Assembly (NCBI GenBank): GCA_905178155.1 | Contig: CAJINV010000001.1 | Location: 13,018,635-13,082,634, forward strand | Source of the DNA: Amoebophrya sp. A120 | Taxonomy: Eukaryota; Protista; Dinoflagellata | DNA length: 64,000 nucleotides | Reading direction: 5' to 3' | Shown here: positions 1 to 64,000 of the stretch, in pieces | Position numbering within the stretch: the first letter of the stretch is position 1 | How the letters are laid out: each line of letters opens with the position of its first letter | Program-made: the position numbers and the translations under genes | Notes under the pieces: model-generated | Database searches by the model: none | Told to the model about the DNA's origin: nothing | Seen by the model: the letters and a program-made list of their open reading frames with translations, nothing else

Positions 1-206
1 ATCAAATAGAAGAGCGCCGCGTAAAGGAACAAGTTCTTGTGGACCCAGAGAAAACAGGCCACATTCCAGGCGAGCTGAATCAGGTGCTTGATGACAAAAA
101 GAGCGAGCTCCAGAAGCTTTCCAAGAAAAGACAGAAACGCGTTCCATAGCTTGACTACCGGCGCGAGAATCCAACCGGGGGTAAAAACGCCGGTTTTGGT
201 CTTCAT
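1..206 (-). CDS. Partial hydrophobic ORF running off the window edge (possible membrane protein exon)
   Basis: Open frame from ATG at 206 (MKTKTGVFTPGWILAPVVKLWNAFLSFLGKLLELALFVIKHLIQLAWNVACFLW...) to the edge, on the same strand as all other genes; no recognisable family. Confidence 0.35.
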   Translation of the reverse strand, partial: MKTKTGVFTPGWILAPVVKLWNAFLSFLGKLLELALFVIKHLIQLAWNVACFLWVHKNLFLYAALFYL

Positions 207-558
207 GATCTCTGTTGGTTCCTTATTTCTTCTTGGAAGGTGCAGGTGCTGGATTCTATCGGTCAGCAAAACTGCTCTTCAGGGTCAGCTGAAGCTGCAC
301 CAGGAAACTGAAAATATGAATTCGGTGCGCCTTTTCCTCCCTTAGTTTTTTTTTTCCATTGCAGAGCAGAGATAGCTAGAGGTAGAAGTAGCTGCTCATC
401 AAGTCTATCTTGCGAATGCGATTGTGCTTTCAGCTTGTACAAAGAAACCAATATGTTCTCGACGTCGAGCGCCTCGTGATATCCATCGTTATTCTTGTTT
501 TTCTTCCTCTTTTATCGCCAAGATGCCTCGAGAATCGCACATGCGAAATTCATCTTCA

Positions 559-578
559 TCTCTCTCTCTCTCTCTCTC
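559..578. repeat. (TC)n microsatellite
   Basis: tctctctctctctctctctc. Confidence 0.8.
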
Positions 579-1756
579 ACTTTGTTGTCCTCTCCTACTC
601 CTTGCGAGAAGCGTCGAAAGTATGTAGTGCGGCGTCGCTCGGGTTCGCATCATATTGGCCTCGTCAGTTGCCCATGCACAGCAACCTGGACAAAAATTTT
701 GACGATGTGTCCGCCCCATCCGACTTACTTCGCCCTGCCGTGGTCCGTGTTTGTTAAGACGATGGATTTGTTTCCATCTAGCCCTTTGCTGACGCCACGT
801 GGTGTAGACCCAGACTGAAACCTTTTGTTTTTCTTGCGATGGTGCGAAGACAGGCGTCACACGAGAGACAACGATCACAAGTTCTGCCATATCCGAAAGT
901 AAAAGTATGTGTAAAGCGGTAAGAGACTGAAGAAAAACGAAACCACTACGACCTCGCGCGGAGATAACAGCAGTCACACCTCCATAAGTAGCTCGTCAGA
1001 GTGCATTGTTTAATATGTCGACCATCGCGCAACGCGAGACACGTTAAGCACATCAAATAAGTGAATACTGCTACTAGGATGTCGATGTCATTTTTCAACA
1101 CGAGCGTACTGCTGCTTTAAAAGAAACACGAGGAGACGAATGCTGTTGCGTTCATTTCGTAAGGTACCCGTGCCTCCACAGGCGGTGGCGGTGGGTGGCA
1201 CAATTTCATGCAAATTTTACGCATATCAACAATTTTGATTTTCATTACATACGAACGCGGACGAGGTAAAAATGGCAATCACAATCCCACTGGAAGAATC
1301 GCTCAAACCGTATTTGTATTTCATTCGTTGGGGACAAGTAGAAGGCACAGACTGAAGCATTTTTGCTCCAACCAGAACCATCTTCGTTCAGCATTTTCAA
1401 CATATCGCTGCGCCTATGGCAACTGCGAATTAAGTTTAACTTTAAGAGCCCCGTAGGCATTATCTAGTGTACCTATACCTATAGTTTCAGTTCGTTATTG
1501 TTCTTGCGCTAAATTTGATTTACACAGAGTAGCGATCATGAAAAACAGAGTTGCTAGTACAGTAGATGTTGTAGTAATTTGTTCGAATTGTTAGCCCTTG
1601 TAGTACAGATTGATTCATCATAAGTAGGTTCTGTGACGAGTTCTGCTCCTTTGATTTCGAGTGCGCTGATGCAGGTGGACAAGCGGCGGGAGGACGAAGT
1701 GTTTATTCTTGCTGTACTTTGATGTTCACCCCGAAAGGCAAATGATTTATCTTAGT

Positions 1757-4700
1757 TTATCCCCCAATCGCAGCGTCTAGCAGGTCAGTGTGCTGCATGT
1801 ACCCCGGAACCGGCTTCCCGCCGGGGCACCAAGCACGGTAGTTCACCTGCTCTTGCTGGTCCGAATCGGATCGAGATTTGTTGGAGGATGTTGTGGTGCT
1901 GTGGTTCAGATTTATGTACGACCCACTGCGTGAGCTATGGAGGGAGCGATTTCTTCCTGGATGAAAGCCGACTTCTCGGTCGTGCTGGTGTATATTCTTG
2001 TTCTGCTGGTGACCATGGCCAGGACAGCTGTCGACCACTCGTCCATGGACCAGGTCGATGTCCTCATTCGCGAATCTGCTAGCTGCAAGCTCGCTTCTGC
2101 TGAAATCATTTTCCTCATCAAAACCCCTGTGGTGGTTGTACGGACCGTAGCCATAACTTCCTCCATCTTGATGATGACCTCCCCAAGCAGGACCACCAGC
2201 ATCGATGTTCATGTCACCATACGAGGCACCGTAGCGGTGGTTTGTTCGCGCATCGTGATTGATTGGATGCAAAACAGCTCGGCTTACGGCCCGTCCCAAC
2301 TCGACGCTCCTCGTGACCTCGTGATACGGAATGCGATAGCTATTCGGCTCCACACCACCTGCTGCTTGCTGTCGCGGAGAGTTGTCTTGTATCTGCTGCA
2401 GCTCGCGCAGGTGGTCGCGTTCGTGTTGCTTGTTAACCAAAGGGGCAAGATTCATGTTCATCAGGCTGTTGGTGCTTTGAAGAAGAACATGGTCGTGCTC
2501 ATCAGCAGTGCGACGGAAATTGTGGTCGGGAACTCGCGAACGCCCTGCAATGGTAATGGAGGAAGTCAAAATGTGCGGCTGGGACCGCGAATGCGAATTT
2601 CTAGGCGAAGAGCTGCTTCTGCCGCTGGAGAGCGATTTCAGTGCGAAAGACCCGCTCGTTTTCGAAGTAGACGATACACCTCCGCCGGGCTGGTCTTGAA
2701 GATGCGCCGAAGACAGCCCTGCAGAAGATCCGCCGAGAGAGCTCCGCTTGCGAAAATCTTCAGTGTAGTTCTGGTTCTCAGGCAGTTGATATGCGTGGTG
2801 ATGTGAAACAGGTAAGCTTTCCGCTGTCGCACTTGATGCCCGTAAAGACCACCAGGGGTGAGTGTCACGTAAAAAGTTGGAACCGATGCTATCGTAGATG
2901 CTGGCACCTGCTGGTGCACCGGCGCCGCTTGTAGTGTTGCCAACGATTCGGTGGTATTGCTCAAGTAACGCGTTTCGCTCAGGCTGGTCGAAGGAGGGTG
3001 CAGCAATCTGGCGCGACGAATACTGTTCAATAGAGGTGGATGCACTAGACGAGGTCCACCCGGTTCTCTTCGACTCGGCGGGTGCGGGTCCTCGATCCTC
3101 AACTACAGGAGCAGCAGCTTCAGCTGCACTACTCTCTGGGATAATTTTCCGCAGCTCCAACATCAGGGACCGTCGGTGTCCAAATTTCGTCAGTCCCAGT
3201 TTTTGCAGGTCGTCTTCCCGCAGGGACGTGAGAACGCTGCCGTTGATCTCCTCCTCGCGGAGCACCTCGACAATGCGGTCCGCCAAACCGACGCGCGCAG
3301 CCCACTGCAGGACCTCGTCAAGTGTCCACTCGTGCACAACGACGACCCCTCGTGGTTTTATTTCCGCGGCAACATCAAAAATTTCCTTGGCCCGGCGACA
3401 CGAGCTCCTGTGGTCGGTTTGAACAAGTTGCGTGGCCAAAAGATCCTCGTGTTTCAAAGTTTTTGCAGCAGGTTCTTGCGCGGCACTGCAACTGCCCTGC
3501 AGAAGCTCTACCTCCACCTGTTTCTTTGAATCCGGATCCAGCGATGAGAAGCTCGTTGCAGTCTTCTTGTTTCGCAAGAGGAGAATGTTGCGCGCACTCT
3601 GCAGCAGCTCCGCGGCGGGGTCCCTGATTGGACTCGCACTTGGAGATGAAGTGGCACCAGCAGGCGTCTCACTATCGGAGCCAACAGCTGGCGCCGCACC
3701 ATAATCGTGGTCGTGGTCCTCCAGCCTGGGGCCTGCCCCGCCCTCCGAACACGTTCCGGGGGTTGGAGACTCGTTGGTTTCCGCAGGAGAATTGGATAAC
3801 GCGCGTCGGGAGAGATCATCCTGTGATTTTTAGAAGTGTTAATATTCAAAGGAGAGTCGTACTACTCACCAGTCGAAAAACGAGCACCAAGTAAGTTTCT
3901 ACTTGCTGCTGCTGCTCGACTCTGAGCCAGGACTTGACACAATCACCAAGGAGGTGGCACTTCGTCTAGCTTCGTGCTCCAACGTCTCTATGTACTTGAT
4001 ATGCTTGCACAGCTACAACTCGAAGCAGACATCGATGAGCACCACCGCTAAACAAGAAACAAACGGCAAACGACGACAGTGACAATCATCGAAACCATCT
4101 GAACCTGAAGCGGACACAGGGTCTGATGCCCCAAGTTCGGCCTCCGCACCAGTGTAGGACTGTACTTCGGCTGGCGCTGCTGTTTGTCTAGTAGCGTCGA
4201 CTGCGGGGACTCTTGCTTTACCGAGGGGCAGCTACTGGGCTGGACTAATACCGGCGTCAACCGGTGGCCACCTCCGCTCCCCGAAGAAGACAGTGAGGTC
4301 CGGTCCTTGCGTTGGTTCAGAAAGGCGGTACCGGGCGGGACCACGGAAACAGTGCTGCCGTGGGACTTCGACCTGCGCTCCTCGAGTTGTCGGTGTTTCC
4401 GTGCCGAGCGCGCCACTTCCTCACCCAAGCGAATTACACTGAGGCTGGTCTTGTCAAGTTGCGGGACCATTTGATGCGGTTGGAAGGTCGCACCGCCCTG
4501 CTCGGGAGCCTCGTTTGCGATCATGGAAATGACCGTGGAATCGGAAGACCCGCTGGAAAGCGAACCATGTGCTCTGTTGACGATGCGATCTTGATTCTCC
4601 GCCTCCTTCTGCACCTGCTCATTCATGAACAGACCACGGCACACGCCACTGCTTTTGTAGTTGTGGCTCTCTTTTTGGTCTTTGATTTTTTGTGCGTGGT

Positions 4701-6796
4701 CTTGTTGAAACTGTTGTCCTGACGAGGTCGACTTGGACTTCTCTAATTCCGGCGTCGTTGTAGTGGAACTGGCACCTGGACCTGCGGCATCTCCCCTTGT
4801 CGAGGAGGATGACGTGCGATGAATTGGTGGGCGCTGAAGAGAAGTCAGATCAGCTTGTTGCTGCGACTCTCCTGAACATATCCCACGTCCATTATCCACT
4901 CGGTTCTCAAACGGTGGGCTTCGGTGTTGGGAACAACCTGCGTCGCCGGACTCCTGCAGAAACGCGCGGTCGATTAGGCTGGCAGATGACGCGCCGCCGG
5001 GAAGAGTCAACTCTTCGGCACTATCAGGCTGCGGGCCCGCACCTGCATCCGCTCCACAAGACCCCACAACTCCACGACGGGGCTGTAGCCCTCCCGCGCT
5101 CAACCCCAGCCGCAGTCGCTCTGCTTGCAACAGGAGCCGCTCCTGCATCTGCTTCTTGTGGGCTGCGACCTCACGTTGGACGATGTCAGCGTCTCGTCTC
5201 TCCTGTTCAACATCGCGAACTGAGCTAGAGGCTTTTGCAGACTGAAACTCGGATTCCGCTTGCTGAAATTCAGGCTGATTCAACAGCGAGAGCGGCTGAA
5301 GACGTTCATCTTCCTCATCGTTATCATCCTGTGCGAACTCGTCCACGACTTCGCTGCGACTCAGTTCCAGCAAACCATCCGACGTTTGCGTATCCAGCTG
5401 TCCTCGCCCCGCGCTGTTCTGGTTCGAATGGCAAGTGCTTGTTTTCCTATCCTGCAGTTGTTGTTCCTGGCTTCGGCGAGAGGAAGAAGAGTCACATGCA
5501 GCTCCACCGGTAGAGCGAGAAAATCCAAAAATCCGTTGCTGCTGTTGTTGATCTCGGTCTCGTGCGTCTCGGTCGGCTGACCAAGGAAAATCTGTCTGTG
5601 GACTGCAGTTCAAAACTCGCTGGTGCTCATCCAATATCGTGGCGTCTTGTCCGCCGTTCGGTTCTTCTCGATCATGATGTCCTTGTCCACCTCCACGACC
5701 TTTGCTTTTATTCTCCTTACCCGACATCAAGTCCAGCAGTTGCTGATAGTGCTTCTTAGAGTATCCAAAAAAAAAATGTTAACATTAACATTCTCACTAG
5801 TCAGCTTTTGAGTCAAAATAGCCGACTTTTTTTTGCAAATGTTAACATGTACCCAAAATTCTGCATTTCCGCACGGGAATCTGGAATCGTGGGGAAATGT
5901 TAACATTTGCCCGAAAATCTGCATTTTCGCTCGAGATTCTGCGACTTGGCCGAATTCCTTATTTTTGGCCAAAAATTGGCGCTCGAGCAAAATCGCAGAT
6001 TCCCGTGCGAAAATGCAGATTTTCAGGCAATTGTTAACATTTCGGCCAAAGTCCAGACTCCCGTGCAGAAATGCAGGATTTTGGGCAAATGTTAACATTG
6101 ACCGGCAAATTTGGTCAAAAGTTGCCATCTTTTTTGCGCAAGTGAAAATGTTAATGTTAACATTTTTTTGTTGAATATAGAGCTTGCAGATGGTGGCTCA
6201 AGTGGAAAGTGCTCCTCGTCGCAGCCGAAAGACCCACCTCCTGATGCCATATGATTTCTCCTGCTCTGATGCGCCTGTTGTCGCCGCAGCAATCGTTTCT
6301 GTGTCGAAGCCGACCGGGGCGATTCGCTATACAGCGGAGACTCGTTGTAGGGAGATTCCAAGTTTTCAGCCCGCGTGATGTTGTCAAAGTCGTGCGCGGG
6401 AGTCACCCCTACGTACGCAGCGTGTGTAGTAGTAGTTCGTGGCGGCGGAGATTCCTGCGGCGTTGGCAATTCCCAACAACTGTGCTGCTCAGAAACAACG
6501 TTCTCGTCTTGATCGCGATGAGAATCTCCACCAGGTCGTGCTGCGTTCTCACGTCGGCTCGTGTAGTCTTGCAAGAACTCTCCTGACGCCGCGATGCTGC
6601 GGTTCCGCGTGCTTTGCTTGCCTTTCGACGGTTGTGCAAGAAAAGGGTTGGAGCTCGTACTTCCGGTGAGACTCTCCCCAAACAACCGCGCGCCCGCACT
6701 GGGGCATCGTCGCATTTGCCGTGGGGAGCTACGCTCGCTTAGGAACGGATGCATTTGCATGGTGACGAGTCTGCTGCTAGCTGCACTTGGCCGCAA
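1757..6796 (-). CDS. Large low-complexity SAM-domain protein (multi-exon; 5' end uncertain)
   Basis: ORF 1757..3577 contains a SAM domain (~3140-3335: EWTLDEVLQWAARVGLADRIVEVLREEEINGSVLTSLREDDLQKLGLTKFGHRRSLMLELRKI). ORFs 6092..6796 and 4048..5730 join in frame (..ASS|KKHYQQLLDLMSGK..) after removing TIR element 5762-6177 plus one TSD. Linkage across ~3700-4100 by ordinary introns is inferred. Confidence 0.7.
5762..6177. mobile_element. Foldback/MITE-like introner, family A (416 bp), exonic insertion
   Basis: Termini tatccaaaaaaaaaatgttaacattaacattctcact / agtgaaaatgttaatgttaacatttttttgttgaata; TSD TAGAG at 5757-5761 and 6178-6182; internal ~60-bp subrepeats around the TGTTAACA palindrome arranged as a long imperfect hairpin; removing 421 bp restores the frame. 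Confidence 0.9.
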
Positions 6797-7383
6797 TACT
6801 TACTGACTAGGACGTAGTTGTAGTTCTTGAGATCCTCGTATTTTGAAAGCAGTATGCAGTAGGAGTCTAGCTACAACAAGTCGGCCGTATTCCGACGCTC
6901 TCACGCCTGCAAACGATGAACGACCTGATGAACCTTGTTCGTTGTGTTCATTCTCTTCTCTCAGTTTCTCTCCACGGTGTCGTCGACAGCACGACGGCGA
7001 GCTCACGCCTGCCCATCGCAGCGAACCATGACACAAGTACAGGTGACCGCATAGGAACAGCTGCAAGAAACGGTGAATAACGCTCGTCAGATGCTCACGT
7101 GGCGCTGCATAAAAGGACTTCGGTCAAACCATTCAAATCGTTATTTTTCAGTTCGCTCGAGCTCGAGTCAGGGGGCACGTTCAACTAATATAAATCGGGG
7201 GAATCTAGGTTGTTTTCCTGGTGGAAGGTCGTGCTGTGGTCATTAGATTTGGTTGTGGCTATGTAATTCTACTTTGACTTATATATTTTCCTCATCCACG
7301 ACCTCGTAGCATTCCACAACTAATAAATATACAGTAGCGAATAGATAGTACTACTCATGCATTCCTGTTCTTGAGAAGTAGAA

Positions 7384-9255
7384 TCACACCGGCACCGTTG
7401 CCGGGCTAAGGCAGAAGGGAAGACTTTTGCGCTGCTTGTCTGTCCAGACGTGCGGAGCAGTGGCCATGTCCGCCATTTTTGTTGCCGGGGCACCATGATT
7501 ACCGGCGTTGGCCACCGCGGTGGCGTCTGCCGTGCTGGTCGTCGACGCTGTGGTTGCCCATTCCATCGCGATCCCCAGCTTTGGGTCCCGCGTCAAGGTC
7601 GCTTCTAGCAGCAGGCTCTCTTCACTGCTGGCGCACCGCAGACAGGTCTGTAACTCGAAGAGCGGCTTACTCCACTGGTAGTCCAGATAGCACGTGAACC
7701 GCGCGTTAGCGTGCTTGTGCCCGCTGGTGACGCGGTTCCCGCTGGCCAGCGAATCCAGGAAAAAGCTGGCCCCGTGGTCCTCTTCGTGTCCCACGGAAGT
7801 CAAGGTGTCGCGCACGTCCTTGTTCCCGTCTACAAAATTGCGAAACGCCGCATAGAATTCCAGCAGGGTCGCGCGACTCGCCGTCTCCAGGTCGCCCGGC
7901 GTCTGCCCGGCCTGCTCGTCAAGGAGCAGCTTCCTGCGTAACGCCTCCATCTCATACAGCCCGACCACCGGCGTCCACTTTCTAGCGAGCGTGCGCTTGT
8001 TCAGTCCGCCGGAACCGCCCTGGCGATCGCCGTCGACCCCAGGCGAACCACTATCTCCTGCAATGGAACCACCGTTCCAGGCACGAAATGCTAAATGCAC
8101 CAGAAGGAAGAAGGCCACCTGTGCGACCACTAAGCAAGCGAGTTCCCGCCAGTGCTTCCGGAGGTGGTGACAAATCTCCGAGAGCCAGACAGGACACTTC
8201 CACTCCTTCACTCGGGATTTCATTTCCTCGGAAATGCGCCGCAACGGTACCGCCACGGAATTCTTCAAATCGTAGCCCGGAGAATCGACGTTCACATGCC
8301 AGACGTTATTGTTTCCGTTGTGCGAAGAACCATCGCCGGACAGTAGACCTCCTGACATCGGCGCATTCTCGTTTCCGCCGTTTTTTTCTAAATCAAAATG
8401 GAGCAGTCCGGCACGATTTCCTGTAGTTCCTGCAGAGGTAATATCCCGCAAAGGAAAATCCTCGTCGTCGTCGTCATCCACATGGCCCTCTTGCGACTGA
8501 AAGTCCAGAAGTCGTTTGCTCCGGAGGTCAAAATCCAGTTCGTCACAGAGTTCGTCCGCGTCGGAAGCATTGTCCAACAGGTTATACCCGTCTTTCTGGT
8601 GCTGCGTCACGAAAAATGCTTGCTCAACGACCCCACGACGTTCTCCTTTATTTCCTCCGGATTCGCCTGCTGGTTTAGGTTTTTTAACATTCTTGTTTAC
8701 TGCTGTGACAGAATCTTCGTCCTCTTCGTCCTCCAGCTGCAGATGCAATTCATGGATTGGCCGCAAAGCGTGCGTGATCTCGTCCTCTTCGTCGTCATCG
8801 CTGATGCACGCAAGCGCGCGTCGCTGAAACTCTTCCGTTCGTCCGTTCGGAAATTCAAACTCAGACCGATTCAGCTGCTGGCTGGTGTGCCTTGACACGT
8901 CGTGATTCAATTTCGACATCTGATCCTCCTATCCTGGAAAAAACACCCATCGCCATCCATTTTTTGCATGACAAATAGCGGATTTTATGCCTGTTTTGCA
9001 TGACAAATTGGATGGGGATGGGTGTTTTTTCCTGGATACCTCCAGCAACTTGACCTCGTCCTTGACGTGCACGTTCGTCGTGAGCAGCAGATTTGACGGC
9101 CTGAGTGTTGACGTCCCTGCACGTTGATGGCCTGCCAAAGAAGCCGCGGATTCCGAACCGGCGCTCTGGTGGGAAGAGGCCGTGTCTTCCATGAAAGAGG
9201 AAAGATTTTGAAACTCCCCCGCGTCGGAGGCAGTGCCCGACAAACGAATGGACAT
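7384..9255 (-). CDS. Hypothetical single-pass membrane protein (~585 aa), interrupted by an introner
   Basis: ORFs 8929..9261 and 7384..8919 join in frame (..VKLLE|DQMSKLNH..) across element 8930-9038; hydrophobic segment LACLVVAQVAFFLLVHLAF. Confidence 0.7.
8930..9038. mobile_element. Introner family B (109 bp)
   Basis: TIR tatcctggaaaaaacacccatcgccatcca / tggatggggatgggtgttttttcctggata; TSD CCTCC at 8925-8929 and 9039-9043; two GCATGACAAAT motifs; can be cut as a GT..AG intron using TSD bases. Confidence 0.92.
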
Positions 9256-10111
9256 GATCAATTTGTGCTAGGGAAATCGACTGGATTGTACTTGTAAATC
9301 ATCAAACTCATTCACTTTGCTACTCAACTGGACCAAAAACTACAACCGACAGACCAGAAGCAAAGCACGAAATTTGATGCAACTAGAAAAGACGGCTCCG
9401 AACAGATTTCGCTACGAAGATCAGTTTTTCGTTTGATTCAGACGGAACCATCGAGATCAACAGGAAGAGGATCTTGATCTTCAACTCCCAACAGATCAAA
9501 ACAGTAACAAAACAAGGCAACATTTTTACCACAACTACAAAACAAGGAACACAAAAACATGACCAAATCTGCGCAGTGTGGATGTGGCGTTGCTCTGGAA
9601 TGACCAGACCACTACTGTCCGACTTTTTTGGTTTCACTTTCATTCTACTTCGCCATCGCCACGATGGATCATGAACTTTATCAATTTTCCATATTGGATT
9701 TTCATCCGATTTTCCCGTGGTTAAAGGACAAAGACAAAGCCAGAACGTACACCACCGCTCTTTGGCTTTCCATTATCTCCTCCAGCGTTAATTTTTTCTT
9801 GAATGATAAATAAATTCATGATAACGTAGCTGCGAATCTTGACTCTGACTGTCTAGGAGGAGGCATTTAGAAATATCATAGATTCGTTTTCGTTGATTAT
9901 TGCAACGCGTCGCTCTCGCTGGTGCCCAAATTGTCGTTGGTTTTCGTCTTCAGAAGAAATGTAGATAATGCTGCAAGCGTAACCAATAAATTCTCACTCT
10001 GCAGCAAAATTAAGCGTTGTACAACTCACGGACTGGTGTGTCTGTGAGCAGAGTCGTTGTCGTAGCGTTTTTCTCTTTACAGAGCTAATCGTTGTTTATT
10101 TTATCAAAATC

Positions 10112-13100
10112 TTATTGGTACACTGGGTCGTCCGCGACGAACATGTAGTTTTTTGCGTTTGTGAAGGTACTCTTGTCCTGGATGCTGTCTGCGTGGTCCT
10201 TGTATTCGATCAAGGCGTGTTCGTCGAGGTCCAGAACCTGTTTCAGCGTCTCCCCGATGGTCATCTTCGCCGCGGAGTGGCGCACCCACAGCTGCAACAA
10301 GTCCACCTTTCGCGTGGAAACCATGCAGCCAACCACCTCCGGGGTGGCAAACTCTTCCCCGACAAGAGCGAACAAAAGCGCCTCCCACATACGGTTCAAC
10401 TTCTGTGAGATTTTTTTCATTTTTCTTCGAGTTCGTTTGAATTATAGGGAAGCACAAGATGTACCGGATTACGCTACGTACGCCATGTAGACAAGAAAAG
10501 GAAAAAGAAAATAGATGCGCGGAAATGATAAGAGGGCAATCACTTCTACGGAGAGGAAATCCAAAAATCAGACATGATGTAGCAGAAGTACTAGCTCTGC
10601 AATCGTTACAGCACGCTAAATTTTTCATACCTGCGTTTCCCCAGGGACCCGGTTGACGCGGACGATCCAGCAGCCTCCCTGTGGGTAGTCCTCCCACGCG
10701 GGACGGTGGCCTTGTCGAAAGCAGGAGAGACTCCGGTCCTTCTTCAACTCACTTGGTCGGTGCAGGAAACAGTAGTACCGAAAGAATTCCTCCACCGTTT
10801 CAAAAGTACCGAGCTCCGTGGTTCGATTGTGGTAAGCAGTTTCGCGGGCGTTGCTGCACAGGTTATTGCCTGATGTTGTTCCCGAAGCAGCTTCGGCATT
10901 TGATCCCGGAACCTCTGTCTCTCTTGCTGGCTGCGCATTGGTCACTCTTGCGTCTGCGTGATCTGCTCCATCAGTCTTAGATGAATGTTGCTCATCATGA
11001 CGAGCATCTTTTTCTTTGTGTGTCTGTGGATTTCCTTCTCGTTCCGCTGCGCCTGCAGAGGCGGTACCTACCGCCATCATGGTGCCACTGTCACTGGGGT
11101 TAGTTCCTGATACATTGGTTGCGCTTTCGCCTACCAGCAATTCTGCCAGGGAGATTTCCGTCGTGGCAGCACCTGGCGTAAACACTGGTGCGTTCGCAGA
11201 CAGCGATGTGTTTGGCGTAAACACCGGAGCATGCGCATTCAACGTAACTACGGTGCTGCTCGTCCTTGCGCCATCTTCGAGCGCTTGAGGCAACGGTAAA
11301 TCGCTCTTCTGGTTCTGCCCCCCAACCAGTGGACTACTTGCGGCATCCAAGCCAGGATTGCTACCGCACGGTGGTACAGGCTTGGCAGACGGTGACGGAC
11401 TGCTTGCAAAAGTGTTAAACACACTGTAGTCAAGGAATTTACCTCCCGCTGCCACGTACTCGGGCGCATTGGCATTCAAGCCCTGCTTCGAACACGAGGA
11501 GGAGGTGCTTGTGGAACTGCTGCTGCAGCTCCTGTCAGAAGTCCGCGAAGCTGGCACTACTGCAACTACACTGGGCTCCGGCGTGCCCGTAGGGTGAAAT
11601 TCCGGCGCTCCTGCGCTGAGTCGCGGGTCGGGAAGCTGGTGCAGGGAAGCAACTTCCTCTTCAACAAGCTCGTCACTGACCGGTTTTGATGCTTTTGGCT
11701 GCGCCTTGTCTACTTGTACCTCCGCTACCTGAGTTTCGTCTGTTGCACCTGTCGCGCCGCTCCGGGCTGGCGTCGATGGGCAACCGAGCGTCACCTCACC
11801 TACCCGCGCAAACGAACTCGCAGACGTACTGGCAGTGGCAGTTTCGCACTCGTTCATCTTCCCGTTTTGCCCCCCTCCAACATCCACCATTGGAGGTGCA
11901 GATGAAGGCAGTTGTTCGTCATATGCTTTGCCGGAACTTCTACAGCCATCTACTTGCAGTGGCGATTCATCGGCGGCTACTGTAGACGGTGTAGCGGCGA
12001 AGATAGGCAGGCGGTCAAGGTCACGAACACAGGCGTCACTGTCAGTATCAATGTCTTCGTGGCCTTCAAATAGGTCGTCAACAACCAGGTCGCGCGTATC
12101 GTCCTCGGGCTGCGGCTGACTTTCTTGACTTGTCACAGAACAAACTTCCTGTTTGTTTCCTGCCACGTCAGCTGTTGCCTTTGCCTCTGCCCCTCCGATG
12201 CTCGTTGGTTCCGCTTCTGAAAGTGTACATGAGGCCTCGTCCTTCTCGCTACCGTCGTCTTTGGAGGGGGCGCTGTAATCACCATGATCAACATCAATAT
12301 GGTCTTTCTTGTCTCCTGCGCCTCTACTTCCAGCCACATTTTCTTCCGGTAGCTCCACCGCTGCAGAGGAACTACTTGAGGTGGAGGATATTATCTCTAC
12401 TGGCTCTGTTCCTGCGCTGTCGGCCTTCTTTTCATCGCCGTCAACCGATTGATCCTCTGCTGGAGCTGCTCCTGCTGCAGCTGCTCTCGACGACGCGGAG
12501 ACGGATCCATTTTCTTGGTTCCCACGACCTCCTCCTGCAACCGGCGGGCGGAAGGCGTGTGCGCGATTCGGTTTCTTTGCGTAGGAGAAGGTCCATGGCG
12601 TCTCTAGCAGATGCTCCTGATAATTCGGCGCCAAATTGTTCGTGCGTGACTCGGTTCGTCCTCGTCGGGGGCTAGCGCAGGTTGAGGTGGAGCGATGCGA
12701 GGACGGTGGTCCTCGCGCCCCCGGCGGCTTCGTCGAACTTGCGGGCCGTGACGCAGAGCTTGTCAGTTGTGGTGCTCCGGAGGACCGAGAATCGGAACTT
12801 GTGCTCTTCGTCGAATTTTCTGAACACAAAAATCCTTGTTGCGAGCGTGAGGGCGAAGTAGATCGGTTTGTTCCGGCGTTCTTTCCCTTGCCACTGTTTG
12901 TCTTGCAGCTGGAGGTCGTGGTGATACCATTCGCGGGGTGTCCACCACCTTGTTGAGGATCAGAATTTGTAGTTGTAACAGTGGAGGGTATCTTCCAGAA
13001 AGGTCCCGATGGTCCTTTGCCCCCCGATGCGGATGCGGTGGCTGGATCCGTTTCTGCACTAGCAGCGCGAGCTGCTCGGTTTGCAGCTCGCGCCCCTTTC

Positions 13101-13687
13101 AGAGCTTTATTAGCACCGGGTGGCAATACCGGGGCTACTCTCTTCGGGGCTTTTGGTTCATCTTGCAGAAGAGGTTTGTTCCCATTTTTTACCAGCGGCG
13201 CAATCGGGGTTGGTGGACCACGGGGCGGATGACCGGCTGCGCCAGCTTTTGCAACTGCAAGTGGTGGTGGTGGCGGCACTGCGGCGTTTTCCTTTCCCTC
13301 CGGCAGCGACCGCGCGTCGTTGATTCCGATCGCTTGTGGCGGCCGACGTGGTGGGCCTCCTGGTCCTCCTGCGAGGAGCTTTTGTGCATACGACGCGATC
13401 TTGTTGCTTGGCTGGCTCGGGGGATTTTTCGGGTTGTTCGACGCCATCATTACCTCCCCCGAAGGCAAAGGCTTGTTGTTGTTCGGCTTCGCGCCTGCAG
13501 CTTTTGCTGCCCAAGACAACGTTGTTGATGTCTTCGGCTCTTCATTGCTGGCCGCTGCCAGCGCCGGAGTCGCGGTCGTTTTAGGAGAAGGTAGTAGATT
13601 CGGGCTCGACGTACTCGGACCTGGGCGGGTAGATGTGTCCGTGGTGCACTTGCTGCCGCCTTTGGGGCCCCAACAGACTTCCGGCAT
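10112..13687 (-). CDS. eIF4E-family cap-binding protein with long N-terminal extension and a ~600-aa PAM2-containing insertion; GT-AG intron 10403-10630
   Basis: eIF4E core motifs HLLETPWTFSY ... LGTFETVEEFFRYY..RPSEL..CFRQGHRPAWEDYPQGGCW | LNRMWEALLFALVGEEF..VVGCMVSTRKVDLLQLW; phase-0 junction CAG|gtatga...cacag|AAG; start codon uncertain. Confidence 0.88.
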
Positions 13688-15277
13688 GATATCTGGTGTC
13701 GGTGGAGGCAATAACTGCAACTGCAAGAAGGCACTACTATACCAAAGTCAAAAGCGTAATTACGTATGGATAAGCGGTTCCTTGAAGAAAAGTGATTTCT
13801 CACTGGGGATTCAAGTTAAAGCGATCGACGAATAAAAATTGTTCAGCCTTCTAAGAGATTCAGTTTTTCTTTTTACAACAGCCTCGAAAATTTCATCTCC
13901 AACACCTTGATCATATTTCTGACTTCTGTCTGACAGAGAGAGATAGATGATGGTTGGTCAAGAAATGCGTATCATGGTGCCAGTAGCGAAACTGCATCGC
14001 TCTGCTTTTTATTTTTCTAGCAGATATGCTTCCCATCAATAAAAATTCAAATTCATTATGATCTTGACCTTAATATTTTTGTGGGTGTGATACTCCGCCC
14101 TCTGCTTCTGCAGCAAGATACACATTACTAAGTACAAGCAGATGGACCTCTTCGTTTGACAAAACATTTACAACATTGGTGGACCTCCATTTGATCTACC
14201 TTGTTATTGTTTGACGTGAGTTTCATTCTGATCTTGATCATTTTTTCGCTTGTAGCTTCGTCTTCAACCGGATCGGATGGTTCCTTAATTTGAGAAACTT
14301 CTGACAGAATCTGACTAAAGCGTCGTCCGGCGCTGCAAATATCGACAAAAAAAATAAGGGCGACACCACAAACTGATGACATGAATCAATCCTCGCGCGG
14401 AACAATTCAAATGCGTGCCGGTCATGGTGACCTTCTGTTTTTCATGTTCAGTTGTCCTATCCGATCGCGACTTTTGTATTACTTATGTTTAGTCTTGGTC
14501 TTTGACAACATTTTCCACATACGGATGGACAAGGATATGCTATGACTATGCTAAACCAATAAACTTCCCTACAATTATGCTATGGGTATGGAGGTGGTGA
14601 TATTCATTCTTATAAATATGTGGTCATTGTTCATCATGCTCATGCTGAGGACACTGAGAGAATTAGAAACGTCTCCTGTGGTACCTGTGGAAACAAGAAA
14701 CAATGAAACAACAGTTACGATTTCTTCGTCGATTGAAATGGCAAGAAAAAAATACGACTCATGATTCTGTGCTGGCGGATAGGCGAGTTCCAAAAAATGC
14801 AGCCACATCATTTTACGTTTACGTCTATTTTTGTTTTTCTTTTTGGTTTTGCGGTCCATTTGAATGAGGATATGATGAGGATATTTCATACTTCATCGTT
14901 TACGTTAGTTATTCACTGAAACAGGCATGTACTACTGCTTTCAGAAACCGAAAATTTGAAAAGATTATCTGCCATATACGAGCTTTGATCCTTTTCCTCG
15001 TATACTGGTCTATGACTTCTATATCAAAATCAATCACAATCTACTTACTTATCATGCAGACGTGACCAACAGCACCAAGTTGCACTGTTGATGGTGCCGC
15101 CGGGCTTTGACTTTGATCACATGCCTTTCTTTGTGTTTTCGGAGATCGAGATACATGGCGATGCGTAGAAAAAAACTGCGTACAAATATCTGTAAGAACG
15201 ATGAGAGTGATACTTTTACACGCTTCGGTACTAAATACCAGACCGCCTACACGTCGGCTATGCTGTCCTCTTTTTTC

Positions 15278-18200
15278 CTACCATATCGTCGAGAAGCGCT
15301 TTCCCCTTCCGGAATCGTTGGCGTTATTAATATGGTGCTTCTTCATCAGCTCAGCACCTCCACTGCACTGACCTCCGAACGACATCAACGCCCAGGTGTT
15401 CATCATTTTTCCCGCCTCGCACTGGTTCCAGCATTCGCTAGTCAGGGTTAGCTCCACATGGCGGTCCAGATTAAAACCCGCAAGAATCTCAATCATGTCG
15501 TCGATCGGCCACGTACTACTACTAGCACCCATCCCTGGAACTCGTTCAAAAATGATGCGGTCGGCGTCATGTTGACCGACACACACGGCCAAAATTTTTG
15601 CGACCAGTGCCTTGAACTCCTGTTTTTTCGCCTCGTCGCAGAACCGCAGAGTGCCGTCGTGTGGGTTTTCAAAGACTTCTTGCTCCTGCGGACGATGATG
15701 TTGATCCTGATGACGCATGCTAGTATCAAGAGAAAAACAGCAGTTCAGAAGATCAAACGGAATCGGTGTTGGCAAAAACGGCGCGCCATACATCAGGGGA
15801 GCACGGATCAAGGCCAAATCCTTCATGTGCACAAACGGTGTGGCTCTGGCTCTTTCGACAACGTCGACGTGATCCTCGTGGTAATGGAATTTTCCCTGCA
15901 GCAGCTGCTCTTTCGCCAAAGAAAACGATGTGCGCAAGAGCAGACTATCGGTGTTTGGTGACAAGAGTTGGGAAGTCTTGTTCTTCAAAGAGTTGTTGAA
16001 GTTTCGCCAGTCTCTCATCGCTGTCGACCGTTCAAATTCACCCAGCGAACAGCCTGAAGAGAGAGGACCATCAGGTAGTTGTACTCGGGGCTCGTGGTTC
16101 AACATCGCCATGTGCATCGCAACCGCCGAGAGAAATTCGTATGGGTTCGCGAACAAGGAACCTGTCGCAAAATTCCGACTCTCTTGCTGCAGATAGCTGG
16201 CATCTGACGGATGAAACACTTCGACTTCTCGTCGCTCCACATTCCTGGAGGATGAAAGGTTGTTCATCTTGTAGTTGCTGCTGTAATTTCTTCCGTTTCC
16301 CGCGCCGCTCGTTGTGTTCAGCCGGAAACCATCAGATTTGCATGTCACACGCAGTTCGTTCTCCATCTCATGCTCGGCATGGTGAAAGTCCGCGGCAGCT
16401 GGTACTAGCAGCTTTTCGAACTCGTGCATATCGGGAACAATTCGAACAATCACCGATCGTTTGGGCCGAGTACCAACAATCGAAGGGGAAGAATGCTGCT
16501 TGTTCTGGTTGATCCGATTGAAATTGGTTGTAGGAGCTCTAAGGTCGTGCGTCGTCATCATCTCGTTGTCTTCCGCGGCGAAATGCTGCTCCATCAAAAC
16601 GTCGCAACTGTTCTTCAGTGCCAGTTTCAATGCCGGCGGAGCTTGACTGCGACAGTACGAATGGTAGTTCTGCGCGCGAGGCGAGTGCAACAATTCCTGC
16701 ACATCAGTGCTCTTAAAACCCAAGGTTTTTCCGTGGGTGAAGGGGTTCCAGTGGCTCGCGTTTTTATCCACCAGGCTGTTCATCATGATCTGCGGGTATA
16801 ATTCATAGTACCGTGACATGTCCAACGTCATGTTGTTGCGATCTTGATACCACTTCTGCGAAAACGCGGGACTCTGGTCCCAGTAGTTCTGGTTGCAGTT
16901 CGTCTGCGATTGTTCTTGCTCCTGCGGCTGCGGCAGAAACGGGTTGTACAGCCTCTTGTTCGCATTCTGCATCCCTGGCGTCAGAGTCTGTTGGAACAAC
17001 GGAGTGGAAAACTCGGCGCAATTGTTCGTTTGTGTGGCTGTAGAGCAGCAGGTCTTGTTGCTTCTCATATTCATCATGATCGTGTTGCCATTGTGAAGAT
17101 TGCCATGCTGCGGAACAAGACCTTCCCGTCCCATAGCGGTGCTCATCTGCGACGAAACGAAGGGGTTCCGTAGAAAGTCGCCAGAAACAGGGTTTTGGTG
17201 GTGCTGGACGGCTGCACCCGGGAAGGAAGAGGCAAACGCAACCGCCCTGGCGGTCCCACTGGCAGACCGCCGTGCTGACGCACTCCTGGTGTTGTTTTTG
17301 TTACCGAACGAAGATGACAGCGTGTTGGGTTCCCGGTCCAATGCGGTCCGCGGCGACCCTGAGCGCGACCGAGACGACGAGCGGCGCGGCATACTGTTGG
17401 CGGCTCCGAAACTCCGCATCAGGTTGATGTCCGCGCCACTGTTGTAATTCCGTCCAGAAAGCTCGTGCACTAAATCGCGCGTATCCACGCTAATACTCCG
17501 CCGATTGCGGGAAAGCAGTGCCGTGTTAGTTTTCACCAGTAAGTCTTCGAAAAAGGGATCGGAGGAAGGCGTATGGAAGCGTCAGGTTTGAAATCGTCAA
17601 AGTTGAAATAATTTGTAATGCTAAACCGACCGAAACCACTACACAACCTGTAAGGGCACCGAACCGCACGTGGTTCGGCCACCAGGTCGCGGAGTCAGGC
17701 GGACCGAAGCCATCACCATCATCTGTAATAATTTGTAATGCATAAAATGCATGGCCCGAGGTGCGTGCGTTGCAGAGCAGGCAAGTGAGGCCAATTGTAA
17801 GCCTGTTTGGGGCTACAGCTCGAGCTGCTAAAGTAGCATGAGAAAACCACTCTTCTTTGCCTAAACAGCATGACAAACTGGATTTAGGGACCACCGAAAT
17901 TTGTCATGCGCCACTTGGAAACTGGGTTCCAACTGGCATCCATTTTATGCATGACAAATTATTTCAACTTTGACGATTTCAACTCTGACACATCCATAAG
18001 GCGGAATCGAAATTTCGTCGTCGTCAAGTGTGCGGCTCAAATAATCCGCAACAGACCCTGTGTCATTTTTTGCGAGTTCGGAGTTCCACGGATCTTCGCG
18101 TCCTCCGGTCTTGTCGGCGTTGAGAAAGCGCTGCAACTGCTGCTCCTGCTCATAATGGTGGTGCATCGTGGTCTGTACCTGCTGCTGGTCTTGCATGGGC

Positions 18201-20950
18201 AGAGACAAGCGGCGCGCACCGAAACGCAGGGAGCGACCGCCCGACATGTCGGTCCCTTTCGGCGCGGACGAGGACATGGGGCGCGAAGGTGGGGTGGGCT
18301 GAAAAATACTGCTTCCACCACCCAGAAGCATTGCGCCTTGATCGTGAAGTTGATGACCTCCAAACCCGTCCGTGTTGCTGTTGTTCTGGAACATCAGCGG
18401 CTTGTTCACGTTGCCCATCTGAAGTTGCGCGGCCTGGTCCCGCACGATTTGGCCCACCTGGCGCTGAATGAGATTTTGCGCATACTCGGCGATGTGGTCG
18501 CGGTGGTCGCGGATCATTTGGTCAACTTCTTGTTCGACCGCCGATCCGACCATCTGCAGTTGCATTTCATGCGAGGCGGATAGCAAGTCCCTGTCCCGGC
18601 CCGCGGCGAACTTGTTGTTTAGAGAAAACCGCCTTGTAGCGCCAGTACTTGAACAATAAGGTTGTTGGTCGTGTTTTGCACGACGAGCTAAATCTTCGCC
18701 GTGTAGACCTCCGCGTCTAGTACCCTCTTGGTCGTCGCAGGCATCAAACGAGCGGTAGAAGCCGCTACCCTTGACAAACCTCGTAGCCTTACCGAAGTCG
18801 TACATGTCGACGTTTGCCATATCAAACGGCCCGTTGAAATCCAGAGCCACGTCGGTAGCGCGGACTTGCGGTTGCAGAGTGTTTCCGTGGATGAAGTTCT
18901 GAAGGTTTTTGTTTCTGTTTGCTGCATTCTCTGCACGACCACCCAGCTTGCGCATGAACGTGGCGTCCAATCTGCTGGGATCGTAGAGCGTCACCGAAGG
19001 GTTTTGCAAGTGCGAATGGATCTTGGTCATCTGCTGTTTGTTCCCGCCCTGCTCAGGGTGGTAGCATCCGTGTTGAAAGGCTTGCAAGGTTCCGGTTGCA
19101 AGGGCCACTAAGACCGCCTGTAAACGGGACAGGGGCTGCAGTGAATGAAAACTGTCGCGAGAGTCGACGTCTGCCTGGCTGTCGTGATGGTCGTTGATGT
19201 TGAGTTTTGGCATCTTCATCATATCGCTGCTGTGAAGATTCTTCATCGTGTGCTGCAAGTGGAAGTGCTGGGCATCAAAGTCGAACATCTTGGACTGCGA
19301 CATCATCATGGCACTTCCCGCCACGTCGTCGTGAACGCCTCCAACCTTGCTGTTCAAGAGCAGCTCCTGCGTGCACGAGCGCAGATGCTCAAGCCACACG
19401 GCGGCTGGCACCAGGCGCCAGTCCCGGGGGTCCGCGTGAAACTGGAGCAGCGAGGAACAAACCGTATCGTCGAGAATGCAACTTTTCGAGACAAACGAAA
19501 GCCGCTCCACAAGTTCGTGTGGCGAAAGGTCGTGTCGAGATGAGATGAGTCCGGGATTCACGTAGATTTGCACCGGCCGCGGAAGAGTTGTGCGAGTTGT
19601 CGTTAACATCAAGCGAGGCGTCATGGAGGAAATTCCCGCGCAAGAGGAATTCTTCATCGTGCTGTGCTGCATCATCGTGCTCCAGTTCGTGTCAAGAGCA
19701 CTGTAGCAGCCCCGGTGTTCGTGTTCCGCGTGCTGGTCCCGCCGGTACAACCGCTGCTGTTCGCCATCCAGCTGATAATTCTGGTCGTTTTGAAGCCGGA
19801 ACGACCGGCTGCCTCCGTGCGGGACTGGATCAATACTGTTGTTTCCGTACAGCATCCCACCCACCAGCGGGCGCCACGAAGATTGCTTGTTTGAAGTAGC
19901 CGCGGGCCCCCCAGGGTGTGTCTCCGTTGGAATAAAGAAGTGCTGGTGCTGTGTGCCCGTGAGGCCACCAAGTCCCTGCTCGGAAGGGGCTGCCACAGGA
20001 GACACTGTGCTGCTGGTGATACGCCGTGGAGTGAAGAAACCTGTGCTCGGTTTTTGCTCAACATCTCGACCACGGGCACTGCCGTACGCGAGAGGTGGCC
20101 GTGGCGGATAGTCGTGGTGCTGGTGCTGGCGATCGCCGCCCAGAGTGTGCTCCTGAGCAGAATTTCGAATAGCGGACGAAGAATTGATGTTTCCCCCGGC
20201 CAGACGCGGCGATATCATGCACGCAGGTCCTCCAAGTGGTTGCGGGCCGCGATGCTGCTCGCGGATGTTCCGCATTCGTTCGGCGCTGCGGCCCCGGGGA
20301 GACTGCAGTATCGGCAAGTGGATCCGCGGTAAATGCATGCGATCATGCATTACCTCCATCTGCAAACGCTCGGCCTCGTTTTGAAAAGAGGCATCGTTGT
20401 CGCGGATCATGCGTTCCCGACCCGACTTTGGACTTCCCTTGTTGTACTCGTCGTATTGCAACAAGGTGGGGGCAGCAGCAGAACGCGGATGCGTCTGCTG
20501 CGAGTGACGGTGTTGTTCTTCGGCCGCTTCGGAATAGGAATACTGCTCATGGTGCCCGCTGCGAGAATGATGACTTTCGACACCGTTCCCGTTCGCATGA
20601 ACATGATACTGGTCGGACGATGAATATTTGCCGTGTTGAAGGGCGGAATAGTCATGAGGAACTACCTGGGTAGACTCGTGCTCCGGAAGATTCGAGCGGC
20701 CTTCGTCCGTGCCCAGCATTGTCGAGTAGAAGTCATCATTTTTGTTGGAAGAATACGCCACAGGCTTGGATGTTTCCGAACTCTGCTTGTACTTCGTACC
20801 AGCGTGCCAGGAGGTCGCTTGTTTGTCGTAGTTAGCATCACGGTCCTGGCTTCTTCCACCGCGGGAGGAACCTTGCTGAGCGCTTCGAGCGGTAGCCGGC
20901 CGAGCTCCGGCTCCAGGGTCCGTGTACTCTTGGCGCGAACGCCACGACAT
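15278..20950 (-). CDS. Hypothetical ~1746-aa low-complexity protein split by an introner
   Basis: ORFs 17945..20950 and 15278..17536 share a frame; removing 432 bp (element + TSD) gives ..EISIPP|SSDPFFEDLLVKTNTA..; no family recognised. Confidence 0.7.
17572..17998. mobile_element. Introner family C, long copy (427 bp, carries a nested 120-bp insertion)
   Basis: TIR tatggaagcgtcaggtttgaaatcgtcaaagttgaaata / tatttcaactttgacgatttcaactctgacacatccata; TSD AGGCG at 17567-17571 and 17999-18003; interior homologous to the copies at 27480 and 29048. Confidence 0.92.
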
Positions 20951-22263
20951 CTTGTTGAATCTTGATGCTCCTAATGCAACGCTCCTACGTCGTGGTCCTA
21001 GTTCTAGTACCTATTGCTCTTGATTTTGATTCTAGTACCTTTATGCTTTATAATCCAGTTGTTGTGGGGGTGAACAGCAACAGACTGTACCCGTACTTCG
21101 CTGCTGCTGTAGCTGTAGGAGGTATTAACGAAACAAATGCGTATGTGGAGTAGTAGCGAAATGAATTTGATCGCGTTCGTTCAAAAAAAAAAACACGGAT
21201 CACCGAAATTCAGGAGAAGAAGAAAAGGGAAAGTAAAACGCTTTCCTTCCCGCCAAAGAGCAAAAAATTCAAAGAATGAATTTACTGCACCTGTTGAAAG
21301 AAGAAGAACAAGCTCCGATCGTGTAATAGCCTCATGGTCATGACCAGCACAGCAAAGCAAAAAAAACGAACCGAGGGGCCGACAGCCGCAGCGATCCAAA
21401 AAAAAAAGATGAAGATCCAAATTTGTACAGCGTAGGCCGGGAGCGGAAAAGTGAAGAACAGCATCAAAAAAAAAAAGGAAATACACACACACACACAGTA
21501 GCACAATCTCAAACCTGTCAATCAGGTTGATGTCAGAGAAAATGTAAGTAGCTGCTCTCTTCTTGTCTCGTATCTGTACATCATACACTAGAAAAGACTC
21601 TCCGCACAGCGCGATCTGCAGCAGATTTTCACGCTAGCGTAAGAAGTCGTTGTCAACCAGACATGTTGGTGCATCGGAAGCAGATTTTAGCATGTGCATC
21701 TTTTTCCTGTGCTTTCTTTCCTTTCCAACGTATGACACACAACATGACAAATGTATTTTTTCTTTCCTCGCAGTGGCGGTCGACGAATGAAATCCAGAAG
21801 AAGGAAGATCGAGGTCCTTCTGTCTCTTCTGAAGCTTATGGCTTTGAAGGCGAAGCGTGCGGCTTTCTATGACTATGCGCTTGTTTCTCACTGTGGTTCG
21901 TGGCTCTTCGTGTACTGGCAGCATGTGCATATTGGCGGCGTCATCACGACACGGAGGAGAGCGCTTTTTTGTTTCAAGTTTCGCAACAATTTCTTCACAG
22001 TTTTTTGCTTCTGTTTCCAGAAACGAAAATCGCTAATTTCTTCTGTAGTTGTAGCAAAGGCCAAGCGACAGGTCTTTCACACGCGGCTTAGCGCTAGAAG
22101 CTACCGTTCTTGCTGCACCACGTTCTGCTTGTTCCACCGACTGCCCATGTACATCTTGCAGCTTTCATCATCTACTTCAATAGCAACCGCTCCCGTAACA
22201 GGTACTTCCTCAATCATCACACAGGACACAATTACTGGAGCCGGTTATCTTGTGCCAAAGATT

Positions 22264-25200
22264 CTAGTTATCGTCGCCATTTGTTGCATCGTCTTGACCG
22301 CCATGCTCGCGAGTTCTGCCCGGGCTTCGTAATCGGGCCGACGACGTTGGTGGGGATTTCCTTGCGCTCTTTTTCGAGGATGACGACGCTGCAGCGCCTG
22401 GCATTGGTGATGCTGATCTTCTGGCTTGCGACAGTTTGCTGCTCGACTTCTTGTTACCAGCTGAGGACGGAACACCTCCTGCTAGGCCCGTCGTTCGCGT
22501 TCCCGTCGGGGGTGGTGATGGCGGCGGACTCGGGGACGACGAAATCCTGCTGCTGGTGCTGGGTTTCGGTGAAAAAGTTGGACTAGCCTTACTTCTCGTC
22601 GCACCAAGAGCAACACTCGACGAGGGTCCTCCTTTGATGGCCGACGAGGCGGAAAATCCAGAAGATCCCCGAGCGACGGGTGGTCGCCGAGCCGAGATTT
22701 TCGCCAGGGCCTCAGCGCTTGCAGAGGCAGCGCTGCTCCGGACCATTGCATTGCTAGATGTACTACCACCTGAGGGTCGTGGGGATGAGCCCTTTGCAGG
22801 CGCCGGGCTGCGACGAGTGGATGTAGAAGTGACCGCTGTTCCGTCACGCACACTCCTGGACGAAGGTGTGCCTGCGCGCGCACCTGCCAATGGTGTCGTT
22901 TTCGGGCGCGGTGCGACGCTGTCCTGCGAGGATCGTGCACTGGAAAGGCTTCCGGAGGATTTCGATTTTATCTTCTTCTTTCGCACCAGACCACTGGTGG
23001 CAGCATCTACTCCGTCAGGAAGCTTGCTCTCAACAATGTCTTGCGGATCAGAAGTGATAAATTCAGCACGCGCGACGCCGGCGCCCAGGGGAAACGCCTG
23101 CTGTTCCGGTACTGAGACTGTGGCTGCCCCTATTACGGACGTTGGCGCTTCCTCGTCGTCCAAGGCGGGTACAAGTGCCTCAACACCGGGAGCAAGGAGA
23201 TTCAAGTGCTCGTCCTGTAGTTCACCAGTATTTCGCTGATGCTCTTCGGCAGAGCGTGTCGCTGGTGAAGAAGTGTGCGCGAAAATGTGATCAGCTAGAC
23301 GAGAGTCCGCGGCCAGAGCCTGGTCGTATTTCCGTACAACTCGCGGGTCTTCGTGTGCCTCGTCTGGGAGATGATGTGCCCCTGCAGCCGAACTTTGTGG
23401 CGGAGAAAGTGCAGCGGCAGCACTAGTGTCCGCTGCTCCTGATGAAGTTGTTTCTGGTCTTGTTGCTGCATCTTCTGCTTCAGCGTCTTCCGGAGCGCCA
23501 CGCGCAAAGCCATCGTCACAAACTGCAGTGTTGGCGGCGTCGGCGATGGCAGTATCGACACTTGGGCCTATTGCGGCTGAAACTGCAGCGGGGGGTGTCG
23601 TGGAGGAGTCGAGGATCAGGCTGTTCTGTTCTACTGCCGGCGCACCGAGGCTGCTCTGTTCTCCTCCAAGTACACCGTCAACAGTGCCGAGTTGTAAATG
23701 CACGTGCTCCTGCTCGTGAAAATGCTCGCCTGCTGCACCGAGATGCAATGCCGTTGCGACGGGTTCTTCAGGCGTTTGCTCTACTTCAAAGTGGACTGAC
23801 ACAGATTGCGGAAATGGAGGGGGTGGAACGTAGTGAGAATTCGTGCCCGCATCTTCGCCCGCGTTGTCGGTGTGCTCAGGTCCTGCTACGGCTTCCTCTG
23901 TGCCTGCTGTGCCTTCACGACCGGTTTGCTTTTCTTTCGTTGTGTCGCGGTCTTCGAGCGACAGTCTTGCGCCAAGCAGTGGAACTACTAGGGCTTCATC
24001 TTCGCGCACGCTACCACTTCGCTGCTCCCCCCGCTCCTGCTGTTCCACTTCGAGCAAGTTTTTTTCGAGATCGACGCTGCTGTCTTGGAGGCCAACTCGC
24101 GGCTCGGACAAAAGCCCTTGTCGATCCGCTGCAACCTCGTCGAGGACAGACAACGGAGACTGGGCCTCGCGGGCCTCGCTGGATTTCATGCTCCAGGGGG
24201 AGAATAGCCTCGACCAGATAGGTAAGCGGCTCCCCGGCGAGGAGTCCGAGCGGTCGACCGACGCCTCGGCGTAAGAACCACCTTGGCCGCGCGCTCCGCT
24301 CGGGGGCGCACCGGGAGAACCACCTGTAAAATCGATACTTGCGAGGAGTTTTCAAGGAGAATCATCATGTCCATGTGGCCTACAAATGCCTATGGTGCCG
24401 CCAAGTCGAATTTGTTGATAAATAAAGGAACATCAAGTTGTAAAGAAGTACCATATTCGCTTCCACCGATGGTGGTGACACCGTCCCCGACCGACTCGCC
24501 GCGGGACGAGCCGCATGCGGCGCCGAGCAACAGAAACGCGAGGGCGACCAGAAACAGCATCGGGAGAAAGGCTGCAGCTCCTTCGAACGCGAAGGCTTCG
24601 TCCACCCAGGCCAGCGGGTCAAACCCGCGAGAGGGGACGGCCACGCGGTGGTGCTCCTCCGCACTTTCATTAGCGTCAACGCAGTAGTCCCAACGCGGAT
24701 ACCAATGGAATCCTAGAAGTGACAACGCGGAGCTCTCTGGACAGGAAATCGGGTCCACGGCGCACCACTGGTAGGAACGCCTGTAAAAAAAGGGTTGGGT
24801 TTTCTTTCAAGAACAAGAAGGACTTTCACTTTTATACGTAACGAATTCTTGTTGATCTTATGCAAGTGCCGCCCTCGACGTCAGAGCACAGTGTGATGTT
24901 CGTTATCGGCACCAAAAGTCAACAAGTACTAGCTTGTTGTACTTGTACGTATAGACTTACTTGTTACCCTGCGTGCTTGCATCCGTAATTGAGGAAGCAG
25001 TTTGCTCCAAGAAGCCAGTCATCGCAGTTCACCCATTGAGGCTCGCACTGGCAGCCCAAGGTCGTGGTGAAGAAGCGACAGGTATCCGTAGCGATCCAGT
25101 TGCCATCGTTTTGACACTCCGCAACTGGTGAGCCAGTATACCCAAGTTCGCAAACAAAGGCGATTCGTTCACCGGCGTAGGAACTCTTCAACACGAGGTG

Positions 25201-28200
25201 ATGGTCGTGGTCTGCGCGGCTCGCGTTCTTGTCTGCCGATGGTGCGGAAGTGGCCTGTTCTTCTATCGCGGAAGTCTCCGAAAAGGCGTGTGGTATTCTC
25301 TCTGTTAGAATGATCGAAGTGCTCTGTAGTTGGGCGGCGGCACCGGCAGTTCTATTTATCGGATGCTCAGGCAATCCAGATGTTGGGACAGCTTCACTTG
25401 CTGGCAGATGGTTTCCCTTTGTGTCCTGTCGCTGTTCCTGTTGCATCGCTTGAGCATGCTGCTTCTCTTGTGCGAGGTCGTCGCTTTGGCTTTTTTCGTT
25501 GGCCGCCGCCGGAGCCGCCGCGCTAGCACTTGTTACACCACCAGCGTAGTTCATCGGGTGCTGGTCATTGGTCTTCACGATGGCACGAGCGTGTTGTAGT
25601 TGCGGAGGGTGGACCCCGCAACCGACCAAATCGCAACCGCCCTCAATGGTAAACGCACCGCTGACGGAGCACCGCGCTTGCACGCTGCCCGTGTAACCGG
25701 GGTTGCAAGTGTAGTGCACCACCTCCCCCGCGGTCCACACAAATTTGTCATTCAGCGAGTGGTACCCATTGTCCAGGTGCATGGTTCCCCGCCTTGTGTG
25801 GTCGCCGGGGTCCACCTTGTAGATCGGGTTCGCGTTGGGTATTCTCGGCGGGGCCCCGCACCCGACCACCGCGCACGTGCCATCCAGGCCAAAACACCCA
25901 TCCCCATCCAATTTGTCATGCAAAACATGCATCGCAAGTAGTGTTTGTCATGCAAAAAAAGGATGGGGATGGGTGCTTTTTTCTGGATACGTGCCCGCCA
26001 CGTCGTACACCAGCGACGGATTGCAGGTCACGGTCGGCTGCCCACGGTAGCCGATGTTGCAGGCGAGCTGTGTCTTACTGCAGATGCCGTTCTCCTGCGC
26101 GTCGATCACCGAAGTGTGGGGAACGGCCGGAAAAGCGCCTTTGCATTCCACGTTGTACCAATACGCGTTTCCCACGTCCTCGCGGTTGTCGGGCTGCAGC
26201 GTGTACAGCATGAACAGAACCAGAACGAAGGACACCACGACTGAGATCACGCTGCGCTTCAGAAACTTGCGGCAGTTCCGCACGCGCCGAGCGGTCAAAA
26301 TGCGCGAGCAGCAAGTCGTCGTGGTGGAGGTGGTGGCTGTATCGCTGGTCTGCGGTGCGATGCTGGTCCGACGTCCGGCCGCGTCTGATGCAGACAGCCA
26401 GGGAAGGCAGGACGAGGAAGTTGACGATTGTTTGCTCCTGCAGCAAGAGAAACAGGAAACAAACGGCGCGGCAAACCATGAAAGGACTCTGCCAAGACGC
26501 GACGAAGAACTCGTACCACTGTCTTCAAGATCTTCCGGGTGGACCTCGTCTCCATTACCATTACGGGTGCCATCTCTATTCTGATCCAGAATAACCATGT
26601 CAGATTTTGGCTCGGAGAAAGCAGATGCTGGCGCAGAGGAACTACTGGACGAATCCTTTCCAAAGCAACCGCCCCGGAAACAGGCACAGAGCCGATCGCT
26701 GATTCGCAAGAACAATGGTCGCGGTGCAGCTCCGGCGCTGGATATGTCTCCCGGCTCATCGCTGCCGTGAGCCCCTTCGTCGTCTGCGCCATCAGATGAG
26801 GACGCGCTGCTCAAGACTATCCCCAAAACATTCGACGAACCCGCCCGTTCCGTCGTGAGCATACGTGGCTTTTCCGCACCGTCATCGTTGCCGGAATCTT
26901 CGCTTCGACTTTGGTCCCGCTCCACAGACCTGACCGTGACTTTTTGATCCCTTCTTCTTGTCATGCGACCGCTTTCCGCTCCTGCGGGGGTGGGGCCGCC
27001 ACCTGGTGGTACCCCTGTAAATGCCGCATCATCTCGTCCCCCATGCGCAGCGGCCGTCGCGAGATCGAAATAGCTCGAGGAGCTGCTGGCCGTATTGCTA
27101 GCGCTATTTGATGTTCCCACCTGCTTTTTGCTTTCGTGTTCTCCGGCCATGAAAGAAAACCCGTCTGCGGGTGCGCTGCTGAACCGCCCACGACCAGTCT
27201 GCTCTAGAGTCCGCGTCGAACTCGTTGCACCTCCATGCTGCTCCCGCATGGAAGCTGCTGTTCTACTTGAGGCCGCTGCTGCCGTGGTTGCAGCTTCCCG
27301 CCACCGTCGCGGTCTCGAGGAGGTTCTTGACCGAGCGAGTTTGACGCGACTCCCGCTCTTCGAGTCTGCGGCCGCGGCGCTGCTGCTCTCGATCAGGTAC
27401 CGAATCCAGGTATCCGTCGCAAACACGATGCGCTTGTTGGGCGCGGCGCGGATGTCCTCCGGGGACCGCGACATGACCGTATGGAAGCGTCAGGATCGAA
27501 ATCGTCAAAGTTGAAATATTTTCTCATGCATAAACTGCAAGACCTGAAGCGCCTCTCTTGCAGGGATGGCAATTGAGGCAGATTGTGAGCCTATTTAGAA
27601 TTTGGGATGGAGCTGCTAAAGGAGCATGACAAAAGCAGCCTTCTGAGCTCAAACAGCATGACAAATTGGATTCCGTTGCTCCGAAAGTTTGTCATGCGCC
27701 GCTTGGAAATTGGGCTTCCGACTGGTATGCATTTTATGCATGACAAATCATTTCAACTTTGTCGATTTCAATCCTGACGCTCCCATAGACTGTCGCGTAC
27801 ACGTACTGGCGCAGCGGCACCAGGTGCTGCTCGTTCGGATTCTCCTGGAAGTTCAAGGTAGTCCCGACCACGAAGTCGTCCAAGCCTTGGGGCGGATACC
27901 GGGGCGGATTCTGAGGGACGAAAAGCTCCTCGGCCGGCGAGCTCACGGTGGTGCCCGGCTTGCTGTTGTTGGTGCTTTTGCTGTCGTTTCGAGTGAGCGC
28001 GGGCGGGACCCGGTAGAAGGAGGAAGTAGTTGCAGAAGATGAAGCTGTCATGGCTAACTTCGTGTTTCCCGATGTAGTTCCTGGTGGCGGTTGTAGTGGT
28101 GCGCCACCACCGGCACCCTTGCTCTGCTCTGTGAGCCATTGCGTCGCGGCCTCTGGTGAGACGCTCAAATACACATTGTGCACCGGGTACGCGAAGAACG

Positions 28201-30011
28201 CGTGCACAATGGCCAAAATCGGCACTTCGAGCACGGTCAGAAAGGCGTACAAGTAGTACGCCTCCCACTGCAGATAGTAGCCGCAAATCACGTAGCGCAC
28301 GATCAGCCATTGGGTCCAGGTGACAGAGACGACCCCCTTGACGCCGAAAAATTTCCAGAAGGGATCGACCAGGGACAACTCACCGTGAAAAGCGCCCTCG
28401 AAGACGAACACTGCGTAGATCGCGGCCCAACAGAAGAGCGACAGGATCAGTGCCTGGTACGGCCCAACGTACGTGTCCCACCAGGTGACACACGTATACT
28501 CACAAGACTGCAGTAAGTACGGGCACAAGGTTGGAAAATGGATCCCGAGAAGCCCCTTGACGATCACCTGCAGGATGTTTGACAACATGCTGGCCAGCAC
28601 GTAAAGCTGCAGCACCGCGAAGCAGAACCGCTGAAACGAGGTCACCGCGCGGTCCTGCAAGCTCAAGCCCGCGCCCGGGGAAGAAGCCATAGTTCCCGCT
28701 GCGCCGAGCGTGGTCGTCGTCCTTCCGCCACTCACATAAAAGTCGTCGCGGTTGGTGATGGTGAACTGTTCCCGACCGGAAGGCGAGTTCGGCGATGTTG
28801 CCGCGCCTGGCCGCGGTCGTAATGCAGCTGCCGACGCTCCTGCTGCACCTCCTGTTGCGCCGATCATCGCAGTACCAGTAGAGCCCGCCAGTAGAGGCTC
28901 TTCCAACGGGGAGCTGTGACGGCTGGACAGCATGCCCCGAGGACTGATTCGCGTCACGCGGCTGGGGTTCGGATTTTTCGACAAGTTGTCTACGATGCCC
29001 GTGAACATGGTCAGCACGCTCCACAGGGCCCAGGCTTCCCAAATGTCTATGGAAGCGTCAGGTTTGAAATCGACAAAGTTGAAATGATTTGTCATGCATA
29101 AAATGGATACCAGTCGGAAGCCCAATTTTCAAGCGGCGCATGACAAATTTTCGGAGCACCGGAATCCAGTTTGTCATGCTGTTTGGGCACAGAAGACGGC
29201 TTTTGTCATGCTCCTTCAGCAGCTCTATCCCAAACCCTAAATAGGCTCACAATCTGCCTCACTTGCCATCCCGGCAAGACAGGCACTTCATGCCTTGCAT
29301 TTTATGCATGACAAATCATTTCAACTTTGACGATTTCAATCCTGACAGATCCATAATGTCCGCTGTCTGGATAGTCGTGTCCGCAACGGCCAGACGCGCG
29401 GCGTCGCGCTCGCCCGCGAAGGGGTCATCCAGACTGATGAAGTAGGAGGAAGCAGAAGACGCAGGATGAGTATTGTAAAAGCTGCTGCTGTCCTGTGCTG
29501 CAAACATCGTCGTCGATTGTAGGGGACTGGTAGTGCTGCCCGTACTACCACTTCCACCAAGATGTTGACCTCCGGTTGTATCGTAGGATTCCCCAAAGAA
29601 GCGACTCAGGAACTCTCGCTCGACGTTGTGTTGGCCCCCTTCCAGCTGCTGACCGAGGATCCGAACCGTGTGGGCCATGAGCAATCCGTAGTTCGCCGGA
29701 AGAAGCACCATGTCCATGATCTGGTCAATGGCCTTTGGCGCGTACTTCCGCAGGTGCGACAGTTGCCATAGTTCGACAAAGGTGACGAGCATGACAAAGG
29801 TCATGGCGATGTGCACGGCGATCATCAACCGCGTCCAGCCGACGAACAGGGACAGAATCAGCAATTCCCGTACGTAGAAGAAGAACTGCGTGCCGAAATG
29901 CAGCCAGAACCACCGCTTCTTGAGGCAGTCGCAACAGGTGCAACACTTCGGCGCATACCGGATCAGCACGCTGATCAGCATGAAACCCGTCACCCAGAGA
30001 CAGACCAACAT
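22264..30011 (-). CDS. Large multi-domain membrane protein: OST-alpha/TMEM184-like domain + TM + three Sushi/CCP domains + Cys/Trp module + TM + low-complexity tail (5' end probably further upstream)
   Basis: ORFs 29316..30011, 27734..29125, 25948..27474 and 24964..25932 join in frame when three introners are removed (ADI|WEAWALW, ATV|MSR, VAGT|CAVVGC). Motifs WEAWALWSVLTMF and FWKFFGVKGVVSVTWTQ resemble TMEM184; CCP repeats CNIGYRG, CNPGYTG, CELGYTG. Downstream exons (24390..24758 region, and 22264..24323 after tttacag) are joined by inferred ordinary introns. Confidence 0.65.
25881..25989. mobile_element. Introner family B (109 bp), opposite orientation to the 8930 copy
   Basis: TIR catccaggccaaaacacccatccccatcc / ggatggggatgggtgcttttttctggata; TSD CGTGC at 25876-25880 and 25990-25994; contains an in-frame stop; removal restores the Sushi domain end. 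Confidence 0.92.
27480..27787. mobile_element. Introner family C (308 bp)
   Basis: TIR tatggaagcgtcaggatcgaaatcgtcaaagttgaaat / atttcaactttgtcgatttcaatcctgacgctcccata; TSD GACCG (27475-27479) / GACTG (27788-27792); removing 313 bp restores the frame. Confidence 0.92.
29048..29355. mobile_element. Introner family C (308 bp), inverted relative to the 17572 and 27480 copies
   Basis: TIR tatggaagcgtcaggtttgaaatcgacaaagttgaaatg / catttcaactttgacgatttcaatcctgacagatccata; TSD ATGTC at 29043-29047 and 29356-29360; removing 313 bp restores the frame. Confidence 0.92.
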
Positions 30012-31759
30012 TTTGCTATCGGTCGGGCAGAGCTGTTTGTCGTGTCGCTCGAGCTCCTGGTAGGTAACTTAGGAAACTGACAGGAGTTCTATTGCCGCGA
30101 GAACCAGGACTGTGGAAATTTCTCGACGTCGTGCTCTTCACGATTCAATCATCAACATGATGCTCGGTTGTCGTTGTTGTGTGTGTCCTTCTGCTCCTTG
30201 TCGGTGACTATAGAGCACATCCTTCTCCTCGACCGCGAACCACATCTTCGCACTAGAAGTTGCAGAATTGAGCGCGCGCAACATCTTAGCTGTTGGGGTC
30301 GTTGCCGTTCTTCTTGGACACCAGCTGCACACCAAGACGAGAACTGCTACAACTACAGTATCAGGTGGCTATTTTCCGCAAGTTGCGGGTCGACAGCGGC
30401 GGCCTCAGGCTCACCAGGGAGCGCGGAAGTCAAAGTCTTCGCTCAGGGGATGCGAGTCGTTACTGTTGGGCCAAGCACATTGCGGCAGGTGCGCGTCGAC
30501 GCACCAGGACAGAGCACAAGGCCTTAGCTTCATCATCAGACGAGAGCGACGAGGGCACGAAAATCATTCTCATTTTCATATTGTCATAGTAATTCATTTT
30601 GATGAGAGTCGCAGTGACTGTTGTAATCCTTATCATACACAAAAGCATATACTTTGTCAATCAGAATCAACTTAACCTTTAAAATTTCTTGAAAATCGAA
30701 ATTCCAATCGTAACTCTAGTGCATTTTGGGGGAGCAAGGAAGCGAAAACTAATCAGGAAGGTAAAGGTTCTAAATGTGGTCCTGTATATTGCGGTGTGAG
30801 ATGACATCAGGAAAGACCTCAGTCACACTGTTGACTTTCTTCGATCACTCAACATTTCGGTTCACGGTTCGCCTCATGGTGAGTCAACATGCCCTCTTCG
30901 TCAGCGGATGTGGAAGTCATAAATTGCAAGGAAAAGTAGGTACACGTACAGCCTGCTACTGCAGGAGAGGACCACAAAGACAAACAAGTCTGCCCTCGCT
31001 CTAGGACTTGGTGTAGGGAGGTGCGTGACTGCAAACGCAACCAACAACAGCACCAAATGAACACATCCACCAACGTGCTCCTACAACAGCTCGATCAACT
31101 TAGTATCAAGACTTCCAAGTCGAAGCCGTCGACGGAGTAGGTGTCTTTTTGCTTGCTTGTTCTTTCGCATTCGCATTGAAGATCATCCGTTGCAGCTTGT
31201 TGCGCCTTCCCCCACATTGCAAAATGCGGTTGCGTTTGCCGACATTTTGATGTGTTGCTCTTGATGCATCATGATGATAGGTCGTCGTCGTTCTGATGAC
31301 AAATTGATATATCACTCAATTTTTTTTTGTCGCAGGTTTTGGTTTACTCAACATACTATTACGTGCCGGGCGCTGTCGGTAGGAGGAACTCCAGCAGTGA
31401 ATAATTCTCGCTTGTCAGCTGCAGAGTGGGCACAGACCGAGCTGCTTCACCACGCACAGCTGCGGAGTGTCGTGTCGAAATTTGTCGTCGAGGAGCTTTC
31501 GAACAGGAGGTGGTCACAAAAGTATAGTATAGGTACACAGGGATATCAGTGATTGAAAAACTATATCTCTGCTTCGGGAGGTAAGGTCGCTTTGTTCTCA
31601 GGAGAAAAAGATGCTCTTGCTGTTGAAGTTGTATTCCGTTTCCGGAAACAAACGGTGACGCGTGGTCAATGTTGGTATCACAAACATGCTCGCGGAAGCA
31701 GCAGAAGAAAGAGAGGTGAACAAGCATCCTACTTCTAGAACATGGACATTTTCCCGTAT

Positions 31760-33958
31760 CTAGTAGTAGCCTCCGCCTCCCCCGTTGTGGTGCATGTGTT
31801 TTCCCCCGCCGCCGCCGCGCGCACCAGGACCTCCGCGTGGACCTCCGGGTCCACCGCTGCCCTTCGATGCCTGCATTGGCGGCACGGGCGCCGGATTTCT
31901 TCGCTGATACTCGGCCACGATTTTGAAAGTGCTGCAGGTTTTCAGCAGTATTTCGCGGCCAGTCGCGTCGCGGGCGAGGTGCTGACGCCAGATCAGGTTG
32001 CACTGCCGGAGCTCCTCCTCCTTCGTGGGAAGCCAACATGCGACCTGCATCAGCGCCTCGTCGCTGGCGCATTGCTGCCGCGGAATATCGAGCTCCGCGG
32101 CCACCTCCTCCCGGAGACAAAGCAACGCGTGAAACCGTCGCAGAAAGGTGTGTTTCTTGTTTCCGCTGGCTTGACGGGCGGTGGCAGCCAGCACGTAGGC
32201 CCGCGCGAGCGCTTCCGGTGAGTTCGGGTTTTGCAGATGCGAAGAACCGGCACTCGAGGCGCTCTGATTCGAGTACGTGCTCTGGTGGCTGTGACTCCGC
32301 TGCTCCTGTGGCGACGGGTGATTTGACGCTGAATTCGTGCTGTGTATTGCTTGATGCCCGTAAGAAGTAGAACCGCTACCGTTAGCAGAACTACCAGGGC
32401 CGCCGCTTCCCATCATGGGCGCGGCGGGGCCCGCGCCTGCTCCATATATGCCACTATTGTACTGCGGCAGCGTGCTTTTGCTACTTGTCGCAGACGTGCT
32501 GCAGGAGGAGTTACCGCCGGTGAGACACCTCCGCGAGACTTCTTCTCCTGTCATAGGCACGGCACCAGAAGAATCGAAATTTTTTGTACCACCCCCACCG
32601 ACAGGCAACATGGAACTGCTACTGCTGCTGCCGCCCTTTCCGCCACCTTTTGGGCCTTTCTTCCCGGGTATGCCGTTGTGTTGGTTCTGCATCAGGGCCA
32701 AAATGCGGTTCGCTTCCGGCTCCTCGAAAGTGACATCCCCAAACTGATCCTCCTTGTGCTTGTACCAATCCAACGTTTCTTGACACATGCGCCGGGTCAG
32801 CTTTTCCGGCTGTGCTTTGTAGGCCTCCGGCTTCATGACCGTGGAAGCAAGCTCGACCATGTATTTTGACCTGGTATAAAAGCAGCACGAAAAGTAGTTT
32901 GCAAATAAGTCATCAGTACGCGCACGACAAGCGGGGCAGGGCGACCGCCTGTTAATCAAAATTTCAAAGTCAAGAAGCACCTGACTGCCGCAACAATCTT
33001 TCACACGACCACTTGGGGCCGTTTCTAGAAGGCGCTCGATGTTGATGAGAAAATATCTACCATTTTCCCGCCTGCTCCAACTGTTGAGACAAGATACGCT
33101 CGAGCGGAATCAAGTACTCAACATCCAGGATGGCGTAGTCCAAATGCGCCTTGGTCAGCGGTCGTTTTTCCCAATCTGTGTTCTGCATGCTTTTATCGAC
33201 ATCGATATTCAGGACGGCTTTACCTGGTGGTATAGAAGTTGCGCAGTTGTTGAACTTGAATGAAGCTATCTTTTTTTCTAGCAAATTCCATCGGATGCAG
33301 CTCGTAGTCGTAGCATTTATTTCATCCCATCATAGATAAAGAAGTACAAAGCTTCCCGTATCCGATGCAGTTCCCCGGGCTGGTGCTATTTGTCCCGAGC
33401 ACATCCGAAACACTGGCCGCACACTGCGTGTCGAAAACATTTTTTGGTAGGCCCTTGAACAGGTGCAGAAAGATGCGAAAATCCTCCGACGGGGCGTGCA
33501 ACACTTTCAATATTTCGTGGTCGTCCAGGATCTGGCCGAAAAGGGATAAGTCGGTCACCAAAAACGCATCTACCACGGCCCGAATGGAGCAGTTTTCCTC
33601 CGGAATCTCGGCCGCGATTTGAATCAAGGAAAGGACGGCGTGGAATGTCTTACCTGAAAGATTTCATTTGACGAGGGTATTTTGCCTTTGATTATTCCGT
33701 ACAACTAGTACACATTGCGTGCGACAATGAATAACAGGTACTAGCCAGACTCTCGCAACAAGAAGATACTCAAACATGATCTACGCTAGACCTACCAGTA
33801 CCACATGACACAAATAGAAATGATGAAGCATGCAAATGCATGTCAAAGAGCGAACCTTTCCTGACAAACTCCGTATCGAGATAAACTTTTGGCTTCCTCC
33901 TCAAAATTCGATGACATATGTCATCAAACTTGCTCTGCTCGCTGATCAGAAGCTGCAT
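31760..33958 (-). CDS. Bacterial-type ribonuclease D-like protein (DEDDy 3'-5' exonuclease + HRDC), multi-exon
   Basis: ExoI VYLDTEFVR; LIQIA; ExoII KVLHAPSEDF..VFDTQ; ExoIII TDWEKRPLTKAHLDYAILDV; C-terminal HRDC-like FHALLCLREEVAAELDIPRQQCASDEALMQVACWLPTKEEEL. Confidence 0.85.
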
Positions 33959-36023
33959 CTTGATAGATGGCGACGGTAATTTTTGTGTTCTACCAGCGGA
34001 GTAAAACAATTATGTTCTGTCGCCGTGGGCAATAGTTGTAGATCGCCTTCTTGTGACGCTGTAGTTGACTACTAGCGTCTTTCGTGTCGCGCGAAGTCGT
34101 GCTCAATTGGAAATGAAGATGGTCCTCCTCATGAAGATGATGACCTCGAGGATCAACACGCGGGTGTTTGCTACAACTACACGGCGGACCGTAGTGAAGA
34201 AGCTCGCAAATAATTGGTCAGCCACAGCCAGTACTTCTCCCAGCGTGATTAATCAAAATGACGTCGTTTTCATTCTGTTCTTGCTCCCCAGAAGCCTGCA
34301 CCATGAAACAGCTTCGCCACATTCCCGATCCCGTCTGACTCTTGCTTCTTCAGGGACGGCGTTCTTGGCGTTCTTCGCAATTACTTCTTTATATGTTTTC
34401 ATTCATCAAGAACGCCACCTCTTTAACAGCTTGTCATTCTGGTTGCTACCGGCGGCGGCGGTTCACCCGATTCGCCGCCCGTCTCAGCGTCAATCCCGCG
34501 TCGGCGTCTTCAGGATTAATTATTGCACGCCGAGACCGAGACAAGAAGCCTAAGTATTTGTATTAGCAAGCCGGGTAGACATCATTTGCTAGCAGTATCT
34601 TCGGTCGGCCTCGTTCTTAAAAGCCGCTCGTCGTAGGTTGGTCTTCTATTCCGATTTCTTTGCGCTCTCCATGTCGATAAGAAGATCTTGCCGTGCTTTG
34701 GCCTAGTATCTTCGTCGACAAAATAGTATCATATGTAGCCTGAAGCTCCCCAAAAAAGTATCTTAATCTCTAGAATGTCTTATATGAGCGAGCTACGACG
34801 AAGACGATGCCAATGCCATCACCATGATCAAAAAATAAGACCAATACTAGATCGAGTACGATTATGCCGGCTTGAACCGAACAAAAATCGTGAGAGGAGC
34901 ACCACAAAACTCAGTACATCTACATTCTATTTCATCGGTTCTCGCGATAAAGCGGAGTAAGAAGACCATGATCATACCGAAGCGGAAATTCCCATGCTAA
35001 TCCGGCTGCTGGTGTTGCTGTTCATTTGTCACATTACATGCAGAGGAAACATAGAGAAGAAAAATTCGTCGGCCAGCAGTGGTACCAATGGGAGTGGGTG
35101 TAGTTACAGCGAAATTCAAATTGATGTTGAATAAGCAGGCCACACAAGATACATATGTTCTCCACGTTCCTTCGGCGCAGCTGCAGCACGGAACCGGGAC
35201 TGAATCGGGATCGCGGGAAAAAAAGTGAAGAGCAAATGAAATGAAAGAAGTTCTTTTTCGGCTGAAAATAAAGCATCAGAATGAGAATGCTGTCGACGCT
35301 TATGCTCAAAAAACTTGCAACCATCCTACTAAGAGTTAGATCTTGTTGTGCCTTCGAAACTGGGTCGTTTGCGGCGCGCGCGCCACTTCATCTTAAGTAC
35401 TTAATATTTCTGAACTGGTGATGTGCTACTGGCACTGGTGAGAACAATCTGCTTGCGATGACTCAGCAAGTCTTGGAATCGCGCTAAGCAACCAGTACAA
35501 GGGCGCCGAATCGCGCACGGCAGCCTTCTTGCGTGTCCAGTAACAAATTTTTGGCTTCAGCTGTGTTCTAGGGTTTAGATGAGAGTCAGGTGGTATCAGG
35601 GGGCGGGTAGATACAACATCAAGTTCTTCAGTATCAACGGTGGCAGCCGCAGCTCCACCGAACAGGTCTGCGTATTAAAAATTCTTTGAGAAGTTTCTCA
35701 TACGTCGCACTCAGGTCCTTGTCCGTAGTGGCTCTTGGACAAGAATCCTACGGCTCCCATTCGCCTTGTTAAATCTGTGATCTCAAGTAGATGTATCTAT
35801 AGGGTGTAGTCCTATCAATCCAAACGCAAACCGCAAGATGTACAAGCAGCCAGCCTCCGTCGATAATTTGCTGTATTATTGCGAAGAAGTTGCAACAATG
35901 CCAGCAATGTCCATGTCGCCGTCGTGATAAAGGTGAAACAAGTCGACATCCCCGAGTCGTGTGGAGATTCCGTAAAAATACTTAAACTCGTCAAGAACTA
36001 AGTCTTGTTCCCGGCTGTTCTTT

Positions 36024-36464
36024 CTACACTTCCGCCTTGTATTCGGTCTCACTACTGTAAGACAGGTCGGCGGCGTATTTGATGTACTCTTCCTTAGAGA
36101 CCTTGCCGTCCAAGTTTTTGTCCGCCATCTTGTAGAACTCCCAAAGCTCCCGGTCGGCTACTTCGCCCTTGAAGTTTCCGCGGACTTCTTGTGTCTGTAA
36201 TGAGATCGTAATCAATATATGGATATGAAATGAACTTGAACATCATGATACAAAGATTACGATTAGTACCATCGGAGGAAAAAAAAGATAATGATAAAGA
36301 CATTGAGGTACGTCAAGAAAGCTGTCCTTGTTGGAATCGAATTCATCAAAGTCCCGCATGTATTCTGCTTTTTGCTCTGCTGTGGGCTCCACGTCCCTCC
36401 CTGCAACGAGCACGGAGGCAACTGCCAACCGCAACAGCGTTCGGGTCATGGCTGCTAACGACAT
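36024..36464 (-). CDS. Small secretory-pathway EF-hand Ca2+-binding protein (2 exons)
   Basis: Signal-like MSLAAMTRTLLRLAVASVLVAG; EF loops DSNKDSFLD|TQE and DKNLDGKVSKEE; GT-AG intron ~36195-36310; C-terminus KAEV. Confidence 0.8.
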
Positions 36465-38138
36465 TTTTTGCGACCTATCAGACTTCACGAGAACCAAGTT
36501 GTTGGACGGTGGGTAGACGTAGTCTATTGTATATTGTCGTAGTACTATTCGCACTCTATTTCAATAAACTACTTCGACCCTCTAGTAGAAGTGTTAGAGA
36601 AGAAGGGCCCCTTTTAATCCCCGCAGTAGATCCACATCCAAAAGGAAAGCCGAAAGAGTGATTTCTCACCGCATGACAAAAATGAAACAAATAGGTCCTC
36701 GGCTCAACATCCTGCTGTGATCGCAATAAGAAGCAACGTTTTTTCCTATACTAGACTAAATACTTCGACGTTCTCCTTTCTTAGTTTCGACTTTGCCTCT
36801 TAGATTTACTACTTCACTTCATAATTGTTAGGTGAAGTTGGATCCCTTGACTTCGTGACGTTGCGTCTTGCCAAATTAATTGACCTCGATATGATGTCCT
36901 CGCCATCGCAGAACCAGAAAAATGTGAAGTAACTTCAACAAGATGGCAACAAGTGTCGCGCATTCAGAGAGACATGCAAAAGGCACGGCTTTTTTACTTA
37001 CTGTTCGAGTACTTCAACATCCGTGGGCTATAACTTGATGATCCGTCCATGATTTCTTTGTTCAACATCAACAACGTCGGAGCATTCCGAAGAACATCTC
37101 GATCCTTAGTAAAAATCTCTGCACGGAAGCTATTTTTGCTTTTTTGGCCGTGACAGTGCCCGTATGTAGTTCCTGTTCCTTGTGTTTTGATGTCAGTGGG
37201 TAGTTCTTTCCGCTCCTAAGCATGATCGCAGCAACTTGGTATCGGGGAAGACGGATCAGCGCATGCAATCCGACTTCTCGACGGAGTTACAGTCACCTTG
37301 ACCTTGTCGCCGTGATCAGCATAGGGAAGTAGCAGTAAGTCGCTTGTTTTACGTTTAAACTTATCCTTCGTACGTGATCCGTGTCGCTGTGTCGTGTGAA
37401 TGATGGCGTGACATCAAAAAGAAAAAGCATCGTGCTTCGGCCTCTGGATCGTAAGACGCTCGCCAACTCGCTATTTCGCGTCGATGCCACAAAAAGCTGC
37501 TGCAACAGCACCCCGCAGCCGATGGAGTCTTCTATCCGATAGATTCCGGTTGGACCGCAAAAAAACTCGAGGTAGCTAATGCAACCACGCATGCTGCACA
37601 GCATCAAGAAGCGCCAGCGAAATCTCCAACTTGCTAGTGCGAGCGGCGTGGATTTTGGTCGTGCTCACTCGACTTACATGCCTTCTCCGTCAACATGCGG
37701 ACGACAGGCCGCTTTCACCAATTCCGAAGCCCTGACTCAGCGGTCCTGGTCCTTCTGTCGCTTTCAGTAGTTTGGCCGCGGCGCTGCTCGTCGTGTCGCC
37801 GCGTCTGTCTCGGCGCACAGCAGCTCCATGCGGTATCACCCTCGGCGCAGACCACAAGCAGTACAACCATGCAGCTGGATTTGCTCGGAGCCGCGGCAGC
37901 ACTACCAAGTAGAGGGCCGGGCGCAAGGAAGGAACCGCACGCAATGACTTCAGTCTGCTGTGAAGGACATGGGCAAAGATCGCCGACAATCGGCGATGAC
38001 GTTCTTTCGCACAAAGTTCAACGCAAACACTGTAGGTAGTAAACACTGTGCGCGATGTCGCTGTCTGTGCCCTCGTCAGGTTACGCCATTTGTATACGGG
38101 TAGTTGTCGTCTATTCGCAAAAATAAAGCTGGCACTCC

Positions 38139-41030
38139 TCAGAGCGTCGCGCCCTTGCCCAGTCGCTCCTCTAGCCGCGCAAACTTTGGGCGCAGCGAGT
38201 CCACCTTAGCGGTCAAGGCCTCCTCTGTCAGCTCGTCTTCGTGGTCGTAAATCCACTCTTCGATGTCCTGGAGCAGCTTCAGGTGCTCGGTCCGCTCCGA
38301 CTCCTCCGTTTTTTCCTTGAGTGCTTGCCCCTGGAGAAGGCTACGCTGCCGATAGACCTCGGCCTCAACATCGTTGCGTAGGTCCTCCAATTTCTGCACT
38401 TTGATGGCCTGCGCCTGAAATTCGAGCTCGGTGTTCTTCAGCTTCGCAAAAACCTCCGGAGAACACGCGCCCGGCAGGTCGGAACAGCTGATCGAAAGAG
38501 GTTGGACCGCAACCGCTGGGTCGCTGCGTGTTTTTGGTGCGAACCCAAAAATTGGAAAAAGAAAATGAAGCGGATACTTACGTCGTGGCTGTCTTCTCTA
38601 GCTGCATGATTCTGATTGTGATTCACTATAAAACATAAACAATGTAGATCGGCGGAGCAGTATGTAACGCGAGCAGGATCTGCACCAGGGAGCAAGACGA
38701 GGACCGTGCTGCGACTCGTTTTTCGTCTACAGTGAATCAATCTACATCTTCTAGTAAAACTTAAACTTTCATCTCACGCGAAGCATCATGGTCGCACTGT
38801 GGTTGAGATAGAGTTACCACATACCCAAGGGTAAGAAGTACCTGGGCACGAGTGTCGCTGAATCTATGCTGAAGATTCCGTGGGCGTCGAGTTTTGCCTT
38901 GACCTGGATCTTCGCCCGGTCCGGGTTATCCACCTCGATTTTGTAAGTTCCGAGCTTGACCGCGGGGTTCTCGGTCACAAACGCCGACAGCTCGAAGGTT
39001 TTCTGTCGGAATAGGCTCAGGGATCGCATCAGGTTGAGGGAGCTCTGCGACGGGAACACCTCAAAGGTTTCCTGCTTACCGTCCGCGTTCCAAGAAACCG
39101 AAACGCCACGCTGGGAATAGAGCCAAACCTGTAGGTACGAGAATCGATTTTGAGCGATGGAAAAAAAGTTAATATAGTGTATCAACATAGTCTTCATCTT
39201 CACGAACATCATCCTATTATTTAAAGTAATTTCTTTTTGTTTCGAATAAAGTTTGAAAGAGAGCAAGCACGACAGGGCATCATAGTCATTTTTCGATATG
39301 GATATGATACGTTGTAGTCCCGGACTTTATAGAGCGGGCTGTAGATCGCGGCCTGCAGTGCGCAACCGCGCACCACCGCCTCATCGGCGTTCAATGTCCG
39401 AGAAAGAGTTTTCGTTTGAAAACACTCCTCGCATACTCGTTGCACCCACTGGACTCGAGAAGCGCCACCGATGATCTCGACGGAGTCGATCTGCGACACG
39501 TCTAGACCTGAAATAATGCAGCGGCCGCGAATAGAAACTGAAAAGTAACTAGGACGACGACGAAGCAATAATTAAAGTACTTACTCACTAAATAACCCCT
39601 CCAACTTACTAGCAGTTCGACTTCCAAGCGACGAACGCGAAGTAGGCCATGATCGTCAAGACACTCGATAAAGTAGAAGATCATACTGGAACGAGTACAT
39701 AGATCAAGATCGCAGTAGAAGTTGTACATGCTCGTTGGACCGCGTCGACGATGAGGGTTCGGAGGCGGAGCTTGAGCGGCTCGCAAAGGTCCTCGAACGT
39801 TTCCCGGGTCACCTTGCCACTGAGATCGTAGTCTTCCACCAGACATTCCACACCCAGCGGCGCTTCGTCGTTAGACGAGAGGATCTTCTTGGTCTTCTGG
39901 ATCGCCTCCTCGAGCTTCAAGCAGGCCTTCTTGTTCGTTAACGGGTCGAGTTTGTGCTTCGTTTGAAATTCCGCGGCGAAGTGCTTCATCAGCGCTAAAT
40001 CCATATCCCGGGCCCCGAACTGGTCGCAGGTTTCGCTCACAAGCTGCAGGCCGTCTTTGGTAAAGCGCGCGATGGCCACGAAAGACGTGCTGTGCCCGCA
40101 GCCACAGAAGGCCACATGCATCGGCTCCTTCACCAGTTCATCCACGCGGTAGGGGCCGTAACTCACCGCGGCCGCTGCGCCGTCCGTCATAATGCGCAGC
40201 ACCTTCATGCCGGCAAGGGATGCGGCCTTGATGAGCGCACGGCGGTGGCCGTCGGTGTAGTAGGCCGGACACGACAGAACGACGTTCAACTTCTTGTCGT
40301 CTGTTAGCCCATCTGTAAATATTAAATCAAATAACTTTCTATGTCGGAAATTCAAATTGAAGCACTTGCTCCTTTCTCCCTGTTCTTCTCAATTTTGCAA
40401 GCGAAACACTGAGAGATTGAAGAAGAATCAACTACGTAAAGTTGGAAGCATGATGAGAAAACCATAGATAATCTTCCGTGTCTTACTGCAATTTGTCGCG
40501 TCGGCTCCCTCTTCTGCGAAAAAAGAGCACCACTTCAACGCGATGTGCCTTATTTTGACGAGCAGCATGGAGATAATCTGCATGACGCTGTAGACCTGCT
40601 TGTCGCCGAGGTAGCTGACCTCGAACCCAACTATCTTTGCCTTTTCTACTCCATCGACTACTTTGAGGGGACAGAGAGACCAAAACTCTTCGTTCTTTAG
40701 CAGCATACTGTCTGCGGACGACGCGGCTCCTCCTGCTGCAGCGCCAGCATTTGATATTTCGGAGGAAGACGGCAGTTGGAGCAAGTGCTTGAAGTACCGC
40801 ACACTGTTCTTCAGGTTGGACTTTATCAGGCCGTGCGCCTTGTCACCCTCGAGTCGCTGCGTGTTGGTGAAGCCGATCACGCTCGGCGTGGCGCGGTTGT
40901 TCACCTCATTTTGCACAATCTCCACCGTGGTGCCCCGCTCGGAGATGAAGGCGACTTTTGCCGTCGAGGAACCTATGTCGATACCCAGGATCGGATTACC
41001 GAACTGCCGCCGCGTTTCGTCTAGGTCCAT
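38139..41030 (-). CDS. Divergent, shortened Hsp110/HSPA4-type Hsp70 family protein (multi-exon)
   Basis: ILGIDIGS..EIVQNEVNNRATPSVIGF; VVLSCPAYY..RRALIKAA; [10 protein letters not shown]; TLNADEAVVRGCALQAAI; KAKLDAHGIFSI; DLRNDVEAEVY..EEWIYD. Confidence 0.88.
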
Positions 41031-41728
41031 CTTCTTGTTCTAGGTGTATTTTTTGCTATTGCTGTCAAAAAATCCGACACAAAGGTAAAGTCTTCGTCTT
41101 GGTAGTTTGATCCAATCTCACCAGCACAAACACGCTATACAAGGAACAACATGAAGAACATAGATCAGCGTGGTCGTCTAGGTCTAGAACTACTGACTTC
41201 GAGTCAGATATTGTTCGGATTAGATTTAGAACTGCAGAAAGAGAAACGCACGCGGACGCGCGATATTGAATAAGCAGGAGGACATGAACAATACTCTGAC
41301 ATCGTAATCGTTCTACCATCTTCATTTGACAAAAAAAGGCGGGTCGCGGCCTTTTGATTTACATGCTACTTCCTGTATTTCTTCATCAGGAAGAAGATCC
41401 ACCAATAGAACTAGGACCAATAATTTGGATGTCGAGCTCTTTTTCGGAGGTCAATTTTTAGGTATTCTCAAGCAGCCGAATGCTGCGTCATCACGATGAA
41501 ACAAGCCATTGCAACGTTCGGACACTCGTAAACTCTGTACAACTTCTACGGAAGCGGTTGCTTGTAGTTGTACTTTATGTTTCTCTAGTAATAAACGCAT
41601 CAGGAAGATGAACTATAAACACAACGCGGAGACGACCTACAACTGCACCGGAACAGCCATCCATTTTTCTACCTCGGACATTTTTCATCGGGGCGATTTA
41701 TTGCTATTCGTCTCCTACTAGACTGATG

Positions 41729-43054
41729 TCACAACTCTAACTTCGACGTCGCACTCGCAGTCGCTCTATTGATGCTCCTGCTCCTCCGTCTGAAAACATA
41801 AAAATTCCTGTGATATTTGGTCCGTCCCTCTTCTATACCGACACTGAAGGTCCAATTCAATAAAGATTCATTTTCGCCTCCAACATTCAACACCTCCTTG
41901 TACGTCCCACTAGTGGCTGCGGCATCAGCAATCCAGACTTCGGCCTGCACAGGTTTCTTCAACAACCGATTTGCTTCGTTCCCGGCAACACCGCTGGCTG
42001 CCGGAGAAAATGACAAAAGACGTGGCTCTTCTACTGCTCCTGATGGTGCTGGAGGCCCTATACTGTTGTCTACTCCCTCATCCAAGGCTCTGAGCACGGA
42101 TCGCAGCCATGTCTGCACCCTGCTCGCTCCGACATCCCACGTTAGACGGTACAAGCAGATAATGTTCAGCACCTCGGGATCCGGCGACAGGTAGCGAGCC
42201 AGTTGCCGACCAACTTCTTTCTGTGTTGAAGAAGACGAGGACGCGGTGACAAAGGCATCTTCTTGCAGAAAGACGATGGGCAACGCAAAGGGATCAGCTT
42301 TTTCCGCAAGCTGTCGTTCGCTTTCGCGTGTAGTTGTGTCCTCGGCCGATGATGATTTAGATTTTGGGCGTGCTGATCTATAAAAATGTCTGCTAGAAGC
42401 GTCAGTCCTTTCCTTCCTCCTGGTTGACAAAAACGCCCTCTGCAATTCTTTCACGGCTCGCCCCCACGGAGCAGCGTCCACGAGAACCGCACTTTCTAGC
42501 GACGCCGTAACTTCTACTTGAGGTGACTCCAAAAAGGACAACATTCCCCACAGTTCGCTGGCTGGCCCGGCTCCCAAAGCACAAAGGTGCAGCCGCGTCG
42601 TGGATTTTTGGACGTCCTCGGGCTCGCCAGAAGAGACTGATACAGCTGTTGACCGTGACGAGGAGAATGCGTAACTCAAATCGTTTTCACCTTTTGGTTT
42701 TGAAGACATCATCAAACTCGAAGTAAACCCATCTCTACTTGTAGTCTGCCTTCCTGCGGCTATTGCGCAGTACTCGAAATCATTGGCGGTCCTGGTTGGG
42801 AGAAGTTGGTGGACGTAGCCCACCTGCAGCAATTCTTTCGAGTAGTCTTCCAGAGTTCCGGGACGAATCCACCACTTCTGGAACACCTGCTCGATCTCTC
42901 GCCGCGTCGCGTCATCGACTGCTACTCCAGGAGGCTTTCCGAGAAACGGCCCTGTCCACTCCTCAACGGTGATACTCACCGATTTTTCGACGTCGGCCAA
43001 AACGGGGTCGTCGTGGGCACGCGCCTTCGTCAAACTCACCAGGATCCCACCCAT
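41729..43054 (-). CDS. Putative class I SAM-dependent methyltransferase-like protein
   Basis: 441-aa ATG-initiated ORF; motif I-like LHLCALGAGPASE, motif II-like AVLVDAAPW, later VFLQEDAF and VWIADA; substrate unknown. Confidence 0.5.
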   Translation of the reverse strand: MGGILVSLTKARAHDDPVLADVEKSVSITVEEWTGPFLGKPPGVAVDDATRREIEQVFQKWWIRPGTLEDYSKELLQVGYVHQLLPTRTANDFEYCAIAAGRQTTSRDGFTSSLMMSSKPKGENDLSYAFSSSRSTAVSVSSGEPEDVQKSTTRLHLCALGAGPASELWGMLSFLESPQVEVTASLESAVLVDAAPWGRAVKELQRAFLSTRRKERTDASSRHFYRSARPKSKSSSAEDTTTRESERQLAEKADPFALPIVFLQEDAFVTASSSSSTQKEVGRQLARYLSPDPEVLNIICLYRLTWDVGASRVQTWLRSVLRALDEGVDNSIGPPAPSGAVEEPRLLSFSPAASGVAGNEANRLLKKPVQAEVWIADAAATSGTYKEVLNVGGENESLLNWTFSVGIEEGRTKYHRNFYVFRRRSRSINRATASATSKLEL

Positions 43055-44010
43055 TTATGTATGAAATTATCTGTAGCGGTTGAACGGTGGACAGGAACGT
43101 TGCTGGTGATGTTCTACCCGTACCCTTCCTCCAGTACCAATAGTACCTGTGAACGAACCTGAAAAACTTTTCAGCGGATCTTCAGCTACGTCCAAAAAAA
43201 CCACTTCTTGGCCGAACAATGGTGCCGTCCTTTCATCTTGTCTGGCTCACACGGTAAGAAAGAAACTGTTACAACGGTGCCAGGAATCGACCGAAAAAGA
43301 GGCCCATCCAATGAATACCAAAACCAGCAAACCGACTCTACATGCATTCGCTAGCCTCGAAAAGACGTATTTCCACTTTGAAAAAGGAGGTGCGCAAAAA
43401 TAATACGGAAAAGGAGAGGGAGCAAGTCGCGAGCCTTTTGTTTCTGTGCGTACTAGCAATCTTTTCATCATCATATTTTGATTTTTTTCGCGTTTTTCTT
43501 TGTTCTTTTTCAGATCGCCTGAGCTTTCAAAATTGAAAGTTTGAGTCGGAGACGGCAGGCCAGACACCGTCCCGCAATTACATACTTTCTCAATGCGAAA
43601 AGCACTCAGGAGTTGGTATTCAGCTCGTTAATATTTGCGCTTGTAGATTTTATTTTTATCATACAGGAACGTGCATAGGGTATAACTAAAGCAACTTTCT
43701 CACTGGCTTGAGCTTGTTAATCAGAATCAATCAGAAGAAGTAAAGAGGAGTTAGAAGATAGAAGACAAAAACATCCGAAGAATGAAATCGTAAGCATTTA
43801 GGATTAGCATGTGCATGAGCATCAGACTTTTTATTGGTGAACAGATATTATGCTCTTGCTGACCTTCTGCGTGTTCTTGACCTAAACAGTAAACGCTGTT
43901 TTTGAGTGTGAGTGAATGCGGGTAGGACTAGGAGCTCCTTATTGGCCCGTCTTCTTCTGTTTTTTGGTATGGGTCGTTTCAGAACCCAACAGGTCGTGGC
44001 GCGGTTTTGT

Positions 44011-47000
44011 TCATGAATGGGAATTCAACAAAGTCTCGCCCATTGGCAGCTGTTCCATAGCTTTCGTCTCTTGATGTGGTTTTCCACCCGCCCCCGTGGT
44101 CTTCTTTGATGTTATCGTCGGCCCCAAAGGTATTCTCGCCCCAGCAGCGCGGAGGTTTTTCTTTTCCTCGATAACGTTGCCGATATGCTTCAGGTAGACC
44201 CATGGAACATGACTGGTCATAGGGACATAAGAAAGTTGTATTAATCTATGCATTGCCAAAGTATCGTTTTCCCATGCAGAGCCGAAGAACGACGGACGCA
44301 CCTCTTTCCTTGGCAACGAACAAGAACAAGATGGTACTTATTTATCGACATCCGCAGGCAAATCTCCATCACAAGCGCCGTCTGTTGTTGTAGTTCAATC
44401 AACTTCAACAGGCATCGTATAAAGTGTCTGTGTGTAAGCTTTGTCTCATCTGCGAACAGGAACGCGACACTTTTGCACCTGATAAATCCCTGGGGAAAAA
44501 ATAAGATTTCGATCGAGCATGGTGTTCGGAACAAAGTAATAACTCGGCAACATCGAGACTAGCAACTTCTTTTCCGAAGTCTCGTTGCACTTTTGCGTTC
44601 TCCCCACGTTTCCTCCCTTCAACGCGACAGTGCCATTGGTATCGGATTCGGATGTTGCAGCGTGCGTAAACACACCTGCGCCAGCATCTTCGTCCTTGCA
44701 CTTCAAGCTGCGCTGCAGCGAATCTAGCGTCTCGGAACTGCCAGGCTCTTCATGGGTGAGCATAATGACGCTTCCATTCACGGCGTTCGTTGAGACTGGT
44801 AGCATCCAATCCGACACATCCCGCATGCTGTGCCGCTCCGTTTCAAGCTTTTTGTAAAGCTCAGGCCCATTCCGGAAATATGCAACACATGACTCACTGG
44901 GACATTCTGCAATTTTCGTTCCTCTCCCGAGAAGCCAATTAACCCAACTAAGCTGGTTTGCGGGAGCCGACTTGGCGCACGGAGTGTTCTCTGCCGCGCG
45001 ACACCTGTCGCTCTCCTCCTGCAACATCTCCAGCGACCTCCCGACCACTTGCCTGTAGGGGGCACTGATGCGCGGCACCCAATCGTCCTGGACAGCAACG
45101 GAGTACCATACTCCGGCGTCACAATGTGAATTGGAAATAAAAGTCACTCCATTACTATCGTTATCATGACCAGGAGTACAATTTGCGGTTGCATGATGAT
45201 TCTCAAACGCCTTGGATTTCACTCCCACAAGCAGAAAATGCCCGCCCTCGGACGTGCACCTTTGTAGATTGTAACTCGCCAAGTCTATCCATATGGGCTG
45301 TCCCAAAGAAAATCGGCACTTATCGACCGGCTTTTCGGTTATTTCCCTGATTGCCACGGACCGAGTCAGCCCGGAAGTCGTGGCAATTCGGAGGACCTAA
45401 GCGACGAAACGCACGGCCTTGGCATAGCTCCAATAGCGCGTCGAAACACGACCAGAAAGAGCGGCAATGCCAATAAGTGCAAGCGAATGCCGATCAGACT
45501 AACGGCCAGACGACTAAAACGATCACACAAGGGCCCGAATTTGGACACGTCAAAGGGCTGCGGCCGCTCTGGTCCCCCCCGCTAGCCGGTACAGAATGCC
45601 AGCAACTGCGGCCGCCCTCCCCCCGATAGCCGGCCTCGCCCAGCATGGCGAGGGCCGACGCTGTGCTGCTGGTTCAATAGCAACGGCGCCAGAGCTCGCG
45701 GCGGCGGCACCAGCCAGAAGCAGAGAAACGGCTTCCCCCGATGCTACTACGCTTCCGAGAATAGCCCAATCCGCGGCCGCGACAGTCGCGCACATTTTCG
45801 GCGCAGCTGTGACGCAAACAAATCCGGCGATAGCCATAGGGGATAGACATAGCCGATAGACATTTCGAGTCGCCACTCTGTATCCATCTCGCCAAGGTGG
45901 TTTTGAAAGCATGTTTTGAAACAGGTTTTGAAATAGCCAAGTCCTTGCAGAAAAGTTGGCTGGTTTGAGTACAGAACGCAGCCACTTTTCTGAATGCGTG
46001 GCGATTGCAGAGAAAAATCGCTTTGACTCCTATGGGAAACAGTGGCCACGCCTACTCCCGACGATGTGGCCGGCAGAAATACCCAAACAACGCGAAGGGG
46101 ATAGCGAGACGAGGAGACTCGGCCTCTGCGTCATGGTGTTCAAAGGCCACCAGTGGCTTCTGGGCGCAACTATGTATTCCCATGGCCAGGAACAAGCAGA
46201 AACGCGAAACCGCATGGCATGCGGCGCTGCGCGGGCTCGGAGCCTGCCGAACCGGCTGGCGAGACGAGACGGGGCAGACCAAAAAAGCCCAAGGCGCCCG
46301 CGATAGCCCGGCCGCGACTGGCGGAGCCTGAGCTGCGGCCGGTCCTTGTCCGCGGGCGGCGGCCGATCAACCTGCGACACGACGCCGCGCCACGCCCTCG
46401 CCTGCCTTCGCAGACAAGGCGCGGCACCACACCCTGCCCCGCCCTCGACCGATCAACCTACGCTACGGCACCACGCCACGCCCTTGCATGCGGTTTCGCG
46501 CTTCTGGTGCCCCTGCGCGGCTGTTGCTGCGCCCACACCCCGGCGAAACTGGGACACACCCAGCCGCGCCGCGCGCCCCATGGCCGCCCTGATGCGTTTG
46601 GCCTTTAGAAGCCCTGAAGCAGAAAATGCCCGCCCTCGGACGTGCACCTTAGCTGGGCGGTTTGCTTTTTCTTGCACAAATCATGCGTATGCATCCATAG
46701 AGGATTCATTTGTGTTTAGTATTAACTTTGAGTTTACAATGGGCATATATCGTCTTTTGTCAGTCGTGAGAGTGAGGACTTTTCGTTCCTTGCTTACCCA
46801 AACCTTTTTTTGTACTCGGGAATTAGCGGAGATCATGGCAGGCGGGGCGACACCCACGCCCCAGAGAGGATATTCATCGTGGACGGCAGTGGCAGAGGAC
46901 ATGGACAGTATTTTTGGAGTCGCTGTTTGCTGCTCTCCCGAATCGACATTTGCAAGACCCCGGGGTCGCTGGAGGTCCCGGAGCAAATTCTGACCCTTCC

Positions 47001-49046
47001 AGATCGCGTACGTGTATAAAAGGAAGAAAGATCATCATCATCATGTATAGTCATAGTGCCTTTTGTACTTCATCTCTCAGTTCTAGTAGCTGTCTCGAAT
47101 GTTCAAAAGATGAGTGAGACAATCGTGATTAAACCTTTCGGTACGTACGTGCCTCTGTGCGTATATGCAAAAAAAAACTCTGTCTCGCCCACAATGCTGG
47201 CAACTCAACATCATTGCAGTCCTGCAGATGAAAGGGCACTGATGAAGAGTACTATTCTTTCAAAGTTTATTTCCCGTACCATGAGCGAAGCGACTCCTGC
47301 GCCCAGACTGTGTCCTGTAAGCAACACGGAGTAGCGAGTTGTGTCGCCCTGCTTCTTGAGTCGCTGCAGCGTCTTGCGCACGATAGGCAACGCAATAGCA
47401 GTCACGTACTCTGCACTCTGGAGGCCACCCTCATGCACGCTGACCCAGGTCTCGTTGAGCTGCCGCGGATGCGTCGTGTTGTACGGGGGCGCGAAAAGGT
47501 CGAAAGTCATCTCCGCGAAGCAACTGGGCCGGCGAAACACAACTGTGCCCTCTCGACTCTCCCCTGTCGACGCTTCATCGCGCTCCTCGGGGCCTTGGCC
47601 TTCGAATTTTTGCATTTCCTGCTGGCATGGGGCAGCCTCCGATAATTTCCCATCTTCGTCACTCGTCTCGCTGCTGTTCCGCTTGATCGAAAGAAGTAGA
47701 TCACTGTCTTCGCTTGATTTCTGCTCCGCAAAAATTTCAACGGGAACGTAAGCAGGTGTGGCGGCAAGATCGGTGATAGTGTCCGCTACTGAACTCGTAC
47801 CGCGTACCACTACTGCTATAATTTTCCGCACAGGATCCCGCACAATGTGAAAAGCCGGCTTCAGGTAGTCGCCGTCTGGCTGCTGGTGCAGAAATTCCAA
47901 AGCGGCAGCAGATGCAGGGAAGTAATGGCCAACGACATGCCGGAAAGCTTCGGCCTCTGGAGAACTTCTTTGTTTTGCTTTATCAACACCCTCATCTCCA
48001 CCTGTTGCAAACGCTGTCGCTTGCTTTGTAAAGACGTCGAAGCCATATGCTGCCATGGTGAGAGTGGTGACGAAAAATAAGTCTACCCACATACTCACAT
48101 CTCCGCGGGGGTCATGACGATCGTAGTCATAGTCATGTTGCTTTGCCATCAGTGGCCTGACCTCTTTCTGCTGTAGCTTTGCCAAACTGTGGAGCTGCTC
48201 TCTTTTCAACGAAACATCTTTCCAAAAGGAAGACCAGCTTTGCTGTACTACTTCATCTCCCTGTCCCTGCTGTTCCTCTTTATTTTGTTTCCGTTCATCG
48301 AATTTGCTGTTGCTAATTGGTTCTTGCGCAACTTGATGTATTTTCTCCGTGGCCCCGAAGTCTCCGGTCAAAGCCTTTTTCGCATACTCCCCGTGACGCC
48401 GAATAAAGTTGACGGGTGCGTGCCTCGCTGCGAACAAACGCGAGGGACCACGGATAATTGCGTCTCCGATGAAACTTGCGATGCCACGAGAAACCAATGC
48501 GAAATTTTCGTCCTTCTTCTGTAGCTGCTTTAATAAAAATTGGTTGTCACGTTCCGCAAGCGCGGACAAAGCGGCACCGGCGGTCGTCCGTGTGTTGCTA
48601 TCGGTGCTGTTTGCCTCAGATTGGGATTGCGCGGCATCTGAAACAGCGTCCCGGGGGTCTGGGTTTATTCGTGCCACCAATTTACCCAACTTCGACTTGT
48701 GAAGTCCGTCCTTGTCCGCAGCTCGAGGATGGAGCTGTAGTCCAGAAGCAAATAATATCTGCCATGATGTGCCTGAAGTGCCTGGTACTAGCGGTAGGAG
48801 CGCACGATTGAAAGCAGCTCGCAGTGCCGTAATAAAAAGAAAACGGCCCGCCCGCCGTACTGTGAAAAGGGCCGTCGAGGCTCGTGTACTTCTAGCTGCA
48901 GCCGTCCGCGTCCCAGTCGCGGCCGTCCAACTTCTGGCGGCACACAACACGAAGAACTTCTTGGTCAAGGTCGAGGACATCTGGAGACGAGCATAAGGCC
49001 CTCTCGGTGCAGCGCCGGTTGTGCTCATCGTGTTTAAGGTCTCCAT
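44011..49046 (-). CDS. Lipase class 3 (DAG-lipase-like) protein, multi-exon
   Basis: AVVVRGTSSVADTITDL, VHEGGL, nucleophile LLTGHSLGAGVASL, GVAPPAMIS (46681..46986), catalytic Asp SVAVQDDWVPRIS (44446..45357), His SHVPWVY (44011..44316). Confidence 0.85.
45229..46650. repeat. Perfect 34-bp direct repeat (45229-45262, 46617-46650) enclosing a ~1.35-kb partly GC-rich insert in the lipase gene
   Basis: aagcagaaaatgcccgccctcggacgtgcacctt present twice, 1388 bp apart. Confidence 0.8.
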
Positions 49047-51138
49047 GATGAAAGAATGACAATGATGTGCAACGACACGACTACACAATCCGTTACCTTA
49101 TTTTTTTCAGCAGGGTCACCAGGGTAGCATTTTCGCTGCGGTCATGCTCATGGCCTAGATGCTGCAACAACGTACAACAAACCGAGTCATGAAAGTTCAA
49201 AGTCCCAAAGAAATGCCGCATTTTCAAGGACACGACATGCAAAAATGCAGTGATGAAATCAAAATCTTCTTGCCAACTAGATTGAGGTCCTGTTATAGAC
49301 TTCACATGCCACTTGTTCCCAGGTGGTTCATGCGAGTGCGACAAATGCGAGTCACAGCCAATGGTGCGATATTTCTGAGCGCGAGTATGATCAAATACAA
49401 CATGCTTTGGGTCATGCTTGATTGAAATAAATGAAGCAGCAATGCAACACAACAGGAGAAACCAACATATATGTATGCAACCGAAAGCGAAGCAAAATGG
49501 TTGTGCTGCCACCGAGGAAATGCGTAGCTTGTTTCTTCTCGCTGCAACAGATGATCCATCGCAGCCGACGGGCCATATCATGATACATCGATTTTCAATC
49601 ATCGTTAGTTAGTGTTAGACAGATTGTTTTTAATTTTGGCAAGAGCAAATACGAATAGACCGACACATGTGAGTCAGATCACAATAACCGACACACTGGA
49701 TCAGATCACAATGACCGAAAGTCAAAACTGTGTTCCCAAGATCAAACCATGGACTGCAATCGTGGTGCTTCTCTTTAGACACAATCTCTCCGTCCGAAAA
49801 CCCGTCCGTCCACAAACCAGATACAGATCGGGACAATCAATAGGAATAGAAATAGCTATCAGAAAACAGAATTCGTGCACTGGTCGACGCGCAGTAGAAC
49901 ACCACGAACACGATCCGGCGACGACGGACCCCAGGCCGCAAGCAGTAGCTGCCTAGGAACAGGAATGCATTTTCATCCTCTCTGTAAAAGGCTTCGTTGG
50001 TTGTGAGGACCACTCTGGCGCGTGTCGTTGGTGTTAAAGAAAGCAGAATGGTTTCTGTAAGACGCGGGGGACAGCAGCAAGAAGAAACTACAACAGCATG
50101 ATCCGCAGCGAGTTTCAACAATCATACTCATCTCCTGCACCTTACCTAGAAAATTCTGATAAGTTCTAAGATCATCGTGTTGGTGTGACCTCATAACTTT
50201 TTGTTGCGAAATCGAAATGTTCAGGAGTGGTTAAAAAACAAAAAGCGTGGATGATGGCGGCTTTGAGTTCACGGTCCTGCGTTGCGTTTTCTTTTGGTTT
50301 TCGCTACGTACACTACATGAAAAGCTGAATCATTCATGACTTGTTGCATCTTCTATTTTTGCGCTGAAACGAAAGCTGTTCTCGATGAAGATAGTTTGTT
50401 CATATTACGTCAAATTCTGCACAAAAACGAGCTATGTCGATGCGACAAATCTGTTGCTAGTAGAAGTCATGATGCCTTTGAAATCGTAGAAATTAGCAAT
50501 CATCTTTTCGAGTGTTCATTTTTGGTAGTGTTGCACCAGCAGGAAATGCAGGCCGCGCGATATTCCAGGCCTAGAAACCCGGTATCAAACAAAATGCCTC
50601 CCCTATTTTTTCCCATGTTGCCTCGGCATCAAAAGAAGAATGGCAGTTCTCCCGAGAGACGAACGAGAAAGACCACCACCCGCGTCGTGGTCGAGCTTAT
50701 CGCTTTGAAATAGAAACATAGTACGGAGAGTCGCTCACAGCCACAGACGTTGAATCCGCCTGTGTCACGGCGTCATATAAGATGTATATTCAGAATATTT
50801 CGGGTCTTCGTCTACTTGATGTCTGCTGCGTTGCTCTTGACAGCACAGTTTTATCGACATCAAGTGCAGGAAAATTCTTCTGCCTCGAGTTTTTTATTTT
50901 TTGCAATATTTATAATCGGTGCTACTTTTTTTACGCTGGGAAGAAGTAGTCCCACCAGGAAAAGTTTTGTGGAAGATGCATTTGATGTATTATGTGTTTG
51001 AGTTTGACTTTCTTATATCGACTCTTGTTGCACGTTGTACAACCAGTTGTCGATTCAATATTTCAATAGTTGTTTATTCGTTGTGCGCTTCGATAATGGA
51101 AGTCCGAATTCGAAACCAATACTTCGCTCCACTATTAT

Positions 51139-54100
51139 TTAGTCCACCTGCATGCTCTCCGGCTCCACCTTTGGGGCGGCGTCTTCGGAAGTGGTGTCTT
51201 TCGGGGCGGCGGCATTTTCGGCTTCGTTCTCGGCCTGGGTGCTGTCACCCTCGGCGTTGCTGCTTGCCATCGGTTCGTCCTTGGATTCTGCGTCCGCCTG
51301 GTGCTCACCCTCCGTCTCCACAACCGGGGCTGGTGGCGGTGCCGGCTTCGGTTCAGACATAACCTTCTTGCACTCCTTGCGCAACTCCTCAACCTTCGCT
51401 TGGATAGAGGCAGCCTGCGTGTAATTCAAAAGTTTTTGTCCAAATTCTCGTTTTCGAATTCCAAAATAGAACAAGGCCCGGCACGAACTTAGTAGAAGTG
51501 GAAGGCAAGAATGATCATGAGTATCTCGACTAACTATGATAGGTTAGGAATTGTATATTTATTGGAAGCCTCATCAACATGATAGATTAGGAATCAATAC
51601 CGTGAAAGCCGGGTCGACATCCTCATACATTTCCTTTGCGTTTTGCTTGGAATTTTGTTCCGTGCCCCATGCCTCCAGCTGTTCGACTGCCGCGAGAACC
51701 TGCTGCTTCTTCTCTACTGCGATGTGGGCGTAGCTGTGATTTGTGGTTGTAAAAAGTATTCGCATATTCTAGCGCCGCGAGTTATCGGAATTTCGCATAC
51801 TGTTGGACGGTTCAGCTTGTTCTTGAGCCGGAGCCGCCACAAAATAACACCACAAAAGATGCAAAACCAAGAATATGACTCTGCAAATGAAGTAGAAACG
51901 AAAATGCTACAACCACAAGAATCAATGAAATACTCCTCTGATGGGTTGTTCAGGGCCGTGCGGACTTCCGTGAGAGCTGCTGAGAAGATCGGCTGGTAGT
52001 TTTTCAGGTCTTCTCGGTCCTGGTGGCGCTTCATCACTGGCTTGCCTGTTCGTTGTTGAGAAATTTAAACTTATCAATCACATTTCAGTCGCCAGCATCG
52101 CCCTCGTGGTACTTCTTCACGCTCATTCTTTCTACTCATCTAGCTACTCACACCACAAAAAGTTTGGAACTTTATTGCGGCAACGAGGCAAAGGCCATTA
52201 AATTCAGAGACAAGGACAGCAGGTGTAAAAGCGAACCAAATGCAAGTTCTTTTTGATATATCGTATCTCCAACACGAGCAAGAGCACGTGCTTGGCTTTT
52301 ACTTAAATTCATCTATCACACGGCTAAACGCTTCACTTTTAAAAACTTCACTTGCTAAAAAAAATCTTTTTTTAGTGAGGTTTGGCGCTGTTGCTTACAG
52401 CATCAGCAGCTACGTGCCGACGACGGCATTGCGGCGCGTGCACCTTCTGGATCAGTGGAAGGACGACTGGGCCTTGCTTTGGGGGGTAGAGGTTGGCAGT
52501 TGACTAGTGAAGACGCCACGGCTTATAATTCTGAGAGCGAAACTCCCGAAGAGTCTTCATTTGAGTAAGATGAAAGCAAAGCGGAGACTTTTGTGTGCGA
52601 AAAAGTGAAAAAGTCGATGACTTGACAAAAAAATGAATCGCTTGTGGGTTTTTTGAGCGTAGCACCGGCCGAAGAATCAGCAAAAATCCAGAAACTGGCT
52701 CCGGTGACAAACGATTCACTTTGGCCATATTTGGCCGCCGCAGCATCGGCGCAAGCTTCCAAAAACGAGCACTTTTGAAAATCATCGAAATGGTGCATCA
52801 AAGCGATGCTTTTGTGACAAGTGCTATGTTTTTGAGGCGTTTTGGGTTGGACTCAGCTCGTGGCTGACAAGCGATTCACCTCACAAAGTTGGCCAGTTTT
52901 GGTGGCCCGAAAGTGGCTCTGTTTTTGAGGCCTTTTGGGTTGGAGCATAGGCGTGGCTGACAAACGATTCACCTCCTCGAAACAGCTGCTTTGCTTTCAG
53001 AGATCCAAAAAATCCCCCAAAGAAAATTTTTTTTAAGGAGTGAAGTTTTTAAGCGTGAAGCGTTTAGCCTTGTGATATCATCGGAGGTCAACAAATATCA
53101 TACCAATGCCCTGCAGTTCGGCGAGCTTGTCGCAGAGCTCGACAGTGGTGGCGTCAAAGTGGTCGTACAACCAATCCTCTGCGGTCTGCAGTTGCGTTGC
53201 GAATGCGGTCTTCTCATCCGGCTTCATGTATCTGCATTTTATTGTGTGTTTGCCATGAAATTTTTGACGTTTCAGACATCAGCGATGCTTCTGCTTCTTT
53301 CGGCCGGGTTCGGTTGTAACGGCGAACAGCAACAGTATAATACGCATGATTTACGTATGATAAAGATATTGGCAGCGCACTCTGCCACGCAGCCCGCTGT
53401 GTTACTCCACTTGTCCTGTCCGAGCCCGCATGCGCATACTCTTACTGTCTAAACAAGTACAAGTACGAGTAGAAAAAACAAACAAAGCACTCATCTTCAT
53501 CATGAAAAAAAACAAAAAAATACGCGCTGGCAATGCCGGAGGATGAGGTGACCTTATCTTTCATGTCGTAGATGTAGGATTCCAAGTCGTTTCTCCTGTT
53601 GTCGTTTTCCTTTACGTCGCGCGTGTCGGACTGCAACTTGGATTCAACATCCTTGAAACCGCTGAGGAGCTTCTCACTCGTGCCTGGCTGCCCCTTCACG
53701 CTTACCTGTTCATTGGATGTGGTCATAGACATAGTTTTCGAGGAAGAGAAACGAGAGCAACATATATCCCAAATACTATCTACATTTAGATTGACTGACG
53801 AAAGCACGCAAACATGGACATTAATATCATGAAAACTTTCATCTATCGAGATAGAACATCAATCATCTCGACGATGAGTCAACAAATATCCTAGAAATAA
53901 TTACGTACCGTCAATGGGGTTCGCTTCGTTCTCTTTTTCGGCTTCTTGACGTCGACCCACTCGTACTTTGGTTTTTTCTCCTCCTTTATCAACTGTAAAA
54001 ATGTCTGGGTCTGGAAGATTCTGACACTTGTCATGCACATTTGCATGACCCCTGACGTCTGTGACGCATACCCTAGCATCACAGATTTTTTGAGGGCTTC

Positions 54101-56598
54101 CTGATGCCTATACCGCATGACAAATGCTCTCTCCGTGTAGCAAAACTTGGGCTCTCTTTGCTACTCATGCAATACAGATTCTTTTAGAATCCAAAATCAG
54201 CATGACAAGTTGCATTCTTCCAGACCCAGACATTTTTACATTTGATATCCTTCTTTTCCTCCTTTTTCTCCTCGCCGTTTGCGGCGGGTTTCTCCTTTTC
54301 CTCGCCGGCGCCGCCGGTTTCCTCACCGCCCTTGTTGTCTGCGTCCGGCATGGGCACGTCCTCGGTGGAGGCCGGCGCCTCTACCTCGGGCTCGACGACC
54401 TCGCGCTTTTCCTTGACAATCTCCTCGTACTCTTCGATCTCCACGATCTGTGCGCTGTCCACGCTGAAAATGCCGTGGATGCTCATCTTGGCCTCGATCT
54501 TGATTTTCTTCTTCTCCGGCTGCTCGGGGAGCTGCACGGAGTACTGCCCGATGTTCTGCTGGTTGTGGCTGTACTGGGCTCCGATGTCGAACGGCCCGTT
54601 GCGGTACCAGGTGATGTAGCGCCGCTGATCCGTCTTGTCTTTGCTCGCGTTGAACACCTCCATTGACTTCTGTGTCAATGCCGGCTTGTCTTCCACCTGG
54701 AATCGATTGTGGAGAGGAAGGTTGGTTGGTGGAGAGAGGACCGCGATGACGAGGAAAAAAATCATCTCTCTCCTGTCTAAAAATCCAGTAAAAGCTGCAA
54801 GTACTGCTTGTGATTGACTAAGCCCAACAAGTCTGAAAAGGACAAGGATTGATTCGATTTTCCCTGCTTTCGACATAGATACGAATGGAAAAAGAAGAGA
54901 AAATCCGAACTTCAAAAAAATAACTTCAATCACAATCATACCGGTGCGGCGTCTTCCATCTGCGCATCGCCATCCTTGTCTGCCTTGTCGGCTTCGGTGG
55001 TATCCGTTTTGGAGCCCATCCAGGTAATCGTCACTCCGTGTGGAACCTTGTCCTCGATGGCAAAATCTCGCACCTTGTAGGCCGGGGACAAAATGGCCGC
55101 CATCAGCGCGCAACCACGGGCAATGCACTCATCCGCGTTCAACGTTTTTGAGAGGTCGCGGCCTGTTCGGTTTTTTTATCGAGAGATAAAAGAAGTTCGC
55201 ATTTTGCATCAGCGCTGTGCTCGGCGTGCTGGCGATCATTCATCATTATTTCTGGATTTCTTCATCGAAAAGAAGCAATCGATGTAAGTAGTTCATGTTT
55301 CATGATCAAAAGCAAAAGCTAGTACTATTCGAAATCTATACCGAGCATCTCCTTGACGATGTTTTGGAACCAGGGTACTCGACTCGCCCCGCCGATGATT
55401 TCCACGAAGTTGATATCATCAATCCCGGCCAACCCGGATTCAGTCAAACACTTGGAGATGGCCTCCCGTACGCGCTTCTGCAGGGGTTCGCACATTTTTT
55501 CGAAGTCTTCCCGGGTAACCGACCCGCTCAGGTCCTCGTCTTCCATCAAGCACTCCACGTTGATGGGTGCCTGGTCGTTGGCGGAGAGGATTTTTTTACA
55601 TTTCGTCACCGCGTCCTCCAGCTTCAGTTTAGCCTTCTTCGAGGTCAGCGGATTGCAGCCGAACTTCTTGTTGAATTGCTCGGAAAAGTGCTCGACCAGG
55701 CACTTTTCCATCTCCCGCCCGGCGCACTGGATGTCGGACACCTCGGCCAGGACGTTCAACTTGCCCTGTGTGAAGCTGGCGATGGAGATGGAAAAGCTGG
55801 AGTGCCCCATGTGGGCAAACGCGGTGATGGTGGGCTTCTCCACGTCAAAGTCCCGGGTTCGGTAGATTCCGTACGCCAGCGCCGTGGCGGTGTGTTCGTT
55901 CATCAACCGGAGGCAGTTCAAGCCCGCGATCTGCGCAGCGTCCAGCATCGCCTGACGCTGGAAGTCGTTAAAATACGACGGCACGGAGATCACCACGTCG
56001 ACGACCTGTTTTTGTGAACGAAGAGGAGAAGATAGATGGGAAATGAGCAAGAAAAATCCAAACCACATCAAGATCGGAAAAACAAAAACAGAACATAGGA
56101 ATCAAACAATAAGCTAGTATCATCTCCGTCTTCCAGCACATTAAAATGCAGTAGATTTTTTGTTCTTACCCTGCTCTGGCACCAGTTTTCGGCGGTTTCC
56201 TTCATTTTTGTCAGGTACATCGCCATGATTTGCGTGGTCGAGTACTGCTTTTCTTCCCCTTTGTAGTTGACGCGGTACGCCGCAGCGCCGTCCTCGGATC
56301 CGTCGCAGGACTCCGCCAACTGCCAAAACTTCTCCCGGGTGAGCTGCTCCTCGATGACCGCCTGTGGTCCCATGACGTGGCGGAAGTTTCGCACCGTGTT
56401 TTTGAAGTTTGACTTTTGCACGGTCGCGGCGCTGTCCCCCAAAAGGCGCTCGCGGTCGTTGAAACCGACCACGGTCGGGGTCTGCCGCTGGGACACCTCG
56501 TTTTGCACGATGTCGACGCCATTCTTACACACGTATGCGATGATACTGGTATTGGTACCGATGTCGATACCGACCGTGGTGCTTCCTTTCAACGACAT
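51139..56598 (-). CDS. Hsp110/HSPA4 (SSE1-like) chaperone and nucleotide-exchange factor, multi-exon
   Basis: [24 protein letters not shown]; [43 protein letters not shown]; [14 protein letters not shown]; acidic loop; [14 protein letters not shown]; DWLYD. Confidence 0.93.
52314..53077. mobile_element. TIR element family D (764 bp) nested inside an ordinary intron of the Hsp110 gene
   Basis: TIR tatcacacggctaaacgcttcac / gtgaagcgtttagccttgtgata; TSD TCATC at 52309-52313 and 53078-53082; internal repeats tgacaa(a/g)cgattcac x3 and tttttgaggc.ttttgggttgga x2. Confidence 0.9.
53987..54247. mobile_element. Introner family E (261 bp) in an Hsp110 exon
   Basis: TIR tatcaactgtaaaaatgtctgggtctggaaga / tcttccagacccagacatttttacatttgata; TSD TCCTT at 53982-53986 and 54248-54252; removing 266 bp joins ..EEKK|[12 protein letters not shown].. 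Confidence 0.92.
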
Positions 56599-58206
56599 TT
56601 TGTAGTTTTGCGAAATTTAATATTCAAGTAGTCTTTGGTGCTATAGCAGCTTATCTAGAAGCGAAATTTTTCGATGACGTCTAGTCTGTCTGTAGTCGTC
56701 GTGAGCGTGAAGACAACAAGAAGTGATAGATAGTTGCGTCGAAATTAGCTTTGATAAAATCACAACCAGGTGGATAAAAGGAAGCCTCAGAGTGTAGAAA
56801 ATCTACGTCGAATGCAACTAAAAAAACAATGCACAAGGCAAGGCCGCTGAACTGTAGCTGACTGGTATGTAGTTCAAAACGAAATTAGAAATGTTTGTAT
56901 GATGCCACGAGGCGAAAGGGAAAGGATCCAATCGTCCAAAAGACGGCTTGATATTTTTCTGATCTTGTTTTGTCCGTTTCGAATTTGTATTTGATCTGGT
57001 TCGATTTGGGATCTTAGCGCTTCAGACGTGTGGCCTTGCTGATCTTCTCGTCTATGGCTTGATTTTGGTAGTAGGTTCGTGTGTCTTGTGCTCTTGGATC
57101 TTATTGTGAATGACAAGCAACGCGACCAGCGAAGTCGGAAAGTTTAGGTAAAAGATGTCTAGAGTCGGAAAATTTATGAGGAAAGTCACGACTTCGCTTC
57201 AATTTTGTGGTCTTAGTTTGAGGTCACAGAAGTATTAACTGAATTAACTCCGAGCCAACTCGAAAAAAAACGGGGGTTTGGATAATATGCTCAAGTTCTG
57301 GGCGGGTTTGGGTGACTGCTGTTACTTTCTCATCGGTTCGTTCATTCAATCTTAGTATTTTTGCCGAGCATGATCAAAAACAAAATCATTCCTGCTGCTG
57401 CTGGTGATGCTTTCTTTTCGTCCTTACAGCACTACAACTACATCCTGTATTTTGTCATTAAGTAACACGACCGATTGATGCCAGCGAAGTTCCTTTAATG
57501 GCTCGCTGTAGCTGATAGATCGTGTTCCGCTTGTTGATACCATCCTCTTCCTTATTCTACCGTACTAGGTGCAACTCTTGCAAGTGGATCACGAAGTAGC
57601 AAGAGCTTCTTTTTTCTGTGCTTGTAAGCACAACATCATCGATCGTCACCGCCGGATGAGCGGGAGAACACGAGCAGGACGTGGTCATCACGTTCGCTGA
57701 GTAATAAAAAGGAGAACAAGAAAGACAGATGTTGTCCTCGTATTTGTTGGTATTGATTGTACAAACACGCCCGCGCTTCTTTTTCCGCAACTTGTTCAAT
57801 CAGTTGTGTACTACGCGGAGTTAATGTACCCGTGACATCTGCTATTTTTGCAAAATTGCGCCTGTTTGTGCTTCAGCATACTTGTGACAATTAAGAATAA
57901 GACCTCCACCTCGACCTCCACCTCATCTGTGGTGTATTATTTGTGACCTTGACTTATTAATGGAACTTGATAGCTCTACCTTTAGCTACGTGACTCGGTA
58001 CCTTATTGCACAGTAGTGCAACCACGACCTGGAAGAAAATATACACAACCAGGAGAGCAGGGAGGACGCACTTCTCCTTTCTCACTTCAATTAAAAAACC
58101 ATACAAAAAATTCCCCAGAAGGTGGTGAAGCGAAGCACGTCCCGTCCGGTTCCGGTCATTGCACCGTAGAAAAAAAAATGCTCCAGGCTGCACCGTCCTG
58201 GGAGCG

Positions 58207-61200
58207 CTATTGCACCGGCTCCTCGAAAAATTGTTGCAGCGTTTCCAGCTGGTAGTTGATGAGAAGGTGCTGCAACTCGCGTAATTTGTGCGAGGGAACC
58301 CCTTGGTGCCCGCGCATACGCCAAATATGCGTATACAGTGACACGATCAGACCGTGCAAAAAGCCTGTATTGCACAGTTTTTTTTTTTTGTGCAAGAAAT
58401 TTGTACGTAGCTTTTCCTTTTGTCCAAAGAAAGGGACCGGAGACAACGTCAAAAGATATGTTGACCACAATCGAAAAATCATGGAGATGTCTCTAGGAGG
58501 ATCATGATAAAAAGTAGTTGTACTCAATCTCTGAGGTTGCAGCTCGAATTGTTTTTGTATTCGGTCGGAGTGTGCGAGAATTTCTTGCAGCTCCGGGTCC
58601 AGAAAATCCAGCTTCTCTCCGGCCGTTTCCTGCAACTGGATCTCTTTCAAAGGCTCCACAAATTGTACCTGCCGCGTCAGAGCCTGCTGAAAGGCCAATT
58701 TCGGATGGATCAATGACAGCACATAGGGGAAGGACTCCTCCTTTACCTGAAAATGTTTCCGATCGAAGTTGCAAGACCTTTGATTTCTTTTAATTTTCTA
58801 TTTCTTTCTTTCGATGAAGATGAAGTTCTTATTTGCGCACATGTACATAAGCAAAATTTCGGCGTGAATCAGCGAGAAGATTAGTTGTACACAGTTGAAC
58901 GATCAGCATCTGACATTAAACCATCAGAACGCCCGTTCGCACTTTTCATCATTCGAGGTTGGCCTACAAGTACGTGAATGAGTGATTATAGATGAACATA
59001 AGCATAACAAGGTTGTAAGTCTAAATTATGTGGTGCTTGCAGATCGCATTTTTCTCTCGTCATTTGCACGAGACCACATTTGGATCGGATCCTCTTGTTC
59101 ATCATGTCTTCTTCAAATGCAAGAACGCAACACGGTTCACCAATGTAGAGACAATGTAGAAAAAAATCCGAAATGCAGGTAGTACGTCCACTTGAATGCT
59201 GAGCTGTATTTTCCGCGCAGTGGCCTCCCGGCTCATGGTGTCGCGAACAACGGATATCGTTGTGATGGAATCGGACCGGAACTTCGCTTGTCCCTTGCTG
59301 TATTGACACTGCAGCAACGTGCCCAAGAACGTACTCTTGTAGTTGTACAAACACGAGTCGTGGTTGGCGGGGCGAGCGGGCACGTCCGGCAGGCAGAGGC
59401 TCATCCAATGATGCATATCCATCAACGTAAAGTTTCCCGAGAGTCTCAGCTCGTTCATCGCACACTTCTCCTCGATGTCAGCAACCTGGACGAGGAGGTT
59501 GGACAAGTAGATAGAAAGTAATTTTTCACTTCCTGAATATAAGTAATTTGGCGATTGTTTCGATCGTCGAGCTTTCAAAAATATCATTCCGAAATATAAT
59601 ATGTAAATGTGTATGATGCACTACCACTATCCTGGTCAGACAACTCAGGCGGCGCTATTAGAAGTACTAGAGGCGGGCCACTTGCACTTTATTCCATATT
59701 TATACCTTTTCGTGAAGAGACAGCGGTTTGACGTTTAGATTTATCAAGTGCGCGATTTTCGGCTGCGCCTGCGGGAGCACGAAACAGGAGATGTTTCCGG
59801 TCGGTCCTTCCGTTGTGCGCATGTTGATGGCAAACCGCTTGGTTTGTTCCTGAAACCGGTAGGTGAGGAGCAAGGGGTCCTGTTGCGACTGCTTGGCCTT
59901 GGACTGAATTACGTCCACCGTCTGGCTAGGCACGTCCAGGAGATCCACCGCCGCGTCGCTGCGCACGCTGACGGAAGCTAGGTTCGACTGACACTCGATC
60001 ACCAGCTGGTAACACGCGTCCTCCGGCTTCAGTTTGAAGCTGTGCGACACCTTGGCGTGGCTCCCGGTCACCGCAATGCCCTCGCGGGAGACCTCCTGCT
60101 CGTACTTTCTCCTCTGCGCGTCTACGTCCGTCTTCAGCTTCTGGACTTCCTGCTTCAGTTGCTTAAACCGCTTGTCCTTCGTGCTCGCCACGCTCGCGTC
60201 GAGTGTCGGTGACCCGCCAGTATTCAGTGCTTCCCGCTTAGCAGTTGCAGCTGGTAGATAAATATTTTGAGACCATCGAGGAAAAAAAATAAATCAATTT
60301 TCAAAAACAGGGACGGAGACTCATATTCACTGTGCAAGATGCCTTTTTTCATTGAGCTAGTGCTCCGACCGCTTCTTCACTGACATTCTTCGGCGTGCAC
60401 AAGAATCGAAAGGTAAGCCACACGGTAGTTGGTAAAGCGCAGAGCCAGAAAAGTCTCACCTGCAGGATTGGCCCCTCCTTCGGGGCAGAGGTCTACCATT
60501 TGAGCTCCTGTAGCGTCCTGCGCCGCAGGGTCGGCAGTAAATCCAAGCACCTTCCCGGAGTAAGTCGATACAACGAGATCTTTGTACCTATAGTTCGCAT
60601 TCGGACAAAATCATACCCACACTGACACTGCCGCAAATGCTCAAGGTCAAGAAGGCCGAAAACAAAGCCAAGTTCAGTAAAGTAAAGCACGAAAAGTAGC
60701 AAAACTCTTACTCTCCAAGTGCGACGGTGCCCACGTCCAAAGATCGGACACACTCTCCGAGTTGCGTTTCAAACATAAGCCGGCAGGCCGAGGGATCTAG
60801 CTGGTTTGCGTCTTGTCCCGACAAGTTCCAGATTTCCAGCGTGCCGTCCTCCCGTGCGACACACAAATCCAACACACCGCTGCGGCCAATGTCGCCGCAA
60901 CACACGTGCGTGACCGCGGAAGCGCTGCGGCCTTTCTTCAGTCGAAAAGTTTCCCGCATTTGCCCTTCGTCGACAGCCACCACCCCCACGTCTCCTGCGT
61001 CGGTCCCAAACATACAATGAACCTGCTTCTGGCTGCCCGCTGGTCGGCTTTCAATCTCCGAACGGTCGTAAAACCCGAGCGCAGTTGCGGCAGCCCCGCT
61101 CGCGAATTCGTGGAGCATACGCTCGCCAGCGTACACTGATAATAGTCAGATATTGATATTGATCAGGTGTCACAAAATGGAACTGGGAGTGTCGGAATGC

Positions 61201-62573
61201 CACGTTTACGTAGCTTGGTCGAGGACGCTAGAAGCCCTCCCTGGCAGACTCACTTTAAGAAAGTTTAAGTACGCACGACTAAGCGGTCGAACAATATACA
61301 ACCTCTAAGTATACGTCTTACCTCGTATGAATTTGTCCTGGAACGCGAGAATGGAGGAAAGACTGCACTCAGTCGAAACTGGTGCGCACAGGAGGTCGTT
61401 TATTCGGTCGGGGCACATCACGAACCCCGCGTCCCGGCAGTTGTCGTACAAATTCATGATGTACTCGCCGCCCGTCCATATGGTGGTGTCGTCCGCGAAC
61501 AGATGGTGGATGGTTTCGGTCAGGTTGGTCTTGATTTTCAGAAACTCCTTTCCCTTTCGCGTGAAGCCCTGGATGCTTTGGCCGCAGGCAGCAAAGATCT
61601 TGTCGCGGCCGGACTGCAGGACCACTTTGGTGATCTCCCGCCCGAGGTTCTGCGACTTCCATTCGATTTGTGTCTCGCCTCGTTTTAGGTAAAACACCGT
61701 CAGCACACCGGAGTCGTCGCCTACGCACACTTTCTGTTGCTTTTTCTTCGCCAGAGGTAGCACACACAGCTATCAAGACAGAGCAACCTCCGCAAGAAGC
61801 AAGAAACAAAAATGCAAGTACGTCCGTAGGAGCCAAAGGTCGTAGCCTAGTACATGTACAACCAACATCAACAGTGACCAGGAGTTCCTCCAAAGCTGCA
61901 TATCATGCACGTAGGTATGGGTCGAAGACTCCGAGTGAACCTGGATAGAAGGTGGGCAAGTAGGCACGTAACTAATGCCTTCCTACAGCTACAATAGATG
62001 CTAGAGTCAATGTCCAGCTTCTTGCGGTGCTGTTCTTGCGAAAGATACAAGCGTGTTTCGGTTCATGGGCCCCAGCTGGAGGAAATCCAGCCGATGGATG
62101 TCCATGTCGAACGTATGGCGTTCTCAAATGTTACATTCTCAGCTGTTGCCTGATTTGTCATGCTTAACAGACTGCGCTACCGAGCCCGGGGGGGTGCGGG
62201 GTCCGAGGGGTGCACAAAGCACAGCCCGGAACACCCGAACATGCCCCGCGACTGGCACAGGACCAGCAACGCAACTATTATCGTCGATCTCAGTTTGTCG
62301 ATCACGACGTAGCTGCGAAGCCGTCCATACGCCTGGCGCCCCAAGCCCAACCCAACCCCCGAGGCCTGATTTGTCATGCAAAATTCCAATCAGAATTGAC
62401 ACGACCAAGCTGCTTCGCATGACAAATTCCCGAAGGGACAAACAGGATGAGAATCTGCGCCAAATCTGTCACGCAAGAGGCGCAATCTTCCCCCTTTCAG
62501 TTTTGCCATTCTTGCATCACAAATTCATGCAACAGTTGACAATGTAACGTTTGAGAACGCCATAGAACGACAT
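58207..62573 (-). CDS. BBS7: Bardet-Biedl syndrome 7 protein (BBSome subunit), multi-exon
   Basis: MSFDMDIHRLDFLQLG..; QKVCVGDDSGVL; DKIFAACG..GFTRKGKEF..TNLTETI; VKPLSLHEK; MNELRLSGNFTLMDMHHWMSLCLPDVP; YKSTFLGTLLQCQYSKG..FRSDSITTISVVRD. Confidence 0.92.
62114..62564. mobile_element. Introner family F (451 bp) at codon 3 of BBS7
   Basis: TIR tatggcgttctcaaatgttacattctcagctgttgc / gcaacagttgacaatgtaacgtttgagaacgccata; TSD GAACG at 62109-62113 and 62565-62569; removing 456 bp gives AAA ATG TCG TTC GAC ATG GAC. Confidence 0.9.
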
Positions 62574-64000
62574 TTTGTCGGATGGTCCTGGTCCGGCGGC
62601 GAACTACTATCTCCGAACCGCACAAAACCAGACTGGGCACCAGCGTACCCCGCACGCGAAACGGAACCAGAACTCGGTTTCGCAATATAAGTAAGTAAAC
62701 TCAACTTCGTTCTCCTTAAACTTCGAGTGGCGGCTCCTCTTTGAGAATCTATATCCGTCGTCAAAAGCAAAAACTCCTCGACGTGTATCTAAAGCATTCG
62801 CGCCGCAGTTGGTAGTACGTCGGGATTCGCTTCGCGAATGGGATCGGCATGCTGGTGTCCCTACCCGAAATACATACCGATACCAAGGGAGCAACTACCC
62901 GGCTCTCGCTTAGTATGTTTTATTCCCGGAGCCGGACCAATTCCAAGTAGAGGCAGGCAGGGGCGGGAGGGACAGGGCGGACACCACAAAATTTATAGAA
63001 TATCCTTTCCCTCCATGGTGGCGGTCTAAGTATTCTTATTCGACTTCCGCTTCCGCACCGTTCCCGCGGCCGTCGCTTCCTTGCGCCATCTCATGTTGGG
63101 TTCCTCGAGGAGAAATAATAAAGCGAATTGTGTTTCAGAAGCATCCTCGCGCAGCCGCTTTTTCCTTCGGCCCTCTCCCCGGCGCGGAAAAAAACTCGCA
63201 ACCAATGTAGACAATCCACCTTGCGCTTGTTTGTTTATCACGACTATCAACGCACGACAGCCCGCAACAGAAACAAAACAAGTCTGAAAGCGACTCTCTT
63301 TCCACTTTCTCTTCTCCCTCTCTTACTACAGGAACAGTAGATCTGACAGAGTGAAACAGTGGTGGAGCGCTTCTTCTATCACTATCTCCGGACGCAGATG
63401 TCTACAAGCTCCTACTGAGCCTGGCGTTCCGTTCCCGTCGATTTGCGCTGGCTTTGTAATAAATGCCTCGTGTTCTCATATGCTCGTTTTTTGAAAAAAA
63501 AAAAGGTAGAGCATTTTACTTTTCGTTTTCGACGTTTCTACGCTTCATTTTCAGCACGCCCTGTACAAGCATGTGACTGGTATCGCCAAACGCGCGCAGC
63601 TCGCTGCGAAATCCAAGCAAGTTCACGAAGTGTTGAACTGCAGGTGCCAGTAGCCGTTCCCCTGGAACTTTGCTGTGCAGTCCTATGGCGCGCCTAACGA
63701 CAGTTTTTCTAACTATTTCAAAAATCGGTATGTAGGATGTAAAAACTATCTAGTGTAGCATCGAAGTAGCTAGCTGAGTTAGGTAGTATAGTAGGTAGCT
63801 AACACGACGCCTCCGGATGTGTGTCGTAACGCAGCGCGGACTGCCGTGCGGATTAGCGTCGGAGGCCATTTTTGTGTTGCGGAGGTGCTAATCTAGGCAC
63901 TCCCTATCCTTCAAGATTTAAGGTCGGACTGTCAACAACTACAACTCGGTGTGGTTTCACAGCTGCAATGAGAAAAAACCCGTCAATTCGGTGGAATTAC

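What the first reader, a model, noticed from the sequence alone, without database searches (positions are those of the whole stretch)
5757..62569. System of TAT...ATA / 5-bp-TSD inverted-repeat elements acting as precisely removed non-canonical introns
Seen: nine elements (5762, 8930, 17572, 25881, 27480, 29048, 52314, 53987, 62114) in six families with different TIR sequences share TAT...ATA ends (one CAT) and a 5-bp TSD. Eight are in coding sequence. Element+TSD lengths are 421, 114, 432, 114, 313, 313, 266 and 456 bp, and each restores the frame, including the four lengths not divisible by 3. Hosts include conserved genes (Hsp110, BBS7) and conserved domains (Sushi, TMEM184-like). Sliding the cut through the TSD gives GT-AG only at 8930; the best others are GA-AG (53987), GT-AC (25881, 62114), GT-CG (27480), GC-AC (17572), AT-AC or AC-AG (29048), and nothing recognisable at 5762. 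Established: Amoebophrya genomes are reported to carry non-canonical introners with inverted and direct repeats, with the removal mechanism unresolved. Inference: removal is guided by the terminal hairpin plus the direct repeat rather than by U1/U2 dinucleotides, either at RNA level or as IES-like DNA excision.
Basis: partly seen in the sequence, partly recalled or inferred. Interest (0 to 1): 0.92.

Follow-up and report, generated by a model that had tools for sequence, protein, structure and literature searches.

The report
Hairpin introns cut by fixed ruler
Small hairpin-shaped mobile elements interrupt genes of what is likely the marine parasite Amoebophrya and are missing from transcript assemblies but present in a DNA-like run; such introns are already described, but the cut likely falls at a fixed distance from the hairpin, not at normal splice signals or the flanking repeat, which would make their unknown removal mechanism directly testable.

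Summary
All nine TAT…ATA elements with 5-bp target duplications (TSD) are real (0 in 12 shuffles), and I found a tenth (44247-44484). Transcript contigs that skip GT-AG introns also skip five elements as element+5 nt; a DNA-like run keeps the four it covers. 52314 lies inside a canonical intron; 5762, 8930 and 17572 remain untested by RNA. These are the introner elements of Amoebophrya A120 (Farhat 2021); a 5-bp TSD with TA termini is noted in Gozashti 2025. New here: the direct repeat is apparently not the guide. At 44247 only a 4-bp repeat remains, yet 5 nt are removed. Two RNA junctions and four orthologue comparisons in a second assembly (about 270 elements) allow one shared register: intron = 1 nt + TAT…ATA + 4 nt. 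Its 5′ end, N-TAT, lines up with this genome's canonical GTA(T); target sequence and element orientation do not matter. Best reading: RNA-level removal positioned by the hairpin, likely by a relaxed spliceosome (0.5); a Euglena-like non-spliceosomal route is the main rival (0.38). DNA excision and reverse-transcriptase artefact are unlikely. The scan noted similar hairpin introns on other genomes before.

The parts
5762..6177 (-). TAT..ATA element, 416 bp, TSD TAGAG (+ strand); predicted intron 5758-6178, AT..CT
   Evidence: removal joins a 776-codon frame; not tested by RNA
8930..9038 (-). TAT..ATA element, 109 bp, TSD CCTCC; predicted intron 8926-9039, GT..AG
   Evidence: 589-codon frame; 84% identical to 25881 in opposite orientation; not tested by RNA
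17572..17998 (-). TAT..ATA element, 427 bp, TSD AGGCG; predicted intron 17568-17999, TT..CC
   Evidence: 1766-codon frame; no flank-spanning RNA contig listed
25881..25989 (-). CAT..ATA element, 109 bp, TSD CGTGC, in the Sushi-domain gene; intron 25877-25990 in the fixed register, GT..AC
   Evidence: 114 nt skipped in X1 and X3 contigs
27480..27787 (-). TAT..ATA element, 308 bp, TSD GACCG/GACTG (1 mismatch); intron 27476-27788 in the fixed register, CT..GT
   Evidence: 313 nt skipped in X1 and X3; transcript keeps TSD position 2 from the upstream copy, registers 2-5
29048..29355 (-). TAT..ATA element, 308 bp, TSD ATGTC; 90.6% identical to 27480 in opposite orientation; intron 29044-29356 in the fixed register, TT..CA
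   Evidence: 313 nt skipped in X1 and X3
44247..44484 (-). tenth, decayed TAT..ATA element, 238 bp; flanks TAATC/AATCC share only a 4-bp repeat; intron 44243-44485, TT..TT
   Evidence: 243 nt skipped in X3 (depth 112.6) and X2 (4.2); X5 continuous over 44001-45258; only registers 3-4 fit
52314..53077 (.). TAT..ATA element, 764 bp, TSD TCATC, inside the canonical GT-AG intron 52046-53103
   Evidence: joint 52044|53103 in X1, X2, X3; no Pfam hit in its 5 longest frames
53987..54247 (-). TAT..ATA element, 261 bp, TSD TCCTT, in the Hsp70/Hsp110-type gene; intron 53983-54248 in the fixed register, AT..GG
   Evidence: 266 nt skipped in X1, X2, X3, not in X5; spliced frame 894 codons, 614 if retained
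62114..62564 (-). TAT..ATA element, 451 bp, TSD GAACG, at the 5′ end of BBS7; predicted intron 62110-62565, CT..TT
   Evidence: X1 contig piece starts at 62565 with 2743 nt of the same record on the far side; the joint row itself is among 28 rows not shown
21557..30400 (-). host gene (Solute_trans_a and Sushi domains) with three elements and two canonical introns (24324-24451, 24781-24967)
   Evidence: one X3 contig of 8176 nt spans all five joints; 2249-codon open frame
49965..56853 (-). Hsp70/Hsp110-type host gene with eight canonical introns, element 53987 as an intron, and element 52314 inside an intron

Best explanation
The elements are non-coding terminal-inverted-repeat insertions with 5-bp target duplications that are missing from transcript assemblies as element plus five bases; they are likely cut from the pre-mRNA at a fixed distance from the predicted hairpin (one base before TAT, four after ATA), likely by a relaxed spliceosome, and likely spread by a transposase not found here. 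Step by step. Shown: structure, RNA-side absence, presence in a DNA-like run, both orientations removed, no target-sequence requirement. Inferred from six junctions: the single register exon-T1T2T3T4 | T5-TAT…ATA-T1T2T3T4 | T5-exon. Because 1+4 equals the 5-bp duplication, any insertion in either orientation restores the original message; the repeat is a by-product of insertion that makes the ruler neutral, not a signal that is read. Inferred: the 5′ end N-TA(T) is read in the register of canonical G-TA(T), with +1 and the final AG no longer checked and the hairpin setting the 3′ cut. Inferred and weakest: the mobiliser is an integrase-type DDE transposase of the Ginger/IS3EU/IS481EU neighbourhood.
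For: RNA side: 5 elements skipped as element+5 in contigs that also skip GT-AG introns, with no other letters; X5 keeps the four elements it was laid on. Register: 27480 allows 2-5 and 44247 allows 3-4; A120 orthologue residues allow 4-5 at L035:3334-3590 and L041:3468-3749, 2-5 at L041:105-260, 0-4 at L003:307-658. Only register 4 fits all six; registers 0 or 1 also create stops at L041:3468, L039:532 and L039:4990. Repeat not needed: 243, not 242, nt removed at 44247; 7 of 171 coding-assigned elements have 2-3 TSD mismatches. No co-opted splice site: GY-AG possible in 0-4 of 170 coding insertions per register and TSD composition close to coding background. Orientation: 27480 and 29048 are opposite in one mRNA; 28 vs 29 for the main family. 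Spliceosome hint: 12 of 12 canonical introns start GTA, 6 GTAT; the nine commonest A120 non-canonical motifs all have T at +2 and the A25 ones are all TT, with A25 repeats starting TTA (Farhat Table S4 and section 11); nearly all spliceosomal proteins are present and U1 snRNA was not detected.
Against: No intermediate (lariat or circle) was seen, so the enzyme is not identified. A spliceosome that ignores +1 and the 3′ AG and works on a base-paired 5′ end is without tested precedent in what I read. Only two junctions are RNA-based, both from assembled contigs, which drop minor isoforms; the four orthologue cases assume the retained copy is the conserved one and come from a second strain without RNA. 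Table S4 motifs depend on how the aligner placed ambiguous junctions, and Farhat's Fig. [quoted passage not shown] TSD mismatches are more frequent at T1-T2 than T4-T5 (24 vs 13, p 0.04-0.12), which a pure ruler does not predict. 11 of 76 confidently scored elements gave another frame offset, probably scoring error but not checked. No transposase was found.
Confidence: 0.5

Rival explanations
1. Same RNA-level ruler, but a separate non-spliceosomal endonuclease and ligase recognises the hairpin base, as proposed for Euglena nonconventional introns, releasing circles or linear hairpins.
For: No AG, +1 base or orientation requirement. Strong terminal pairing predicted in all ten elements. Euglena uses fixed spacers of 3 nt before and 5 nt after a paired motif, and its authors favour non-spliceosomal factors (PMC12501133 sections 8 and 12).
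Against: The 5′ cut coincides with the canonical GTA(T) register and the T at +2 recurs in both strains' tables. The Euglena signature (N3CDG…CHGN5-6|R) is absent. No candidate enzyme was looked for.
Confidence: 0.38
2. Removal is guided by the direct repeat as well as the hairpin (homology-directed joining at RNA level), with a sliding cut inside the repeat.
For: 231 of 271 elements keep a perfect 5-bp repeat; mismatches are rarer at T3-T5 than T1-T2.
Against: At 44247 a 4-bp repeat is ignored and 5 nt are removed. L035:3334 and L041:3468 have 3 of 5 mismatches and stay collinear with orthologues. Perfect repeats are expected from recent insertion alone.
Confidence: 0.05
3. IES-like DNA excision in a transcriptionally active life stage; transcripts come from element-free DNA.
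For: Transposon-type ends and a shared subterminal motif TGTCATGC (22 of 25 window copies inside 7 of 9 elements) could recruit a transposase. Only one DNA-like run, of unknown stage, was laid, and contigs drop rare variants.
Against: X5 has junction-spanning pieces and depth 0 at the element-free joints listed. The 4+1 register holds relative to transcription although elements lie both ways. No germline/soma split is known to me in this lineage (recalled).
Confidence: 0.04
4. The skips are reverse-transcriptase template switches across a hairpin, and the genes are broken or the elements retained in vivo.
For: Template switching makes apparent non-canonical splicing (PMC2923612 abstract); hairpin plus short repeat is the classic setting (recalled); library types of X1-X3 are not on record.
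Against: At 44247 the junction has 1 nt of ambiguity and bypasses the 4-bp repeat, in two samples. Retention truncates host frames. Genes with 5-10 elements stay 92-93% identical to orthologues.
Confidence: 0.03

Closest known systems
Introner elements (IEs) among the non-canonical introns of Amoebophrya A120/A25 (Farhat et al. 2021, PMC7789003)
   Same: Inverted repeats at intron ends, 3-5 nt direct repeats over the boundaries (5 bp in the Fig. S19 legend), A120 repeats starting TAT + seven variable bases + A-run, RNA-seq-supported removal, many families, mechanism open.
   Different: The paper leaves the border unknown and calls the splice sites variable relative to the hairpin; here one register (1 + element + 4) fits all six informative junctions, and removal survives loss of the repeat.
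A120 TIR DNA introner families in Gozashti et al. 2025 (PMC12130899, Dataset S2)
   Same: Non-autonomous TIR elements of about 105-810 bp with about half non-canonical annotated ends; family 38 is annotated 'Ginger, 5-bp TSD, TA/TA termini'.
   Different: Their automated calls give mixed TSD lengths (2-6) and mixed 'carry/co-opt' mechanisms across the 40 of 58 A120 rows I saw; here all families share one TSD length and one register. I did not match my families to theirs by sequence.
Euglena nonconventional introns (Nomura et al. 2025, PMC12501133)
   Same: Paired ends, no GT-AG, fixed spacer between paired motif and cut, probable MITE origin, unknown machinery.
   Different: Motif CDG…CHG with spacers 3 and 5-6 and a purine after the 3′ cut, versus TAT…ATA with spacers 1 and 4 and no such base requirement seen.
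Canonical introners of Aureococcus, Micromonas, Symbiodinium and Polarella (PMC9860276 passages; bioRxiv 10.1101/2020.10.14.339549 passages)
   Same: TIR/TSD insertions whose splicing restores the message.
   Different: Those carry or co-opt GT/GC/GA and AG from element or TSD, so target sites are constrained; here GY-AG is possible in at most 4 of 170 sites per register.
IS3EU/GingerRoot, IS481EU and Ginger2 DDE transposons (PMC10045372 passages)
   Same: TA..TA termini (IS3EU/GingerRoot), TNT..AYA termini (IS481EU), 4-5 bp TSD (Ginger2).
   Different: IS3EU/GingerRoot usually make 6-bp TSDs and IS481EU about 4, 15 or 25; no transposase was found here, so the superfamily is unassigned.

Membership tests
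Amoebophrya A120-type introner elements | Non-canonical intron supported by RNA data | tested here: met
   5 of 10 elements shown skipped; 62114 indirect; 52314 inside a canonical intron; 3 untested
Amoebophrya A120-type introner elements | Terminal inverted repeat able to form a hairpin | tested here: met
   TIRs 29-60 bp, terminal pairs predicted; 44247 decayed but paired
Amoebophrya A120-type introner elements | 3-5 nt direct repeat over the exon/intron boundary | tested here: met
   5 bp in 9 of 9 listed elements, one with a mismatch; 4 bp at 44247
Amoebophrya A120-type introner elements | Repeat starts TAT, seven variable bases, then an A-run | tested here: met
   TAT at 99-100% and A at positions 11-13 in 88-94% of 542 ends (loci were chosen by a pattern holding an A-run, so enriched); the 17572/27480/29048 family lacks the A-run there
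Amoebophrya A120-type introner elements | Repeated families in the genome | tested here: met
   within the window; 80-91% matches for 7 of 9 elements in the second assembly; far higher X5 depth over element ends
Canonical U2-type spliceosomal intron | GT/GC…AG ends | tested here: not met
   1 of 9 intron-forming elements (8930) is GT..AG in the inferred register; none possible in any register at 27480, 29048, 25881
Canonical U2-type spliceosomal intron | Lariat intermediate with a branch point | not testable with these tools
   only assembled contigs laid; raw-read runs X9 and X10 had 0 reads on the stretch
Euglenid nonconventional intron | N3CDG…CHGN5-6|R signature | tested here: not met
   ends are N-TAT…ATA-NNNN versus the signature
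Euglenid nonconventional intron | Cut at fixed spacer from a paired terminal motif | tested here: met
   one register fits 6 of 6 informative junctions; works-like resemblance only
Euglenid nonconventional intron | Release as circular RNA | not testable with these tools
   no intermediate data
Ciliate-type IES (DNA excision) | Element absent from the transcribed DNA | tested here: inconclusive
   X5 keeps 44247, 52314, 53987, 62114, but one run of unknown stage and contigs drop rare forms
IS3EU/GingerRoot | TA..TA termini | tested here: met
IS3EU/GingerRoot | 6-bp TSD (usual) | tested here: not met
   5 bp
IS3EU/GingerRoot | Integrase-like DDE transposase in an autonomous copy | tested here: inconclusive
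   no transposase domain in 49 of 197 frames scanned from long elements and unpaired ends; no whole genome available

The most novel reading that the evidence does not exclude
Amoebophrya has a second, non-spliceosomal RNA excision machine that measures from the base of any TAT…ATA hairpin (1 base before, 4 after) and so erases every 5-bp-TSD insertion of this transposon group from mRNA whatever the target sequence or orientation: a host-level immunity to a whole transposon group, convergent with Euglena's unknown machinery.
Probability: 0.35. Interest if true: 0.88.

Novelty: already known. Interest (0 to 1): 0.6.

Why it matters
The elements and their removal are published, but the mechanism is an open question: Farhat et al. 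could not place the borders of these introns, which make up most introns in A120. A single register turns tens of thousands of ambiguous junctions into defined introns with a 5′ end N-TAT and a free 3′ end. It explains why any insertion is harmless (1+4 = TSD length), gives exact predictions for odd TSD lengths, and tells experimenters where to look for a branch or ligation product. If the spliceosome does it, it would be one that checks neither +1 nor the final AG; if not, there is a new RNA excision enzyme to find. It also gives a simple rule for annotating these genomes.

Tried and rejected
No whole genome is held for the window and the second assembly's records are not held for genome search, so no genome-wide scan or transposase search was possible. 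No RNA holder is on record for 5000-14900; I treat X1-X3 as transcript-derived because they skip GT-AG introns, and X5 as DNA because it skips none and has flat depth. Raw-read RNA runs X9 and X10 gave 0 reads on 10500-30400: no test. Viral contigs: 0 matches to the main-family end. Pfam scan of 49 of 197 frames from long elements and unpaired ends: no transposase; at least three long 'elements' are mis-pairings that hold nested elements. Pfam on flanks of decayed-TSD elements: no domains. Phase bias: TSD-start phases 45/36/73 would read as the usual phase-0 excess in register 4 (or 1), but a strand-symmetric target preference explains part of it (expected 0.29/0.33/0.38, p 0.023) and it is weaker in a second scoring (52/47/72): not used as evidence. 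G excess at T4 (z 3.1) is one of 68 cells: not used. TSD mismatch asymmetry is borderline (element-level 18 vs 9, p 0.12). No consistent drift of decayed TSDs towards AG or G (2 gains, 2 losses of AG at T3T4 among 30 listed). Open frames cannot tell 242 from 243 nt at 44247 (391 vs 380 codons); only the RNA contigs do. L041:2212 (synonymous), L039:532 and L039:4990 (no aligned orthologue) gave no residue test. Searches that found no paper stating a fixed register. Not seen: all figures of Farhat 2021 (S19-S25 bear directly on the register), 18 of 58 A120 rows and file 14 of Gozashti 2025, and subscription papers (Roy 2023 final version, Henriet 2019, Huff 2016).
Full report
Observation. Each begins TAT (CAT at 25881) and ends ATA, has a 29-60 bp terminal inverted repeat and a 5-bp flanking direct repeat; 27480 has one mismatch. 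No other repeat length from 2 to 8 fits, and 12 dinucleotide shuffles gave no such element. BLASTN gives six families; a motif TGTCATGC has 22 of its 25 window copies inside 7 of the 9 elements, which suggests (inference) one mobilising protein for several families. All long frames are on the minus strand. Removing element+5 nt joins frames of 776, 589, 1766 and 1454 codons. Pfam confirms Sushi, a weak Solute_trans_a, HSP70 and BBS7 in host frames, 17 frames scanned.

Organism. The window is 51.1% G+C; A120 is listed at 48.8% A+T (PMC12005148, passages), and Farhat et al. say A120 repeats start with TAT. I therefore read it as A120-type Amoebophrya; this is an inference.

RNA and DNA. On 10500-30400, contigs of X1 and X3 skip two GT-AG introns and the elements 25881 (114 nt), 27480 (313) and 29048 (313) with no other letters; one X3 contig of 8176 nt spans all five joints and gives a 2249-codon frame. 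The raw-read RNA runs X9 and X10 laid no reads. On 44001-64000, X1, X2 and X3 skip 53987 (266 nt) and ten listed canonical introns, while X5 skips none, has flat depth near 43 and crosses the element-flank junctions (28 joint rows were not shown). The run types are not on record: I call X1-X3 transcript-derived and X5 DNA from this behaviour. 52314 lies inside the canonical intron 52046-53103. For 62114 an X1 piece starts at 62565, the first base after the element, but the joint row is hidden.

A tenth element. One search also shows a joint 44242|44486 in X3 and X2 (two samples). It is a decayed member of the system: 44247-44484, TAT…ATA, left end 95% like element ends in other loci. Its flanks, TAATC and AATCC, share only the 4-bp repeat AATC. 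Removal by that repeat would take 242 nt; the contigs lack 243, with one base of ambiguity, and X5 confirms the genomic letters. So element+5 is removed even when the repeat is not 5 bp.

More copies. A pattern from the 53987 end found 136 stretches in the metagenome collection, stored as 135 loci (398 kb) whose contig names all share one assembly prefix; viral contigs gave none. These loci hold 271 elements with a 5-bp repeat and at most one mismatch (231 exact; at least three long ones are mis-pairings), median 261 bp, ends TAT + variable 4-10 + A at 11-13. The set is enriched for the searched family. Of 251 testable, 170 were assigned a coding strand; element+5 lengths fall evenly mod 3 (60/48/62), TSD composition is close to coding background, and GY-AG is possible in 0-4 of 170 in each of the six registers. 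Scoring the two flanks separately, 65 of 76 confident cases (of 222 tested) need 5 mod 3 extra bases removed. The main family lies with or against transcription 28 to 29 times, and 7 of 171 coding-assigned elements have 2-3 TSD mismatches. In the window, 27480 and 29048 are 90.6% identical, lie in opposite orientation and are both removed from one transcript.

The register. Call the number of TSD bases kept from the upstream copy the register (0-5). RNA allows 2-5 at 27480 and 3-4 at 44247. Four genes of the second assembly have A120 orthologues (92, 93, 69 and 93% identical). Removing element+5 gives collinear peptides at 17 of 19 such junctions in L041, L035 and L039 (two lie in unaligned repeats) and at the four of L003, two with short flanking exons. 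Where TSD copies code differently, the orthologue matches registers 4-5 at L035:3334 (Q, not R), 4-5 at L041:3468 (PF; register 0 is a stop), 2-5 at L041:105 and 0-4 at L003:307 (G, not E). Three further mismatched sites were uninformative for residues. Only register 4 fits all six: intron = last TSD base + TAT…ATA + first four TSD bases. The orthologue cases assume that the retained copy is the conserved one. In this register the window's introns read AT..CT, GT..AG, TT..CC, GT..AC, CT..GT, TT..CA, TT..TT, AT..GG and CT..TT: +1 and the last two bases are free, +2 to +4 are TAT.

Mechanism. All 12 canonical introns seen start GTA, six GTAT, so N-TAT sits in the canonical 5′ register. Farhat's Table S4 lists nine commonest A120 motifs, all with T at +2, and nine A25 motifs, all TT, where repeats start TTA; this agrees but depends on aligner choices. 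Nearly all spliceosomal proteins were found and U1 snRNA was not detected. I put 0.5 on a relaxed spliceosome positioned by the hairpin and 0.38 on a separate enzyme, as suggested for Euglena, where fixed spacers of 3 and 5 nt flank a paired motif. Repeat-guided joining (0.05) and reverse-transcriptase switching (0.03; abstract of PMC2923612) both fail at 44247. DNA excision (0.04) is disfavoured by X5 and by a register tied to transcription. That removal is at RNA level and set by the hairpin has about 0.88 in sum. Results that do not fit neatly: mismatches are commoner at T1-T2 than T4-T5 (24 vs 13; p 0.04-0.12), 11 of 76 frame offsets disagree, and the phase bias is partly explained by target preference. 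No transposase was found in 49 frames scanned. TA..TA termini recall IS3EU/GingerRoot, but those usually make 6-bp TSDs, so I do not file the elements there.

Comparison with print. Farhat et al. 2021 (PMC7789003; abstract, passages, sections 10-12 and 16, supplementary legends S19-S25, Tables S4-S7; no figures) describe these elements, their RNA-supported removal and the open mechanism, and leave the borders unknown. Gozashti et al. 2025 (PMC12130899; passages and 40 of 58 A120 rows of Dataset S2) annotate family 38 as 'Ginger, 5-bp TSD, TA/TA termini' while the text says it lacks Ginger termini and TSDs. I also saw passages of PMC11282704, PMC10045372, PMC12005148, PMC9860276 and bioRxiv 10.1101/2020.10.14.339549, and the abstract with sections 8 and 12 of PMC12501133. 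Searches found no paper that states a fixed register or independence from the repeat; unseen figures S19-S25 and subscription papers may. Four earlier notes of this scan describe similar hairpin introns in other protists; they are unchecked and lend no support.

Verdict. Observation confirmed; interpretation partly supported. The system is already known. The added geometry (1 + element + 4, repeat and orientation irrelevant) rests on six junctions and makes the open question testable. Interest 0.6.

Noticed in passing
   Followed up: yes
L039:3329-3608: Element with a perfect 8-bp TSD in coding sequence; 8 minus 5 is 3, so a fixed ruler would add one codon and keep the frame. The A120 orthologue lacks the extra residue.
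   Followed up: partly
L041:105-4531: One gene of about 970 codons carries ten elements in 4.4 kb, with exons as short as about 50 nt, and stays 93% identical to its A120 orthologue over the region searched.
   Followed up: partly
window element ends; loci L001-L135: The two TIR arms mismatch most at positions 4-10 (up to 51% at position 7) and almost never at 1-3 and 11-13; 7 of 9 window hairpins have a bulge at positions 6-8. Could be a transposase spacer or an RNA recognition feature.
   Followed up: no
window:5762-6177 and 52314-53077: These two families lack the shared TGTCATGC motif (5762 repeats TGTTAACATT instead) and had no BLASTN match in the 135 loci; possibly a different transposase partner.
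   Followed up: no
window:54247 and 62114 (run X5, table 5c): DNA contigs from elsewhere in the genome show element ends separated by only 26-36 bases, implying micro-exons between adjacent elements.
   Followed up: no
window:39684-41039 and 49965-56853: Two Hsp70-like genes about 10 kb apart on the same strand (both have a GIDIG-type N-terminal motif, recalled as the Hsp70 ATP-binding start); only the second was scanned.
   Followed up: no
window:10628-13747: 1040-codon frame with a PAM2 motif and a C-terminal eIF4E domain; transcribed in X3.
   Followed up: no
window canonical introns (12): All start GTA and end YAG (11 CAG, 1 TAG), with no obvious branch-point consensus or polypyrimidine tract by eye.
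   Followed up: partly
L043:3001-3972, L052:4772-5919: Longer elements (972 and 1148 bp) without nested copies or Pfam domains; possible deletion derivatives of an autonomous element.
   Followed up: partly

Follow-up and report, generated by a model that had tools for sequence, protein, structure and literature searches.

Inverted-repeat elements removed in both orientations from transcripts of Amoebophrya sp. A120, possibly by cuts measured from a stem

The window analysed here, a stretch of 64,000 nucleotides of contig CAJINV010000001.1 of Amoebophrya sp. A120, raises the question of how the same repeated elements can be removed from sense transcripts whichever way they face. The elements and the idea of a hairpin are already published (Farhat 2021, PMC7789003), and our finding adds no new element. 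According to the same work, more than 60% of A120 introns are spliced without GT-AG and without U1, by a mechanism that it leaves as an open question. Five copies in the window have inverted repeats with TAT...ATA ends and are flanked by a 5-nt target site duplication (TSD), and all five lie in minus-strand frames, as a sequence-only reading of this DNA had stated:

8930..9038, minus-strand host: family B element, 109 nt, TAT...ATA, TSD CCTCC at 8925-8929 and 9039-9043
17572..17998, minus-strand host: family C element, longer variant of 427 nt, TSD AGGCG at 17567-17571 and 17999-18003, oriented as 27480
25881..25989, minus-strand host: family B element, 109 nt, TSD CGTGC at 25876-25880 and 25990-25994, orientation opposite to 8930
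27480..27787, minus-strand host: family C element, 308 nt, TSD GACCG/GACTG (one mismatch)
29048..29355, minus-strand host: family C element, 308 nt, TSD ATGTC at 29043-29047 and 29356-29360, reverse complement of 27480 in the same gene

That reading had also placed members of both families in opposite orientations, and the alignments bear it out. The two family B copies share 84.7% global identity as reverse complements against 74.1% directly, and their 41-nt interior scores 36 as reverse complement and 13 directly, the shuffle maximum being 18 (n=300). For 8930-9038, GCATGACAAA is present twice on the plus strand, and for 25881-25989, TTTGTCATGC is present twice on the same strand. In family C, identity between the copies at 27480 and 29048 is 90.6% in reverse complement and 66.9% directly (interior scores 282 vs. 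33). The interior of the longer variant at 17572 scores 138 directly and 29 as reverse complement against 27480, i.e., the same orientation, and 162 as reverse complement and 28 directly against 29048, i.e., the opposite one. The TAT/ATA ends described earlier hold for the copies generally and fail at 25881, which starts with CAT on the plus strand and has ATG as its sense 3' end.

The host genes, and the two canonical introns found in one of them, are the following:

7384..9255, minus: host gene of 8930, 585-aa protein, no Pfam match
15278..21010, minus: host frame of 17572, about 1,766 codons open once the element is removed, no Pfam match
22264..30011, minus: host gene of 25881, 27480 and 29048, protein of 2,230 aa, Pfam matches to Ostalpha (PF03619) and Sushi (PF00084)
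24324..24451, minus: canonical GT-AG intron, 128 nt, same transcript as 25881, 27480 and 29048
24781..24967, minus: canonical GT-AG intron, 187 nt, same transcript

Transcript contigs omit copies of both orientations. Those of X1 and X4 show the joints 25874/25989 (114 nt skipped at 25881), 27474/27788 (313 nt at 27480) and 29041/29355 (313 nt at 29048), and one X1 contig, at depth 7, shows 17565/17998 (432 nt at 17572). A single contig of 8,191 nt omits 25881, 27480 and 29048, each as element plus 5 nt, together with the two GT-AG introns; X1-X4 were assigned as RNA runs by guess, and these two skipped introns support the assignment. The opposite copies at 27480 and 29048 are both skipped. 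The skipped length equals element plus 5 nt in all four copies with transcript contigs, at four different TSDs; the reading frames are restored, as had been claimed, by removing the element plus one 5-nt direct-repeat copy and not by removing the element alone. At the mismatched TSD of 27480 the transcript retains the base of the upstream copy, which places the cut downstream of at least the first two positions of the sense TSD. Removal at 8930 is known solely from the public annotation, whose protein P0004 is the element plus 5 product (114 nt removed) and not the +2 or +8 product. Translating the 22264..30011 gene across its transcript joints yields exactly the full-length P0001, and a related protein is colinear, with no gaps, across its three sites. 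Across the 8930 site the relative P0005 gave no reliable alignment (E 0.074), and a search of viral contigs gave 0 matches.

This anatomy is also the one known for a cDNA artefact (PMC8240250), the “falsitron,” in which reverse transcriptase jumps over a hairpin between direct repeats and the RNA retains the element, and our evidence consists of cDNA assemblies only. We consider it very unlikely here. A gene with a falsitron should remain functional when the segment is retained, yet each of the five window copies, if kept, would interrupt its host by a frameshift or a stop codon, and the proteins are conserved across three sites; moreover, three of the skips stand on one contig of even depth, one of them at a mismatched TSD. 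That ribosomes hop over a retained hairpin between matched codons is hardly credible. The 5-nt duplication always contains one whole codon and all three insertion phases occur (15, 21 and 21 of 57), which would suit such hopping, but the elements are absent from the transcript contigs, and bypass was rejected on finding that this codon is where 12 of the 17 TSD mismatches lie (10.2 expected), with its first or second position affected in 6.

The comparison was extended to 19 further loci, read from sequence alone, the RNA evidence being the assembled cDNA contigs of the window copies. Window and loci together gave a catalogue of 75 copies, biased to young ones since the strict finder missed older copies; 57 have a confident host strand, 18 having been dropped for weak strand calls. 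The best-scoring frame class is +5 in 59 of the 75 (10 and 6 in the other two classes). Families hold 2–15 stranded copies, elements measure 109–764 nt, and 8 of 10 families occur in both orientations. The balance of about 50:50 that had been expected is found in family C, at 12:11 relative to the host, over the window and 19 loci rather than genome-wide; the loci of this family were all chosen by exact matches, on either strand, to a single 26-nt pattern. In a family C tree that omits 17572, L016 701 and L006 2538, orientation is not clustered (9 changes vs. 7.6 shuffled). Among 55 candidates with strong terminal inverted repeats (TIRs) and exact TAT/ATA ends, the TSD matches at 4–5 of 5 positions in 40, at 3 in none and at 0–2 in 15. 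The element ends pair over 14–62 nt (57 copies) and fold equally well in sense and antisense (29 vs. 26 of 57; energy 32/55), 54 of 57 start with TAT, and A stands at positions 11, 12 and 13 in 40, 40 and 56 of them. As published, the A120 inverted repeat reads TAT, seven variable bases and AAA (PMC7789003), from which family C departs with TCA at positions 11–13; the subterminal motif GCATGACAA plus A at position 13 recurs across families. The copies are thus short, numerous and bounded by TIRs and a TSD of fixed length (5 nt), as MITEs are, and like A120 introner elements they are repeated, have end-pairing inverted repeats with direct repeats at their boundaries, and leave the RNA non-canonically.

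Removal has no GT/AG requirement. GT-AG is possible in any register in 3 of 57 copies, with 3.1 expected by chance, and G[TCA]-AG in 8 (7.8 expected), so that the donor and acceptor type of Aureococcus and Polarella introners is not found; 6 of the 57 have neither a GT/GC/GA donor nor AG, and the TSDs of the 57 copies carry no excess of GT/AG. It is therefore unlikely that conventional splice signals are present separately for each orientation, as in those introners, a possibility that the sequence-only reading had itself raised and that the counts largely refute for dinucleotides. The copy at 8930 can be read as GT-AG, the sole one among the five, the three window copies of family C all show CTGAC whichever way they are read, its A lying 11 nt from the 3' end, and many 3' arms contain a T tract; but the four transcript-covered copies allow GT-AG in no register. 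YTRAY, a motif not derived from this organism's own introns, occurs in the last 50 nt of 23 of 57 copies (23.2 shuffled), CTRAC in 19 against 4.6, an excess owed largely to 15 family C copies, and no branch motif common to all families was found in the last 50 nt of the 57. An ab initio search for canonical introns was discarded: its 82 calls showed no end motif, and it did not recover the two known introns with their exact ends.

Tolerance of both orientations had been taken as an argument against the spliceosome, which does not follow: Aureococcus and several Polarella classes splice GT/GC/GA-AG introns both ways (10.1101/2020.10.14.339549). Nor is a directional signal excluded, as had been thought, because the inverted repeat puts the same 14–62 nt at the 3' end either way, so that a signal inside it is present in both orientations. 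The claim that symmetric information alone defines removal stands insofar as neither the asymmetric interior nor GT/AG can do so, and is weakened by rare end variants, a small and post hoc set, that hint at a polar reading of the ends. For these a regional score restored the host strand of 17 of 19 unassigned copies, giving 74 stranded copies, in which the outermost base is altered four times, always at the 3' end (ATG), and the third base four times, always at the 5' end (about 1 in 64, post hoc). Mutations are balanced between the strands (A>G 15, T>C 16), and TSD mismatches at positions 2–3 have G in the downstream copy in 8 of 9. Three loci give counter-examples: L018 has a right end GTA (3537; left end not found, apparently within another intron), L012 a 3' ACA, and L014 an upstream G at TSD position 3.

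Another improbable reading is that the signal is read on DNA, by precise excision from a transcribed copy or by a TIR-binding protein that marks the element for co-transcriptional removal. The motif GCATGACAA with A at 13, shared across families, resembles a protein-binding site, and the sense-strand stems show no G-U excess: their pairing gives no indication of selection at the RNA level (G-U 70 vs. A-C 74), a balance that fits a DNA-level repeat equally well. However, the assembly retains the elements, and words of 24000–30500 are present at 0.95 in X5/X6 against 0.83–0.84 in X1-X4, which matches the exon share. We know of no second nucleus in the Amoebophrya lineage.

The best reading, to which we give a probability of about one half, is a stem-measured removal of MITE-like copies by a spliceosome lacking U1, the cuts likely being set by distance from the hairpin and not by normal splice signals. 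The elements would have been inserted by a cut-and-paste transposase working in trans, and their paired inverted repeats, by the predicted fold, may form a stem in vivo from which both cuts would be measured in a fixed register, probably 0–3 nt before TAT and 2–5 nt after ATA, as bounded by one copy. U2, U5 and U6 would catalyse, with the stem replacing U1, and the two ends might be read in polar fashion, the A three bases from the 3' end being a candidate branch or recognition base. Orientation would be irrelevant because everything read sits within the inverted repeat. The canonical GT-AG introns on the same transcript as the skipped elements speak for the spliceosome, as do the MITE-derived Fritillaria introns, which are reported to be spliceosomal (PMC11282704). 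In A120 U2, U4, U5 and U6 were found and U1 was not, with all but 6 of 89 spliceosomal proteins present, and 15% of canonical A120 introns have the same layout of inverted and direct repeats as introners (Farhat 2021, PMC7789003). Weighing against this reading, the families have no branch motif in common, the G-U and A-C counts of the stems are balanced, and a stem of 25–60 bp would hide any branch site.

Possible but doubtful is a spliceosome-independent RNA nuclease-ligase, Euglena-like or a domesticated transposase-related one, that reads the stem and TAT/ATA, cuts with a 5-nt stagger and joins the exons. The sequence-only reading had come to this same view. Even orientation counts, together with neither a dinucleotide rule nor a branch motif common to families, would fit such an enzyme, and the constant 5-nt offset equals the insertion stagger; but the offset equals the TSD length because any other length would alter the protein, the end variants look polar, and no such enzyme has been identified. 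DDE transposases act on DNA, and we found no evidence supporting a transposase-derived removal. The U1 result would agree with a separate enzyme, and similar Euglena introns are thought to use separate machinery (PMC12501133); against it, no transposase was found in A120 by Farhat 2021 (PMC7789003), although later work describes integrase-like TIR families in A120. Tentatively, A120 might then possess a second system, independent of the spliceosome, that strips tens of thousands of copies from nuclear pre-mRNA, whatever their orientation and target, with a 5-nt stagger set by the base of whichever TAT...ATA stem is present; each such insertion would then be neutralised immediately.

The question is thus narrowed to testable rules, namely the geometry of element plus 5 nt, indifference to orientation and target, and possibly polar end bases, and the opposite-orientation twins 27480 and 29048 provide a natural control pair on one transcript. 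Confirmation of a stem-guided spliceosome or of a separate enzyme would explain the tolerance of any such exon insertion and how these elements reached 17% of the assembly. Introner pipelines that demand same-orientation matches (PMC12130899) would split these families.

Among known systems, the closest are the A120 introner elements themselves, with TAT starts, inverted and direct repeats, non-canonical ends, a hairpin model and no internal transposase. As published, their direct repeats are of 3–5 nt at variable positions with variable splice sites, whereas here one rule holds, a 5-nt TSD directly outside TAT...ATA; the available text and supplement text make no statement that we found on orientation (Farhat 2021, PMC7789003). 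The introners of Aureococcus anophagefferens and Polarella glacialis likewise bear TSDs and act as introns both ways (Roy et al., 10.1101/2020.10.14.339549). However, they form GT/GC/GA plus AG from element end and TSD and require particular TSD letters, while the TSDs here appear unselected, and Polarella favours one orientation, unlike family C. Euglenid nonconventional introns resemble these copies in their direct repeats, lack of GT-AG, likely MITE origin and a terminal stem that lies a few bases in from the cuts (PMC12501133, PMC11282704), but they have CAG/CTG motifs and a boundary consensus and are released as circles; the ends here are TAT/ATA. The accessible part of PMC12501133 says nothing on orientation. 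The MITE-derived introns of Fritillaria borealis (Henriet 2019, via PMC11282704) prefer AG-AC and AG-AT ends, whereas no dinucleotide pair is preferred here; like our copies they have TIRs and TSDs and lack GT-AG, and they are reported to be spliceosomal, removed by an altered U2 spliceosome.

Self-comparison and boundary analysis of the window gave nine elements of a single build, with TAT...ATA ends and a terminal inverted repeat, directly flanked by a direct repeat of 5 nt (TSD). The first five, all in minus-strand host genes, had been named by the sequence-only reading.

Elements with TAT...ATA ends in the window
8930-9038, family B element
25881-25989, family B element
17572-17998, family C element
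27480-27787, family C element
29048-29355, family C element
5762-6177, exact 5-nt TSD, removal restores a 776-codon minus frame
52314-53077, exact 5-nt TSD
53987-54247, exact 5-nt TSD, relatives among the 19 further loci
62114-62564, exact 5-nt TSD, relatives among the 19 further loci

The copy at 17572 exceeds other family C copies in length by ca. 119 nt (17626-17753), and part of its own terminal repeat recurs at 17724-17753. Outside the TAT class, an inverted repeat of 310 nt (46197-46506) has the ends CAG...CTG and lacks a TSD; a doubtful candidate (54745-55607), which has the ends GAT...GTC and an exact repeat of 5 nt, overlaps long frames. Every frame above 320 codons in the window is on the minus strand, including one of 1,040 codons with PAM2 and eIF4E matches (10625-13747) and one with a SAM domain (1757-3829). 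There are also an exact 34-nt direct repeat (45229-45262 and 46617-46650) and two patches 67-70% identical (39775-40925 and 55482-56517), suggesting a paralogous gene pair.

Because the element ends are symmetric, orientation was compared over interiors only. The family B pair 8930/25881 scored 36 as reverse complement vs. 13 direct (shuffle maximum 18), 27480/29048 scored 282 vs. 33, 17572/29048 162 vs. 28, and 17572/27480 29 vs. 138, so that the orientations claimed for the five copies were correct in all pairs compared.

Transcript contigs from sequencing runs X1 and X4, presumed to be RNA, were compared with window positions 16500-30500. Two GT-AG introns are missing from an X1 contig of 8,191 nt (no other letters, depth 114.7); their absence places it on the minus strand and identifies it as a processed transcript. 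The contig also omits 114 nt at 25881 and 313 nt at each of 27480 and 29048; the X4 contigs have the same three joints, and one X1 contig of depth 7 skips 432 nt at 17572. Every skip equals the element plus 5 nt. Ribosome bypass, in which the element would be passed over during translation, is scarcely credible beside such joints, and a DNA-level signal or excision is improbable. The translated joints give a protein that matches P0001, labelled Amoebophrya sp. A120, at every one of 2,230 residues, and P0002, a 54% identical relative, aligns gap-free across all three sites. At 8930 the annotation indicates removal: the annotated host protein P0004 matches only the product lacking element plus 5 nt. 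Retention leads to a stop or frame shift in all five named copies; removal of element plus 5 nt restores the frames. Jumps by reverse transcriptase would fit the element anatomy, which is that of a known artefact, but the frames broken on retention and the protein conservation oppose them, and we consider them very unlikely.

In another assembly a 26-nt family C pattern matched 19 loci, together 88 kb, with no match in viral contigs. These contain 63 elements by strict criteria plus three found by BLAST, and their removal would follow from the frames. Among 55 candidates that combine a strong repeat with exact ends, 40 had TSDs matching at 4-5 of 5 bases, and when frames were scored by a codon model derived from the window, the +5 class came out best in 59 of 75 copies. 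Five elements lie inside one open frame of ca. 990 codons (L001, 1697-3282) and six inside another of ca. 520 (L002, 655-3052), all restored by element plus 5. L015 also carries an array of palindromic tandem units (5328-5816), adjoining a family B-like left end (4995) that has no partner.

Host strand was called confidently for 57 of the 75 copies. Among these, family C was oriented 7:8 and eight of ten multi-copy families occurred both ways; a regional strand score, agreeing with all 57 calls, extended family C to 12:11, one copy being unsure (window plus 19 loci). Mapped onto a tree built from 22 copies of family C, orientation takes 9 changes vs. 7.6 with shuffled labels, indicating that it is redrawn at each insertion.

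The 5-nt duplication allows six registers per intron. GT-AG is readable in 3 of 57 copies, where random TSDs would give 3.1, and G[TCA]-AG in 8 (7.8 expected), while six have neither donor nor AG; GT-AG can be read at 8930 and at none of 25881, 27480, 29048 and 17572. The cuts are therefore not placed by dinucleotides, a stronger argument than orientation. Nor are perfect repeats required, since 27480 is skipped despite a mismatched TSD, its cut lying no earlier than just behind position 2 of the sense TSD. Two older copies match at 2 of 5 TSD bases (L005, 795-973; L014, 2641-2814); in the former the phase still fits element plus 5 by eye and the downstream TSD reads AAG at positions 1-3.

In either orientation the inverted repeat presents an identical stretch of 14-62 nt at both element ends, so that a directional signal within it survives flipping; in family C, CTGAC stands at the same place in both orientations. 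No branch motif was common across families (YTRAY in 23 of 57 vs. 23.2 shuffled), and the sense strand had no G-U excess (70 G-U vs. 74 A-C). These counts thus demonstrate no conventional branch site and no selection on the stem at the RNA level. We regard conventional splice signals in each orientation as improbable; like the DNA-level, reverse-transcriptase and ribosomal readings, this one is weaker than the two mechanisms considered below.

Some patterns hint at polar ends and are leads rather than results. Among 74 stranded copies, changes of the outermost base fell four times at the 3′ end (ATG) and never at the 5′ end, and of the third base four times at the 5′ end and never at the 3′ end, each in four different families and post hoc; strand-wise mutation, serving as the control, was even. 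Where TSD positions 2-3 mismatch, the downstream copy is G in 8 of 9 (10 vs. 3 over all 17 mismatches, also post hoc). A search for missed copies gave counter-examples: a GTA right end without a left end (L018), an ACA end (L012) and an upstream G at TSD position 3 (L014). Otherwise unlike families share GCATGACAA (≤1 mismatch, last 90 nt, either strand, 37 of 57 copies) as well as A at position 13 of the two ends (56 and 57 of 57), likely a common transposase-binding site. No test run here linked a transposase to removal.

The mechanism we favor, at a probability of about one half, is that the inverted repeat pairs within the pre-mRNA, bringing the element ends together, and that a spliceosome with U2, U4, U5 and U6 and without U1 would position both cuts at a set distance from the stem base. 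The snRNA inventory of A120, as far as consulted, lacks U1 and keeps the other four (Farhat 2021, PMC7789003). The main rival to this mechanism, though a rather unlikely one, is a separate nuclease-ligase of the kind proposed for Euglena. Two copies carry 3 extra nt in the right repeat beside the end (L006, 2538-2848; L015, 1759-1947); insertions divisible by three would be tolerated if cuts are measured from the stem, but these two cases do not discriminate.

The consulted parts of Farhat 2021 already describe the elements with their TAT starts and repeats, the hairpin model and the lack of U1. In its text and supplement text we found no orientation statement for A120 elements, nor did we find one in passages of PMC9860276, PMC12130899, PMC11282704 and PMC11453091 or in literature searches; figures S19-S25 of Farhat 2021, Huff 2016, Henriet 2019 and the final version of Roy 2023 may bear on the point. 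Removal in either orientation is a genuine, well-supported property of a system already known, and its value is to make an open question sharper. The proposal that only symmetric information defines removal stands as regards the dinucleotides but goes too far beyond them: a signal inside the repeat survives flipping, and in Aureococcus and Polarella introners inserted in either orientation have been described, in the part of the source available, with ordinary splice sites (10.1101/2020.10.14.339549).
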